Program-made: the position numbers and the translations under genes | Assembly: GCF_036588685.1 (NCBI RefSeq) | Contig: NC_086379.1 | Coordinates: 55,800,001 to 55,864,000 of the forward strand | From: Mytilus trossulus | Lineage: Eukaryota | Reading direction: 5' to 3' | Length of the DNA stretch: 64,000 nucleotides | The notes under the pieces: generated by a model | The model's input: only the letters and a program-made list of their open reading frames with translations | The model's database searches: none | What the model was told of the DNA's origin: nothing | Shown: piece after piece, positions 1 through 64,000 of the stretch | Layout: every line of letters starts with the position of its first letter | How positions within the stretch are numbered: position 1 is the first letter of the stretch

Positions 1-93
1 ATTGCCATGCAATACTCTTTGAATGCTTGTTTTCTCTGCTCTAGCAATTGTCAGTCTGTCTGTTCATCTATTATTTTTTCTTTTCTGTTCTAG

Positions 94-195
94 CAATGCT
101 ACACTTTTTACTGGAGGAAGATGATTGTTCTATGATGACAGTAAAAGAATATTTAAACATGTATGAACAACCATATGATGTTGTATTAGATAGTG
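94..195 (+). CDS. Internal coding exon of an unidentified gene entering from the left edge (xMLHFLLEEDDCSMMTVKEYLNMYEQPYDVVLDS)
   Basis: Polypyrimidine acceptor ttttctgttctag at 81-93, donor g|gtaagt at 196, open phase1-phase1 frame. Confidence 0.65.
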
Positions 196-1952
196 GTAAG
201 TTTTTTATGTCTATAGGAGTATAGGTGTTATTTTAGTATGTGCTTTAGTCTTATGACATGTCTGGTAGATAATGATGCAATGTTTAAGTCATTCTAAAAG
301 GTTGATTTGAAGGTTGAAGGAAATATCTCTCAGTTTTTGAATTAAAGAAAAGGTGATTTCTGGTTTGACAAAAGCTGTATGAACATTTGTGAACATTAGG
401 TCCTATTTAAGATAGTTGCATTGTTACCTTGAAATGATATTCAAGTTGACCATTTGATACAAAACAAAAAATAGGTCAAGAACCTGTAATTTGAAATCTT
501 ATTAGCCTATACTTATTTAAGGTTTACAGTATAGGACAGTGTTTTAATCTAAAAGGAATGACATCAGAAAATGAAAATCCATTGCTTACATAAATTCATA
601 TTGTTCAATCAGCTGTTTTGAAGCAAGATTAATGATTTTCAAACATAATAAAGCATAACCATATTTTTTTTACCTTTTACATCGTACATGTACCAATTGT
701 TTTTTTTTAATCCTGCAATCAGCCTTGTATTGTACAAATAACAGGTGCACAAATAATTTTTTGCTTTATTTGTTAGTGTAAAATATAAAATTTATTTGAA
801 AATGCTTTCCTCCAGTTTCTAAAGCTCATACAAATAAATTTTATATTTTCTGACAATGTACATATATTGTATATAATTATATTCATCAAGGGATGTTTTT
901 TTATGTGCTGATTTTCATATTTATTTATAAAGGAGTCAGTTATCAACAAATTTTCAAAGTAAGAAAAACAAACCATGTAAAAGCAAGGATTGAAAAACTT
1001 TATAGCTTAATTATCAAAGCAATCAACAGTGATAAGAAACTGCTGAGATGAAAAGAAAATTTTAACAAAAGAGAATTATTTGGAAGTAATAAAAGAATTT
1101 ATATGAAGAAAAATAGTGAACAATAACTTTTTTGTAAAGAGTATACAATGGTTTCTCATACATAAACAACTTTCACATTCATGCATATTCCAGTACATTT
1201 TGTATGTTGCAATACTTTAAACAGTTGTCATTACTCATTCATAAAAAAGGACTGAATTGTTCCAAATTTGATCAATAATGGACCGATTGATGAGAGATCC
1301 ACAGTTTTCATTACCCCTAGATTTATAAGGAGGAACAGGGTAAAATCTGTATGTTGTGTATAATTATATATTTGATTATAGCCCATGTATTAATGTATTG
1401 TCTTTCTTGTTTTATTACAAACAGAAGGTAAAGAAATGATTGCACATCCCACACATAGTCGAATGTTTACACTTACTGTAAAGGACTAACATTAACTTGT
1501 ATTACTAACATATAGTATTTGTAGGTAGAAAAAAAATCATTTCACTATTGTCTATTCCATATAAATTAAACAATATATACGTAAAAAAAAACAAGAGCTA
1601 AGTGAAGAAATACACCTCATATGCATTCTGGAAAAGTGTTAAAACCTATGAATATTATTTACTGGTAAGGTATAGATACTTTTTACCCTGAAAACATATG
1701 TAAAATTTAAAAAAATAGTTAAAACCCTCTAAAAGTAAGAAAATGTAGTCTGGTTATTTTTTTCTTTCTAACAGAAGTTATGTGTCTCAGGTGCTTATTC
1801 TATTTCACTACTATACTGCATAATTCTATTCTTGGATACCTGGTAATAACACAAAACTGTTCTTTGGAAAATTGAAAAATTTATATTTTATTTACTATCT
1901 TGGTCTGTATTCTTATTGAGAAAGTTATACTTAAGAAAGGAACAGTGTTTAA

Positions 1953-2213
1953 GACGGTACCTATCACTACAGGGAGATAACTCTGTACAGTCAGCTTAAC
2001 GTTTTAATTAAGTTGTGTTGTAAAAGGAATATTAAGCTTCTGAATTATCATAATTGGTGTTTGTCAAATTGCTATATAACCAGTATAATTTTTCTAACAA
2101 AACTGTTGGTTCAAAATTTTTTTAATTTTTATACTTTTGTTTCAGTGTCTTGACAAAATTTTATGAAAATTAAACGAGCCAAATTTATTTTAGTGAAAGT
2201 GTTGAGTACCACC
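1953..2213. mobile_element. TTAA-flanked MITE (Kolobok-like)
   Basis: TTAA on both sides (1949-1952, 2214-2217); imperfect TIR gacggtacctatcact / agtgttgagtaccacc. Confidence 0.55.
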
Positions 2214-4749
2214 TTAAGATATTATATATAGAATTGTCAATGTGTTAATTAAAATGATAACCGTATTGTCTCACTCCCTTCGAATGTTTTTTTCAGTAAT
2301 CAATTTATTTACAGAATAGTGTGACTATTTATGTATTATATATATCCGAGTGTGGAATTTTCTTGCTGTGTTGAAGACCAATTGGTTGTCTTGAGCTCTG
2401 TTCTGCTCAGGTTGTTGTCTCTTTGACACATTACCTATTGCCATTCTCAATTTGTGTATTTTATATCTCATTATTCTGAATCTGGCAGTGATATTGCAGC
2501 AATAGCAATTAATTAACCATAATTTGTTGCCCATTGTTCAACAATCTCTGTAAATATCATAACCCATCATTTCCTGTTTTTAGAATTTGCATAATGTACT
2601 TTTCATTATTAACGGCAAATATCCATGCAAATTCTGACGGTAACATTGACATTTGTGATTGATTAAAGTTTTCATGATAGTTAAAGCAAATGAATACTAT
2701 TGAATAGAGATAATGCTATAAGAATTAATGAATCTAAATGAGGCTTATCAGTGTCAACTGTTTTATTTCTGTTAGGAGCCAATTTGAGTGCTAAATACAT
2801 ATTATCTATTGGAAAAGGAAACCCATAGTCAATAAAAAGCTTCTGTCAGAAATATGCTGGATGATTGATGAAGTTCCTAAAAATTATCAAATGTATTTGT
2901 AAATGAATATATGTTAAAAGCATTTTGGTTACTATTGGAACCTTTTAAAACCATAACTTATCTTTTATTTTGAAGATAAAAGATGCTAGCATCCGAAACC
3001 AAACCTAATAGCCTGTCTAAAAAAGAATTAACTATTAGAAAACTTGTTGAGGAAAAGTAATAATTTAAATCAGACATAACACCAGTTGTCTCCCTTTGTA
3101 TTATGTACACACTTTTATGTTGCAGTGATTGAAGGACATGAAGTGCCATACTGAACCCACATTAGTATATATGTAAATGACCATAATAATGAGATAATTA
3201 TTAATAGTTTGATTTCCATCTCACCTACTGACTTTAATATAATAAACTAATTATTTCTAAAGTTGAAAATGCATTGTTTATAAAAAAATGTTCTATTTCA
3301 TTATGATAATTATGAGTATTAGGCTGTGGCAATTATGTTAACGTTGCACATATCAACACAGATTTCTCTTAAATAGTCTTATTTTTATATAAATGTTATG
3401 AATATTTAAAACATTTAGTGTTAGTTTACATTAGAAAGGTTTAAAGATATGTATGTATTGTTAGAGAAGATTGCCATTAAAGGCTGATATCTAAAGTGAA
3501 ATAGAAAATAATGAGAGCAAGTCGTAATAAAATCAGGAACAAGGAAAGACAAAAAACAACCAAATTTTAATTTAAGGAGATATTCACCACAAAATTTTTT
3601 TAATGGTGTATAAATATGAACCTCTGACTCAAAGATCACAAGATAACAGACCACAGGAAAATCATGCCACTTTACCTGGATGCAATATTCTTAATCTAAT
3701 TGCAAGTTGACCAATCTTACTGCCAATTACCTGGTTGTAATGGTAAGTTGACCAATCTTACTGCCAAATGTTGCTTGGCAGAGTATCATTGGTCTGACCT
3801 AGCTGTCATTCAACATTTGAGAAGTTGAAATTCAATATCCTTTTAAGAAATTTTAGGTTCTTGATTTGCAATTTCTTTCCTATATTTAAGCTAAATAGAA
3901 GTTATATTCTATCAAGTTTAATTTTTTTTGTGAGAATAAGTTTTTACACAGGTTGAAATTCATTGTTTGAAACTGCATAAAAAGTTGGGATATATAAAAT
4001 CTTTAATTTGACGGTCTTAATTATTGTCTTTTAAAAAACTTCAAATTTAAAAAATGTTGTGACATTTGTGCAAAAACTGTTCCAGGATATGTTTCTTTAA
4101 AAAGTTACATTCAAGAAGTTACTGAGAAAATAAATGAAAAACAGCAAGTCTTCAAAGTGCATGTTGAAATATGATTTATTTATTGTAGTATTGTAGTATA
4201 TTATAATTAAGGAATCCTGACATTTAAATGCATGATCTTTAATTAAGACTGTATAGTTGTCCTGCTTCCAATTTACACCTTATAGATATAATATGCATCA
4301 ATCAAAAAAAAATAACCAATGAATTAGTTATGTGTTAACCAGTAAATTATAATAGTGAGTTTAGTCAGAGATTACATGGGAGAGAAAGAATGGAATACAA
4401 TATTAATTGAGGTCCAATATTTTAACCTATCAGAAATGCCTGGCTTTTATAGTTATATTCATAAAGTCTAGTAAAATTGTCAGCATACACTGTCATTTTT
4501 AATTTATGAAGAAATCAACATCAAATACATGTAGTTGATACAATATTACAATGAATGATGTAGAAATTAAATCTCTTATGTTTTTTTATGTTTGTGTGGG
4601 TTTTTTAAAGATTTTATCTGTATCAATTTAATTTGGAAAATTTAATTTATATCGTTTATAAAAAAAATCATTTAGTGGTGTTCATATTATATAAGTTCAT
4701 TTGACCCATATTATATAAGTTTGTTTAATCAATATTTTTATTTTTTCAG

Positions 4750-4793
4750 AACTAGTGTGGCCACTTCCAACCAGACTGTTCCCATACAACTAA
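4750..4793 (+). CDS. Probable terminal coding exon of the same gene (ELVWPLPTRLFPYN*)
   Basis: Acceptor ttttttcag at 4741-4749; phase matches exon 94-195 (g+aa=Glu); TAA at 4791; AATAAA at ~4902. Confidence 0.55.
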
Positions 4794-5206
4794 TTTTGAA
4801 AATGAATGTTCATCCTGAATCTGTGATAATTGCTGCCGTCCAGACATAGAAATCTTTGTTTACTTTATTCAAAGTGGAGAAAAGTACACTGTAAACTTCT
4901 AAATAAAAAACTTGTTATTCAACCTTATGCAGTTAGGGGAATCATTAATGTGTTAGTTTTTTGGAACTTTAGAAACTTGTCAAAATGGCATTAAGTATTC
5001 AATGATTACTCTATTTTGACATGATTACTTTGATATGAAATAATTCAACAACTTATGCGCTCAGTTCATACTAAAGGTGAGACATTTACCTTCATAAAGA
5101 GTATTATATTTATTAAGAAAGAAGTACCCTTTTTGAAGATATTTGTTCTCTGGTCTTCATTGTATATTGTATAAACTCATTTGCAGGATAAACTGAAAAG
5201 TTGATA

Positions 5207-5416
5207 CTTTGGATTCATTAATATTCATTGGATACTAATTTTGTGTATTTTTTGGGTACAAGGAAACCAAGAAGTTTCAAAATGTTTAATGAATTACAAA
5301 TTTCTAAAGGAATCTATGCAGTCTTTTCTAAAACCATGGTATTGAATAGCCACTAAATTAAAGGTTTTCCTAAATACACGAAAAATTGGTATCCAAGAAA
5401 ATAAATATATTCACAG
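5207..5416. mobile_element. TA-flanked MITE
   Basis: ta|ctttggattcatt...ttggatac at the left and gtatccaag...ttcacag|ta at the right; imperfect inverted ends. Confidence 0.5.
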
Positions 5417-6279
5417 TACTGAGTAGGCATTTTCAGCTCAAAATTCCCCAATTCAGTTCCAACCTTCTATAAGCTGGTATTTTAAAGAATGATTCCTTTT
5501 GTGCACTTTAAATTGTATAAGTTGAGCATATTTTATTGTTGTTACATAATACCATATGGAAATATATACACATTTTTTTTTAATAAATATTTTATTTCCT
5601 GACTTGTTTTATCAATTATAAGATATATACAATTTAAAAGAGTCATTGGACGAAGTCTAAACCAGGTATATTGTATGGCAACATCAAGAAGGTAGCTAAG
5701 GTACCTATTAAATTTGTGAATTCAACTCCTATTAAAAGTCTCTGTAATTTCTCAGGAAGATGTTGAAGTTCAATATTGAACCTGCTTTAATGGAATTTGT
5801 TTGAAGATTTTTAATCCTTTTCACAGTCTTGGGAACTTAGTCCCCCTTTCTCAAGTAAAAGTACATAAAAACTATATGTATAATCTGTGTTTGTTAAAAT
5901 CACATCACACCAAAGTGATATCACTAAGGTCATCTGTATAATATTTGGAGGTAAAGCAAAGGTAAAAAAAATCAGAAACATGACCTGGACCTTGACATTC
6001 AGCCTTGACATAAATTTTCTGGTATGGGTAATGTATACTAAATCAATTTCCCTGTTATTTAAAACATTTTCCACAAGTTTTATAACTTAAAAATCATTGT
6101 AAGAAACACTATCTTTTAACGTTGAAAGTGACTTTTTTTTTTAGTAGAAGATACAATTTTACATTCATTTTCTTACCAATAACAAAAGAGTAAAGACCTA
6201 CAAATGTTCTCTGAATAATTAATTCATGCATTTTGTGTTATTTGTATTAATTGTAAATATTTCTTGAAATAAGATTTCC

Positions 6280-7775
6280 TTTTTTCGAGCATGCGACTTT
6301 TGTAGCAGAAAGCTCAACATGGAGATAGTGATATGGTGGCTTTCATGGTTCAGTGACTACTTGAACGAAAAAAAAGTTAAAGATTTTTTGTATTCTTTAA
6401 AATTCCTCTCTTGCTATAAGTAATAGGATAACTATATTTGGTATGTGCGTACCCTTCAAGGTCCTCATGCCCGTCAGACAGTTTTGACTTGACCTCCACC
6501 TCATTTTATAGATCAGTGAACAAGGTTTAGTTTTCATGGTTAAGTCCATGTCTCAGATACTATAAGCAATAGGTTTCCTATAATAATATTTGGTGTATGT
6601 AATGATTGTAAGGTGCACATTTCCAACTGGCAGGTGTCATCTGACCTTGACCTTATTTTCATGGCTCATTGGTTATGTTTTGTGTTTTGGTCTGTTTTTT
6701 CTGATACTGTATGCAAAAGTTCTACTATATTTGGTGTATGTAATGATTGTAAGGTGTACACGTCCAGCTTGCAGGTGTCATCTGACCTTGACTTCATTTT
6801 CCTGATTCAGTGGTTATAGTTAAGTTTTTGTCTATTATTTTAATACTGTATGCCATAGGTCAACTATATTTTGACATGTACATGTCAGTTTGATATGTTT
6901 CATTTAACCTTGACCTCAATTTTATGGTTCATTGGCAATCATTGCTCAATGTATTTTTGTTTTGTTTTCTAGTCTGTTTTTCTAATACTTTAGCAATAGG
7001 ATAACTATATTTGGTGTATGGAATGACTGTAATGTTTATATGTCTGTTTGGCAATTATCATCTGACTGATCTCATTTTCACTGTTCATTGGTCAATCTCA
7101 AGTTTTCCTTGTTTAGTTTATTTCGTAGATACAATATGCAAAAGGTAAACTATATTTAAAACATGTAATGATTGTAAGGTGTACATGTCTGTCTGGCAGC
7201 GTTCATCTGACCTTGGCTTTATTTTCATGGTTCATTGATCAATGCTAAGTTTTTCTGGTTAAGTTTATTTCCTCAATTTGCATTAGATCAACTATATCCA
7301 AAGCATATTTGGTGTATGGAATGATTGTAAGGTGTACATGTATTTCCATTTTTGTTTATTTGACCCTGACCTCTTTTTCTTAGGGAGCTACCATTTGATT
7401 TTTATGTTGGGGCTAGGATGAAAAGTTTTGTCCTGCATTTTTTTTTAGCTGTAATCTCTGTCCTGCCTTTTAATTTTTTACTCTGTTCGGTCCTGCCTTT
7501 TTTTTTTGTTTATCCTGACTTTTTTTTACCTAAATTGTCGTCCTGACTTTTTTTTTGCAAGTGTCTCATCCTGCTTTTTTTTACTCAAAACTCCTGTCCT
7601 GCCTATTTTTTTCAAATTTCATCCTAGGCCCCCCCCCCCCCCCCCCCCCCCATAAAATCAAATGGTAACTCCCTTAGATCATGTTAAATTGATAGGATAG
7701 TTGTAGACTAGTAAAGCTTTACATTTCGGACTATCAACACAATATCAAATGGCCAGTGAGATATTTCAAGTGTGA
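6280..7775 (+). mobile_element. Helentron-associated (HINE-like) element with internal ~140-bp tandem repeats
   Basis: Starts in a T-run; about 7 degenerate copies of 'actatatttggtgtatgtaatgattgtaaggtgtacatgtc...tcatctgaccttgacc'; 5' end resembles the element at 63027. Confidence 0.55.
7383..7673. mobile_element. PIF/Harbinger (Tourist)-type MITE nested in the HINE
   Basis: TTA TSD both sides; TIR gggagctaccatttgatttt / aaaatcaaatggtaactccc; internal tcctg repeats. Confidence 0.8.
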
Positions 7776-8364
7776 TGTTAATAATTCTGTGATAATTCGA
7801 TAATTCCAAAACAACAGACTCAATCTACCTCTATCTGAGAATTTTTCTCTAATTTGACTTTATTCTATGACAAATGACAACAGGCTGAGCTTTTGATAAA
7901 TCGAATGATGATTCTGTCTTGGCTGTACTACTATCTATGAAATTGATTAATTAGTCATTTATGAAGCTTTGTATTAGAATATATTTAAAATAAGATTGCA
8001 AAAAGCTGTATTGTTCAACTGTTCATATTGTTGCCCGGTGAAAATGTCTTTAAAAGATTTAGCCGATTATTGATTTGTCTTAAATATATAACTAATCACT
8101 ATCAAAATCCTTGATTTGTGTCTGTAACATACAGGTGATGGGAAATATTTGATTGTCATAAATACTGATATTGTAAACCTCCGAGTAATTGGCAGAAAAT
8201 ACATACCATAGTAACGGATTTTAAATAAAAGGTTTCTACGAAGTGTAGCTGTTTATATTTTATGGATACAACTGTTGACGTAAAATACGTAGAACATGAT
8301 ATAAAGAACTTGGTCACGAACCTTGGAGGACTTTGGCCGATGCATTCATTTTCAATCAGTAAAC

Positions 8365-8652
8365 ATGGGATTAGTTTGTTGTAAAAATTCTTTTAAAACT
8401 GGTGATTACTTAGGTCCTGGAGGCAAATCGTTGACAGGTGCTTTTTTGGCCAATATTGGCGAGATACATTCGTCTTTCGTGTTTGGAATGGAAGATAAAA
8501 CACAGACACAAACAAATGAATCTACGAAGCCTGATATACAGAACCATGATGATACGGTGATAACAATAAACCACAATTGTGCCAGCCAACATCGGCTTCA
8601 TCGTTCACTACAGCGATTAAATTCATCAAGCATGCCACCTATAGAAGTTTAG
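8365..8652 (+). CDS. Candidate 95-aa microprotein with N-myristoylation/palmitoylation motif (MGLVCCK...PPIEV*)
   Basis: aaacATGgga context; possible acceptor ttttcaatcag 5 nt upstream; more GC-rich than flanks; not visibly repeat-derived. Confidence 0.45.
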   Translation: MGLVCCKNSFKTGDYLGPGGKSLTGAFLANIGEIHSSFVFGMEDKTQTQTNESTKPDIQNHDDTVITINHNCASQHRLHRSLQRLNSSSMPPIEV

Positions 8653-10079
8653 AATCAACATATATTCCTTAAAGTTAATATGGTACATTTCGGGAATTAG
8701 TTATAGGAACGAAAAATTCTTGTTCATAACCTAATGCTTCACATGTATGTACACTTCAGACATTATATTTAAACATTCTGTATTGTTTTTTCATAAATCG
8801 TTTTGACAGAGAAAAAAAATAACATATAAAAGCAAAGAAAAATATCAGTTAACTAGAATTTATCATGAATGTCCAACACTGAGAGTGACATCAGTAACTA
8901 TATGCATGTCCCCATCGAAAAAAATCGCTTATCATTTTTGTACCAAATCTCTACCACTAATTTCATATATAAAAAAAAAACAGAAACGAGGCATGATCGA
9001 GTTAACACAAAATTCGAAAAAAATATATACATAGCAAGAATGTATAGCTATCTTCCCGTCTTGATAGATCACCACAGAGCCTTTAAAAATAGACAAAGGA
9101 TGTGGCAAGGAAATTAGAGCTTACCTAATACAGTAACAGAAAACCAGTGCAACACGTTTAAATCTGTTGAATTCGGTACATTTCATCTGACCGGTACTTT
9201 AAACAAATACCTCCAAACAAACATTGTCAGGAGAAAGAAGAAATTCCGAATCTCAAAAAACATGTACATAAACTAGGATGCATTTCATAATATCTTATTT
9301 GATGATTCGCATGAGAGACAGAGGAGGACCGCTCCAGTCATACTCCAGTGATTCCCTATATGATCAACCATTGTTTTCCCACAAAAGGAGGAACTGCCAC
9401 CTCTGAATTAATGATTTGCTATTCGGGCTATAACTTTCCCAGATACAGTTGGTCTTGGAAGGTTTTTGATTTTTTTCTATAATGTGTGTTCTATACGGAT
9501 ATTTCTACTCATTCAAACCAATTGTATATTTATGGTTTGATTGACATGAGTTGGTTCCTTGTGTTCATGCCGTTCTGAACATGTATGAAGTATTTGCCAC
9601 TGGACGTTAACCAACCAACAATCAATCAATCTTGTGTTCAGATATTTACATAAGTAACATTTTTATGAAATAAAAGTTGGATATGTTTGATACAAAAAAT
9701 GGCGAAAGATCCAAAAATATATCAATCTCATAAAATGAAATTATACTGATAATATTATTGCGAGAGAAAAAAATCAAAGAAAAGACTCACAACGGTACAC
9801 AAAAAGCAACCTATAAAACTAAAGAATGGGCATGAAGAACTCCTTTAAAACCCTGTGTTCATCCCAGGTACCCTTTAAGTGTATGCAAACCTTCCTTCAC
9901 TTGTGACACCAATCGTGAGGTCATCTAAGTATTAAGTCGGTGATAAGTCTAATTGGGTAGGTCACATTCGAGATACCTAGAATGGGATTGTGGTAACGAC
10001 AGTTGGACCATACCCGTCGTCGTCTGCTCGTAATGACGTCTGTTTTTTTATGCTCGAGGGGCTGTTTTCAAATTCACCA

Positions 10080-10362
10080 CTCTGTCCTAAAGTTTTGTTC
10101 TCAACCAACCTTTGATTATTAATTTCTATATGTAAGTCAAGGTAGCAGGCAGATTTAACTGTAGCTGTTGCATCATCTATTTCAAGTTCGATGGGATAGA
10201 TGCGTCAAGCATATATCGAGTTATCAAATTATGAGTTATTTAGTGTGAGAACATATTCTATCCTCCTCCATAATAATCTCCTGTATGAAGTCGGCCTTAT
10301 ATTAAAAAGGGCACAAGTTGGCAAGAAGAGGAGCACAGTTGGTTCCTATGGAAATGTCGGGG
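10080..10362 (-). mobile_element. Decayed Penelope-like retroelement RT fragment
   Basis: Minus-strand translation gives GTNCAPLLANL, ADFIQ, RIYPIELEI, TVKSA.YLDLHIEI, typical PLE RT motifs, with frameshifts. Confidence 0.75.
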
Positions 10363-10648
10363 TTTTTTTTTAAACACGTTCTCCAAATGTAAAAGTATAA
10401 CTATTTTAACAGTTATAATGCGTTTAAGAATTTAAGAATTTATTTATCATAATAAAGATATAAACGCAAAGCCAAAACAAACTGCAACATGTCGTTAAAC
10501 TGAAATAGAAAACTGTGTATTGCTTCTCACATCGAAATATATTTTGATGAATATTTGCATATACAACGAACGACTGACGAAAGAAATAAATAAACCTATA
10601 CAAAACGTTTCTAATAAGATCATTTAATCTATTGTTCATGATTGTATT

Positions 10649-11094
10649 TAGAATCATATTCAAAACAGTGTGGTCCTGGCCATTGATTGACGACCTAAAT
10701 TATCCCATTGACTGGGACAGATTAGGTGAACGTTTGTCGGTAACAATCACTGCTCCCTATGTACTTGTTAAATACACTGAATCTGTGAGGTCACCAAAGG
10801 TTCTCAACACCTAAATAAAGCAATTCGAAAAACGAATCCGGAATAAGTACGATGTGTTGATTTATATCAATAATATAAATCAAAACATAAAGGTTATTCC
10901 TGAATAATTTTTCGAATTATTTTATTATTAAAGGCATTAAGAACCTTTGGTGACCCCGCAGTTTAAATTCTATAATAAGTAAGAAGTGAGCAATGGTCGT
11001 TACAGACAAACGTTCACCTAATCTGTCCCAGTCAATGGGATAATTTAGGTCGTCAATCAATGGCCAGGACCATACTGTTTTGAATATGATTCTA
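10649..11094. mobile_element. Palindromic (foldback) MITE with TA at both ends
   Basis: ~90-bp near-perfect TIR (tagaatcatattcaaaacag... / ...ctgttttgaatatgattcta); similarity extends almost to the centre. Confidence 0.85.
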
Positions 11095-12535
11095 TTCATT
11101 TTTGGCCTTTTGGATTGATTCAATTGTATTCATTGTTTAAGAGAGACAGAGGATACGAAATCGATAATCAAACTCTGTACGGAAGAACAAATAATGCCAT
11201 GGAAAAGAAACGAAAAGAGAAATAACAGAATACAAAACACAACATCGAAAACAACAGACTAAGCCCGGGAGAGATCAAGTGTGCTCTGAATGGGTTAACA
11301 CATCCACATGTGATATGCTTTGCTCTGGGTGCGTTAACAGATCCACTTGTGATATGCTTTGCTATGGATGGATTAACAGATCTACATGTGATATGTTTAT
11401 TATGAAGTAACTAGTTACAAATGAAAATAGTTAATTAAGTCAAGAGGTTCATGCTAGAAGATGTAAATAAAAGTAGCTATTTTACAGCAATTGTTTATTT
11501 ATTTTCACTGTTGGACACACATGGTTTTCACTTATAAGGTTACAAGAATGTAATTATTTATATAGGCGACAATAATAGCCCTTTTTTGGTCATGCGTTTT
11601 CACTATCAAAGATCCATTGAAAATGTTTTCGAGTTTTGAATTATCAACACCATTGGGTGTAATTGAAATGGTCAAACACATATCGTGCAGCAGCATTTTT
11701 AATAGAAAAATGGCATTTTTTAAGGGTACTCAATGGTTCCGGAATTTTCGAAATAGTATGAATGAAGAACACCCCTTGCTTAATTTGGCACAGAAAATGT
11801 TGCTTGTCACAGAGAATTTTCTCTAAATGTCTCGCTATTTATACACCAATAGCCTACACCCATTTTGAACTATTTCAATTTTTTATTTCTAATTACAAGG
11901 GCAGCAGAAAATAAATTTGCTTCTACCTATGTTCATCCTGCCTTTAAGTTATGCAAAGTTATTTATGTTCAGTTCTATCCGGGCATATGTATTTATTTTC
12001 AACCCCGCTATAGAAAATCAAATGTGCGTCGCCTATTATTTAAAACAGTACATTTTTTAACTTAAAAAAAAAAAAAAAAAACTCAGCTCTTTTCTTGCAA
12101 TGTGTTAGGATTTTGGGCAAATATTTGAGCTGACATGAATTAACATAAAAAATTGGACTTCATAAATTGGGATAAAGCCGATATAGTAAATCGAGATATC
12201 GGTACTTATCTTTGTTCTTATCGTGCTTCCTGCGGGGAATGATACTTATTTCTGTTCTTATCGTGCTTTCTGCTGGGAATGATACTTATTATTGTGACAA
12301 AAAGAAAATAGAATTTCAGAAAGTATGATTTTATTTTTCTTAAACTTTGGCCTTTTAAGGCAAAAAAAAAATGATTATAAATTTAGTAATAATATTTGTA
12401 AAAAAATAATGCAACAGATATAAGAGTGATTTTACTTTATTCTTATAGAAAACAACAAAGCTTATATGTGCATACTATTGTCATAGAATATATACATACA
12501 CATTATTGCAGAACAACTGTAGACAAGAAAATTAC

Positions 12536-12891
12536 TTAAGAATTGAATGCTCTTTTTTGTAAATTTATTTGGGTGTAAAAGCGTTGACCGAAGTACATTT
12601 TGTATGAAGCGCGGAAGCGCTTCATACTAAAAATGTGCGCATGGTGAACGCTTTTACAACCCTATAAAGTTACAAAAAAAAGCATTCATTACTTATAATT
12701 ACATTTTTACCAATAGGATCATAAAAGCACGCCTTTTATCAAGTTTTTATTTCATTTACCTGTGCACTTTATTGTGGGACCTCGTGTCATCATGTATGAA
12801 AAGTTGCATTGTGTAATGCAATTGATTACGGAATATCACGAGATTGCCAGTTAGCCAATCAGAATAACAAAACATACATCTAATGTAATTA
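12536..12891. mobile_element. Hairpin-plus-tail dispersed repeat, copy 1
   Basis: ~165-bp imperfect palindrome (aagaattgaatgc...gcattca...ctt) followed by a ~190-bp tail ending taatgtaatta; also at 36215, 39651, 41171. Confidence 0.8.
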
Positions 12892-13955
12892 TATGCATAT
12901 AACAGTGGCGTATACAGAGAAAATATTGCAAATCAATATTTTATTACATTCCACGTTAATTGATGCCGGTTAAACAATTGTAAAAACAGATTCAATTGTA
13001 TAAATATACCTTTGAGTATACTGTATCATTTTTTTGTATGTCATATTTGTTCATTTTAAAGGAAATAAAATTCATTCTCAATACCACCTAGTTAGTAACA
13101 TAAAGCACTAACTTCTTTTCCTATCTTTACAGCGCTTGCATGAATGTGCATTGATATATGGTTTAAAATATCACATACTGTAGTGATGAGCTTTAAATTT
13201 TATTAAGCAAAACTTTTAATATGAATCAATTACTAGTATTATAATTGTAAGTAATAATAGTTTTAAGTTTTACCGTTAGCTTTTTCTCTTGAAGTCTTTC
13301 ACATTTTCATGTCAGGGCCTTATATGACCTTATATAGCCGTATATAGCCGTATAAGCCGTATATATACGGTACGAAATTTCTTATTATTGAAGATCATAC
13401 AGTGAGCTATTCTTGGTTATATCATCTTTATTCTCTGTTGAAATAAGATAAATGAATGTACACGTAGGGAAAAAAGTTACGGATACAAAGTCACAGGAAA
13501 GAGGTCATTTCAGAAAATAAAGTCATTATAAAATTTAACAAATAGTAAATACGTATATATATATTAATATTAAACTTTTTGAATATAATTATACTTTAGA
13601 AAAAAATATTTATAAATCATATGATGTCCCAGGTTTCAAATATCATACATGTCATCATGTCTAAAACATATAAAGGTTAAACTATGGAAAATGAAGAAAC
13701 AAAAATCTTTAATCATTTCTAGGTCATTTCACTTTTTCTGACAAATTCTTGTGTGTATAGATATACAGAGTTATAAGAAGACAGCATTTGATATGTGCCG
13801 CACTTCTCCAATTAAAAAAAAAGACCGATCGAATGGAAAATTTTAAAATACCTTTAAATAATAGGAAAACGAAATATTAAAGAAAAAAATACACATTTAT
13901 TGTTTCTTGCAAAAATTGCTTCTGGTTTCTTAAACTACCATAAAGGAATAACAAA

Positions 13956-14334
13956 TCAGAAATACTCGACAAACAACATAATCATAAATGATGCAAACAA
14001 AAGTTCTGGTAAGTGCGTTGTTTTAACCGACGAATTCGATGGGTCGTACTTGACAGTTGTCGATTTTGGTATAACAAGTGGACGTTTCGTCGTTTTTGTA
14101 TCTGGCTTTGGTGTTGTAGTAGTAGAAGTGGTAGTAGTAGTAGTTGTTGTTGTTGTTGATGTTGATGTCGTCGTTGTCGGATTCAAGAAGTGTGGTACAT
14201 CGTTTAACCAGAAGTTTACTCTGTCTTGAAAGAGATTAGAGCCGGTTGACATTTGTACCGACATTTTCAGAAATGCTTTGTCGTCTGGTAAATACTGTGG
14301 CCATGTTTGTGTCAGTTGGTCATCATTCGGGTTT
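13956..14334 (-). CDS. Carboxylesterase-like gene A, terminal exon: end of esterase domain (GNPN..WPQY..RVNFW), poly-Thr stalk, GPI-signal-like hydrophobic tail
   Basis: Acceptor ttttag at 14335-14340; gg+a joins in frame to exon 15129-16660; spliced product 636 aa. Confidence 0.9.
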
Positions 14335-14499
14335 CTAAAATGTGTAAAATAAATTTTCATTTAACTTTATTGTTACATCTAACTTTAAATCTTAAAAAGA
14401 TAATATTTTTTATAAAGTCACTATCGCATTGTTCCATTTATACATTATAAAATGTAAGCATTATCTTCGTAAATCAAAAGTAAGAGAACATTAGAAACT

Positions 14500-15020
14500 C
14501 GCAACGTCACGAGATTGATTTTCTCGCTTGAGCTGGGACGGCGAAAGCGAGAAAGGCAATTAGAGTTTAGATGACCAATGATAATCTGTTTATCGCTATT
14601 TTATCTATAACGACGTTGTCAATTTGATGTCAATTTCATTAGCAACGCCACGTGCCTCCTAAGTTTCTATCGTTAATTTTCCCCCGCAATCGAGTAGCAT
14701 GATATGAAAATCTCTCACAAAAAATATCAAAGGAAAAACGCACAAAATAGCGATAAATTATAATTATCGCTAGAAACTAAGGGCGCGTGTGCTGCTGTAA
14801 ATGAAATTTACAACGTCGTCATATATATAAAAATATATTTTATTGTCTAAATATACAATAGAATTGGATACAAGTTATAACAACTTAATAATATAATAGG
14901 TAAAATAGTGATAAATATATTATCAATGGTCATCTCAACTTGATTGCTCTTCTCACTTTCGCCGTACCGGCTCCAGCAAGATAATTATTATCGTTGAGAT
15001 GACCAACGATAATCTATTAT
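14500..15020. mobile_element. Foldback element in the gene A intron
   Basis: Long imperfect inverted repeats (gagctgggacggcgaaagcgagaa...gatgaccaatgataat vs attatcaatggtcatc...ttctcactttcgccgtaccggctc). Confidence 0.65.
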
Positions 15021-15128
15021 CATATAGTAGAAAAGTGAAAGTATTTCCATCTTGTTCCACTCAAAGCATGCGTTTGACTCATTATTTGCAGGCAGAGTTG
15101 ATCTCCATCAATAAGTAAGCATACTTAC

Positions 15129-16660
15129 CCGGTGTTGATGAAGTTGCTGTAATATTTTATAGCAGAGTCTGTAAGAGATATAAGAAAGTCTGGAAACATA
15201 TCAGGGTTAGAACTATGTAAAGATTTTGTCTGCAATAAGTACAACATTCCGTCAACATCGATAGTTCCATTCATCCATTCATTGCCTTGCATAAATGTAT
15301 TTGCTGGCGATAACTCTGACCAGAAAGAAAGATAAACTTCCTTATTTGAATGTGTTTTTAAATGTGTATTCAGTAAATCTGTTACCGGTGCATATGTAAA
15401 GAAATCTCCTATTGCTCTAAGAACATTACGACTTTGCTCTTTTTCATCGCTAGACGAGTACCAGTCGCATATCATTTTTTTAAGGTCGTCTATTTTTGTG
15501 GTTTGATAAAATGGAGAGATGATATTTGGAATGTAATGATTGCACAACACAGTCTTTGGTACCTTCTGGTTTGTTTCAAAGTTATATTGACTTTGTAATG
15601 GTGCTAATTGTTCGTAAACATTGATGAAATTTTCATATTCAGATAACGTGCTCAAAACATCTACAGGTATTAGAGATTTAAAGTCAGTTGCAGGAAGAAT
15701 AAATTCATTGTCGACAACGGGTCCAAAATTATACCAAAATGTGTCCGAATAAGTGGAAACAACACCATTCGCAATGGACCCTTTTTCTAAAATTTCACTT
15801 TCAGTTTTAGACATTAAACAATCATATATTTGCTGTGAAGTAAACACCACACTATTTTGAGACGCATCGGGGCATAACTGATTTGCCAGAGTTTGTGAGT
15901 ATTCTTCTGCTTCTTTCCATATAGCCCCATGTGTATTAGCAACCGTAGAGAAAAGCATGATTCTTTGGAAGTTTCCAAAATTTAAAGGAGTGCTTGCTTG
16001 TAAAGTGGTACATAGTCCAGTAGATTGAAAGCCTCCTAATGTTATCCGAGATGGATCACCACCAAATGCTTGTATATTGGACTTAACCCATTCTATTGCC
16101 ATTTTCTGGTCCCATAATCCAAAGTTTCCAGGAATAACAGAATCCCCAGTTGACAGGAATCCGAACACACCCAATCGAAACGCTACAACTACGTTAATCA
16201 CGTCACCGTACAAAACTAAATCTGACGTTGGTAGAAGTCCTCTCTGACCAGACTCAAATTTTTCACCGGCAAACCAAATAACTACCGATTTGCTAGAAGT
16301 TGTGTCTGACACCGGAACAAATAAGTCTAGTAAAAGACAATCTTCACTTATATCTCCACTTGGGAGAAAATCGACCATCCAGTCGGCAATAACTTGGCTG
16401 CAAATTCTTCCCCCTGTTATTGTGCCGTCTATGATACCTCCCCAAGATTTCAGTGGTTTCGGTTTTTCGAATCTCTTTGGTGGTTCAGCATACGGAATCG
16501 CGATGAAACTTTGCACGGCTATGCCATTTGTATCCATCTGTAAACCTTTAATCTGTCCGAGTTCTGTCGAAACAATCACTTCAGTTGGTAAGCTAATTTC
16601 ACCAAGGGAATACACTGGATACAGCAAAAGAGCAAATAAATTCAAGATTCGTTTATACAT
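15129..16660 (-). CDS. Carboxylesterase-like gene A, main exon: signal peptide + type-B carboxylesterase fold, predicted catalytically dead (Ser->Gln, His->Asp)
   Basis: IPYAEPP, SEDCL, FRLGVFGFLSTGD, GNFGLWDQ, FGGDP motifs; ATG directly after acceptor ttttacag; donor gg|gtaagt at 15128. Confidence 0.93.
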
Positions 16661-17429
16661 CTGTAAAATAGTTAAGTCATACTTTAAAATTTCAGAACTT
16701 CAAGAAACCAAGAGATATAAATTTCATGATATAATTATGTAGGACCAACAAGAAAACGTTTATTCTTAGAAAGCAACTTGCTTGCAATATGAATGGTGTA
16801 AATCGCAACCATGTCTGATAAACTATTTACACTCGGGGAGAAAGAAAAGAAATTGTTAAGCGTTGACTTTTAGCAGGAGAATTTTTCGCAATAGACTGAT
16901 TTCATACTGATGTTGAGTCAAACATCCAGGTATAAAAATTACTAAAGTAATCATGGAAACGCATCTAAAAAAAATAATTCGGTATCTTATTATCACATAA
17001 TTGTCATCAGGGTGCATTACTCTAGAAAAAAAACTTATTAAATCTTTATGATTTACCTTCACTTATTTCACAAAAGAATCTGGCGGGGAAATACTTCAAG
17101 TCACTATCAACGTAAACCTTTTACTCTAACAGTACCAAAATTACACCTACTTCGTTTTTTAGATAGTCATACTATTAAGTAAGTGATTTGGAATGTATTC
17201 ATCATGTATATTAAAATATGAAGATTTTGTATTCCGGGTATAGCATAGTAGGTGCCTAAATCCATGTAAACAAAACAACATAGGAACTGTACAACAACAA
17301 AAAAATCACACATGATCAAAAGCAACAATCAACAATCACTTAATTACAGGCTCCAGCATGTCTTGGGGGCAGACACACATATAATGTGGTGGGGGTAAAA
17401 CATGTTCGCTGGTCCTAATATATATATAT

Positions 17430-18216
17430 CGGCATGGGACGTTTGCGCTTTTCAATGGACATTTGCGCTTTTTTTTGTGGACACTTGCTCTTCAAAACAT
17501 AGGACATTTGCGCTTTTTAAAAATGGACATTTGCGCTTTTTACATAGGACATTTGCGCTTTTTTATATCTTTGACTTCCCAATCTTTTATCCGGGTTTAG
17601 CCAGCAGTGTTAAAGTCATTCTTTATGGTTAAAAGTTTTAAAAATCATTTCATAGCACATTGTTGATGTATGTTTAAAAGTTATGTACAGATAAAAGGAG
17701 ACATTCTAAAGAAATTAAATCAAGTACTGTCATCACAATTACATGTCAGTTTTAGCTTGATATTTGAAGCCCAATGAGTGAACAAATTTTGCTCTTCTTA
17801 TCTGTCCTGATTGGTACTTAGCCTACATCTGAAATAAATGATCGAGCTTCTCATTCTCAATTCTTGATTGGGAAGCCTGTTCATCAATGTACCAAATCTT
17901 TAATATAATTTACTGACTGTTGTTCAATAATGCTCTTCAAAAATATAAAAATGGCAGGATGAGTCATGTAAAACTGTGCATTGTAGTGAGCATGGAAGGA
18001 TTCTGGACCATTTGCTGTACGCTTACTGTATGATGGCTGTTCAGCATATACTATTCTTCTCATTAAGATTACAGGTAGTCGACTATAGGTAAAAAGCGCA
18101 AATGTCCGGTCAGTTTAATACAAGTGAATCAAAATTAAAAGCGCAAATGTCCATAGTATTTGAAGCGCAAATGTCCTATGATTTTACAGGTAAAAAAGCG
18201 CAAATGTCCTGTGCCC
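17430..18216 (-). mobile_element. Internally deleted Mutator-like (MULE) element with transposase relic
   Basis: Inverted ends with repeated GGACATTTGCGCTTT motifs; 17941-18048 minus strand reads KRTANGPESFHAHYNAQFYMTHPAIFIF (MULE RTxNxxESFH..HP motif); splits a dispersed repeat. Confidence 0.75.
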
Positions 18217-19109
18217 AATACATATAGCCCTCTCCTAACCTAGGACAGTCATTATAGCTCTGGTTAGACCAAGCGAACCTGATGCCAAATTACTGTATGT
18301 CACAAGTGTGGTTTTTTCTATGGCAACGCAATTGTGCACATTTTTATACAATGTTGTAGTGTAGCGCCTACAAGAGACTTGTTTTGGATAGATCTGATTA
18401 ATATTGGACCAATTGAGTTTAGCGCAACGCTCTATGCTATGGAAGACATATACTTGAGACTAACTCTACTATCATGTAATAGTGACAAATTTTTCATTCT
18501 TGAAAAATCAGATGCAGACAGTTTCACCCACTCATGTGTAAAGTTTATTTATAGGTTATGCAAGGAATATGACAGTCAACTTGATATTTATCACAACTGA
18601 AAAATATTAAAGACATTTTTCGATTCATCTGAACATTTACTTATCTTTTCTATTTATTCAATGATCTTTTTAATAATTCATTATTATAAATATTTATTTT
18701 TTCTTTTAATTGTTCAAATCGTTATTTAATTTTTTTTATTATTAGCACTCTGTATTATACCACATTTTTATTTATGTTCATGTATATCCATACTCTCCTT
18801 AAGGAGGATAATAAACATATATATATATATAAACTTGTCAACAGCAGCTTTTAAAAAATCAAATCTCTAAACAGGTTATCCCACACTATTTAAGCCGAAC
18901 ATTATCAACACCTTTTATCAACAAATGATATCTTCCGTGCTTATTTGACTTGTGATCCTTTTGTTTTCGTATTAGTACATTTTGATTTTGATCTTTTCGG
19001 TTGCTGTTGTGTTTTTGTTCTCACGTTTTGATTCCATTTTTATTTATGACTGACTGTCAACCATTTCCATTTGTTTAAAAGAAGGTATTATGAGGTAAAG
19101 TCGCATATA

Positions 19110-19403
19110 TCCTACAGCCGATTGCATTCAGTTTGTATGTAAAGGTAATACCTTTGGTTAGCTTGATTGCTAGCTGAACCGTGCATGATTGCTAGCTGAA
19201 CCGTGCATTCATTATTAGGTTAGATAAACTATCATCCTTCAAGAGTAGACTAGTTCGACAGAGAACCAATCTATCTGTCTGTAGGTCTAGGCTACTTCGA
19301 AACGAGCGAAGTGTACTACCTTATAATGACTTCACGGTTCAACTAGCAAGTATGCTAACCAAAGATATTACCTTTACCTACACACTGAGTGCAATCGGAT
19401 GTA
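19110..19403. mobile_element. Foldback MITE
   Basis: ~85-bp imperfect inverted arms (tacagccgattgcattcag...gaaccgtg / cacggttcaact...gcaatcggatgta). Confidence 0.65.
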
Positions 19404-21087
19404 ATTAAGTCAAGCTTTTTGATTTTCATTGATGTCTTATACAAGAATATTTAATGTATTACCTAAAAAAAAATAAGGTGTTATATATGTGAACATAAGC
19501 ATTTACTTTTGACGGAGAAAATCATATTCTATCCGTTTTATTGTTTTTTAAATGTAGACTTGTATTGTTGAAACAAAACCCGTAACAATGATTCTAATAA
19601 CGTGTTACCTCGCATAACATGTTTCATTTCTGAGCAATTTAGTTGTTCACTTTTATTTAACCCACGAAAGATGAATATCATTATTCTACAATATAATTCA
19701 TATATTCTAAATTTTCAACTATAAATTATCAATCTGCTAAAAGTAGGCACCTTGCGCTTTGTTATCGATATAATTATGTGTTAATCCGACAGTAATTGAG
19801 GGGTACAACCAATTAAATACGAAGAAAATAACCTAGACCTACCAATTATTCAAACTTCAGCCTTAATCTAAATTGACCTACAGTATCAATTCAAAACTGT
19901 TTGACCTTCAAATTTTATTGTTCGGTTGTATTTATCAATTGTGGCTGTGTAATGACACCCAATGAGGTTGAAAATCCTCCCTTCCCTTCCATAATCTCTT
20001 TTCACCAATTAGACATATTCTCAGCACAGAAAAGCACCATATGTAGATAAGTGATGTAAACATTATTACTATGACCTTTATACTTATTATTTCAAACAAA
20101 TATAATCGCTAACCTTCACTCATGGGTATTAGAATTTAAGAACTGAATGCTTCGTATTGTTATTGTATATGTTGGTGTGAAAGCGTGACTGAAGGCACAT
20201 TTAGTGCGAGAGGGTGAATAATTTTTGGGTTCAAATTTTAATACAGAAATATTTTTCGTGTATTTTTTTACTTAAATAAGGCCTTTATTTTTCTCGTTCG
20301 AATTGTCTTACAATGTCTTATCGGGGCCTTTTATAGCTGACTACGCGGTATGGGCTTTGCTTATTGTTGAAGGGCGTACGGTGACCTATAGTTGTTAATG
20401 TCTTTTATGGATAGTTTTGTGTCATAGGCAATCATACCACATCTTCTTTTTTTTTTTATATTAAATCAAATACAAGTTATTTTTAATTCCAAATACAACA
20501 TTTATAATTTGACACTTGTATAAAATATGATGGGATAGCACAAAATAAAAAAGAACCGAAATGCTTGATTGAGGACACGCATTGTGTTGTGAATCTTTGG
20601 CTTGGAAGTGTTTTCAGGAACTCTGTTTCAAGCTCTAATAAAATCGGGTTTTTGTTTACAGTATATTTCATATAGTTAGTTTTCTTAGAAACATAATCAT
20701 TGCATGCCACATTTCATCTATTTATGACCCATAAAGAGTGACAAAATAAATTATCAAATGCTTTGAATTTCAGAAAAGATCGAAAGAATTTTCAAACATA
20801 GACCTAGTTGTGAAACTGAATGTGAAAATGACTACTTCTTTCTAGAATGTAATGGAATCATGTAATTTAAATACAGTTAGTAAAATTATCACAGAGGACA
20901 CTTTTTACATTCTTTACATTCTTTACATAAAAACGTTATGATATGCTATGGCTTACTTATTTTGTAAACTCTTCAAATCCAAGCATTTGGGAATGTGTCA
21001 ACAGACATTGTTTTATGCGCTGTATTTTCCATACATTTAAACTAATTGATTGTTGTTTAAAGTCATATGAAACCAGTGATTGGTGAA

Positions 21088-24000
21088 CTAGAGGCCATAA
21101 AGAGCCTGTGTCGCTCACCTTAGTCTATGTGAATATTAAACAAAGGAAGCAGATGGATTCATGACACAATTGTATTTTGGTGATGGTGATGTGTTTGTAC
21201 ATCTTACTTTACTGAACATTCTTGCTGCTTACAATTATCTCTATCTATAAGAAACTTGGCCCAGTAGTTTCAGTGGAAAATTTTATTAAAATTTTACAAA
21301 TTTTATGAAAATTGTTAAAAATTTACTATAAAGGACAATAACTCCTTAAGGGGCCATTTCGGTCATGATGACTTATTTGTAAATCTTACTTTGCTAAACC
21401 TTATTGCTGTTTACAGTTTATCTCTATCTATAATAATATTCAAGATAATAACCAAAAATAGTAAAACTTCCTAAAAATTACCAATTCAAGGGCAGCAACC
21501 CAACAAAGGGTTGTCCGATTCATCTGAAAATTTCAGGGCAGATAGATATTGACCTGATAAACAATTTTACCCCTGTCAGATTTGCTCTTAATGCTTTGGT
21601 TTTGAGTTATAAGCCAAAAAGTGCATTTTACCCCTATGTTCTATTTTTAGCCGTGGCGGCCATCTAAGTTGTATGGCCGGGTCACCGGACACATTTTTTA
21701 AACTAGATACCCCAAAGATGATTGTGGCCAAGTTTGGATTAACTTTGGCGCAGTAGTTTCAGAGGTGATGATTTTTGTAACACATTACTAAGATTTATGA
21801 AAAATTGTTAAAAATTGACTAAAAAGGGCAATAACTCCTAAAGGGGTCAACTGACCATTTCGGTCATGTTGACTTATTTGTAAATCTTATTTTGCTGAAC
21901 ATTATTGCTGTTTACAGTTTATCTTAATCTATAATAATATTCGAGATAATGACCAAAAACAGTAAAATTTCCTTAAAATTACCAATTTAGGGGCAGCAAC
22001 CCAACAACAGATTGTCCGATTTTTCAGATGGCAGATAGATCTTGACCTGTTAAACAATTTTATCCCGTCTCAGATTTGCTCTAAATGCTTTGGTTTTTGA
22101 GTTATAAGCCCAAAACTCCATTTTACACCTATGTTATATTTTTAGCCGTGGAGGCAATCTTGGTTGGATGGCCGGGTCACTGGACATATTATTTAAACTA
22201 GATACCCCAAAGATGATTGTGGCCATGTATGGATTCATTTGGCCCAGTAGTCAAAGAGGAGAAGATTTTTGTAACAACATTGTCAAGAATCAGTCCGGTC
22301 GACATTGCGCATGCGTGAATTCAGATACCCTACATGGATACAATTGTTATATAGAAGTTGTATGGAAAATAATCTTTAACAGACGATATTCGATTTTCTT
22401 CTCAGTTCTTTTCTTCACTGTTGAGATCACCATAATCCTTAATGTGTCTTCTTTTTAATGATATAAATTATTTTAAATTAATGTTTAAACTTAATGCAAC
22501 AAATTTAGATTTTTCATAAAGGGATGTCAAATGGCTTACATTTGCCGTTATTCTTGCAGAAAATGTCATTTTTAGGAAAAGTGGTCAGTTTTGAAAAAAT
22601 AAATAAAATACTTTTACTGATGACATTCCTTACCTGTTGAGACCAAGAGAAAGATGAAAAGTTATAGTTTAAAGTGGTGTAGTTTATTTTTAAATTGGTT
22701 ATTGTCTACTTGCACCAATTTTGATTTAAAAGTAGGCGATCTTAAGTTTTTATTCTATCAATTTCTATTTGACAACAGGATACATTGTTTGTGTAAACAG
22801 ATAGCAGCTTGTTACACAATCTTATTTATACAGTCACGCTGAGAATTAATAATTCATGTGATATAGTTTAAACGACGTTTTGTATTGACTATGTTTAGGG
22901 CTGAAGGAATTACAAAACACTAAATAATATGAAATTCACGTTTTTATAATTGAAGTTAATTATAATCAAAGTTTTTGTTTGTGTCTGTTTTCACGTGCTT
23001 ATAACCGATAATAAATAAAGTATGAGGATGCAATCGTAATATAAACGCATTGTATTCAAAAGATGCACGTTCAGCTGAGTGTTTTATCAATACACAATCA
23101 CTTTTTTTTTTAAAATTAATGGGATTAAATTGCTTCTATTCATATTTGGTAATATAAAAAAAAAAGAAGTTCAGTAGTAGCTGTATGATTGCATATTATC
23201 AATGAGACAACTCCCCCAGTGACTATAGTTGCATTTTAACTGGTCCTTTTGGCTCTTTTTCGTAACAATACTTGTATAACCTTTTTAATGCTATTTTTTT
23301 CACGATTTCAATACACAATCTTAAAGGAGAACAATTATATTTCGTCGCGATTTAACAGTGCACAAATCAGCAAATAGAATGCATCTGAATTCGACTACTT
23401 GATACGGCAAGTTAAAATCAGATAACAGATATTTCATCAAAACTAAGTTTCTGTTATTAATTTCCTAAAACCAAGGATTTGTATAGTGTAACTATACAAA
23501 TCCTTGCTAAAACTAAATATACGAATAATGTGTGCCCACAATACATTAGAAAGTTAACACCTTTCAAGACACGTTTTACCATGATGATATAAAATAAAGA
23601 AACTTGTTGGTGACTTAATTAATCGAAACTAACATATATCTCTAAATACAACAGTATTCTTGTATAAATTGAAAATAAACTACTGTTTATAGAATTGCTT
23701 TGTCATTTTATTTTATCCCAAGCTCTTCAACTGAATTAAAATTCATTGAACCGAAACAATATTAAATAAAAAGTCAATTATTTCATAAAAAACCGATAAC
23801 GATTGTTAGCTTTGAACAGGTACTTGCATGACAATTAACATATCAGCTTCAGGCTATATACCTGTGGATATATGGTGGAAACGATGCTGGAAGCTTGTAC
23901 TATAGTATTTTATTGAAAACAGGAAAGGGTCAATAAATATGACATTTCCGAGATTTCATTTTCAGACATAACTTTATTTAATTTTATAATTTTAACGGGA

Positions 24001-26510
24001 TGACCTACTCTCCACCCACGAAATTCACAGGCTACTACTATATAGGGTTCTGTAAACTTTAATTGAATAATTTGGCTATCATAATGTATGAAACACTTTC
24101 TTTTCCTTCATAAATGATTTAAACAGAGCCATAGATATATGTAAACTACTTATTTATATCTCTGGTTTAACTTAGAAGTTAATACGATAATTTACAAATT
24201 AAGACGAGGTGGTATGATTGGCAATGAGAATGGAAACGAAAAATGTGTAAAAAAGATAGACAACAATCCGACCAAAGAGCAAAAAACGGCCCAAATCCAC
24301 AAATTGGTCTTAAATGCAACACAAGAATATTCCGCGTGCGCTAGTTTGCCCCTATACACAATATTGTTAACTATATTTCAGCAAAAAGAACGCCACACCA
24401 AACTCCGTAACATAAATGAACCAACGTTTAAAAAAAACAAAAAAACTGTGCACGCACGCACACACACAAGACTAACAAAGGCCAGCTGTTTCTTATTTGG
24501 GACAAGCACAAAAATGCGGTGGGTTAAACGTGCTATATACAGATCTCATGTTAAATGTCGAAACAATGAAAATAGGGGGAAACCCAATTAAACGAACTGG
24601 TATATGCTTAATTAATAACACCAAGAAAATAAATATTTCAGACAGCAAGAAACGACAACCAAATAGTTACAAGTAATTTGTTCCTGGCTTTATAAAACGG
24701 AACTAGAAACCGTGATATTCAGCGGTGTTAAAATGTTTGTGAGTGCTCAAATATATATGTGGTATGAAAGCACAACACAAGACAAAACTGTTGAAATTAG
24801 TAGAAAAGGCTTCATTGTCAGATTGGTATGAAACTTATGTACAGAATACAAAAGATCTAAAGTACCGATTTGAAGATAAATTATCCACCAGTACACATCC
24901 AAAAAAATATTTAAAAAAAACAAAGAGATGTGGTATGATTGCCAATAAGACAACTATCCTCCAAAGTTCAAATGAAGTGGACGTATTTAATTATAGGCAA
25001 CCGTACGGCCTTCAACAATGAGAAACACATACCATTTAATCGGCTATGAAAGGCCCAACATAAAAAATATAAAATTATTCAATTGAGAAGACTACATTCA
25101 TAACAAAACAATTTACGAAAAAAAATATGACCGACATTAACCAACAATACTTTATTTTACTCGAGGAATTGTGTTGTTATCCGCACTCAAAGTATACTGT
25201 TAAATTTAATAATTTTGAACTGTCGATGAATGTTTGAAATTAAATAAAATGAAAGACATTTCGAATTCTTGAGGTACCAGTTATAGATATAGGAAGATGT
25301 GGTATGAGTGCCAATGAGACAACTCTCCGTCCAAGTCACAATTTGTATAAATAAACTTTTACAGGTCAAGGTACGGTGTTCAACACGGAGCTTAGTCTCA
25401 CACCGAACAGCAAGCTATAAAGAAAAAGAAAAGAATCGTAAGACAACAGCCTTTCAGCCAATTACATGTGAAATAGTTGTACTAAAATTTCAATTACATT
25501 TCAGTCAGTTTGATGCTCAATTCATTTAAAAAAAATAATATCTATTTTTATTTATATGCATCTTACATTTACCAATTGAGATCAAACATCGTGAGACGTT
25601 TTAACTAGGACTTATAATCTTCTTTAGAAGTCCCGGGTTTCAACCTAGATCGAAGATCTCTCCGGCCTTCAATCAATTTAACAAACTGCAACAAAATACA
25701 GAAAACATGATTCGAAATTATCTTAAAGATAACATCTGGTATTGGTTTTCACTGAAATTATCTTTACAAAACAGCGGGTGTTCGACCCCTCAATTGTGCG
25801 TCTTATCGCACATGTCAAATTTTCAAGTAACCTCATGTGGAGCGAGGATGGGTTATCGTCCTTGTCGATACAATTAATTGTTATCAAATTGAGTTATCTC
25901 CCTTAAACCGGACAGATTCTTGACAATGAAATTACTAAGATTAACGAAAAATGGTTAAAAATTGACTATAAAGGGCAATAACTCCTAAAGAGGTCAACTT
26001 ACCATTTCGGACATGTTGACTTATTTGTAAATCTTACTTTGCTGAATATTATTGCTGTTTACAGTTTATCTCTATCTATAATAATATTCAAGATAATAAC
26101 CAAGAAGAGCAAAATGCCCTTAAAATTACCAAATTAGGGGCAGCAACCCAACAACAGGTGGTCCGATTCATCAGAAATTTTCAGGGCAGATAGATCATGA
26201 CCTGATAAACAATTTTATCCCGATGTCGGATTTGCTCTAAATGCTTTGGTTTTTTAGTTATAAGCCAAAAAATGCATTTTACCCTATGTTCTATTTTTAG
26301 CCATGGTGGCCATCTTGGTTGGTTTGTCACCGGACACATTTTTTAAACCAGATACAACAATGATGATTGTGGCCAAGTTTGGTTTAATTTGGGCCAGTAG
26401 TTTCAAAGGAGAAGATTTTTGTAAAAGTTAACGACGACGGACGACGACAACTGACGCCGGACGCAAAGTGATGGGAAAAGCTCACTTGGCCCTTTGGGCC
26501 AGATGAGCTA
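21088..26510 (-). mobile_element. Helentron-associated HINE with ~495-bp internal tandem monomers
   Basis: Minus-strand 5' end ttttagctcatctggcccaaagggccaagtgagc + (gtc)n; 3' end ggtgagcgacacaggctc..gcctctagtt; three monomers; inserted in an A/T run with no clear TSD. Confidence 0.8.
22278..25928. mobile_element. Non-autonomous DNA transposon, 21-bp TIR CATTGTCAAGAATC(A/T)GTCCGG, 2-bp TSD (AA)
   Basis: TIRs at 22278 and 25908-25928; removing it restores the HINE monomer gtaacaaattactaaga. Confidence 0.8.
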
Positions 26511-26988
26511 AAAATAATATTTATCCAATTCTTGAACCAATGCATGTTATCATAAAGTTAGTCCTCTGTGCACGATTTTATCATTTTTTACGCAAATATA
26601 TCGTCTAATCGTCATTTTTTTTTTTTTTTATCTCTGTCTTTTATGATTTAACAAATATGGCTGCATTGAGTAGTGTTTAACATGAACCATCAGATAATTG
26701 TTTATTTTTATAATGACCGATTCATGCGTATTGCGATCACCGGATTTTTACAAGGAGGGTTACGCTCAGGTCACTATGCATACGGAAAATATGTCGGCGA
26801 ATTGATTCCTGGAAGCAAGCAATTAAAAAAAAGTAAATTTCTTCTAAATGTGGACAAATTAAAGAACTTTCATCAGAAAAAAGCTCATGTACATAAGATG
26901 TATAATGCAAACTATCCATTTAGTTAAAAAAAAAACATATGCATATTTTTTTTTAATTTGAGGTTTGAACTTTCTTATGACTTTTTAA

Positions 26989-27248
26989 AGTCATATGAAA
27001 CCGCAAATCAAAAAAAAAAATGATGCATATGTTTTTAGAATTATTTAAAATGGATAGTTTTCATTATAAGACTAATATACATATACTTTTTTTCACATCA
27101 TAACAGAGAGACAAAAACAATTATACGATGTGTTTGCGTAAAATGACAAAAGAAATCGTGTACAGAAGACTTAGTTTATGATATATACATGCATTGGTTT
27201 AAGAATTGGATAAACGTTATTTTTCACCAGTCATTCGTTTCATATAAT
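26989..27248. mobile_element. Second, inverted copy of the TTAA MITE sharing the TTAA at 26985-26988
   Basis: Both ends match the reverse complement of the left copy's ends. Confidence 0.6.
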
Positions 27249-29130
27249 TTGATAAATCGAAAATAAAAACGATATGATATTATGTTAGTTCATCACAAAT
27301 ACATGAAAAAAAACCGCTAAGGAACAGCGCTTTCATTAATTGCTCTTCTTCATCTCAACAATCACAGTAAGATCTTCAACAAGGATCAAAAACTCCCACC
27401 TCATTATATGTTCAAGACGAATGAGTGAAAATTACAGCTGTATTTATACTATTAAAGGAAAAGTCCGATTTTATTAAGCCGCAACTTCTCAAAGTCGGAA
27501 AAAAATATGATATGACGTATACGTGAAGTGTTTTGTACTTCCTTAATTTGTCTTTAAAATCATTTTTTCCCCACAGAAACCGCCACTTTGAAAAAAAAAT
27601 CCAAATAAGGAGACCGTTATTGATCGTTTTACGCATTTGCCAGCATGTCTAGTGTACGTACTACCGGCGAATGAATGCATGGGATTCCTCATTGTCATCA
27701 ATTCAAAGAAATAGAATCAAATGCGTTAACCGTTCCCAAATCCTTACTGTGTCCAACTTACTACTGTGTCCAGACTCTTTGTTTCAGCATTTACTCAATT
27801 ATACAGCGATTTCGCGGGCATCTTCTAGTAACGTGTAAAATTGTACATTTGACAAAGAGTATACCAGAGAACTGTTATAAATTGCCCAACAATCTCACTG
27901 CAAGACTAGAAAAAAAACCCAGACATTTCGAGAACCACGGTGGCACATCACGATATTTTTCGATAATTTTGCAGGAAATTTTGTGAGAATGGCGAATAAA
28001 TCGAACGGATCGCATAACAATTCCAAGAAATAATCTGGCCGAACGCTTGAATATGAAGTAGCAACTTCAAGAACAAAATGATGTGTACAGACAGTTCTAC
28101 AAAAGATGTTACGGCCTTTACAGAAAATGAAAGACTTACATATAATGGATCAGAAAGAATGCATATATCTATTGCGTATTCGAGGCAAGAGCATTTATAT
28201 CGGTTACTAGTTGAAGGATTGGCAATTTGATATGGACAGAACGATCATAAAAAATGGGATTTCAATAAAAGCTGACAAAATCAAACCTTATGCTTATCAG
28301 CAATCAAAGGAACAAGAGAAACGTATTGCCATATTTTTGATTAAATGAGAACTAAATAAATATCGATAAATTAACCAATTGATTCAACATAAAAAATATT
28401 TTAGTAATCCGGCAGTGCAGCTATTATTAAAATATCAATCAGTACATATCCAACATTCAATGGATTTAGTGTAAACATTCATTAACAGTCAGAGAAAAAC
28501 ATGACCTTGTGCAATGCTTAGATATAGTTATACATCGGGAAATTGCAAAGCCATAACTGTGCATGTGAATATATATATAATGACAATAAGGCTAGTCTAG
28601 TGCACCCATTATTACTATTTATTAGTGATGCAGTTAATTTAAATTGCACGAAAATCTTACCTTGTTATTACAGGTATACAAAAATGGACAACCGATTTTC
28701 ATAAAATTTTTACTAACATTTGATGTCTACATAAATACATGACCAGGACAGTATAAATCCAGACTAATGTCATACTGTGTATTACGTAAAAAATATCAAC
28801 CAATCAGTGGGATTTATACAAAATTTAAAGACTTTTTCGGTAATTTTTTTGGTAATCCAGACATTTAATTCCTTTAAATCCTTTGAATGTTATTCATCTT
28901 CTACTCTACCATGCGTATTTAATTAAACAACGTATTAAAACATAGACCGTGTGTCTTTATTTTGCTTGATTTTTTAAATAGAAATGAATTTGAACTCGCG
29001 GACATTTTCGACAGGTCAAGTGATAGGGCTAATTAATTCAGAGTCGGATTTTAGAGGGGCTCTGGGCCCTCCTATGTGGGGAAAATTTGTTTGGTTACAA
29101 CTGAAACATGACTGGAGCGGGTCCCTTCAC

Positions 29131-29185
<55 letters not shown>
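29131..29185. repeat. (ATTG)n microsatellite
   Basis: Perfect tetranucleotide run. Confidence 0.95.
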
Positions 29186-29923
29186 TAGAGCATCCATTTT
29201 CGGAACATAAATGATTTGAGTACAAAAATAATTACTATTTGCATAATGCATCCAGGAGGAACGCTTTTTTTGTAGTTTATTGCATTTTTTTGTAATAACC
29301 ACCGGTTACTTGCCATGGGTGTTTATGGATAAATTATAATTGTCGTAACCACAAACTCATCCTTTTTACCTCGAATTTGAAATACTCGTACAGAAGTGTA
29401 TCACCGAATGTTTGATTACACGAACAAAACGACGGATGTCACATTTAGAGCAGAACCTGTTTACCCTTCCAAGGTACCTGAGATCAACCCCGGTTTTAGT
29501 TTTGGTGGGTCTCGTGTTGTGAAGTGTTTGGACTTATGTGTTCTGTTTCATGGACTATGTTTTGTTTTGTTTCGTTGGTTGTTTTTTTTTCGGGTTTTTT
29601 TGTCATGGTGTTGCCATTTTGTCTTCAACATAAGTTTGACTGTCATTTGTTACTTCCTCTTCTCTTCAGATATCTCAGTAGAATATGATATCATTAAGTG
29701 ATATTTCGAGTCGAAAATATTCGTCGGCTCTCATATCAAATACCTATCGACTGCCATTTCAAAAATAAATATTTAAAACCTCACACAAAATTGTTTTTTG
29801 GAAGTAATTTTTTTCATAGGTCCATTTGAGGAACTGAGTCATTTCATTTCCGTCGCTAATTACAGAATAAACCTTTTTTATTATGGTGCTACGTTGTGCC
29901 TTTCAACACTGTATGGGATCCCG

Positions 29924-30123
29924 CTGTTTTTAGTTTTCTATGATGTATTTTATAACTGTTTTTAGTTTTCTATGATGTATTTTATAACTGTCTTTAGTTT
30001 TCTATGATGTATTTTATTAACTGTTTTTAGTTTTCTATGATGTATTTTATAACTGTCTTTAGTTTTCTATGATGTATTTTATTAACTGTCTTTAGTTTTC
30101 TATGATGTATTTTATAACTGTTT
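29924..30123. repeat. 32/33-bp minisatellite, 6 copies, just 3' of gene B
   Basis: Unit ctgt(t/c)tttagttttctatgatgtattttat(t)aa starting at 29924, 29956, 29988, 30021, 30053, 30086. Confidence 0.95.
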
Positions 30124-30429
30124 CGACTTATCAGGTTAAATGTCCTTTGGTTATCTTTTATATGTAAGTCACATTATCTACGATAAACAGACCAACCCGT
30201 AGGTTTATCAAAAACCAGTCCACAACTGACTCTCTGAAAGAAAACTTGGTCGATTTAAATTATTTTTTTAAATTAAAAAATGCTATTCAAGTGTGCTATA
30301 TTTATTTTTTTACTGCCTTAAATGCAATAAGTTTATTTTAAATGCTTTACCTTATTATAGTTTTTCATGTATTAAATGACGTTTCCGTTTTTCGGGTATT
30401 TATTCTTAAAGAGAAGTTGACCAGTTAAT

Positions 30430-30658
30430 CTATGATAATGATAAGCTTGATGCATTTGAGTTATACTTTTTACTATCTGTAACTATAGAAGACTGATCAG
30501 CTGTCGAGTTAAGGAGTTTAGGGATGTCCTTGAGCCAGAAATCTACTCGGTCTTTGTACATGTCTTTGTCAGATGATATGGTAACATCCAAAATCTGATA
30601 AGCTTTGTTACTCTGTGTATAGGGTGACCAGCTTGGAAGTTTCTCATCATTCGGATCT
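30430..30658 (-). CDS. Carboxylesterase gene B, terminal exon (GDPN..WSPY..RVDFW..SSLSLS*), no Thr stalk or hydrophobic tail
   Basis: Acceptor tttttcag at 30659; in frame with donor at 31274; TAG at 30430-30432. Confidence 0.88.
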
Positions 30659-31274
30659 CTGAAAAAAAGATAAACGGTTTAATGACACTCTAGGGATTAT
30701 TTTCAAGCGTGAATACTTTTTGTATTGATATTTTAATTCAAATTTTCATTTTACTTTTTTTTTGAAAGGTATTAATGCAGAAAGAAAATCAAAACAGGTA
30801 TCATTGGATATTTGTGGCGTCATCGAAAAGACCTTCAACGTGTTTCTGTGAAAAATGCCATACACTTTGGTCGATGTTCAAATGGTATTGTACCAACTAC
30901 CAGTGTTTGTCGGTATGAACCATATGTATTATATAGATATGTGTCTGCATGGTACATGCATCTGCTAAAAATATTCATTTATTTGTTCATTTATTTACTC
31001 TACCCTGAAGATGTATAATATTTGCCACTGGATGGTAAACAAGCGTCAATAAAGCAGTACATCCATACATATTGAAATCTCCCGTTTCAAATGCAAGATT
31101 AGACACCAACTTACTTAGATTATCAGTGCTTAAATGAAATTCGTACTTTTTTATGCACCAAATCGGCTTAATTTTATACAAGAAAGAAAGAAAACTGTCT
31201 AAACTTGCGCTCTGCAAACATTAATTTGGTTCCTTCTAATACCAAAGAAACTTTTTATCAAGATGTGTACCTAC

Positions 31275-32680
31275 CCGTATTTTGCAAAGTTGGTCCAGTA
31301 TTTCATCACAGTTAAGCTTAGTGTTAAATCTTCAGATGTGTTTGAAAGGAAGTCATAAAACGGAAAGAGCAATGGTATTTCTGATGCATGACTTGCTCCT
31401 TCAAACCACAATGGTATTCTTTTGCTGAGGATAGTTCTCTTGGTACTTAAATATTGAAATGTCTTTGATAATGGAGTTCCATCAGAGTGAAAATTTAACG
31501 TTTCAACCGTTTTACTGTAGAAATAAATATCCCCATAATAGTAAACGCTGTTCATACTGCGGTAAAGTCCTAAGGAATAACCATATTTTTGGCAAACAGC
31601 CGGTGCTATTTTAGTGTTGTTGTTGTAGTCGTCCAAAGCCATTGTTGTTGCTAAGTGATTACACAATACAGACCGAGGAATTCCGAGATCTATGTTAAAT
31701 CGGTATGCTTTCTGTAACCTTGTCAACGGATTACCAAGAAGTAAGGAGCCTTCAGAATTAACATTACCAACAATCATGTCCAGTGAACGGAAAAACATGT
31801 AAGCTTCGGAAGACCGGTTCTTCAGAAGAATTTTTGGGTGGTCCATAAGCAAATCTCGGTCTACCCTTGGTGCAAACACGAGAAAATCGTGAGGGTCTGT
31901 AACTGGTAAACTGTACAGGAAGTTGTATGCATTTTGGACATCAGCGGCCGATTTATTTTTCAGACATTTTATTTCTTCAGACTGCTGGGGAGACGTACAC
32001 TTTAAAACGTTTATAATCCTGTTCGTGTAATATGTTATATTAAATTCGGTTGCGACAAAGGAAGTGGAGACTCCGCTTTGTGCAATCACGCGGTTAAATA
32101 AACCTTTATTCTGTGGAATCAGGCTATGTAAAGAAACACTAAAACCGCCGGCAGATTCTCCAAATATAGTAACGTTACTGGTATCTCCCCCAAACGCTTC
32201 AATGTTGTCCTTAACCCATTCAATAGCCATTTTCTGGTCCCAAAGTCCATAATTTCCGACAGCATTTTCGTTCCCAGTACTTAGAAATCCAAAAACACCA
32301 AGACGGTAGTTCACTGTGACAATGATGACGTCACCGACTGATGCCATATATGCACCATTATATAACATTCCTGTGCCAGTAATATATGATCCTCCATGAA
32401 TCCAAATCATTACAGCCTTTTTGGCAGCGGACGACAATTTACTGGTTGGGACGTAGATGTTAAGAAATAAACAATCTTCAGATATGGTATAATTGTTAGG
32501 AATGAATCCACTAACTATTTCGGAAGGTTGTCCCTGAATACAAGCACTTCCAAAATATGTAGCGTTCAATGTTTGATTCCAGGAACCAAACGCAACAGGT
32601 TTTTGAAATCTTAGATCTCCCACTGGTGGTTTCGCAAATGGAATACGCCTGAATTCATTATAAGTGTAGTTTTGAGGACC
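31275..32680 (-). CDS. Carboxylesterase gene B, main exon 3' part: intact catalytic machinery (WIHGG, GESAG, NSEG, GASHASEI)
   Basis: Canonical type-B carboxylesterase motifs; donor gg|gtaggt at 31274; cut off from its N-terminus by a transposon; 582 aa when restored. Confidence 0.92.
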
Positions 32681-33404
32681 AATAACACGGGTGTCATTCG
32701 GTTTATCGAGAGAAATGAGCGTGAAAGAATATCTAACGGCGGTCAAGTATTGAGCGACGATCGTGAAAGCTCTGGTAACGGATCGTGAAAGACATTTAAT
32801 GGAAATTCTAGGTCAGAATCTTTTAAAATATCGCTTAATTTTCAAAACGCGGAACAAATCCAAACAAAAAAATATGTCTGTCAAAATGGTTTAACTTCCC
32901 AAACATTACTGTGAAATAAGAAAGAGAAAATATGCAGTACTTTATGAAAAAACACAAAAGGCGCAATGCATATCTATGAAATTAATTACAAATAACACGC
33001 TTTTTGTTACTATAATGGTCATGTTTCAGTTCATCGTGATATATTTGGAATTTAATCTTTGGTGTATCTGATAGTACAGTAAATTTAAGGTATGTTCTTC
33101 TCTTAAAAGCATTAATTTGTATATGAAAACCTTGAATTTGTTGAATATCCATCAAACTTTATCGTGAAAGATCAGGCAACGCATTATTTTGATCGTGAAA
33201 GATAATGCGTGACCAGACTTATTACTCGTAATCAGAAATCAGTATTTCTTTTACCATTTGATAAACCTGCAACTGGTTGAAACCTGTAACTATATATTTT
33301 GATAAGGATGACATTAAAGCTATTTTTTTTTATTCAACGCTTTACCTCGAAAGTTAAAAGAACAACAACTAAAACATCTCTAAATAAGTTTAGTTTAAAC
33401 ATAT

Positions 33405-33738
33405 TTATTTATAGTGGATTGGGAAACAAGTTTTGCAACTTATATTAATCCCTTTCCACTTTGCGGATGCGAGTGCTGCCTTGTAGCGGCATTAGCCTAC
33501 TCTTTTTCGAAATCTACAAGGGTGTCTTTAACGTGCAAGAGATATGGCTCTCTCTTAACACGGGTCAGCCATTTATTGTCCCCGTCCGACGGACTATCAT
33601 CGTTTCCTCAAGACCATACTCGCAAATGGTGTCAAGGGAGAGCCGAAAATTGATTTCCTGAAATTTTCATCCCAAACGGGAATCGAACCAGGAACCTTTG
33701 TGTAAGAAGTCCGATGCACTAACCACTACACCACGGCT
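33405..33738 (-). mobile_element. tRNA-derived SINE with Deu/Nin-like central domain, nested in the TIR element
   Basis: A box tggtgtagtgg and B box ggttcgattcc; body contains gcacgttaaagacaccc...ttcgaaaaagagtagg; related fragment at ~38495-38570. Confidence 0.75.
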
Positions 33739-34629
33739 TGAAAGATTTAGCTCTGAGAATCGGTCAAGTGCAATTCAGGCAGGCTGACACTATTTACCAA
33801 TAGCCAATAATATGGATATGCAACGTTTAAACCAAAATAATATCCATCAAACAAAAAATTACAGCAAAACAGCATCTTTCATGAGTAATTTGAGATTGAA
33901 CGATGACCAACATTTTGTGCAACAATACTTTCTTAAGTTCTGTATATACAACGCAGATGTGGATTGATTTAACTATATACTACAGACTATAGAATACCAG
34001 ATCGCAAATGCTGTAATGTCTCGTCTGCTTTACTTATGATAGTTAATTTTATGGAACGTCTATAATATCAAGGGTTTTACTAGAAGTGTCAAAATTAATG
34101 CGCTTAATGCGCTTAATGTATTTTTGTCCATCTGATGATTTAAGCCTTTTCAATTGATTTTTATAGTTCGTTCTTATGTTGTACAGTTATACCACTGTCC
34201 CAGATTCGGGGGAGGGTTGGGACCCCACTAACGTGTCTAACCCCGCCACATTGTTAATGTATGTGCCTGTCCAAAGTCAGGAGCCTGTAATTCAGTGGTT
34301 GTTGATTGTTTATGCGATACATTTTTGGTTTTCGTTTTTTTTTTTTTATACAAATAAGGCCGTTAGTTTTCTCGTTTGAATTGTTTTACATTGTCACTAT
34401 GGAGGCCTTTTATAGCTGACTAATAAATAAATCACTTCCAATTACTTTGCTATCTAATATCAGATTTTCTATATTTTTTAATGAATAGATATAACTTTAC
34501 ATGTACAAATATCTAAGTCGATGGAATATTATCCAACTCAACGAAAGGTGGGGAGAATCAGAGACGGTAAGGGCTTGAATTATTCGAGTTATATTTTACC
34601 CAAGCCTTTATATTAAGTTCTTAAAACTT

Positions 34630-34890
34630 ATTAATTAACTCTAGCATGTCTAGCTGTAGAATTTATAAATCAATGTAGCCGTAGAATTTATAAATTAATT
34701 CTGGCCGTATAGAATTTATAAAAGCTGTTCTAGAGTAGAACTGCCAGGATCAGTTCTAGGTAGAACTGTCCAAATCAGTTCTAGGTAGATCTGGCCAAAT
34801 CAGTTCTAGTTAGAACAGTTCTAACCTAGAACTGACTAAAAGGTGTCAGACTGACAGTTCTATGTACTGTTCTAGAACAGTTCTCCTGAC
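34630..34890. repeat. Short direct/inverted repeat patch (tagaatttataaa; cagttcta/tagaactg)
   Basis: Iterated motifs resembling subterminal repeats of another element. Confidence 0.6.
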
Positions 34891-35860
34891 AGATTTAATG
34901 AGAGGTTAGAAGTGATCTCCACTGTATATATCCAAAGGCTAGACAACATAAAACGAGCATTGCAGAAAGATGTATGAAAATGGGTTCAATGTCAGTTGAA
35001 ACCTTGCAGAAGTCGAAAATGTACACCTCACAATCATAACAACAGACACTTGTCCTAAAGCTTAACGAATCCGCGATACGGACTTGACCACAAAAATGAA
35101 TCTTCATCCATGAAATAAGGCAAATTCGGGGTCAGGTGAATCCTGTCTGGCGGACATGTAGTTTATAGGATCCAATATACCAAATGTGGGTATCCTATAC
35201 TTTATATTTATACTTTGAAAAGCTTAAACCTATTGAGGATGTTGAACTATATAGCTTTTCTCAATACCAATAACAAATATTAACTATGATATAATTGAAG
35301 AATAATTTGAACGTCTTCGTAGCATCGGGTCTTTCGCGATCCTTTTCACGATCTTCAAAAATACGGTATGTGATCTTTCACGATCCAAAAAAATCCATTT
35401 TTGTGTAATAGTTCTTTATTTACCAAGTTTCAGATTATGTTTATGCAAAATAACTATAAGAACCATTTGATTAATTCAAATAGAATGCCCTTATTCGTAT
35501 TAAACTAGGTTTTCTAGTCGAATTTGTGAAAAAATCATGTTTGTTTACATTTTTTATGTCATTGAAATATCGAGAAGCAATCTGCCTTTTGTTGTTTTGT
35601 AATAACTATGTACTTTTAAAACTCGATATTCTCACATACTAATCATAATGTTGAACCATTTTGACAGACAGTGTTATTTTGTCGTAAATTTGCTTCTGTA
35701 ATTTATTAAATTATAATATGTATTGACCTTTCATATGTCTTCTCGATTAAATGTCTTTCACGATCCGTTACCAGAACTTTCACGATCGTCGCTCAATACT
35801 TGACCGCCGTTAGATATTCTTTCACGCTCATTTCTCTCGATAAACCGAATGATACCCGTG

Positions 35861-35974
35861 AATAACCTTAGACTGGTGCAAGCCAGTTATTTTTCCTATT
35901 GGAGTATCTATGGTTACCGTGTTCTGACAAACTGCAAGCGACACATACATAACAAAAATGAGTAAATGCAGCAT
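35861..35974 (-). CDS. Carboxylesterase gene B, N-terminal 38 codons (signal peptide MLHLLIFVMYVSLAVC, then QNTVTIDTPIGKITG)
   Basis: Acceptor tttcag at 35985-35990; typical V-x-T-x-x-G-x-I-x-G start of the fold; in frame with 32680 once the transposon and one TSD are removed; not in the ORF track. Confidence 0.9.
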
Positions 35975-36214
35975 ACTGTTTTGTCTGAAATACAAATTAA
36001 TCGAAATGTGTTTGGATTATAGCGTCCCTTTGGGTTTTGTTCATTGTTGAAAGCCTTACGGTGACCTACATGTACTTACTACTTCCTTTGGTCTATCGTA
36101 GAGAATTGTTTCAGTGAGACTACGTCCCTCTTATTTTATATATACATATGTTATATGAATAATGCTGAATTTAAGGCGTTTCAAGGGTATAGGTAGTTAA
36201 ATTAGTTATATATA

Positions 36215-36456
36215 TAATTAAGAATTGAATGCTTCTTTTTGTAACTTTATTGGGTTGTAAAAGCGTTGACAAAAGTACATTTTGTATGAAGCGCTGAAGC
36301 ACTTCGTTCTAAAAATGTGCACACGGTCATCGCTTTTACAACCCTATAAAGTTACAAAAAGAAGCATTCAATACTTATAATTACATGTTTAGCTACTAGA
36401 ATCATGAAAACACGAATTTTATATAAAAAAATATTTAATTCACCTGTGCACTTTAT
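36215..36456. mobile_element. Hairpin-plus-tail repeat, copy 2 (tail truncated)
   Basis: Same palindrome as 12536. Confidence 0.8.
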
Positions 36457-38149
36457 ACAGACACAATTAATAAACATATGGTTTGTCATATGTAATTCAT
36501 ATATACTTTGGGCCCTATTCTTCTTTTTTATTCCTTATTTAGTTGGTTGTCTTCTGTGTGCCTGTCTTGAACACTTCTGCGTACAAATTGCTTCTATTTT
36601 GAATTTTTGAAGGGCAAACAAATCATGCCGTATCAAGGTCATTGTGCTTAATCATACATTATCAATATGGACTATTATCTGAAAAGATTTACCTTTATCA
36701 ACAAAAATGTTTTCACAGAGGCATACTTTGAAGGGGGAACGGGCCCTCCCCCTTATATGATACAAACATATTCTTTTTACAAGTATCACTCCAAACTTGC
36801 ACCCCCCCCTATTTTTTCAAAATCATAGATCCGCACATGCCTCATTAATATTCAAAGCAATAAGGAAAACAAAAAAATTTGACGTCTTTACACCAAATCC
36901 ATTGTACCTAAAACTGACGGATATTGCTTTTTTTGGGTACATTTTTTTAAATTTTACTTTGCAATTGGAAACTTGCTGTAAGTAAACGCGTGAAATCTCA
37001 GATCGGTGCATTTTGACTTAAAAATATTTTTATACCGGGAAGTTGTTTTGGTAACGTTACACCATTGTCTCATATTCAGGAGTGTTGTACACCCGTGTTT
37101 AACACGCCACATTCTACATGTACCTGTCCAAAGACCGAAGCCTGTAATTTAGAAGTTGTTTGTATATATTTTTTTCCCCTTTCAATTATTGTTTTGTTCA
37201 TAAATTAAGCCTTCGGTTTTCTCGTTTGAATGTTCTTTTATAGCTTGCTATGCGGCATGTTTTTTGTTATTTTTTGAAGGCCACGTATCATGATGATATA
37301 CAGTTTATTTATAGTCATTTGGTCTCTGGTGGAAATTTGTCTCATTGGCAAACAAACAATATCCTCTAATTTTATTCTGATTTTTAACAAGTATATATTG
37401 AATGTGCACATGGTGGGTCCAAACATGTTTTGATTGCCAAACCCGCCCCAAACCTGAGACAGCGACGTGGAAGCACAGCAGAGTAGCAAACTGTAAAAAT
37501 CAGCTGAAATGGCTTGACTAATCAGACTAACACGTAGAATAAACAAAACTAACAAAATTAACCCAAATAAATCTAAGAGTATCCGCGGTTACTGAAAGCT
37601 AGAATAAAGCCAAAAACAACTATGTGTGCATTTATAGATAGTTGTATCTTGATGAAATAATAACAATAACACTACTGATATATTAATAATACATAATTGT
37701 AATGAGCACGAAAAAACATATATAAAACGTATATAGATATACAACTTTTACAACAATTAAATTTTTTTTAAAATGGAACTAAGACTATTCAAAAAAAAAT
37801 CATCAAGAAAACAATGTAAATTTGTCCATTATAATACAAAATTTATGAAACACCCATTGGTAGATGTTTCATACATTCAGCAATGATCAAGTGTAACTCG
37901 AGTTGTCATATTCGTTTTAAATTGTATGTGCACAAAGCATGTGTTTCATCTACAATCGTTATGCATGCTAGTGTCCAAAAGTTCTTGGAGCTTAAACATT
38001 TCGTTGCATAAGAAACAAAATAGTCTTAAGTTAGCAAAATACACTCACCCACTGACAATGGCTAGTTGCTTTAGTGATACAACTATGATCGCTGATAATA
38101 AACGATAATGTGACGAATTAGGACATTCAAATGAAGATATGGGGATGAC

Positions 38150-38338
38150 AGTCATAAGACAAAACCGAATTATGAAAGTCACAAGTCAAAACCAAATTAT
38201 GATAGTCACAAGTCAAAAGCAAATTATGATAGTCACATGTCAAGTCAAAATCGAATTATGATAGTCACAAGTCAAAATCGAATTATGATAGTCACAAGTC
38301 AAAACCGAATAATGATAGTCACAAGTCAAAACCGAATC
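38150..38338. repeat. 27-bp minisatellite, ~7 copies
   Basis: Unit gtcacaagtcaaaaccgaattatgata. Confidence 0.9.
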
Positions 38339-39650
38339 AACTACAAAGTAACAATATAAGGACTTTCATGGCTTCTCTACTAAATGTCTTAAAGAAACGA
38401 AAATTCACACTCAATATTAATTTAATTTAAACATATTCATATACAGCGGATTGGGAAATAATTTATTACAGCTTAAATTAAATCCTTTTTCTCTTAGCGG
38501 GTGCGACAGCTGTCTTGTTGCAGCTTAGCTTGATCTTTTACGATATCTACAAGGGTATCGTTTACGTGCAAAAAGAGTCGTCTTTCAGTTACTAAAGCTG
38601 ATTAAAGGCAAAAAAAAATCAATTATTAATAAAATGATCATTTAATCAGAGACTAAAATCAACTGAACACATCCTAGGGATTTAGTGTTTTAACTTCATG
38701 ATGGACAGCAAAAGAAGACATGACTAGTGAAATACATGAATAAAATCTACAGGCAGTAGGACAGTTAGGATTTAACGTTTTAATAAATATATTCAATATC
38801 ATATATAGATAAAGTGATCTTGTTCATATTGTCATCTATTTTATATCTAATCCATAACATAACATTTACTGATATCTGCTAATCCTAACCTCTCGTATTA
38901 TCGAAGAGTCCATAATTCTTTTTAATGCAGTAAGATAAACGTCTTGTTATATAATACTTAATAGCGTGTTATTTTTTTCTTTTATCTGTCTTTATGAATA
39001 TTACTTTTACTATTTAGTCTGTTTTTGGTTGAACCCATTTGACGTGGCTCTGTACTTATACATCCCGTCATTGAATTATTAACTATGGTATTTTTGTATT
39101 ATAGTCTTTCATTTTTGCTAATGTGCTTTGTCTATATACCTTGTTGTGTTTCTTTGAAACATGACGTGGCTTTGTGCTTATACATCCCGTCATTGTGTTA
39201 TTAACTATAATGGTATTTTTGTATTCTTGTCTTTCATTATTGCTAATGTGCTTTCACTTCCTTGTTATCAATTATTTTTTTTATAGTAGTTTAGATCATA
39301 ACACAATGTTGACTGCTGTACCCTTTATTTTGACATTTTTACCTATTTTGTCTGTTTGCTTTGTTCACACTTCTTTGTCAATATAATGGAATTTTATCCG
39401 ACTGTCATACAAGTGAGATATTAAGCTAGCTATGAAACCAGGTTTAATCCATCATCTTCTGTTATTCATTCGTTTGATGTTTTAAATTTTTTGATTTTGC
39501 CATTTAATAAGGGACTTTCAGTTTTGAATTCTTCTCGGAGTTCCGTATTTTTGTTGACATTACATTTTGCATGCCCGTATTTACATTGTATTCTATAGTA
39601 ACATAGTAGATTCTTAGTGTTGCTGATAAATCATTAATCGCGCATTTCAT

Positions 39651-40010
39651 TTAAGAATTGAATGCTTCTTTTTGTAAATTTATTGGGGTGTAAAAGCGTT
39701 GACCGAAGTACATTTTGTATGAAGCGCTTCCCATTCTAAAAATGTACGCACGGTCAACGCTTTTACAACCCTATAAAGTTACAAAAAAGAAGCATTCAAT
39801 ACTTTTAATTACTTTTTTTAGCTAGGATCATTAAAACACGATTTCTATCAAGTTTTTGTTTAATTCACCTGTGCACTTTATTGTGGGACCTCGTGTCATC
39901 ATGAATGATAAGTTTTATTGAGTGATGCAATTGCTTACGGAATAACATGTGATGTGAAGTTAGCCAATCAGAATAACGTGTTATAATGAAACATGCATCT
40001 AATGTAATTA
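39651..40010. mobile_element. Hairpin-plus-tail repeat, copy 3
   Basis: Full-length match to 12536-12891. Confidence 0.8.
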
Positions 40011-40137
40011 TTTACACAAATGTCTCCAAATTTTTTTTTCATGGATAAAGAAAATTTTGATGTACCTGTAGAAACCCGAGTTTATCATCAGCCAATTAGT
40101 AAGTATTGCTGCGTTTACATGAATTATCATTAATATG

Positions 40138-40261
40138 GTCATAATTATAAATTGACTACAAAACTTTTAAAGTTCAAAATTTTTGAACTTTAAAAGTTTT
40201 GTAGTCAATTTATAATTATTTTTGAACTTTAAAAGTTTTGTAGTCAATTTATAATTATGAC
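40138..40261. repeat. Perfect palindrome (39-bp arms) with duplicated right arm
   Basis: 40141-40179 is the exact reverse complement of 40181-40219; the right arm repeats at 40220-40261. Confidence 0.9.
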
Positions 40262-41170
40262 TTAAATACCAATGTTTTAATTTTCTACCCCTCGAATGCA
40301 TATCCTTAGTTGTATTTGGCATTTCCTCTCGAAATTTTGTTCTTCAATGCTCTTAAACTTCGTACTTTATTTGGCAATTCAACTTTTTTATTCGTGCGTC
40401 ACAGGTGGGGTTTTTTTTTGTAGACGAAACGAAAAAATCGTATTTTTTCGTTATGAATATTCTAATGTATTCATCATAAAGGTATAAGGTAATTACATTA
40501 TATCATTAAAGAAATATTTTTGAAACACAAGGATTTCATAATCAGGACACAGGCACTTGTTTCTGTCAATGTGGGGTTTACTATCCATACCAGTACACAC
40601 AAAAAAAAACACAAGGTAGCTAACGGAAATTTTCAATCTGTTCGCTTCAACCAATATTTTTTTAATTTCCTTTGTCTTGTTCACGAATAAAAGTACATCA
40701 GTCTTTCGGTAATTGACTTATCTTTACAATGAAACAACTTTCACGTACCTTGAGAATACCCCTCAAACAGAATAACACACTTAAGATGAGATGAGAATTA
40801 TTGACCTTTTTCAAGACCATTGAATTTGTAAGGACTAAAATTTGGTTTAATTCATCTGGTTACCTGTTTATTTATACTAGTTACCAGTATCCAGAAAAAT
40901 GTGACCAATGGGATTGCACAGTTATGTTCACTTCCTAAGTTCATTCTGCTTTTTACCCTGAAAGAATATCATCCAGCCTACTGTTTTTAATCAAAACTCC
41001 TGTCTTGTTTTTTTCCCTAGCACCCATAAAAATCAAATGGTAGCTCCCTTCGGATTTAGGTCAGGTCAGTACAGAAGATCTTGACTATATATACTAATCT
41101 GATGATAATCTGGGGCCTAACAGTCAACCCGCAGTGAAACATACACAGTGCTACACAATAAGACTTCATT

Positions 41171-41528
41171 TTATGAATTGAATGTTTCTTTTTGTAACTT
41201 CATTGGGGTGTAAAAGCGTTGAGCGAAGTACATTTTGTATTTCAGCGCTTCATTCTAAAAATGTGCGCACGGTCAACGCTTTTACAACCCTATGAAGTTA
41301 CAAAATTAAGCATTCAATACTTATAATTACATTTTTTAGTTATGATCATGAAAACACAAATTTTGTATTATTTTTATTTAATTCACCTGTGCACTTTATT
41401 GTGGGACCACGTGTTATCGTGAATGGTAAGTTTTATTGAGTAATGCAATTGCTTAAGGAATAACACGTGATGTGCAGTTAGCCAATCATAATGAAGTACG
41501 ATAATGAGACATACAGCTAATGTAATTA
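41171..41528. mobile_element. Hairpin-plus-tail repeat, copy 4, 37 nt beyond the gene C stop
   Basis: Full-length match to the other copies. Confidence 0.8.
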
Positions 41529-41565
41529 TTAAGTTAAGTGATACAGGTAAAGACAAATGGTTTAT

Positions 41566-41992
41566 TCAGGATTTATATAATAGAACAATCTGGATTATTA
41601 ACAGAATACCCTTTACCAGACTGAATCTAATTGTAACAGATGCATTCACAGGGTCCGGTGCGATGGTTGCTACATCTAATTTTGGAAGAACAAGTGGTTG
41701 TTTTGTAGTTTTTGATAGTTGTTTTGATGGTGTTGATGTTGGTGTTGTTGTCGCTGTTTTTGCTGTTGTTTTTTTAGATAGTACTGTCGTTTTTACTGGT
41801 TGTAATGTTTGTAGTGGTTGTTCTATTGAGTCGGTTGGTACCGGTGAAAGATAAAGATATTCTTCATTAAGCCAGTAATACACCCTGTCCTCGAATAGAA
41901 AAGAACCTGTGGTTGGCTGTAGCTTCATTTGGATATATTCTTCATCGTCTGCAGTGTATGGTGGCCATATTTGTGCGTTAGAATTTGGGTTT
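41566..41992 (-). CDS. Carboxylesterase-like gene C, terminal exon (GNPN..WPPY..RVYYW, Thr/Lys-rich stalk, GPI-signal-like tail)
   Basis: Acceptor tttttcag at 41993; in frame with donor at 42944; spliced product 653 aa; AATAAA overlaps the TGA. Confidence 0.9.
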
Positions 41993-42423
41993 CTGAAAAA
42001 TGAAAACTGTTCTTAAATTGACTATAAGCAAAAGTATAAGTATAAGCAAACATGTTTATTACTTAGTACAGTTGTCTCTAATTACATTCTCTTATTTGAA
42101 CTTTGGTTGATAGTTGTCTCATTGGCAATCATACCAGATCTCCTTTTACAGTGAAATCTTAGTCCTTTAGCACAACTAAGGATACGTTTTGATATTGGAT
42201 ATTTTAATTGTGCACGCTAACAGAGTACTTAAACAGTTCAGCTGGCTGGCACCCATTTAAAAAAAACTTAGTAATGCGCAGTAGTTCATACGAAACGAAA
42301 AATCTAAAGTAAAAAAGCATTTTGCTAGCAATAACATAATGACATTTAATTTAATCCCTACACAATTGCAACGGTTAATATCTTTCTTTATCACCATTAT
42401 TGAAGATTGGACTTTTTTTCAAC

Positions 42424-42985
42424 TGAAATACTACTTGAAATACTCACCCTGTTTTGATGAAATAACTGTAAATTTGTGTAGTGGAGTCAGAAATGAAATA
42501 CTACTTGAAAATATTCACCCTGGTTTAATGAAGTTACTGACCATTTGTATAGTGGATTCAGAAATGAAATACTACTTGAAAACACTCACCCTGTTTTGAT
42601 GAAGTTACTGTACATTTGTATAGTGGATTCAGAAATGAAATACTACTTGAAAACACTCGCCCTGTTTTGATGAAGTTACTGTACATTTGTATAATGGATT
42701 CAGAAATGAAATACTACTTGAAAACACTCACCCTGTTTTGATGAAGTTACTGTACATTTGTATAGTGGATTCAGAAATGAAATACTACTTGAAAATACTC
42801 GCCCTGTTTTGATGAAGTTACTGTACATTTGTATAGTGGATTCAGAAATGAAATACTACTTGAAAACACTCGCCCTGTTTTGATGAAGTTACTGACTATT
42901 TGTATAGTGGATTCAGAAATGAAATACTACTTGAAAATACTCACCCTGTTTTGATGAAGTTACTGTACATTTGTATAGTGGATTC
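42424..42985 (-). repeat. 71-bp minisatellite (8 units) made of gene C's exon end + splice donor + intron start
   Basis: Donor positions recur every 71 nt: 42944, 42873, 42802, 42731, 42660, 42589, 42518, 42447. Confidence 0.95.
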
Positions 42986-44479
42986 TGCAAATGCTATAAG
43001 TTCTTGTGAAATAGCAGCTGGATCAATCGTTTGATAAGATTTAATTGCTAGTAAATATACAAGTGCGTCATTTTGGACAGTTCCGTCCATCCAGGTCAAA
43101 CTTGTGAGTATATCATCCAGTGGCGATTTTTGAGACCAAAGGCAAAGATAATTATTTTCACCGAGATTATAGTCGGTATGATCGTACATCAGCTCCGAAA
43201 TTGGTACATAATTATAAAAATCTCCAATTAATCTTAAAACATTACGGCTTTGTTCTGTGACGTCACTTGAGGTGTATCGATTGCATATGTTATTTATCAT
43301 CTGCTGTTTATTTTCTGGTGGCAAATGAGACTCAGCAATGGTTGGGACAACAACATCGCAAAGAACGGATTTCGGAATGTTCTTTGTTATGTCAAAATTG
43401 TATTGTGTTTGATAAGGAATTAGCTGTTCGTAAACCTTAAGTGCATGTTCGTTTTCAGATACTGTTGTCAATAGATCAACGGGTAGGATCTCTGTAAAGT
43501 AAAGATCTTTAATAAAATCGTTATCAAAAACTGGTCGAAAATCAAATTCAAGTTTCAATTTAGAAAACCCATTCGCGGTATCCACTGCTGTTTTTGTCTC
43601 ACTTATTAATTCTGCTTCAGTTTTAGAAGTTAAACAGTCATAAATTTCCTTAGATTGCAACCTAAATTTTGAATTGCTTGGACATAAAGCTCTTGTTAAA
43701 GCTCTCGCAATTGACATTATGAAGTCAAAGTTTTCCCCAACGACATTTCCATACAAATGAGAAACATCGGAATAAATCAAAAGTCTTTGAAAATTTCCGT
43801 CATTTAATTTATGATGTGCTTGTAGAGTGGCAGATACTGCACCGGCACCGAATCCTGCAAGTGTGATTTGATCAGAATCGCCTCCAAAGGCATTTATATT
43901 TGCTTTTATCCATTCTATTGCCATTTTCTGATCCCATAATCCAAAATTTCCAGGAATAAAAGAATCACCAGTTGAAAGGAATCCAAAAACACCTAATCGA
44001 AACGCTACAACTACGTTAATCACGTCACCGTACAAAACTAAATCTGACGTTGGTTGAAGTCCTCTCTGGCCAAACTCGAAGTTGTCTCCTGCAAACCATA
44101 TAACTACTGCTTTTTTGGTGATAATTTTTGTATTTGATACCGGAACGAATACATCTAGTAAAAGACAGTCTTCACTGACATCTGTACTTGGAAGAAAGCC
44201 TGCTAACTCTGGAACTATAGCTTGGCTGCATATTTTTCCTCCTGGTTGTGTGCAGTCTTTTGTGCCTACCCAAGATTTTACTGGTGTTGGTTTCTTGAAT
44301 CTTTCTGGGGGTTCAGCATAAGGAATTCCATAGAAACTTTGAAGAAACATGTTATTTATAGACGTGGACACTCCTTCTACACTCCCCGTTGTTGTTGTAG
44401 CAACCACAGTATTCATGCTTGATTGACTTTTAGACAACATAGGATACAACACAACCAAAAACACAACTCGAAAAAACAT
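42945..44479 (-). CDS. Carboxylesterase-like gene C, main exon; predicted catalytically dead (Ser->Gly in GFGAG, His->Gln)
   Basis: GIPYAEPP, SEDCL, GNFGLWDQ, FGGD motifs; ATG directly after acceptor ttccag; donor gg|gtgagt. Confidence 0.93.
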
Positions 44480-44755
44480 CTGGAATACATTTAATTACAC
44501 TTATTTCAATCGCAGTTGAGAAACAAATAACAATGCAACACTTTTGTATTTAAACCACAATCTTTACTATACATGAATACCGCTTAAGCAAGACTACAGT
44601 ATCAGGGTCGTCATACACTTGCAGTGATGTAATAGTTCGGGTTTGGTCTTTTTTGCATTGTGTTGAAGGCTTCACTGTGAAGAATGTGAGATGAAGAACA
44701 GCAATAAAAGGCTGTTACTTTGCTTTTTGCGTGGTTTGTTTATGTTATACGTTTA

Positions 44756-45045
44756 GGCAGCAACCATTTGATTTTCTGGGGGGGGGGGGGGGGGACTATG
44801 GTTTTATTTGGAAAAAAAGTTTGTTTCCAGGTTTTGGTGAAAAAAATAATTTGTTTTGGACCCTGAGAAAGAAAAAAAATGTTTGTTTCACCCTCAGCTG
44901 CCACTATATGTTATGCTACAATTAAAAGAAAAAAATTGTTTTCCGTTTGTCGCTAAAAAAATAGATTGTTCTTCGCCGAAGGCGAAAAAAAAAGTTTGCT
45001 CAGAAAAAAAACCATAACCCCCCAGAAAATCAAATGGTTGCTGCC
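44756..45045. mobile_element. PIF/Harbinger-type MITE upstream of the gene C coding exon
   Basis: TTA TSD; perfect TIR ggcagcaaccatttgattttctggggg. Confidence 0.88.
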
Positions 45046-46234
45046 TTACTGTTTTATTTTGTGTCATAGATGAATATCCCATATCCTTTGCGTTTCTATG
45101 GTATAATTAGAAGCGTGTAATGATGAAACATTTTTACGATGTGAAATGTGGACTTAAAAGTCAGAAAAAAAAATGTATTAACCTTTTCCACATGCTTGGT
45201 AACTAACTTGGATGGTTTATTGGTTGTTAAAAACGTCAGGTATTAATGTCACAAAAAATAGTACCAATTCTAATGAACTATTTATGAATAAGCACAATAC
45301 CTTATTTGGCCACAACCTGTTTGACGCACACGAGTTAAACAATCGCTGGGTTCCAGTTTACACAATACCACCCTCGCCCTTTTTTCTAGATTGAAAAAAC
45401 AAAAAAAATCTTAGTTATCTGTGTATCTGTTTGTGGGCTGTAGTTTCTTGTGCGTCTTTTAGTTTTGTTTTTATCATTTGTTGATCTGTTGGTATCTATC
45501 TGTTCCCCAATTTCTATAGGTATTTGATTATTTCTATTGTTTGAATGAATGATGAACATCTGTTTTTACTTAGCTATTCAGTCATGTTATTAAATATTTA
45601 CGATTATAAACAGTCCTTATAAATATATATACTTCTGTTCAGAAAGAAAAAGCTTTACGTCTGATCCTAAAAATATCATTAGTTATCATACAATATGCTC
45701 TATTTTCGGTGAATGAGCATAGGCAAATCAGTACGCAGAGTTTCTAGTCTCTTTATATGCATATTTTAATTTCAGATAGCGAAAAAAACTGCAGTTTAAC
45801 CTCTTTGATTTCTTGTCTACATAGTGTAGTACTGTGTAGTAGAAATTACTTTTTTATTTGAAACTCATCTCTTATTGGTTATTGGAAACATAATTTATGC
45901 AAATTTAAGAATCGGTAATCATCCACTTAAAATTGGGAATGGTTGATATTTGGGTCAAGAAGCCAAAAAACTTCATTTAAAAAAAAAGTTATATTGAACA
46001 AGATTTAAAAAGTATGCTAAAAAAATATTTTTGATTTTTTTTTTAAAAAATCAAAAATTTTAGGTTAAGAATAAAAACATAATAATTGGGTGATAGATCA
46101 GTCATCACGAATACTTTCCCGACTCCTTTTAAATTATATCAAAAGAGAACGGAAATATTTGAAATAATATCAAAAAAAATCATCTTTATTTTATATTGAA
46201 TATACATGTGCACATATATACGACATTACCGGAC

Positions 46235-46445
46235 TTGCATTTCCTATCATGATTTCCCAGAAAAAGTGTTACTGCTTTAAATGAAGCTATTGAAACAAGA
46301 ATTCAAAGTGCGTTTCTTCGAAAATTTTACGAACGGCATCACGAGTTGGTTGACAGGTATAGAATATCTGTTTCACAAATGACGACTGATATGTTTCTTT
46401 TGTCTTTACCATAATTTCGTCCACTTTTCCTCGAATTTGATCTAC
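46235..46445 (+). mobile_element. Penelope-like element 3' ORF relic
   Basis: Reads LRKFYERHHELVDRYRISVSQMT, resembling the C-terminal part of mollusc PLE ORFs. Confidence 0.6.
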
Positions 46446-48750
46446 AACACTATATTTATCTCCTGGTTTGAACTTAATAAGTCAGCAAACATTCGTATCC
46501 CTGCCACATTCTGTACATGCCTATCCCAAGTCAGGAGCATGTAATTCAGAGGGTGTCGTTAGTTGCTGTATCTCATATTTGTTTTTCGTTCATTGTTATG
46601 CACATAAATCAGACTGTTATGTTTTTTCGTTTGATTTGCTTTATATTTGTCATTTCGCGGACAATGTGGTATGGGTTTTGATCATTATTGAAGACCATTC
46701 GGTGGCCTATTGTTGTAATCTTCTATTTCATTTGGTCTCTGTCGGAGAATTATTTCATTGGCAATGAAACCACATCTTCTTAATACCATTTAACATGTAC
46801 AAACATTTTATTTTAAATTTTAACATTAAGATGCATACTTAGTTATGGAACTTTTTTGCTTACCTTCGTGTTTTGAATAAACTCGAAAAGAAATGTCACC
46901 CGAACTTTGAATTTTTATCCCAATTTGATAACCGTATCGCATGAAGGCCTAACAATAACAACCAGCATGACTGAAGTTTATCCAAGGCTTAAATTTATAT
47001 TGTGTTGGTACTGGTTTATATGTATTTTTCTCATTAAAACATTGAAACATGACTTATTTACACTAATACACAGTAAAGGTATGACAAAAGATCTTTGGTT
47101 GTGGGGACGGGTATATAGCGTTTGGTTCAACAAACAAGAACCGTATCAGTGGACTATATATAGTTCAAAATGGTTATCAAAAGTATAAAGCAATCAACTT
47201 TACAATTAAAATAGTATAATATCATTATAAACTTAATATAGATTTTAAGACTATTTCCATCTATAATATTTACGCCTCCTCAGTAGCATTCGAGTTAAAA
47301 GTTCTGGTGTTTTCTGTCTGTGTATATCACTGTTATAGACACAATAACTAGTAATTGGTTCGATTCTGTAGATCTTGTATCATTGTATTTCTACTCGGCT
47401 TTAAATCCTATCAACTACTAAGTATATTTTTGTTAAAAACTGGGTATTTTTCAGAGGATGTGTGATACCCTACAAAAAATAGTTTCATGCCCTCTCCCTT
47501 TTTCTCCAAAACAAATTGTCAGTATCTGAGTTTGATGTGTTTCACAAGAACGATGCAATACAATTTAAAACTCATTTTTATGAAACTGTTGTTGTGATAT
47601 TTTATAGTTTGTAGATACTATTCGTTTTTGAATAAAAAAAAACATGTTTAAACTAAAATGTCAGGTGTAAAAACATTGAAAATTGTAAAACGATCATTTA
47701 GAAATAGCTGCGTTCAAAGGCCAAACACGGGATCCCTACAGTTAAATATACTGTATTCTGGTAGACATATTAAGATACAAAGGTACATAGAAGAACATTT
47801 ACATATACACTAACATAAAAGTACATAGATTGGGGTAAAACAAAACAATAAGAAGAGCAAAGCTACACAAATATGTTAACCTGCTATAAAAGTATACAAT
47901 GTATATTAAATTGAAAACTTTAAAATATGAGAGAGGAGGGGGACATCCAATAACTACGTTTATGATTTAAATTAATTTACTCAAAATGAACTTAGATTTT
48001 TATATTGTTAGATAAGTTCCCTTAATTTTATAATGACACTCTTTCGTAAATTTTGTATCTAGTTATTCGAGCTCAAGTCATATAATTATATAAAAGACAT
48101 GATTGCCTTGCATAAAGTTTTTTAACATTAGATAATAGTCTGTTTTTTTAAGTAAGTATTACATGGAACTGTTTTAAACTTAAATAAACACAATTATCTA
48201 AATATTTCTTTAGATGATATACATATTTAGACAAAGAAAATATCTTTTACATAGTATTTCTGAATATCATGTGTTTGGAGAACGACATAAAAAAATTAGC
48301 AAAATTTCTTTCCAAACTGAGTGTTTTGAATATCTAATTATTGAAAACAGTTGTTCTTTTGTTTATTACCAATATTTCTGGACGTGGAGTATTTTAGACA
48401 GCAAGGGCAATTGCCCAGTGTATTCTTAGAGATCTATAATACAATAGCTGAATTCAAAATTAACCAGAACAATCCATATGTAGCTCAGTACAGACTTTGT
48501 GCTTGGTATATACAATAAGACCAATGATAAGGATCGTTGAAGCCTCTACTTTTCAAAATTTAATGCATTGTCTTATAATTTTGCAATTAGCTAAAGTAAA
48601 GCATAATCCATTACCTATCATAGATGCCATCATGGTACTCAAATATCAAACAAATGCGTGTATCTAGTGTCTCATATTTTTTCAAGTTAACCCATAGTTT
48701 TGAGACGTTTTAGCAAGAGTTACGTAATATCAAAATTAGACAAAAAAAGT

Positions 48751-49168
48751 TTAGACGTAATTAACAATAAGGATAAAAGGAATGGTTAATAGTACACGAA
48801 GGTCAGACTTTAAAATGTTCATGTGATTGTTAAGGCTTTCTGTGCTGGTTTCAGTTATGGTTTCGGTGATGGTTTCACTTGTTTCTCTTGTTGCTATCTT
48901 CTTGATGGTCATGTCTGACACAGTGCTAATTTGTTGAGGGCAATGGGTGGAAGTAATTGGCATCCGTTCTGACGTTGATGTCAAATTTGTACGAGGGATG
49001 CCAAGAAAATCTGGAACAGTCTCCATCCAAAACTGCATGCGGTCTTTATACAAACTATGCTCTTTGTGTATACTGAAGTTGCTACTAAAATGCATATAGT
49101 ACTGGTTTCTGATATCATATACAGGCCAGATTTTCAAGGACTCGTCTGCAGGACAAGGATTAGGGTTT
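48751..49168 (-). CDS. Carboxylesterase-like gene D, terminal exon (GNPN..WPVY..RMQFW, Thr/Ser/Glu stalk, GPI-signal-like tail)
   Basis: Acceptor ttacag at 49169; in frame with donor at 50330; spliced product 637 aa. Confidence 0.88.
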
Positions 49169-50330
49169 CTGTAATTAAATATAAAAGGATAAAAATAACA
49201 TTTATGTAAAAGTAAATATCAAACAATTCAAACATAAAAATGTAAAACTATACATTATTTATGTCATGCGTCCTAATCGCTTTTTCCTATTTATCTTCTT
49301 CGAGAACGCTTAAAACCAAATTTTTGAAAATCTTTATTTTGAATTTAAAATTTTGACTTTTGAAATCTCTAATTTCATTTTTTTCTATTCAAACACAGTT
49401 TAATACTATTCTGGAAGGAGTGGACATGGAAGCAAATAATTAAATTATATTCAAAAATGTTTTTTTATTCAATCATTACATGGATTAGCATTTAATATTA
49501 AAGAGTTCATTCGGTATAAGAACATGAATGTTGACAGAAAAAAATGTTGTTTCCCATGTTTTAGTTTCTACGACACTGTGATATTAAGTCGAAATTTCAA
49601 GGTACTAAAAGTCAATAGTAAGAACTTTGAGTTAAAGTCGATATTTTCAGATTTGAAAAACAAGTTTTTTTATGTGTACTATATCCCTAATACGCTTCCG
49701 TAGATGTCTTTTGTCCCTTAATCAATAACGAATCATAAAGCTATGATTTCACAAAAAAACAGACTTTATCAAAACCAATAACTTGGGATGAATAATGAAA
49801 ATTACAAACTGTAAACAATGTGATACCACTAGATAATAAATCATTCGAATTCAAAATACCAAACTGCATAACAGCAAAGAAAAGCAATTGTGATTGTATA
49901 CACTGTTGTTAAATTTGAGCATTTGGAAAATCTTAATGACTGTCAATTCACCACATATTTTTTGAGGATCCTACTTGATTGAACCAGTAAAACCTCCATC
50001 GACTTTGTCTCAGTATATTTTTTTATAAAGTCAGAATTTTACAGCATTAAAGATACAGACAACATAATCTTTGTAATGTAATCATGTCACTGAGCCGGAA
50101 GGATTTGCGCATGCCTTTCTGTACTTGTCTTTTTCAAAGTTTAAACTATCTTATTACCTACATTTACACGTATTATACTATAAAATTGAGAATGGAAATG
50201 GGGATGTGCCAAAGAGACAACAAACAACCTGACCATAGAGCAGACAACAACAGAAGGTCACCAACAGGTCTTCAATGCAACGAAAAATTCCCACGCCCGG
50301 AGGTGTAAATATATTTGATTTGATTCGTAC

Positions 50331-51826
50331 CCATAAACAACAAAATTACTCCAGTACTTCATGAATGTATCTCCCAGATTTGTTTCTTCTGCCTTGAAGG
50401 AGAATCCATAGTCTATGTTGATATCTTTCAATGATAAATATATAGTCGTTGTACCCGGCGAGGGTACCATGTTCCACACACTTTGAGCAAGATTGTCCAC
50501 AGGGTTGACAGCTGAAAACAATCCTAAAAATCTGCTGTTTTCAGTATTTGTCAAGTCATGGATTTTCAGCATATTTATGATAGGCGAATAATACAAGATA
50601 TCCCCGATCAGCCTAACAGCATCCCTGCTCTGTTCCACGGAATCACTTTTTGTATAAAAATTGCAAATTAGGTCTTTAAGGTCTTGTCTATTTTCAAAAA
50701 ATAGACTAACAATATGTGTAACTATTTTGTTACAAAGCACATCTTTTGGGACACCTTCGTTGACATTTATGTTGTATTCATTTTCAATTTCAGAGACAAA
50801 GGTCGTGAACTTTATCATTCCTTCGGCTGAAACACACAGACTTAAAACATCCACGGGGAGAATGGCGTTAAAATTTGCTGTTTCTGAAATGAAATCGTTA
50901 TCAATAACAGGACCCACAGCAAATCTCAATGATTTCGATGTTGGATAGATGCTATTTACTGCATCTAGAAGTTCTGTAGCTGGTTTTCTTACAAGACAAT
51001 CGTAAATTTGTTGTGACGTAAAATTAAAATCTCCAGACGACGTAGCTTGACAAGAGTGTTTTGCTAGCTTTTGAGCAAATTCTTCTGCATCTGTAACAAT
51101 AGCTTCCTTTGAATCCGGGAAACCTGAATGTACTATAATACGATGGATTTTGTCCTTGTTTAAAGAATGTGCTACCTGTAACCCGACAAATAAAGCACCG
51201 ATTTTTAGACCAGTCAATGTAATTCGGAAAGGGTCACCACCAAAAGCATGGATGTTTTCATTGACCCATTCTATAGCCATTTGTTGATCCCACAGACCAA
51301 AATTCCCAGGAATGACGTTATCTCCTGTCGACAAAAAACCAAATATATCAACTCTGAAAGAAACATACACAAATATAGCATCGCTGTATAACCCTAAGTA
51401 TTTAAAAAATGTATAAACTGATGTTTGTGCGGTTCGAAAATCTCCTGGTATCATTATGACAACGGGCTTTTTGTTGTGTTCTGATAAAGATCTTGGGACA
51501 TAAATATCAACGTATAGACAGTCCTCGGTGAGTTCTGAGTTTTGAAGCTGTTGTTTCAATTGGTCAGAAATAGCCTGCATACATAGTTTTCCTGGGTTCA
51601 TTGCATTCAATGTAGAGTTCCATTTATTAGACATTTTTTGTGGTTTCTTGAACCTTTCAGGCTGCTCTGCATACGGAACTCCATAAAATCGATAGATTTT
51701 CGCTCCATTGAATGGTATTTCCTTACCCATTACTACACCAGATGGCGTGTTAACAGTTACTGGAATTTGACAATTCAGTGTGTCAAAAAGAATAGCAATA
51801 ACTACTATCTCAAAAACACGTAACAT
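50331..51826 (-). CDS. Carboxylesterase-like gene D, main exon; predicted catalytically dead (Ser->Lys in GLKIG, His lost)
   Basis: GVPYAE, TEDCL, GNFGLWDQ, FGGDP motifs; ATG directly after acceptor tttcag; donor gg|gtacga at 50330 (ORF track reads into the intron). Confidence 0.92.
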
Positions 51827-52140
51827 CTGAAATTATAAAAAATACATTTTAGTTACACTAACATTCAGCAGTGAAGTATGTAGTGTGTATGGCTTTAGTT
51901 TTCGAAAGGTGTTTAGAACTTTCTTTTCAAAAAATTTCAAAGAGAAAAAAGTACTTAAAAATAATTCTGTAACTAAAACACAACGGGAAGCAGGGAGAAT
52001 TTACTGTATAATAACGAGAAGGCTAAAAATGAATACAATGCACGAACTCACTCAATCAATACTGATAAAACAATAGTATCTGGAGACTTGACGTTAAAAC
52101 GTGTTCTTGTGGGTAGCAATTAGTTACCAAGTTGTAGTAA

Positions 52141-53340
52141 GTGCCACTTATCAAGGTTCTGGTATGTTTCTATTATCAAGATTATTGTATGTACCAATTA
52201 TCAAGTTTATGGGATGTTCCAGTTATCAAAGTTCTGCTATGAAGCAATGAGCAAGGTGTTGGTATGTTCCACTTATCAAGATTATGGTAAGTACCACTTA
52301 TCAAGATATTATTATATACCAATTATAAATGTTATTGAATGTACCAATTATCAAGCTATTAGTATATACCAATGATAAAAGGTTATGGTATGATGAAATG
52401 AGCAAGGTGCTAGTATGTTCCATTTATCAAATTTATGAGGTGTATCAATTATCAAAGTTCTGGTATGTATCAATTATCAAAGTTATGGGATGTATCAATT
52501 ATCAAAGTTATGAGATGTATCAATTATCCAATTTATTAGATGTATCAATTATCGAAGTTATGGGATGTATCAATTATCAAAGTTATGGGATGTATCAATT
52601 ATCAATTGAAAGTTATGAGATGTATCAATTATCAAATTTATAAGATGTATCACTTATCAAAGTTATGGGATGTATCAATTATCAAAGTTATGAGATGTAT
52701 CAATTATCAAATGTATGAGATGCAATTATTAAATTTACGGGATGTATCAATTATCAAAGTTATGAGATGTATCAATTATCAAATTTATTAGATGTATCAA
52801 TTATCGAAGTTATGGGATGTATCAATTATCAAAGTTATGAGATGTATCAATTATCAAATTTATTAGATGTATCAATTATCAAAGTTATGGGATATATCAA
52901 TTATCAAAGTTATGAGATGTATCAATTATCAAAGTAATGAGATGCAATTATCAAAGTTATGTGATGTATCAATCATCAAAGTTATGAGATGTATCAATTA
53001 TCAAATTTATGAGATGTATCAATTATCAAAGTTACGGGATGTATCAATTATCAAATTTATTAGATGTATCAATTATCAAAGTTATGGGATGTATCAATTA
53101 TCAAAGTTATGAAATGTATCAATTATCAAAGTTATGAGATGTATCAATTATCAAAGTTATGAGATGCAATTATCAAATTTATGAGATGTATCAATTATCA
53201 AAGTTATGAGATGCAATTATCAAATTTATGAGATGTATCAATTATCAAAGTTATGGGATGTATCACAATTATCAAAGTTCTGGTATGAAACAATGAGCAA
53301 GGTGTTTGTATGTTCCACTTATCAAGATTAAGATTATGAT
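52141..53340. repeat. 25-bp satellite, subfamily 1 (gatgtatcaattatcaaagttatg[g/a]) with degenerate flanking monomers
   Basis: Direct tandem units; homogeneous over ~52440-53280. Confidence 0.95.
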
Positions 53341-56300
53341 ATGTACTAATTGTCAAGGTATTGGTATGTAACAATTGTCAAGGTATTGGTGTGTACTAAT
53401 TGTTAAGTAGTGATATGTACCAATTGTCAAGGTATTGGTGTGTACCAATTGTCAAGGTATTGGTATGTAACAATTGTCAAGGTATTGGTATGTAACAATT
53501 GTCAAGGTATTGGTATGTAACAATTGTCAAGGTATTGGTATGTAACAATTGTTAAGTATTGGTATGTAACAATTGTCAAGGTATTGGTATGTACCAATTG
53601 TCAAGGTATTGGTGTGTAACAATTGTCAAGGTATTGGTATGTAACAATTGTCAAGGTATTGTTATGTACCAATTGTCAAGGTATTGGTATGTACCAATTG
53701 TTAAGTATTGGTATGTAACAATTGTCAAGGTATTGGTATGTAACAATTGTTAAGGTATTGGTATGTAACAATTGTCAAGGTATTGGTATGTAACAATTGT
53801 CAAGGTATTGGTATGTAACAATTGTTAAGTATTGGTGTGTAACAATTGTCAAGGTATGGTATGTACTAATTGTCAAGGTATTGGTGTGTAACAATTGTCA
53901 AGGTATTGGTATGTAACAATTGTCAAGGTATTGTTATGTACCAATTGTCAAGGTATTGGTATGTACCAATTGTTAAGTATTGGTATGTAACAATTGTCAA
54001 GGTATTGGTATGTACCAATTGTCAAGGTATTGGTGTGTAACAATTGTCAAGGTATTGGTATGTAACAATTGTCAAGGTATTGTTATGTACCAATTGTCAA
54101 GGTATTGGTATGTACCAATTGTTAAGTATTGGTATGTAACAATTGTCAAGGTATTGGTATGTACCAATTGTCAAGGTATTGGTGTGTAACAATTGTCAAG
54201 GTATTGGTATGTAACAATTGTCAAGGTATTGGTATGTACCAATTGTCAAGGTATTGGTGTGTAACAATTGTCAAGGTATTGGTATGTAACAATTGTCAAG
54301 GTATTGTTATGTACCAATTGTCAAGGTATTGGTATGTACCAATTGTTAAGTATTGGTATGTAACAATTGTCAAGGTATTGGTATGTACCAATTGTCAAGG
54401 TATTGGTGTGTAACAATTGTCAAGGTATTGGTATGTAACAATTGTCAAGGTATTGGTATGTAACAATTGTCAAGGTATTGGTGTGTACTAATTGTTAAGT
54501 ATTGGTGTGTAACAATTGTCAAGGTATTGGTATGTACCAATTGTCAAGGTATTGGTGTGTACCAATTGTTAAGTATTGGTATGTAACAATTGTCAAGGTA
54601 TTGGTATGTACCAATTGTCAAGGTATTGGTATGTAACAATTGTCAAGGTATTGGTATGTACCAATTGTCAAGGTATTGGTATGTAACAATTGTCAAGGTA
54701 TTGTTATGTACCAATTGTCAAGGTATTGGTATGTACCAATTGTTAAGTATTGGTATGTAACAATTGTCAAGGTATTGGTATGTAACAATTGTTAAGTATT
54801 GGTATGTACCAATTGTCAAGGTATTGGTATGTACCAATTGTCAAGGTATTGGTATGTAACAATTGTCAAGGTATTGGTATGTACCAATTGTCAAGGTATT
54901 GGTGTGTAACAATTGTCAAGGTATTGGTATGTAACAATTGTTAAGTATTGGTATGTACCAATTGTCAAGGTATTGGTGTGTAACAATTGTCAAGGTATTG
55001 GTATGTAACAATTGTCAAGGTATTGTTATGTACCAATTGTCAAGGTATTGGTATGTACCAATTGTTAAGTATTGGTATGTAACAATTGTCAAGGTATTGG
55101 TATGTACCAATTGTCAAGGTATTGGTGTGTAACAATTGTCAAGGTATTGGTATGTAACAATTGTCAAGGTATTGGTATGTAACAATTGTCAAGGTATTGG
55201 TGTGTACTAATTGTTAAGTATTGGTGTGTAACAATTGTCAAGGTATTGGTATGTACCAATTGTCAAGGTATTGGTGTGTACCAATTGTTAAGTATTGGTA
55301 TGTAACAATTGTCAAGGTATTGGTATGTACCAATTGTCAAGGTATTGGTATGTAACAATTGTCAAGGTATTGGTATGTACCAATTGTCAAGGTATTGGTA
55401 TGTAACAATTGTCAAGGTATTGTTATGTACCAATTGTCAAGGTATTGGTATGTACCAATTGTTAAGTATTGGTATGTAACAATTGTCAAGGTATTGGTGT
55501 GTACCAATTGTCAATGTATTGGTATGTAACAATTGTCAAGGTATTGGTATGTACCAATTGTCAAGGTATTGGTATGTAACAATTGTCAAGGTATTGGTAT
55601 GTACCAATTGTCAAGGTATTGGTATGTAACAATTGTCAAGGTATTGGTATGTACTAATTGTAAAGGTATTGGTGTGTACTAATTGTCAAGGTATTGGTAT
55701 GTACCAATTGTCAAGGTATTGGTATGTACCAATTGTCAAGGTATTGGTGTGTACCAATTGTCAAGGTATTGGTATGTAACAATTGTCAAGGTATTGGTGT
55801 GTACTAATTGTTAAGTATTGGTATGTAACAATTGTCAAGGTATTGGTATGTACCAATTGTCAAGGTATTGGTGTGTACCAATTGTTAAGTATTGGCATGT
55901 AACAATTGTCAAGGTATTGGTATGTACCAATTGTCAAGGTATTGGTATGTAACAATTGTCAAGGTATTGGTATGTAACAATTGTCAAGGTATTGGTATGT
56001 AACAATTGTCAAGGTATTGGTATGTACTTATTGTCAAGGTATTGGTGTGTACCAATTGTAAAGGTATTGGTATGTAACAATTGTCAAGGTATTGGTATGT
56101 AACAATTGTCAAGGTATTGGTGTGTACTAATTGTTAAGTATTGGTATGTAACAATTGTCAAGGTATTGGTATGTACCAATTGTCAAGGTATTGGTGTGTA
56201 CCAATTGTCAAGGTATTGGTATGTAACAATTGTCAAGGTATTGGTATGTAACAATTGTCAAGGTATTGGTATGTACTTATTGTCAAGGTATTGATGTGTA

Positions 56301-57270
56301 CCAATTGTAAAGGTATTGGTATGTACCAATTGTCAAGGTATTGGTATGTAACAATTGTCAAGGTATTGGTGTGTTCTAATTGTTAAGTATTGGTATGTAA
56401 CAATTGTCAAGGTATTGGTATGTACTAATTGTTAAGTATTGGTATGTACTAATTGTCAAGGTCTTGGTGTGTACTAATTGTTAAGAATTGGTATGTAACA
56501 ATTGTCAAGGTATTGGTGTGTACTAATTGTCAAGGTATTGGTATGTACTAATTGTCAAGGTATTGGTATGTAACAATTGTCAAGGTATTGGTATGTACTT
56601 ATTGTCAAGGTATTGGTGTGTACCAATTGTAAAGGTATTGGTATGTACCAATTGTCAAGGTATTGGTATGTAACAATTGTCAAGGTATTGGTGTGTACTA
56701 ATTGTTAAGTATTGGTATGTAACAATTGTCAAGGTATTGGTATGTACTAATTGTTAAGTATTGGTATGTACTAATTGTCAAGGTCTTGGTGTGTACTAAT
56801 TGTTAAGAATTGGTATGTACCAATTGTCAAGGTATTGGTGTGTACTAATTGTCAAGGTATTGGTATGTAACAATTGTCAAGGTATTGGTATGTAACAATT
56901 GTCAAGGTATTGGTATGTACTAATTGTCAAGGTATTGGTATGTACTAATTGTCAAGGTATTGGTATGTACTAATTGTCAAGGTATTGGTATGTAACAATT
57001 GTCAAGGTATTGGTATGTACTAATTGTCAAGGTATTGGTGTGTACTAATTGTCAAGGTATGGTATGTAACAATTGTCAAGGTATTGGTGTGTACTAATTA
57101 TTAAGTATTGGTGTGTAACAATTGTCAAGGTATTGGTGTGTAACAATTGTCAAGGTATTGGTGTGTACCAATTGTCAAGGTATTGGTATGTAACAATTAT
57201 AAAAAAAATGGTACGTAGCAATTATTAATGTAATGGTATGCATTAATTATCAATTTGTACCAATTATTAA
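53341..57270. repeat. 25-bp satellite, subfamily 2 (tatgtaacaattgtcaaggtattgg), ~155 units with 24-bp variants and higher-order blocks
   Basis: Direct tandem units; 149-bp and 719-bp periodicities visible. Confidence 0.97.
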
Positions 57271-57384
57271 GGTTCTCGATTTTACCACTGAGCCAGGTTC
57301 TTGTTATTTTGTATCTACATTGTGTCATAGATCAAATTTATTCATTCAGTGTATGTTCACTTGTTTTTGTTACTAGAATAAAAA

Positions 57385-58165
57385 AGAAGATGTGGTATGA
57401 TTGCCAATGAGACAACTGTCCATAAGAGAGCAAAACTACACAGCCATTAACATCTATAGGTCACCGCACGGACTTCAACAATAAGCAAATCCCATACCGC
57501 ATATATTCAGCTATAAAAAGCCCCAATAATACAATATAAAACAATTCAAACGAGAAAACTAACGGCCTTATGTATATAAAAAAAATGAACGAAAAAAAAT
57601 ATGTAACACATAAATAAACGACAACCACTGAATTACAGACTCCTAACTTGGGGCAGGCATATACATAAAAAATGTGGCGGGGTCAAACATGTTAGCGGGA
57701 TCCCAACCATCCACATAACCTGGAACAGTGGTATAACAGTACAACATAAGAACGAAATATAAAAAAACAGTTAAAAAAGGCTTAACTCATCAGATGGACA
57801 AAAATAAAAGTCTTTTAACTGAGTTAAGCCATTTCGATTTATATTTTATAATGTGTCGTTCTATATTGTGATGTTTCTCTATTGTTTCAAATAAGGGTGA
57901 AGGTTGGTGCCTATTAAAATGTTTAAACCCGCTGCATTTATTTGAACCTGTCCTAAGTCAGGAGCCTGATGTTCAGTAGTTGTCGTTTGTTGATGTGGTT
58001 CATAAGGGTTCGCGTTTTTCGTTTTTTTTTTATCAATAAATTAGACCGTTTGCTTTTCTGTTTTCCTGTTTTACACCAGTAATGTTGGGTTTTTTTTTGT
58101 GCCCTTTAAAAGCTTACTGTTCGATGTGAGCCAAGGCTCCGTGTTGGAGGTCGTACTTTGATAAT
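57385..58165. mobile_element. Two inverted copies of the most abundant dispersed repeat in the window (aagatgtggtatgattgccaatgagacaac... family)
   Basis: 57385-57810 and 57815-58165 are in opposite orientation; other copies at ~20270, 24925, 25293, 34125, 37090, 46495, 60548, 62378, 62898; class not determined. Confidence 0.7.
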
Positions 58166-59611
58166 ATAATGAAATTTTATGGAATACAAGTGATATGCTA
58201 TTTATCTAGATTTAAAACCAGTTTTTAATCCATAATTTTCTACATAAGGAAATGCCTGTTTCAAGTCTGGAATATGACCGTTGTTTTCCATTCGTTTGAT
58301 AAGTGTTTTAGATTTCAGTGACTTTGCAATTTGAAAAGGTACTTTCTGAATTTTCCTTAGAGTCTTTTTTTTAATATTTTTTTTTTTATACTTATTGTAT
58401 TTCTGTGCTTCTTGTAAAGTATCGGTTGTTGGACCCCAATCTTTGTCATAATAATCTCTTAATCTCTGTTTGGCTTGTTCATGTGACCAAATTGTCAATT
58501 ACTGTCATACAAATTAGGTTTAAAGTTTGCTATACAACCATGTTAACCTTGAAGCATTTTTGTTATTTTTTTCATATTTCATTGTGTACCACTGACAGTA
58601 ACTTTTGTTTTAACCATTTTACGTTCAGCCAATTTAGACATAAACTTAAAGAACGTGCTATATCCAAAGGTTACAAAGTAGCCATTTTGAATCCATATGA
58701 AAAATGTTTGATTGAATTGGTAGTAGTTTAGTCTACCATTAACGTAGTTACAGGGGTAACAATACATTTTTCGTTTAGAAATTTAGAGTTGAGTTAATAA
58801 ATAATTGTTTCCAATTCCATCATTTTATGCAAAAATAAGAGGATATCACACCTTAAAATTGAGAATGAAAATGGTGAATATGTCAAAGAGAAAACAACCC
58901 GACCAAAATGCAGAGATAGTCTGTTCCTTTTATCTTGACATATATGCATAGTCTGTCCCTTTTATCTTGACATATATGCCTGTTCCTTCATTTAAATTAT
59001 AATGTTTTCAATGTTGATATACATTGTCTATCTTTAACAGCATATTGAATTCAAATCTATGATTTAAAATTCTGAGTACGCATGCCAGCGATTTAATTGG
59101 ACGTCCTTTACCCAATGTGCATTAATTTTTTTTCATTCTCATACACTGATATTTTACCAGATAATAAATAGTATTATCATTAAATTGCAAATCTGTCTCC
59201 AAATGCAGATTTGGGCAAATAACTAGACCGATTTTGGCGGTATACCATCAATCTACCTTATTCCTCATTTTCAACTGAATATACAAAATATAAGATGTGG
59301 TAGATGAAGTTCAGGTCAAAGTAGTCATGTGTAAATCTTTGACATCACCCAGTTTTTAACCTAGGTGTTTATTTAATATAAAGATTAACAGCGAGTCTTT
59401 TGGTGGGATTAAGGACACAGCAAATATATTGCTGTCCACAAACTAATTGGACCCCATTGAACAAAAATGCTTACCTTAATTGTAACGAGATGATACCCTC
59501 CCTCGAAGAGGACACAATAAGAGGATTTTCTAATCTGCCAGTGCGTGTTAATCTCAATATTGTTTTGATGACTTGGTACAATTTTATAGACAAGGTTCGT
59601 GGTCATTAAAT

Positions 59612-60151
59612 GGGGATTAAATATGAACATAAAACTGAGACTTATTTGCGATGCTAAAAATGAATAAATATCAGCAGCGAATGATGAGCGGATTATCACG
59701 ATATCATTTTTCAAATAGGTGTCTTTTTTTCTATAATTTATCCTACATAATTCAAGGTTAATTCGTAAACCGGTGGAAATATTTGACCATCGTCAACATA
59801 ATTTGCTTGCCTACCATTTTTTTCCTACAAGGAGTCGATTAATAGTTGAATATATATCTTATATAATTTTGACGATGACAGGGGATTAAATATGAACATA
59901 AAACTGAGACTTATTTGCGATGCTAAAAATGAATAAATATCAGCAGCGAATGATGAGCGGATTATCACGATATCATTTTTCAAATAGGTGTCTTTTTTTC
60001 TATAATTTATCCTACATAATTCAAGGTTAATTTCGTAAACCGGTGGAAATATTTGACCATTGTCAACATAATTTGCTTGCCTACCATTTTTTTTCCTACA
60101 AGGAGTCGATTAATAGTTGAATATATATCTTATATAATTTTGAAGATGACA
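59612..60151. repeat. Near-perfect 269-bp tandem duplication of unique-looking sequence
   Basis: 59612-59880 vs 59881-60151 differ by a few substitutions and 1-nt indels. Confidence 0.93.
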
Positions 60152-61118
60152 GGCAAACATGCAAAAATAAGTTTGAAAATTTGTCATTTGAGAACTAAAA
60201 TTCCTCAATCTATTATGATCTGGATTGGGTTTACAGAATAGAGAATATATAATGCCCGCATGACATAATGAAAAGAGAAAAATATAGCAAAAAGAAAAAA
60301 GAACACTGTGGCAAATATTGATCACAGAAATTAACAATATACAGAATAATGAAATCGTATTGTTGTAGATAAATTAGGATTAAAATCGTTTTTATAAGAA
60401 TTTTACTGAATATACAAAAATACCACAAAAATAAAAAAATACAGACAACAGAATCTCTATTTTTTGCTTATTACAATTCTGTGTATCTCGATACGTAAAT
60501 ATATAAGTATATACTAGTAGGTAAAAAAAATATTGAAGAATATGCTTGTTGTTCGGTGTGAGCCAACTTGAAGGCTACGTGTTGAAGGCCGTACATTGAC
60601 CTATAATGGTTTACTTTTATAAATTGTTATTTGGATGGAGAGTTGTCTCATTGGCACTCACACCACATCTTCCTATATATAAACACAAAGACCTACCTAG
60701 GAGTCTATTCTCGTATTCAGAAGAAGAGACAACTGCCTGTGGCCGTAACACATAATTATTTTAATTTTACTGAAAATTTTTATTTGATGATAAATCAACA
60801 TCATTAAAAAAGATATTTTCAAAGCAATTTATAGCTTGTTATATTTATTTGAAAATCTGTGGACATGTTTTCTAGCAATCGTAATGTTAAGCCAAAGAAC
60901 CTATTTCCTCTCCTTTTTACTTTCTAAACACACACATATATCTGTTTTCCATTTTTAATTTGTTTTTGTATATATGGGAGTACAAATGCTACATGTATAT
61001 CAAAATTTAAATGTTTGATATTTCTTAAAGCTCTTGATGCATACACAGTTTCATATAAACCCGAAATACTGCAAAATTTTATATTCTTCGCCGATATTTT
61101 ATCCTAATCCATCTTTTG

Positions 61119-61493
61119 ATGCGTCATAAAGACAGGAGACGTCACATAACGTTACTTAGAAGCAGGATCTTGGGGAATGAAGGAACAGACGAAAGAATGG
61201 CGAAATGGGACTTATCAGTAACGAGACTTAACAATGTACTGGCGTTAAAGGAGAAAAATGGCGGATGGAAACCAGATAAAACTAACTTAAACATACTGGA
61301 AACGAAAGGGTTTATCATAGGGAAAACTATTGGCGAGGGAAAGTATTCAAAAATAAAGAAAGCATTTTGCACCCGTACGAAAGAGACAATTGCAATCAAA
61401 ATTATCCACAAGTCCCGATTGCACCCAGGAGATTGTCAGAAGTTCATCCCAAGAGAATTAGAAATTTTGAGAACACTGCAGCACCCTGGATTG
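61119..61493 (+). CDS. TSSK: Testis-specific serine/threonine kinase family gene, exon 1 (alternative start 61197)
   Basis: IGEGKYSKIK glycine loop, IAIKII, KFIPRELEIL (TSSK signature); donor ttg|gtaatc. Confidence 0.85.
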
Positions 61494-62089
61494 GTAATCA
61501 TATTTATTTACTATGTTGTACACTTTATACCTATGATCATACTCTTTTTTTCTGTTCACCATATATAATATTCTCCTTAGTCAAAATTTATTTGTGTGCA
61601 TTACTCTCAAATCTTTTACTGAAACTATATTTCTTAGTTTGGTAATTTAAGACTCGGACAGTGATTCGCTCACAGCTTTTAATTTGTCTCTATTTCACTT
61701 TCATTAAAACATACAAATACTAGTAGAAGGAAAACATTGCGTATCTATAAGACAACAACTCAATAGTATACAACCAACAAAAGACATGCGAGTGAACTCT
61801 AGATTGAACACCAAGTCGGAAAGAAAAAAATAAACATAGATATATAAATTTGAGAGAATTTATTTTATTTATTGAAGAAAATCAAAATAACGGTTGTTAT
61901 GGTACCCGATTATACGAATTGATAAACTTCATATGATTTACAATGCAAAGATAGTTTTATAAGTTTTGCGGCTAAATTTAATAGTTTTTACCAAAAAAGG
62001 GGGAACAGTTGTTGGGGGCAATCCTATCTTTGCCCTTTGCAACACCTATTAATCACTACATACATGTTATAATATTTATTCTTTTCCAG

Positions 62090-62330
62090 TTGGATGTCTT
62101 GCAATTGTTTGAATGTGACCGAATGTTTTACATCACTATGGAATACGCACCCAATGGAGACTTAACCACTTTCATAAATAAACTTGGTTGTTTAGGGGAA
62201 GCAGATGCACGACGTTTGTTCAAGCAACTACTGGATATTGTTGCTTATCTCCATGAGAATAAAATTTGTCATCGTGACATTAAATGTGACAATATTCTGT
62301 TAGATAGATGTTTTAATGTTAAGTTGGCAG
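62090..62330 (+). CDS. TSSK: TSSK-family kinase, exon 2
   Basis: Acceptor cttttccag; MEYAPNGDL, HRDIKCDNILLD (KCxN typical of TSSKs); donor g|gtaagt. Confidence 0.92.
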
Positions 62331-63026
62331 GTAAGTCTCTCACAAATAATCTTGATAAATTATTAAATACAAACTGATTAGACCGTTGGTTTTCCCATTT
62401 GAATGGTTTTACACTAGTAATTTTAGGGCCCTTTATAGCTTGTTGTTCGGTGTGAGCCAAGGCTCCGTGTTGAAGACCGAACACTGACCTTTAATGGTTT
62501 ACTTTTATATATTGTTATTTGGGTGGAGAGTTGTCTCATTGGCACTCACACCACATCTTCCTATATCTATGACATATTTTAATTAATTTGTAATATTTTA
62601 TAACTTAATTACCTAATTACGCAACTATGTTTTCTCATGTTAAACTAAAACTCATGTATATTTGAAGATAATTATTGAATATTTTGAATCGTATTGCACA
62701 TAAGTTTATATGTTTTCATGTTTTGAATATTTTTATGTTGTTCGTGTATACTACGATACGCAGTAAATATTTTCCACTAAGGGCTTATATAAAACCGAAA
62801 TGATACATTTGGTTAAATTTTTTTAACAGCCTCTCAATTAGGTCTCGTTACATATTGAATAAATCGCAAAAAAACTTGTTATCGCAAATATAAAATAAAA
62901 GATGTGGTATGATTGCCAATCAGTCACCTCTCCATATGACACCAAATGACACAGAAATTAACAATTAAAGATCACCGTATGACCTTCAACAATGAGCAAA
63001 GCCCACATCACAAAGTCAGCTATAAC

Positions 63027-63715
63027 ATTTTTGTCGAGCCTTCGACTTTAGTCGAAAAAGTGAGACTAAGCGATCCTTCATTCCGTCGTCGTCGGTGTCG
63101 TCGTCGGCGGCGGCGTCCACAAATATTCACTCTGTGGTTAAAGTTTTTGAAATTTTAATAACTTTCTTAAACCATACTGGATTTCTACCAAACTTGGACA
63201 GAAGCTTGTTTATGATCATAAGATAGTATCCAGTAGTAAATTTTGTAAAAATAAAATTCCATTTTTTCCGTATTTTACTTATAAATGGACTTAGTTTTTC
63301 TGCGGGAAAACATTACATTCACTCTGTGGTTAAAGTTTTTAAAATTTTAATAACTTTCTTAAACTATCCTTTGTTTGTACCAAACTTGGACAGAAGCTTG
63401 TTTATGATCATTAGATAGTATCCAGAAGGAAATTTTGTTAATATTTTGTACCTGTGATCTGTATTTTACTTATAAATGGGCTTAGTTTTTCTTTTAGTTA
63501 ACATTACATCCAGTCTGCAGTTAAAGTTTTTAAAACATTTATTAGATTCATAAACTACTCCTGGATTTTTACCCAACTTGGACAGAAGCTTCTAACAATC
63601 AAAAGATAGTATCAAGCGGAATATTTTTATTGTTTTTTTCCCTCAATTTTGTTGAGCCTGCAATTTACAGCAAAAGTAGGCGAGACACTGGGTTCCGCGG
63701 AACCCTTACAATTTT
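63027..63715 (+). mobile_element. HINE/Helentron-type element in TSSK intron 2
   Basis: T-run at both ends, (gtc)n/(ggc)n near the 5' end, ~195-bp internal repeats, 3' perfect palindrome gggttccgcggaaccc. Confidence 0.75.
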
Positions 63716-63749
63716 TTTATATATCAACTGATTATTTTATTTCATTTAG

Positions 63750-63881
63750 ATTTCGGTTTTGCTAGAACTATGCCAAGCGACACGTTGCTGGAAACCAATT
63801 GTGGTTCTTATGTTTATACTGCACCGGAAGTCATGGATGGCAATAACTATGATGGAGTCACAGCAGACATATGGAGCATGG
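63750..63881 (+). CDS. TSSK: TSSK-family kinase, exon 3 (DFGFAR...ETNCGSYVYTAPE...DIWSM); gene continues past the window
   Basis: Acceptor ttcatttag; g+at completes the DFG Asp; donor g|gtaaaa at 63882. Confidence 0.92.
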
Positions 63882-64000
63882 GTAAAAAATAATACACAAA
63901 ATGTTCTTTTTAAGAATTTATTGTATTGCAATCCGCATAAAACTCATAAAAAATTATACACATATTGAAAGCTAACTTCCAACCTTCCAATCTGTTAGAT

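What the first reader, a model, noticed from the sequence alone, without database searches (positions are those of the whole stretch)
13956..51826. Cluster of three GPI-type, mucin-stalked pseudo-esterases around one secreted true esterase
Seen, from an ungapped alignment: the nucleophile elbow is GESAG in B but GFQST (A), GFGAG (C) and GLKIG (D), i.e. Ser->Gln/Gly/Lys. The oxyanion HGG becomes AGE/AGD/PGD, and the catalytic His (GASH) becomes D/Q/P. Yet A, C and D are intact 636-653 aa ORFs with signal peptides, Thr-rich stalks and hydrophobic C-termini with no cytoplasmic tail. Loss of catalysis and presence of an anchor match across all four genes. Established: dead cholinesterase folds serve as adhesion or ligand-binding modules (neuroligin, neurotactin, gliotactin, glutactin), but those are transmembrane or secreted. 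Inference: a lineage-specific family of GPI-anchored alpha/beta-hydrolase-fold receptors or adhesion/scavenger proteins with diversified pockets.
Basis: partly seen in the sequence, partly recalled or inferred. Interest (0 to 1): 0.85.

Follow-up and report, generated by a model that had tools for sequence, protein, structure and literature searches.

The report
Anchored dead esterases in a mussel
Three neighbouring mussel genes encode carboxylesterase-fold proteins that lost their whole catalytic machinery long ago yet have been kept intact, probably as lipid-anchored cell-surface binding proteins on a sugar-coated stalk; this is a modest new variation on the known theme of "dead" cholinesterase-like surface proteins.

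Summary
The window (Mytilus trossulus, G000:C7:55.80-55.86 Mb) holds four same-strand type-B carboxylesterase genes.

A, C and D are two-exon genes of 636, 653 and 637 aa, equal to RefSeq models. They lack the nucleophile Ser, the His and the oxyanion glycines. B keeps all three.

- Of the 30 best paralogues in this genome, only A, C and D are dead.
- They form a fully supported clade with orthologues in four other Mytilus species, plus more distant relatives that are also dead.
- The dead motifs are near-invariant within each orthogroup, the reading frames are intact, and A-C dN/dS is about 0.4.

So these are maintained pseudo-enzymes. Each has a signal peptide, a disordered Thr/Ser/Pro-rich linker and a GPI-type C-terminal hydrophobic signal.

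Several catalytically intact paralogues carry the same tail, one with a Ser-rich stalk, so the anchor is common among active relatives and likely predates the loss. The genes are not neuroligin orthologues.

In this assembly B's first coding exon is split by a 3.2 kb high-copy TIR transposon.

I rate this a new variant of a known kind, of moderate interest.

The parts
15129..16660 (-). Gene A exon 1: signal peptide plus most of the dead esterase domain. Oxyanion AGE at 16262-16270, elbow GFQST at 16019-16033 (Gln for Ser at 16025-16027), retained acid Glu at 15632-15634, Asp for His at 15257-15259.
13956..14334 (-). Gene A exon 2: end of the domain, Thr-rich linker (about 14004-14204; 39% Thr, 61% T+S+P), candidate omega site N-S-S, hydrophobic tail 13959-14003, stop codon 13956-13958.
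35861..35974 (-). Gene B, 5' part of the original first coding exon: start codon, signal peptide and first strand. It ends at the transposon junction.
   Evidence: orthologues P0030 and P0140 run straight through this point
32681..35865 (.). Non-autonomous DNA transposon inside B's coding exon. It has 118-nt terminal inverted repeats (32686-32803 and 35743-35860, 97% complementary), ends reading CACGGG, and a 5-bp target duplication TTATT.
   Evidence: At least 40 near-identical TIR copies were scored out of 808 candidates in the genome.
31275..32685 (-). Gene B, remainder of the large exon with intact catalytic residues: HGG at 32390-32398, GESAG at 32147-32161, Glu at 31751-31753, His at 31388-31390.
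30430..30658 (-). Gene B last exon: end of the domain and a short polar C-terminus with no hydrophobic tail, so the product is predicted to be secreted.
42945..44479 (-). Gene C exon 1: AGD at 44084-44092, elbow GFGAG at 43841-43855, Glu at 43448-43450, Gln for His at 43073-43075.
   Evidence: identical to P0005
41566..41992 (-). Gene C exon 2: T/S/P-rich linker (about 41611-41868), candidate omega site N-A-S, hydrophobic tail 41569-41610, stop codon.
50331..51826 (-). Gene D exon 1: PGD at 51440-51448, elbow GLKIG at 51197-51211, Glu at 50822-50824, Pro for His at 50456-50458.
   Evidence: identical to P0125
48751..49168 (-). Gene D exon 2: T/S/P-rich linker (about 48796-49023), a less canonical omega region, hydrophobic tail 48754-48795, stop codon.

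Best explanation
A, C and D belong to a mytilid-restricted clade of type-B carboxylesterase-fold proteins. The clade lost the nucleophile Ser, the His and the oxyanion-hole glycines before it diversified. It arose inside the molluscan carboxylesterase radiation, in which many still-active members already carry a signal peptide, a linker and a GPI-type C-terminal signal.

The dead copies have been kept under purifying selection. They most likely work as non-enzymatic binding modules, held above the cell surface on a disordered, probably O-glycosylated Thr/Ser/Pro-rich stalk and tethered by a lipid (GPI) anchor. The former active-site region is the likeliest binding surface: it is fixed within each orthogroup but differs between A, C and D.

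Shown here: the fold, loss of the catalytic residues, clade membership, conservation, and the sequence features of leader, stalk and tail.

Inferred: GPI attachment, O-glycosylation, surface display, and a binding or adhesion role.

B is an ordinary secreted active-type paralogue from a different subclade.
For: Fold and loss of catalysis:
- Pfam COesterase, E 1e-81 to 1e-90.
- AlphaFold model of A has pLDDT 85.5, with the domain mostly above 90. It matches cholinesterase, neuroligin and Ces2 structures at TM 0.81-0.86.
- Catalytic Ser, His and the oxyanion glycines are replaced in A, C and D but intact in the other 27 paralogues examined.

Clade and age:
- The dead motifs are near-invariant within each orthogroup across M. 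trossulus, galloprovincialis, edulis, coruscus and californianus; the only differences are in M. coruscus D.
- (D,(A,C)) is a 100% SH-aLRT clade on a long stem.
- With the additional relatives P0006-P0011, all 14 members are dead. Their elbow residues are Q, G, K, E and M.
- Per-domain profile scores are 557-1002 bits for clade members against at most 430 for everything else in 1.84 billion representatives.

Constraint:
- No stops or frameshifts in any orthologue.
- A-C dN/dS is 0.39 at dS 1.1.
- In a neutral simulation, the observed 12-14.5% amino-acid divergence would leave an open frame in under 1% of cases per gene.

Anchor and stalk:
- Terminal hydrophobic stretch of 12-15 residues with 0-5 residues after it.
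- Small-residue omega candidates 8-9 residues upstream in M. trossulus A and C (6-14 across their orthologues).
- Linkers of 67-86 aa with 38-61% T+S+P, modelled as disordered with pLDDT below 50.
Against:
- The domains evolve about twice as fast as B's, so constraint is relaxed.
- GPI attachment rests on rule-of-thumb inspection only, and D lacks a canonical omega+2 residue in M. trossulus.
- No ligand or partner is known.
- Orthologue-level dN/dS could not be computed because no orthologue DNA was available.
Confidence: 0.6

Rival explanations
1. A, C and D are decaying, functionless gene relics that merely still look intact.
For: All catalytic elements are lost. The domains evolve about twice as fast as B's. 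No expression evidence was obtained here.
Against: - Intact two-exon frames, leaders, cysteines and tails in up to five species for each of the three genes.
- A deep clade whose distant members are also intact and dead.
- A-C dN/dS of 0.39.
- In a neutral simulation, P(no stop) is below 0.01 at the observed divergence.
Confidence: 0.07
2. They are still hydrolases that use substitute residues, for example the Ser next to the elbow apex in A.
For: The catalytic acid Glu is retained in all of them. A has Ser and Thr directly after the apex residue.
Against: - His and the oxyanion glycines are gone in all three.
- C (GFGAG) and D (GLKIG) have no Ser, Cys or Thr in the elbow pentapeptide.
- The apex residue differs across the clade (Q, G, K, E, M), which is not what a conserved alternative nucleophile would look like.
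Confidence: 0.08
3. They are mussel neuroligins (synaptic adhesion molecules), as one RefSeq name suggests.
For: P0001 is named neuroligin-4-like. Neuroligin structures are among the top fold matches. The layout of dead domain, stalk and membrane tether is shared.
Against: - There is no transmembrane helix followed by a cytoplasmic tail.
- BChE, AChE, Ces2 and neuroligins match equally well.
- The trees place the clade inside the molluscan carboxylesterase radiation.
- The gene structure (one large exon plus one small one) is that of the local carboxylesterase paralogues.
- The clade is restricted to mussels.
Confidence: 0.03
4. They have the same non-catalytic role, but the C-terminal hydrophobic segment is a tail-less transmembrane anchor, or is simply cleaved to give a secreted protein, rather than being a GPI signal.
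For: No GPI predictor was available. D lacks a canonical omega+2 residue. The best 19-residue hydropathy windows reach 1.4-2.5.
Against: The hydrophobic stretches are only 12-15 residues long, interrupted by Q or E, sit at the extreme C-terminus without basic stop-transfer residues, and are preceded by small-residue triplets at GPI-typical spacing in A and C.
Confidence: 0.15

Closest known systems
Neuroligins (cholinesterase-like adhesion molecules)
   Same: Cholinesterase-fold ectodomain without a working triad, a Ser/Thr-rich stalk, and a membrane tether. Structural match at TM about 0.82.
   Different: Neuroligins have a transmembrane helix and a cytoplasmic tail. A, C and D end in a short hydrophobic GPI-type signal. 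They arose independently inside the molluscan carboxylesterase radiation and are confined to mussels.
GPI-anchored acetylcholinesterase (H-form; PMC5943944)
   Same: Same fold family, with a C-terminal peptide that gives a GPI anchor.
   Different: AChE-H is a fully active enzyme. A, C and D lack Ser, His and the oxyanion hole.
Catalytically intact, anchored molluscan carboxylesterase paralogues (e.g. L005, L026, L013/P0192, L027/P0188, P0014, P0177, P0025)
   Same: Same gene structure, signal peptide and hydrophobic C-terminal tail. P0192 and P0173 also have Ser/Thr-rich linkers.
   Different: They keep GxSxG, His and HGG. The dead clade sits apart from them on a long stem.
Insect glutactin, gliotactin and neurotactin; thyroglobulin ChEL domain (PMC5943944)
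   Same: Non-catalytic members of the same fold, used for adhesion, binding or chaperoning.
   Different: Different lineages and different anchoring (secreted, transmembrane, or part of a giant precursor). None is known to me as GPI-anchored (own knowledge).

Membership tests
Type-B carboxylesterase/lipase fold (Pfam PF00135) | Profile match above the gathering score, and the cholinesterase fold | tested here: met
   Bits 275-388 against a cut-off of 27. AF2 model with pTM 0.83. Foldseek E about 1e-40 to ChE, NLGN and Ces2.
Type-B carboxylesterase/lipase fold (Pfam PF00135) | Nucleophile Ser in the G-x-S-x-G elbow | tested here: not met
   A has Q, C has G, D has K. B keeps S.
Type-B carboxylesterase/lipase fold (Pfam PF00135) | Catalytic His and oxyanion-hole glycines (HGG) | tested here: not met
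   His is replaced by D, Q and P. HGG is replaced by AGE, AGD and PGD in A, C and D. Both are intact in B and in 27 other paralogues (oxyanion as HGG in 24, F/YGG in three).
Type-B carboxylesterase/lipase fold (Pfam PF00135) | Catalytic acid Glu and conserved disulfide cysteines | tested here: met
   Invariant E and C columns across all 17 Mytilus sequences.
Neuroligin | Single transmembrane helix followed by a cytoplasmic tail with a PDZ-binding end | tested here: not met
   The hydrophobic segment is terminal, with 0-5 residues after it.
Neuroligin | Phylogenetic nesting within the neuroligin orthogroup | tested here: inconclusive
   No bona fide neuroligin sequence was available for the trees. 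The clade groups with molluscan carboxylesterases rather than the cholinesterase outgroups, at moderate support (SH-aLRT 86) in one tree and unresolved in the other. PDB sequence E-values are alike for BChE, NLGN4, AChE and CES.
GPI-anchored protein | N-terminal signal peptide plus a C-terminal hydrophobic segment of about 12-20 residues with no cytoplasmic tail | tested here: met
   Rule-based inspection only. N- and C-terminal helices outside the domain in the model.
GPI-anchored protein | Omega site of small residues (omega, +1, +2) about 8-12 residues before the hydrophobic segment | tested here: inconclusive
   A (N-S-S) and C (N-A-S or N-S-S) fit in all species. D fits only in M. coruscus (N-N-N), not in M. 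trossulus. No dedicated predictor was available.
GPI-anchored protein | Lipid anchor shown by PI-PLC release | not testable with these tools
   Needs a bench experiment.
Mucin-like stalk | Thr/Ser/Pro-rich, disordered linker | tested here: met
   67-86 aa. T+S+P is 61% in A, 40% in C and 38% in D. pLDDT is below 50 over residues 584-636 of the A model. O-glycosylation itself was not testable.
Pseudogene | Stops, frameshifts or loss of splice sites | tested here: not met
   Clean GT-AG phase-2 introns and open frames. Orthologues are intact. Neutral expectation.

The most novel reading that the evidence does not exclude
Mussels independently re-invented the neuroligin layout (dead cholinesterase-fold head, glycosylated stalk, membrane tether), but on a GPI anchor. 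They keep three or more diverged paralogues as cell-surface receptors or scavengers for small esters, amines or toxins, or as adhesion molecules of exposed epithelia or haemocytes. The acidic residue that replaces an oxyanion glycine in nearly every clade member would be part of a new binding site.
Probability: 0.4. Interest if true: 0.55.

Novelty: new variant of a known kind. Interest (0 to 1): 0.4.

Why it matters
Non-catalytic cholinesterase-fold proteins are a textbook case of enzymes turned into binding modules, but the well-studied examples are few. This clade would be an independent, datable origin of that switch, with active anchored relatives in the same genome for comparison. That makes it a convenient natural experiment on how a pseudo-enzyme is retained.

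There is also a practical point. RefSeq names these genes carboxylesterase 5A-like, cocaine esterase-like, acetylcholinesterase-like, bile salt-activated lipase-like or neuroligin-4-like. Mussels are ecotoxicology sentinels in which esterase genes and activities serve as biomarkers, so counting these three as esterases or cholinesterases would be wrong.

Tried and rejected
No orthologue DNA was available, so there is no orthologue-level dN/dS and no direct synteny check.
- **JGI metagenome scan.** One scan with a clade profile returned only distant esterases (29-42% identity) and none of the P0006-type relatives.
- **Literature.** Searches found no paper on this clade, nor any mention of its UniProt accessions.
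- **Profile search of 1.84 billion representatives.** It was dominated by fused multi-domain gene models, so I re-scored per domain. Other dead domains, such as those in P0153, score below the active paralogues and are not part of this clade.
- **Paralogue dN/dS.** Only A-C and C-D gave values (0.39 and 0.21); C-D is close to synonymous saturation and A-D and every pair with B are fully saturated.
- I obtained the coordinates from alignment columns instead.
- **Spliced models.** Exons were joined only inside scripts, from window coordinates. Searches used exon 1 by reference, or the database proteins P0122, P0005, P0125 and P0136.
- **Idea rejected.** I rejected the idea that anchor and loss of catalysis are linked.
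Full report
**What is there.** The window is AT-rich animal DNA. The minus strand carries four large open exons, and each matches Pfam COesterase PF00135 at E 1e-81 to 1e-116. Homology searching identifies the organism as a Mytilus mussel. Model C is identical to the M. trossulus RefSeq protein P0005, D to P0125, and A to P0122 apart from a 14-residue N-terminal extension in the RefSeq model. The genome search places the window at G000:C7:55800001-55864000.

**Gene models.** A, C and D each consist of one large exon and one small exon. They are joined at the same phase-2 intron, just after the conserved Gly that precedes the N-P-N motif, with GG|GT donors and AG|A acceptors. B shares this intron. 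I joined exons only inside scripts, from window coordinates. For the search tools I used exon 1 by reference, or the identical database proteins.

**The catalytic residues.**
- In a four-way alignment, a 30-paralogue alignment and a 17-sequence orthologue alignment, B has HGG, GESAG, the acid Glu and His.
- A has AGE, GFQST and Asp at the His position. C has AGD, GFGAG and Gln. D has PGD, GLKIG and Pro.
- An HMMER alignment to butyrylcholinesterase puts A's Gln exactly opposite Ser198, and GEK opposite the GGG oxyanion loop.
- The acid Glu is invariant in all 17 sequences.
- Of the 30 best carboxylesterase paralogues in this genome, only these three have lost the residues, so this is not chance.

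**Fold.** An AlphaFold2 model of A, built from a 79-sequence alignment, has mean pLDDT 85.5 and pTM 0.83, with the esterase domain mostly above 90. Foldseek matches neuroligins, butyryl- and acetylcholinesterase and mouse Ces2 about equally (E about 1e-40, target TM 0.81-0.86, 23-25% identity). Sequence comparison with PDB chains shows the same lack of preference. The RefSeq name 'neuroligin-4-like' for the M. galloprovincialis orthologue therefore carries no specific information.

**Evolution.**
- Orthologues of A, C, D and B exist in M. galloprovincialis, M. edulis, M. coruscus and M. californianus. Runs of adjacent accession numbers suggest the cluster itself is conserved.
- The substituted motifs are near-invariant within each orthogroup and differ between them; the only differences are in M. 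coruscus D.
- In a maximum-likelihood tree, (D,(A,C)) is a 100% SH-aLRT clade on a 0.59 stem. It groups with molluscan carboxylesterases rather than the cholinesterase outgroups (SH-aLRT 86), and B sits in another subclade.
- Unnamed Logan/ENA/JGI proteins P0006-P0011, 36-46% identical to A, belong to the same clade and are also dead. Their elbow residues are E, Q and M.
- A profile of the clade run against 1.84 billion representatives, re-scored per domain, shows a clear gap: 557-1002 bits for clade members and at most 430 for everything else.
- The clade is therefore narrow, and the loss of catalysis predates its diversification. Crown-to-tip depth is roughly ten times the distances between Mytilus species.

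**Constraint.**
- Domain identity between M. trossulus and M. galloprovincialis or M. edulis is 92-94% for A, C and D, against 96-97% for B. Against M. californianus or M. coruscus it is 85.5-88%, against 93.5-94% for B. This is about a two-fold faster rate.
- Nei-Gojobori analysis of the window's own A and C gives dN 0.43, dS 1.10 and a ratio of 0.39. Of the other pairs, C-D gave 0.21 at a near-saturated dS of 3.3; the remaining four are fully saturated.
- In a uniform neutral substitution simulation, the roughly 13% amino-acid divergence seen for each gene corresponds to about 0.06 changes per site. At that level the frame stays free of stops in under 1% of trials. All three genes are open in every species.
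- These are maintained genes, not relics.
- A proper orthologue dN/dS needs mRNA sequences that I could not fetch.

**Leader, stalk and tail.**
- Each protein starts with a short basic stretch followed by a hydrophobic leader.
- After the domain comes a linker of 67-86 residues. Thr is 39% in A, 19% in C and 21% in D; T+S+P is 61%, 40% and 38%. The A model shows this linker as disordered, with pLDDT below 50 at residues 584-636.
- Each ends in a hydrophobic stretch of 12-15 residues with 0-5 residues after it.
- A and C have small-residue triplets (N-S-S, N-A-S) 8-9 residues upstream in M. trossulus (6-14 across the orthologues) in every species, which is the usual GPI signal layout. D is less canonical in M. 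trossulus.
- I had no GPI predictor, so attachment is inferred.

**The anchor is not tied to loss of catalysis.**
- Among M. trossulus paralogues whose last exon lies within the fetched flank, L005 and L026 are catalytically intact and end in the same kind of hydrophobic tail.
- L027 and L013 are near-identical to P0188 and P0192. Both have intact motifs and hydrophobic tails, and P0192 also has a Ser-rich stalk.
- P0014, P0177, P0186, P0197 and the scallop protein P0025 behave the same way.
- Anchored active members are scattered over the tree.
- The stalk-and-anchor architecture is therefore widespread in molluscan carboxylesterases and likely older than the dead clade. The 'match across all four genes' is a single phylogenetic event plus a coincidence of the window.
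- GPI-anchored AChE-H is also an established member of the fold (PMC5943944).

**Gene B.**
- B's real start codon is at 35974. After 38 codons the reading frame runs into an insertion bounded by 118-nt inverted repeats (35860-35743 and 32803-32686, 97% complementary), which start CACGGG and are flanked by a TTATT duplication.
- Orthologues, and the M. trossulus RefSeq model P0136, read straight across the junction.
- The repeat arm occurs at 98-100% identity in at least 40 scored places out of 808 candidates in the genome, so this is a recent insertion of a high-copy element.
- No canonical splice sites excise it exactly. A cryptic GT...AG pair would leave a 19-residue in-frame insertion.
- I could not test whether the insertion is heterozygous.
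I had found both independently before looking them up.

**Most likely mechanism.** A dead esterase head is displayed on a glycosylated stalk from a lipid anchor and acts by binding rather than catalysis, in the manner of cholinesterase-like adhesion molecules (PMC5943944). The between-paralogue diversity and within-orthogroup fixity of the former active-site residues fit paralogue-specific binding sites. So does the acidic residue that replaces an oxyanion glycine in nearly every clade member. The number of sites is too small for a test, and no ligand can be named.

**Not done.** The literature searches found nothing on this clade.

**Verdict.** It is wrong on the anchor-loss coupling, and its novelty is overstated. 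I rate it a new variant of a known kind, of moderate interest.

Noticed in passing
window 32681-35865: A 3.2 kb non-autonomous DNA transposon sits inside B's first coding exon. It has 118-nt TIRs starting CACGGG and a 5-bp TTATT target duplication. The TIR occurs at 98-100% identity in at least 40 scored places of 808 candidates genome-wide. The RefSeq model and the orthologues read across the empty site.
   Followed up: partly
window 42424-42993: The intron of gene C begins with eight tandem 71-bp units (93% matches). Each unit copies the last codons of exon 1 plus the splice donor, so several candidate donors follow the real one.
   Followed up: partly
window 52609-57240: Long satellite arrays: a 25-bp unit with a 149-bp higher-order period, about 157 copies. 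They show strong positive GC skew (0.30-0.45) just upstream of gene D.
   Followed up: no
window 61116-62377 (+): Open exons with protein-kinase motifs (a glycine-rich loop and an HRD-type catalytic loop). This looks like an unrelated Ser/Thr kinase gene next to the cluster.
   Followed up: no
G000:C7:69.37-69.50 Mb (L004-L006, L013, L016, L017, L020, L022, L027): A second, larger tandem array of at least ten catalytically intact carboxylesterase genes on the same chromosome-scale contig. Some of them (L005, L013, L027) have GPI-type tails.
   Followed up: partly
window 36219-36377 and about 39662: A short 52-nt inverted-repeat pair with a 55-nt spacer. A similar short ORF recurs 3.4 kb away, which suggests a MITE-like repeat.
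   Followed up: no
P0153, P0170, P0180: Long fused gene models from unnamed organisms hold several carboxylesterase domains with non-Ser elbows. These are other independent dead lineages outside this clade, and some have a transmembrane segment with a short tail.
   Followed up: no

What the first reader, a model, noticed from the sequence alone, without database searches (positions are those of the whole stretch)
32681..35865. Recent Transib/RAG-like insertion interrupts the only catalytically intact paralog
Seen: 115-bp TIRs differing at only 2 positions, CAC/GTG termini, an exact 5-bp TSD (AATAA), and insertion after codon 38 of gene B. Read-through hits TGA at the 11th codon inside the element, while the rest of B has no lesions. 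Established: CAC ends with 5-bp TSDs characterise Transib and RAG-like transposons, whereas Chapaev has 3-4 bp TSDs. The end CACGGGT departs from the RSS-like heptamer, and the TIR is long. Inference: a recently mobile, possibly undescribed family; this is probably a segregating null allele of a secreted esterase, and an autonomous partner should exist elsewhere in the genome.
Basis: partly seen in the sequence, partly recalled or inferred. Interest (0 to 1): 0.85.

Follow-up and report, generated by a model that had tools for sequence, protein, structure and literature searches.

The report
Polymorphic transposon insertion breaking a mussel esterase
A 3.2-kb non-coding "cut-and-paste" transposon from a family of 300 or more copies sits in the first exon of a mussel carboxylesterase gene. 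Other mussels, and probably the sequenced animal's other chromosome, carry the uninterrupted gene, so this is an ordinary unfixed knockout allele, and its Transib/RAG-like label remains unproven.

Summary
Window 32686-35860 is a 3175-bp element with 118-bp terminal inverted repeats (3 mismatches), CAC...GTG ends and an exact AATAA duplication. It lies after codon 38 of a minus-strand carboxylesterase gene, and read-through stops at TGA in the 11th element codon.

It belongs to a non-coding family with 615 matching termini in this 1.3-Gb Mytilus genome. Twenty of 21 copies have perfect 5-bp duplications.

Contigs from four public runs, covering three mussel taxa and including the possible source sample, join 32680 directly to 35861. 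The M. galloprovincialis ortholog reads straight across the site. The insertion is therefore not fixed.

"Recent" cannot be read from the repeats, because two of the three mismatches are fixed family differences. The copy itself is of average age for the family.

Transib/RAG-like membership rests only on the 5-bp duplication and the CAC ends. Targets are AT-rich (22% GC) rather than GC-rich. There is no nonamer, the repeats are long and carry 11-bp subterminal motifs, and I found no transposase.

Other first readers in this scan noted similar CAC-ended, 5-bp-duplication elements elsewhere in this genome. None had been followed up.

Verdict: real, mostly ordinary, superfamily unproven.

The parts
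32681..32685 (.). Left copy of the 5-bp target-site duplication (AATAA)
   Evidence: The empty-site joint 32680->35861 in four runs shows a single copy in uninterrupted alleles.
32686..35860 (+). Non-autonomous DNA transposon, 3175 bp, with no ORF longer than 84 codons
   Evidence: It is closest to the 3.7-kb subfamily (96-97% identity over the ends).
32686..32803 (+). Left terminal inverted repeat, 118 bp, starting CACGGGTG
   Evidence: The first 32 nt match 615 places in the genome at up to 2 mismatches and none in the reversed control.
35743..35860 (-). Right terminal inverted repeat, 118 bp. One private change (repeat position 8, G to A) and two family-wide left/right differences (positions 85 and 116).
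35861..35865 (.). Right copy of the target-site duplication (AATAA)
32717..33201 (+). Five direct copies of an 11-bp subterminal motif (GATCGTGAAAG or one mismatch), starting at 32717, 32759, 32781, 33160 and 33191. These are candidate transposase-binding sites.
   Evidence: Motif scan. The same positions recur in other copies.
35331..35829 (-). Six inverted copies of the same 11-bp motif, starting at 35331, 35343, 35375, 35755, 35777 and 35819
33392..33737 (-). Nested 346-bp very high-copy short repeat. By eye its head looks tRNA-like, but the tools did not call it. It is absent from the 20 other copies examined.
   Evidence: gap in all other copies. Its junction is unique among the scored genome matches. 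Contig depth is very high. ARAGORN and Rfam found nothing.
35861..35974 (-). Gene B exon 1, first 38 codons, signal-peptide-like (MLHLLIFVMYVSLAVCQ...). The last codons overlap the duplicated AATAA.
   Evidence: It aligns with the N-terminus of the M. galloprovincialis protein P0001.
35828..35830 (-). Premature TGA, the 11th codon inside the element in the gene's frame
31274..32680 (-). Remainder of gene B exon 1: 469 codons, carboxylesterase domain with the GESAG serine and the catalytic histidine, and no lesions
   Evidence: Pfam COesterase, E = 1.5e-115. Alignment A1. 97% identical to P0001.
30500..30658 (-). Start of gene B exon 2 (GDPNDEKLPSW...), after an intron with its GT at 31273 and its AG at 30659
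   Evidence: It matches P0001.

Best explanation
This is a non-autonomous cut-and-paste DNA transposon, one of about 300 copies of a Mytilus family defined by 118-bp inverted repeats ending CAC...GTG. The family also carries 11-bp subterminal repeats over about 520 bp at each end and makes a 5-bp target-site duplication.

A transposase supplied in trans presumably binds the repeats and motifs, cuts at the CAC ends and integrates with a 5-bp stagger. The preferred target looks like C|WWWWW|G, with an AT-rich duplicated pentamer.

This copy landed after codon 38 of the only catalytically competent gene in a four-gene carboxylesterase cluster. It causes a stop 11 codons later, so the allele is a probable null. 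The insertion is unfixed: uninterrupted alleles exist in the same species, in related species and probably in the sequenced animal itself.

Shown here: the element, its family, the duplication, the empty allele and the truncation.

Inferred: loss of function, which transposase is involved, and the chemistry. My odds for the superfamily are about 0.55 Transib/RAG-type, 0.15 an atypical CACTA/Chapaev-type relative, and 0.3 some other or undescribed transposase.
For: Repeats, duplication and stop codon.

Family: 309 + 306 termini at up to 2 mismatches in 32 nt, against 0 in the reversed control. There are 21 complete copies of 2.5-8.6 kb, and 20 have perfect 5-bp duplications of differing sequence. 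None has coding capacity, and the longer copies are explained by nested insertions.

Symmetric 11-bp motifs.

Target bias: C just 5' of the duplication in 13 of 21 copies, G just 3' in 12 of 21, and 22% GC inside it.

Empty site: the joint 32680->35861, skipping 3180 bp, appears in all four runs. A 1715-nt contig (same species label, different sample) and a 1960-nt contig (another taxon) span it.

Ortholog: P0001 from M. galloprovincialis reads ...KVI|GPQNY... without a break.

Gene B is single-copy in this assembly.

Catalytic residues are kept only in gene B within the cluster.

Literature: 5-bp duplications and CAC ends characterise Transib and RAG-like elements (PMC1131882, PMC7204232).
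Against: No transposase was tied to these ends. A Pfam RAG1 search of the genome gave only a 13.5-bit noise hit, although the tool's controls rang nowhere, so this is weak negative evidence.

No element shares the outer 20 nt of the repeat with a different continuation, apart from damaged copies and a 4-copy fragment. None shares the inner 20 nt with a different interior.

Transib, RAG and RAGL duplications are reported as GC-rich (PMC1131882, PMC10629977), whereas these are AT-rich. No AA core of a nonamer lies at 12±1 or 23±1 bp spacing (sequence). The end does not fit the protostome RAGL consensus CACTWMCAAACKTYKBB beyond CAC (PMC7204232). A survey of bivalve genomes found a single Transib-type transposase (PMC10294476).

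Loss of function is untested. In-frame GT/AG pairs inside the repeats could in principle splice out most of the element.
Confidence: 0.8

Rival explanations
1. The family is not Transib/RAG-type. It is mobilised by a different cut-and-paste transposase, such as an atypical CACTA/Mirage/Chapaev relative or an undescribed lineage, that happens to make 5-bp staggered cuts at AT-rich sites.
For: CAC ends combined with arrays of subterminal repeats in both orientations are classic En/Spm-CACTA anatomy (the family comparison is from my own knowledge). Targets are AT-rich rather than GC-rich (versus PMC1131882 and PMC10629977). The repeats are very long and lack a nonamer. No RAG1-type match was found. 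Transib transposases are nearly absent from surveyed bivalves (PMC10294476).
Against: The 5-bp duplication is reported as unique to Transib/RAG among eukaryotic cut-and-paste superfamilies (PMC1131882). CACTA/Chapaev elements make 2-4 bp (my own knowledge). Ginger2 makes 4-5 bp but is reported with TGT...ACA-type ends (PMC10045372 for the length; the ends are from my own knowledge). HzTransib repeats also lack a nonamer match (PMC4840297).
Confidence: 0.4
2. The insertion is not a null allele. The element is removed from the transcript as an intron, using a GT in one repeat and an AG in the other, leaving a 19-44 aa in-frame insertion after the signal peptide.
For: A donor CGG|GTATCA lies 5 nt into the element. 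Three AG sites lie 47, 86 and 122 nt from its far end. Each pairing gives an open in-frame product. An earlier scan note raised the same idea.
Against: The donor lacks the consensus at +4 to +6 and the acceptors have poor pyrimidine tracts (read from the sequence). There are no RNA data, and an insertion beside the signal-peptide cleavage region may still impair the protein.
Confidence: 0.1
3. The empty-site contigs reflect excision (somatic or germline) of an older, once common insertion, rather than the ancestral uninterrupted allele.
For: In the possible source sample, the empty-site contig matches the window letter for letter over 481 bp of the left flank. The copy itself is not young.
Against: The joint is exact, with a single AATAA and no footprint, in four samples from three taxa. 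The M. galloprovincialis reference protein is also uninterrupted. Independent precise excisions would be needed, and hairpin-type excision normally leaves footprints (my own knowledge).
Confidence: 0.04
4. The filled allele is an assembly artefact, with a repeat copy wrongly placed into the gene.
For: The element is high-copy. I saw no listed contig bridging the filled junctions, but only a few of more than 100,000 rows are shown.
Against: A misjoin would not create a perfect 5-bp duplication of the target exactly at intact CAC...GTG ends. This copy also has private features: a nested repeat, deletions and 26 singleton substitutions.
Confidence: 0.02

Closest known systems
Non-autonomous Transib elements (TransibN families of insects and sea urchin; Kapitonov & Jurka 2005, PMC1131882)
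   Same: Precise 5-bp target-site duplication. 5'-CAC...GTG-3' ends. Many non-coding copies that depend on a rare autonomous source. A flanking-base target preference of the c-NNNNN-g type is reported for some families.
   Different: The heptamer is CACGGGT, against the consensus CACAATG. There is no A-rich nonamer at 12/23 spacing. The repeats are 118 bp, against a roughly 38-bp conserved terminus. There are arrays of 11-bp subterminal repeats. Targets are AT-rich rather than GC-rich. No Transib transposase has been linked to it.
RAGL-B transposons of oysters and mussels (Martin et al. 2020, PMC7204232)
   Same: Bivalve hosts, CAC ends, invariably 5-bp duplications, and non-autonomous derivatives.
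   Different: The terminal 17 nt do not fit CACTWMCAAACKTYKBB, as there is no AAA at positions 8-10. No RAG1L/RAG2L gene pair was found. That paper found RAGL in Modiolus and Bathymodiolus and never mentions Mytilus.
En/Spm-CACTA and Chapaev (CMC) elements
   Same: CAC ends, and short motifs repeated in direct and inverted orientation over several hundred bp at both ends.
   Different: Those superfamilies make 2-4-bp duplications (my own knowledge). This family makes 5 bp in 20 of 21 copies.
Presence/absence and insertion polymorphism in Mytilus genes
   Same: A gene-disrupting structural variant segregating in a highly polymorphic mussel genome.
   Different: Here the cause is a defined transposon insertion with base-level breakpoints, not a whole-gene presence/absence difference.

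Membership tests
Transib / RAG-like transposons | 5-bp target-site duplication | tested here: met
   Twenty of 21 copies are perfect and one has a single mismatch. The empty site carries a single AATAA.
Transib / RAG-like transposons | Termini 5'-CAC...GTG-3' | tested here: met
   All 21 copies. 615 termini in the genome.
Transib / RAG-like transposons | RSS-like heptamer (CACAATG / CACAGTG) | tested here: inconclusive
   CACGGGT matches the invariant positions 1-3 and 4 of 7 overall (consensus from PMC1131882).
Transib / RAG-like transposons | A-rich nonamer 12 or 23 bp from the heptamer | tested here: not met
   No AA at nonamer positions 5-6 for spacers of 11-13 or 22-24 bp (sequence). HzTransib also lacks a nonamer match (PMC4840297), so this feature is not strictly defining.
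Transib / RAG-like transposons | GC-rich target sites | tested here: not met
   The duplicated pentamers are 22% GC and the flanks 40%. GC-rich targets are reported in PMC1131882 and PMC10629977.
Transib / RAG-like transposons | An autonomous partner encoding a RAG1-core-type DDE transposase | tested here: inconclusive
   Pfam RAG1 found nothing in the genome, but the tool's controls were also silent. No ORFs in 21 copies. Further genome fetching was blocked.
Protostome RAGL-B transposons | Terminal consensus CACTWMCAAACKTYKBB with AAA at positions 8-10 | tested here: not met
   Positions 8-10 here are G, T, C (consensus from PMC7204232).
CACTA / Mirage / Chapaev (CMC) | 2-4-bp target-site duplication | tested here: not met
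   5 bp in 20 of 21 copies.
CACTA / Mirage / Chapaev (CMC) | CAC ends with subterminal repeat arrays | tested here: met
   Five direct and six inverted 11-bp motifs lie within about 520 bp of the ends.
hAT | 8-bp target-site duplication | tested here: not met
   The longest flanking direct repeat is 5 bp in every copy.
Ginger2/TDD | 4-5-bp duplication with TG...CA-type ends | tested here: not met
   The length fits (PMC10045372) but the ends are CAC...GTG.
Carboxylesterase type B (host gene) | COesterase domain with the GESAG serine and the catalytic histidine | tested here: met
   Pfam PF00135, E = 1.5e-115. Alignment A1.

The most novel reading that the evidence does not exclude
The abundant CAC-ended, 5-bp-duplication elements of this mussel are driven by a transposase that is not a canonical Transib or RAG1-like enzyme. 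It would be a lineage that recognises long repeats with 11-bp subterminal motifs and integrates at AT-rich C|WWWWW|G sites. That would explain why such elements are common while surveys find almost no Transib transposases in bivalves.
Probability: 0.2. Interest if true: 0.65.

Novelty: new member of a known kind. Interest (0 to 1): 0.35.

Why it matters
This is a clean example, resolved to the base, of a transposon insertion that is still unfixed and knocks out the only catalytically equipped gene in a small esterase cluster. It could serve as a marker and as a natural knockout.

The wider question concerns the family. It is large, has intact ends and shows the two sequence hallmarks shared with the ancestors of the V(D)J recombinase, yet it prefers the opposite target composition and has no visible enzyme. 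Finding its transposase would show either that Transib/RAG-type enzymes were active recently in Mytilus or that another enzyme makes the same 5-bp signature. If the latter, that signature would be a weaker diagnostic than is assumed.

Tried and rejected
1. Pfam RAG1 (PF12940) against the whole genome gave nothing at E <= 0.01 and one 13.5-bit noise hit at E <= 10. The tool's controls also rang nowhere, so this says little.

2. ORF and Pfam scans of the long copies (4.6, 4.7 and 8.6 kb) and of all fetched loci found no transposase. The extra length is nested unrelated sequence.

3. A pattern for the outer 20 nt of the repeat followed by a different continuation gave 17 hits. All were damaged family copies, apart from a 4-copy fragment that proved to be a small duplication.

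4. A pattern for the inner 20 nt of the repeat followed by a different interior gave 0 hits.

I did not try to get around this.

7. The metagenome scan for the terminus found one 1.3-kb contig holding just another family end.

9. ARAGORN and Rfam did not call the nested repeat.

10. Searches of earlier scan notes by sequence and by terminus were blank.

11. The HzTransib papers (PMC6872938, PMC3414642) are not held. My recollection that its repeat starts CACGGTG is therefore unverified and is not used as evidence.

12. I rejected dating the insertion from repeat identity. I also rejected reading contig depths as copy numbers.

Full report
**Observation**

The stretch holds an inverted repeat with arms at 32686-32803 and 35743-35860. 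The arms are 118 nt long and 97% complementary. The element between them begins CACGGGTG, ends CCCGTG and is flanked on both sides by AATAA.

On the minus strand an ATG at 35974 opens 38 codons (MLHLLIFVMYVSLAVCQ...KVI). These run into the element, read ten more codons and stop at TGA. Below the element the same frame resumes at 32680. It continues as an unbroken 469-codon exon that matches Pfam COesterase at E = 1.5e-115. A GT follows at 31273, and a second exon starts at 30658.

**A real transposon family**

The first 32 nt of the repeat match 309 forward and 306 reverse places in the 1.3-Gb genome at up to 2 mismatches. The reversed control matches none.

I fetched 20 further copies. All have both ends, 2.5 to 8.6 kb apart. 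Nineteen have a perfect 5-bp flanking duplication, each of a different sequence, and one has a single mismatch. In no copy does the flanking direct repeat exceed 5 bp.

The basic unit is about 2.8 kb, and a second subfamily is about 3.7 kb. The longer copies differ only by nested insertions. None has an ORF above about 120 codons. The pieces I scanned match no transposase family.

Both ends carry an 11-bp motif (GATCGTGAAAG). There are five direct copies within 520 bp of the left end and six inverted copies within 530 bp of the right end, at the same positions in other copies. I take these to be transposase-binding sites. That is an inference.

Targets are biased. C lies immediately 5' of the duplicated pentamer in 13 of 21 copies and G immediately 3' in 12 of 21. 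The pentamer itself is 22% GC, against 40% in the flanks.

**The insertion is not fixed**

I laid contigs of four public runs on 32200-36300. They were the possible source sample, a second sample with the same species label, and one run each from two other mussel taxa. All four contain a joint from 32680 to 35861 that skips exactly 3180 bp, which is the element plus one AATAA. A 1715-nt contig and a 1960-nt contig run straight across it. This also proves that AATAA is a target-site duplication.

The closest database protein is a 604-aa carboxylesterase of Mytilus galloprovincialis, 97% identical. It reads ...KVI|GPQNY... with no interruption at the insertion point.

Gene B occurs once in this assembly, and the nearest paralogs are at most 68% identical at the DNA level. 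If the first run really is the source animal, that animal carries both alleles. Its empty-site contig matches the window letter for letter over 481 bp of the left flank. That fits a young insertion on that haplotype. Contigs cannot prove zygosity, so raw reads are needed.

**What does not follow**

Of the three mismatches, those at positions 85 and 116 are the same left/right differences in all 20 other copies. Only position 8 is private to this copy.

Over 1381 aligned bp of the two ends, this copy is 3.0% from the family majority and has 26 singleton substitutions. Both values are average for the family. It also has a private 346-bp nested repeat whose junction occurs nowhere else among the scored genome matches.

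The copy is therefore not young. Because cut-and-paste elements move as physical copies, that does not date the insertion event. Only the population data speak to the event's age.

Contigs matching the family's repeats and interior are abundant in the runs of all three taxa. The family therefore looks older than their divergence.

**The host gene**

Four carboxylesterase paralogs lie on the minus strand of the window, with large exons at 15125-16660, 31274-32680, 42941-44479 and 50258-51826. Only gene B keeps the GESAG nucleophile and the catalytic histidine. The others have Q, G or K at the serine position.

"The only catalytically intact paralog" is thus true within this cluster. Many other Mytilus carboxylesterases exist at 45-50% identity.

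The truncated product would be 48 aa, so a null allele is the likely outcome. This is untested. A weak GT five bases into the element can pair in frame with AGs 47, 86 or 122 bases from its far end. Each pairing would add 19-44 residues without a stop. I give that rescue about 10%.

**Superfamily**

A 5-bp duplication and CAC ends are the published hallmarks of Transib and RAG-like transposons, including those of bivalves (PMC1131882, PMC7204232).

Several things argue against a simple filing:
- The heptamer matches only 4 of 7 positions.
- No nonamer core lies at 12 or 23 bp. HzTransib also lacks a nonamer match (PMC4840297), so this weighs little.
- The end does not fit the protostome RAGL consensus beyond CAC (PMC7204232).
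- The repeats are three times longer than the conserved Transib terminus.
- The subterminal repeat arrays recall CACTA elements.
- Targets are AT-rich, whereas RAG, RAGL and Transib targets are GC-rich (PMC1131882, PMC10629977).
- A survey of bivalve genomes found a single Transib-type transposase (PMC10294476).

Other superfamilies fail on duplication length or on end sequence (PMC10045372, and my own knowledge for CACTA and hAT).

I could not find the enzyme:
- The Pfam RAG1 search was silent, but so were the tool's controls.
- No second family shares the outer or the inner part of the repeat.

I put Transib/RAG-type at about 0.55.

**Earlier notes of this scan**

Several first-reader notes describe CAC-ended elements with 5-bp duplications elsewhere in this genome. 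One claims a RAG1/Transib-like gene on another contig. None had been followed up and none gave coordinates I could use. A note on this same stretch proposed the splice rescue, which I checked at the level of reading frames only.

**Verdict**

This is a real, well-delimited and unfixed insertion of a non-autonomous transposon that probably inactivates a carboxylesterase allele. It is ordinary as a phenomenon. It is modestly interesting because the family combines the Transib/RAG signature with atypical ends and targets, and because no partner enzyme is yet visible.

Noticed in passing
window 15125-16660, 42941-44479, 50258-51826 (minus strand): Three neighbouring carboxylesterase paralogs keep long open exons, and one matches Pfam COesterase at E = 2.5e-84. 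All three have lost the nucleophile serine (Q, G or K) and the catalytic histidine. They look like conserved non-catalytic esterase-like proteins rather than pseudogenes.
   Followed up: partly
window 36219-36377: A 52-nt inverted repeat (94% complementary, 55-nt loop) lies about 250 bp upstream of gene B's start codon. It looks like a small hairpin-forming MITE in the promoter region, and contig depth there is very high.
   Followed up: no
window 34118-34391: A stretch that belongs to the backbone of every family copy is itself an extremely abundant repeat in all four runs. The element's interior is therefore a patchwork of other repeats.
   Followed up: partly
window 32200-32680: Contigs of two other samples and the M. 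galloprovincialis protein lack one codon here (IPNNTISEDC versus IPNNYTISEDC in the window). This is an in-frame Tyr indel between alleles or species.
   Followed up: partly
G000 C11:65903242, C21:1683301, C21:2945864, C75:639350: Four copies of a fragment resemble the first 22 nt of the repeat but begin CAAGGG and continue with an unrelated shared sequence. This is probably a small segmental duplication holding a dead end of the family.
   Followed up: partly
L047 2398-8159 (G000 C6, inside an 8.6-kb family copy): A 5.7-kb nested insertion carries a string of short minus-strand ORFs (for example ...SDTDVLVLCVHYF...). It looks like a decayed gene of another mobile element. Pfam gave nothing significant.
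   Followed up: partly
L021, L040 (flanks of other family copies): Reverse-transcriptase-like ORFs of 414-612 codons lie next to two family copies. These are unrelated retroelements.
   Followed up: no

What the first reader, a model, noticed from the sequence alone, without database searches (positions are those of the whole stretch)
42424..42985. Minisatellite built from a splice donor: eight tandem 5' splice sites, three changed to GC
The 71-bp unit is the last 41 nt of gene C's exon (ESTIQMYSNFIKTG) plus 30 nt of intron. Donors are GT at 42944 (true), 42731, 42589, 42518 and 42447, but GC at 42873, 42802 and 42660. The two nearest competitors are weakened, as expected if selection protects the true site. 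Any downstream donor retains the in-frame GGG-TGA, giving an NMD target or an anchorless truncated protein. Copy number could therefore tune expression or membrane anchoring, and the coding end may co-evolve with the array.
Basis: partly seen in the sequence, partly recalled or inferred. Interest (0 to 1): 0.7.

Follow-up and report, generated by a model that had tools for sequence, protein, structure and literature searches.

The report
Repeated splice donor in mussel gene
In a mussel esterase-like gene the end of an exon and its splice signal are repeated eight times, the assembled transcripts use the first copy, and this is likely an ordinary, tolerated repeat of a kind known from lancelet and human genes and common in this genome, not a dial on expression.

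Summary
The array is real: 8 x 71 bp, minus strand, five GT and three GC donors at the stated positions, and short-read contigs fit that make-up. It sits at the exon 2/intron junction of a Mytilus carboxylesterase-family gene. Contigs from two likely RNA runs join the first donor to exon 3, giving the 653-aa database protein. Downstream donors would give a 512-aa protein cut inside the esterase domain. Selection for the GC copies is not supported: one mutation can explain them, their placement is within chance, two related organisms carry 2-3 copies with an intact GT neighbour, and 22 of 23 other exon-like arrays sampled from this genome have GT at copy 2 (biased sample). This is a new member of a known kind: lancelet 'mirages' and human F7/CBS/ABCA7 boundary minisatellites. 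The scan has noted the same kind at many other places in this genome and in other animals. Minor leak to downstream donors and copy-number effects were not testable.

The parts
42424..42993 (-). 71-bp minisatellite, 8 copies, first unit spanning the exon 2/intron boundary
   Evidence: depth of variant contigs
42915..42985 (-). Copy 1: last 41 nt of exon 2 plus first 30 nt of the intron
42943..42944 (-). Authentic GT donor (AGG|GTGAGTAT)
   Evidence: loose ends of X2 and X3 contigs at 42945 are the start of exon 3; model equals P0001
42941..42943 (-). In-frame TGA at intron +2..+4, kept by any downstream donor
42872..42873 (-). Copy 2 pseudo-donor, GC, +7 G
42801..42802 (-). Copy 3 pseudo-donor, GC
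42730..42731 (-). Copy 4 pseudo-donor, GT, +7 G
42659..42660 (-). Copy 5 pseudo-donor, GC, +7 G
42588..42589 (-). Copy 6 pseudo-donor, GT, +7 G
42517..42518 (-). Copy 7 pseudo-donor, GT, +5 G>A
42446..42447 (-). Copy 8 (terminal, most diverged unit) pseudo-donor, GT, identical to the true site over -3..+8
42945..44479 (-). Large coding exon of gene C (carboxylesterase family PF00135; nucleophile motif GFGAG, no serine)
41993..42944 (-). 952-nt phase-2 GT-AG intron holding copies 2-8
41566..41992 (-). Last coding exon: end of the esterase domain, Thr/Pro-rich stalk, hydrophobic C-terminal tail (likely GPI-type signal, inferred)

Best explanation
This is a minisatellite whose first unit spans an exon/intron boundary, so the splice donor recurs seven more times in the intron; the first donor is the one seen in transcripts, and the extra copies, GC or GT, are likely silent passengers that change by ordinary repeat turnover. 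Shown: array, junction, stop codon, presence in three other coded organisms or samples. Inferred: a tandem duplication older than the split from relatives with about 6% exon divergence; later growth to about 8 copies in this lineage by unequal exchange or slippage; one T>C change at +2 (making a CpG) spread with the units; the most upstream donor wins, as shown experimentally for human F7 (mammalian cells only). Rare slips would give a stop-bearing mRNA and a protein cut inside its fold, so selection likely acts on copy 1 only.
For: Contigs of X2 and X3 (likely RNA, two samples, one study) end at 42945 with exon 3's first bases as loose end. The spliced model equals database protein P0001, 653 aa. 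In X12 and X17 a 95-nt contig spans the unit-to-unit junction and the donor with no other letter listed at +2, at 1.25 and 1.67 times single-copy depth, i.e. roughly 2-3 copies with GT in an inner copy. Donor 9-mer not richer in variable columns than the rest (2/9 vs 12/57, p=1.0; 3/8 vs 11/58, p=0.22). Of 30 evaluable donor-motif arrays in G000, 23 have a stop-free frame of 37 codons or more ending at the first donor (25% of 1860 control positions; p=1.2e-6); 7 have protein homology; copy 2 is GT in 22 of 23 and 309 of 317 downstream donors are GT. Terminal copy most diverged (9-14 differences), as described for mirages (PMC3087553). PMC1557585: only the most upstream functional donor is used.
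Against: All six inner copies (2-7) differ from the true donor at +2, +5 or +7, and the three substitution columns of the intron part all fall in +1..+8 of +1..+25 (p=0.024, post hoc). The 31-array sample required three intact donors, so GC-rich arrays (this one too) are missed. The array has persisted across relatives and its unit seems unchanged there (0 differences in 71 nt if the 3 other letters are copy-2-specific; chance about 0.01-0.02 at 6.2%). In human 6-16, CBS (PMC1557585 introduction) and ABCA7 (PMC5954066) the nearest pseudo-donors are used to some degree.
Confidence: 0.8

Rival explanations
1. Compensated leak: as the array grew in this lineage, nearby donors leaked into stop-bearing mRNA and weak selection favoured units with +2, +5 or +7 changes, so the array's inner make-up protects expression.
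For: Every inner copy has a donor-region change; p=0.024 post hoc within the intron part. GC is seen in the 7-8-copy samples X1 and X7 by bubble position and not in the contigs of the 2-3-copy organisms. L055 also has GC at copy 2. The CBS precedent has a substitution in the second repeat (title only, reference list of PMC1557585).
Against: Not significant over the whole unit (p=0.22; p=1.0). One T>C event suffices. X7 shows the unchanged donor haplotype at about 1.8 times single-copy depth (noisy). 18 of 18 exon-like arrays with 8 or more chained copies have GT at copies 2 and 3, including genes matching NOL10 and a carnitine acyltransferase.
Confidence: 0.12
2. Regulatory dial: copy number or make-up sets the share of mRNA sent to nonsense-mediated decay or to a secreted, anchorless form.
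For: Stop 67-493 nt before the last junction meets the recalled 50-55 nt rule; ABCA7's VNTR begins at a donor and one-unit retention gives a premature stop (PMC5954066 passages); array kept across relatives.
Against: The truncated protein loses the last 43 Pfam profile positions. The junction assembled in both likely-RNA runs is the first donor. The three paralogues show no repeat just after the same intron position (TRF).
Confidence: 0.05
3. Assembly artefact: copy number or the GC bases come from assembly error.
For: X1, which matches best, may be the source of the assembly; no long reads were examined.
Against: X1 variant contigs stand at 0.96, 0.98, 1.94, 1.83 and 0.93 times single-copy depth, as the assembly predicts (1,1,2,2,1); X7 from another study has the same four bubbles; X5, X12, X17 carry the unit-to-unit junction.
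Confidence: 0.02

Closest known systems
Lancelet 'mirage' minisatellites (Adh3, globins BflGb6/BflGb9, troponin C, PGBD5); PMC3087553 passages, PMC3902484 one passage
   Same: Tandem copies of an exon/intron boundary in an invertebrate, unit in the reported 10-160 bp range, many but not all units with splice signals, normal splicing, terminal units left out of homogenisation, allele length differences
   Different: Mollusc rather than cephalochordate; three of eight donors are GC; somatic instability not tested here
Human F7 intron 7 37-bp VNTR (PMC1557585; abstract and passages of introduction, results, discussion)
   Same: First unit spans the donor, 5-9 copies, only the most upstream donor used
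   Different: F7 pseudo-sites are identical to the true site and were shown functional by mutation; here six of seven differ and none was tested; unit holds 41 exon bases rather than 4
Human CBS intron 13 31-bp VNTR, 6-16, LMNB2 and PDGF arrays (as summarised in the PMC1557585 introduction; primary papers not read; CBS VNTR nomenclature seen in PMC2630376 passages)
   Different: In CBS and 6-16 one or two proximal pseudo-sites are used; no such use was seen here at contig level
ABCA7 intron 18 25-bp VNTR (PMC5954066 passages)
   Same: Unit begins at the donor; use of the next copy gives a premature stop
   Different: Length-dependent splicing was measured there; nothing comparable is shown here

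Membership tests
Exon/intron-boundary minisatellite ('mirage', F7 type) | Head-to-tail array of minisatellite-sized units | tested here: met
   71 bp x 8.0, 93% matches
Exon/intron-boundary minisatellite ('mirage', F7 type) | End unit spans a real exon/intron boundary so that the splice signal recurs | tested here: met
Exon/intron-boundary minisatellite ('mirage', F7 type) | Authentic site gives the regular mRNA | tested here: met
   2 of 2 likely-RNA runs laid join 42945 to exon 3; contigs only, minor forms not visible
Exon/intron-boundary minisatellite ('mirage', F7 type) | Copy number varies between alleles | tested here: inconclusive
   Rough contig depths: about 8 (X1), about 7-8 with other proportions (X7), about 2-3 (X12, X17, other organisms); no within-species allele sizes
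Exon/intron-boundary minisatellite ('mirage', F7 type) | Inner units homogenised, terminal unit diverged | tested here: met
   Copies 1-6 differ by 0-5 nt, copy 7 by 5-8 from them, copy 8 by 9-14
Exon/intron-boundary minisatellite ('mirage', F7 type) | Somatic instability (Adh3) | not testable with these tools
   needs single-molecule typing of tissues
Splicing-tuning VNTR (ABCA7 type) | Downstream donor used in transcripts | tested here: inconclusive
   Only the first-donor junction assembled in X2, X3; contigs drop rare forms and decay would hide them
Splicing-tuning VNTR (ABCA7 type) | Isoform share or expression tracks copy number | not testable with these tools
   needs matched genotypes and raw RNA reads
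Unproductive splicing coupled to NMD | Alternative form has a stop more than 50-55 nt before the last junction (rule recalled; not established for molluscs here) | tested here: met
   67-493 nt, on paper only
Unproductive splicing coupled to NMD | Alternative form rises when NMD is blocked | not testable with these tools
   experiment needed
Carboxylesterase family (PF00135), host gene | Full-length profile match | tested here: met
   residues 26-552 to profile 4-515, E 8.5e-91
Active serine carboxylesterase | Nucleophile serine in G-x-S-x-G | tested here: not met
   GFGAG aligns with GESAG of cholinesterase; same in both orthologues

The most novel reading that the evidence does not exclude
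Mussel genomes carry hundreds of donor-copying minisatellites (about 200 by extrapolation from two 8-mers alone), and at this one the growth from 2-3 to 8 copies was followed by selection for donor-weakening variants in every inner copy: compensatory evolution inside a repeat to hold down leak into nonsense-mediated decay, with allele make-up setting the level of a surface-anchored pseudo-esterase.
Probability: 0.1. Interest if true: 0.5.

Novelty: new member of a known kind. Interest (0 to 1): 0.17.

Why it matters
On its own the locus matters little: it repeats a build known from lancelet and human genes. The useful by-product is scale. A crude extrapolation gives about 200 exon-abutting donor arrays in this genome from two 8-mers and one period range, some in housekeeping genes with 8-30 intact donors. 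That would be a large natural test of first-donor-wins splicing outside mammals and a caution for read mapping and gene annotation. If the GC copies proved selected, it would be a clean case of compensatory change inside a repeat.

Tried and rejected
No RNA holder is on record as RNA; X2 and X3 are guesses that behave as spliced RNA. Zero cover of X2 and X3 in 42880-42940 and 44527-44700 is not used as evidence of no read-through: contigs drop rare forms. Absence of a GC bubble in X12 and X17 is likewise not proof of absence (4 of 4 records shown for each). For X5 the donor letters could not be read because tables were cut. Reads were laid only on stretches with about 1.5 units, so use of copies 3-8 could not be seen as joints and unit order in other samples is unknown. 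Genome-wide excess of donor-motif arrays over the reversed control: 1642 vs 312 for one motif but 386 vs 385 for the other and 348 vs 226 for an acceptor motif; counts are driven by long arrays, so no enrichment is claimed. Pfam named only 3 of 22 candidate exons (the TPR hit is below its cut-off, the spectrin hit ends before the donor). L069 and L070 were first read on the wrong strand and L066 mis-chained, corrected. The relatives' flank behind the last copy has no good match in this intron (best 18 of 30). A protein search of G000 with the exon end gave only genes C and A. Two papers were not held; a search for VNTR + UPF3A + splice gave 0; PMC12783039, PMC10078293 and PMC2812944 (passages) added no closer precedent. 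Searches naming Mytilus or bivalve with minisatellite and splice terms and 'mirage' listed no mussel paper; this covers the held open library only, no supplements were read.

Full report
Observation. TRF finds one array at 42424-42993, period 71, 8.0 copies, 93% matches. Read on the minus strand each unit is the last 41 nt of a coding exon plus 30 nt of intron. Donors are GT at 42944, 42731, 42589, 42518 and 42447 and GC at 42873, 42802 and 42660, exactly as stated. A DNA search of G000 found the unit only here (the tool calls its counts lower bounds).

Host gene. Joining 42945 to 41992 gives 653 aa, identical to database protein P0001, labelled Mytilus trossulus, with orthologues at 93% (M. 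edulis) and 85% (M. californianus). It matches PF00135 over residues 26-552, but its nucleophile motif is GFGAG where cholinesterase has GESAG, so it is likely not an active esterase. The tail is hydrophobic to within three residues of the end, likely a GPI-type signal (inference). Any downstream donor keeps GGG-TGA: 512 aa, stop 67-493 nt before the junction. That form stops at profile position 472 of 515, inside the domain, so a stable anchorless protein is unlikely (inference). The exon end is ESTIQMYSNFIKTG in M. edulis too and differs by one residue in M. californianus: no sign that the array drives the coding end.

Transcripts. No run is on record as RNA. I laid 2 of the 4 RNA-guess runs that hold most of the exon (X2, X3; two samples, one study). 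In both, a long contig stops matching at 42945 and its loose end is the start of exon 3. This shows the first donor in use. It cannot show that the others are never used: contigs drop rare forms, decay would thin them, and the stretch laid held only 1.5 units.

Is the array real, and how old? In X1 (possibly the assembly's source) four 56-nt contigs cover the +2/+7 pair at 0.96, 0.98, 1.94 and 1.83 times single-copy depth, and a contig with copies 7-8 at 0.93; the assembly predicts 1, 1, 2, 1.88 and 1 (letters not printed, assignment by number of differences and contig ends). X7, another study, has the same four contigs at 1.83, 1.34, 0.91 and 2.63. X12 and X17, other coded organisms (X12's exon contig differs at 62 of 1000 nt), each have a 95-nt contig across the unit-to-unit junction and donor, with no other letter listed at +2, at 1.25 and 1.67 times single-copy depth: roughly 2-3 copies with GT in the inner copy. 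Their last copy shares the one-T deletion of copy 8 but has another flank. So the array predates that split and likely grew here. Depth of contigs is a rough guide only.

Are the GC copies selected? The +2 and +7 variants occur in all four combinations; three steps explain this and three of the four shortest paths need a single T>C, which makes a CpG prone to revert (inference from general knowledge). The chance that a variant column falls on +1/+2 is 9% (3 shared columns) to 38% (14 columns); that copies 2 and 3 are both among 3 GC of 7 is 14%; donor 9-mer versus rest p=1.0; +1..+8 versus rest p=0.22. Against my reading: all six inner copies carry a +2, +5 or +7 change, and the three substitution columns in the intron part all lie in +1..+8 (p=0.024, post hoc).

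Background in this genome. Patterns with three donor 8-mers at 50-75 nt spacing gave 1642 matches (control 312) and 386 (control 385). I fetched all 31 arrays among the first 100 listed matches of each (22 + 9). One (L057) was dropped because the array starts at the locus edge. Of 30, 23 have a stop-free frame of 37 codons or more ending at the first donor, against 25% of 1860 random positions (rank test p=1.2e-6; the cut-off of 37 was set after seeing the data). Pfam named 3 of 22 scanned; 4 of 4 that I picked by recalled likeness hit solved structures: acetyl-CoA synthetase, NOL10, a phosphodiesterase GAF domain, SLC38A9. Among the 23, copy 2 is GT in 22; copies 2 and 3 are GT in 18 of 18 with 8 or more chained copies; 309 of 317 downstream donors are GT, 4 GC. 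The sample is biased to intact donors, chains can be incomplete (L061: 12 of about 49), and this array itself would be missed. It still shows that long runs of intact neighbours are tolerated. Extrapolation gives about 300 arrays, about 200 exon-like, for these two motifs.

What is known. PMC1557585 (abstract, passages): the F7 VNTR repeats its donor 5-9 times, only the most upstream functional one is used; it lists 6-16, CBS, LMNB2 and PDGF. PMC3087553 and PMC3902484 (passages): lancelet 'mirages' do not disturb splicing and show concerted evolution with end units excluded; the lead came from earlier scan notes. PMC5954066 (passages): ABCA7 one-unit retention gives a premature stop. Searches naming mussels or bivalves listed no paper on this (open library only). 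The scan has already noted this kind at 8 or more other places of this genome and in other animals; these notes are unchecked and not counted as support.

Verdict. Observation confirmed; interpretation partly supported. New member of a known kind, likely neutral (0.8); compensatory selection 0.12; regulatory dial 0.05; artefact 0.02. Interest 0.17.

Noticed in passing
window 13956-16699, 31271-32812, 41566-44494, 48751-51832 (all minus): Four tandem carboxylesterase-family genes with the same intron position after the conserved N-F-x-x-x-G; only the one at 31271-32812 keeps GESAG, the others read GFQST, GFGAG and GLKIG, so three are likely non-catalytic despite esterase names in databases.
   Followed up: partly
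window 42915-42985 versus contigs of X12 and X17: The repeat unit seems unchanged in related organisms while the adjoining exon differs by 6.2% and 5 differences lie within the next 45 nt; chance about 0.01-0.02, post hoc, and it assumes the 3 unlisted differences are those of copy 2. Unexplained.
   Followed up: partly
G000 genome-wide; L040-L070: Donor-copying arrays are frequent, with examples in genes matching acetyl-CoA synthetase (L052), NOL10 (L059), SLC38A9 (L049), a phosphodiesterase (L070) and a carnitine acyltransferase (L061); L055 has GC at copy 2.
   Followed up: partly
G000:C1:2074782, C1:55307735, C1:85039330, C2:71527014: Acceptor-side arrays also occur (348 matches, control 226); by eye several units look like intron tail plus exon start.
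   Followed up: no
G000 genome-wide: Arrays with AG|GTAAGT outnumber the reversed control five-fold whereas AG|GTGAGT arrays do not; may be an effect of a few long arrays.
   Followed up: no
window 52137-57240: About 5 kb of 25-bp tandem repeats with strong GC skew just upstream of the fourth esterase gene.
   Followed up: no
window 61059-62377 (+): Two open frames that look like exons of a serine/threonine kinase (likeness to testis-specific kinases is recalled, not tested).
   Followed up: no
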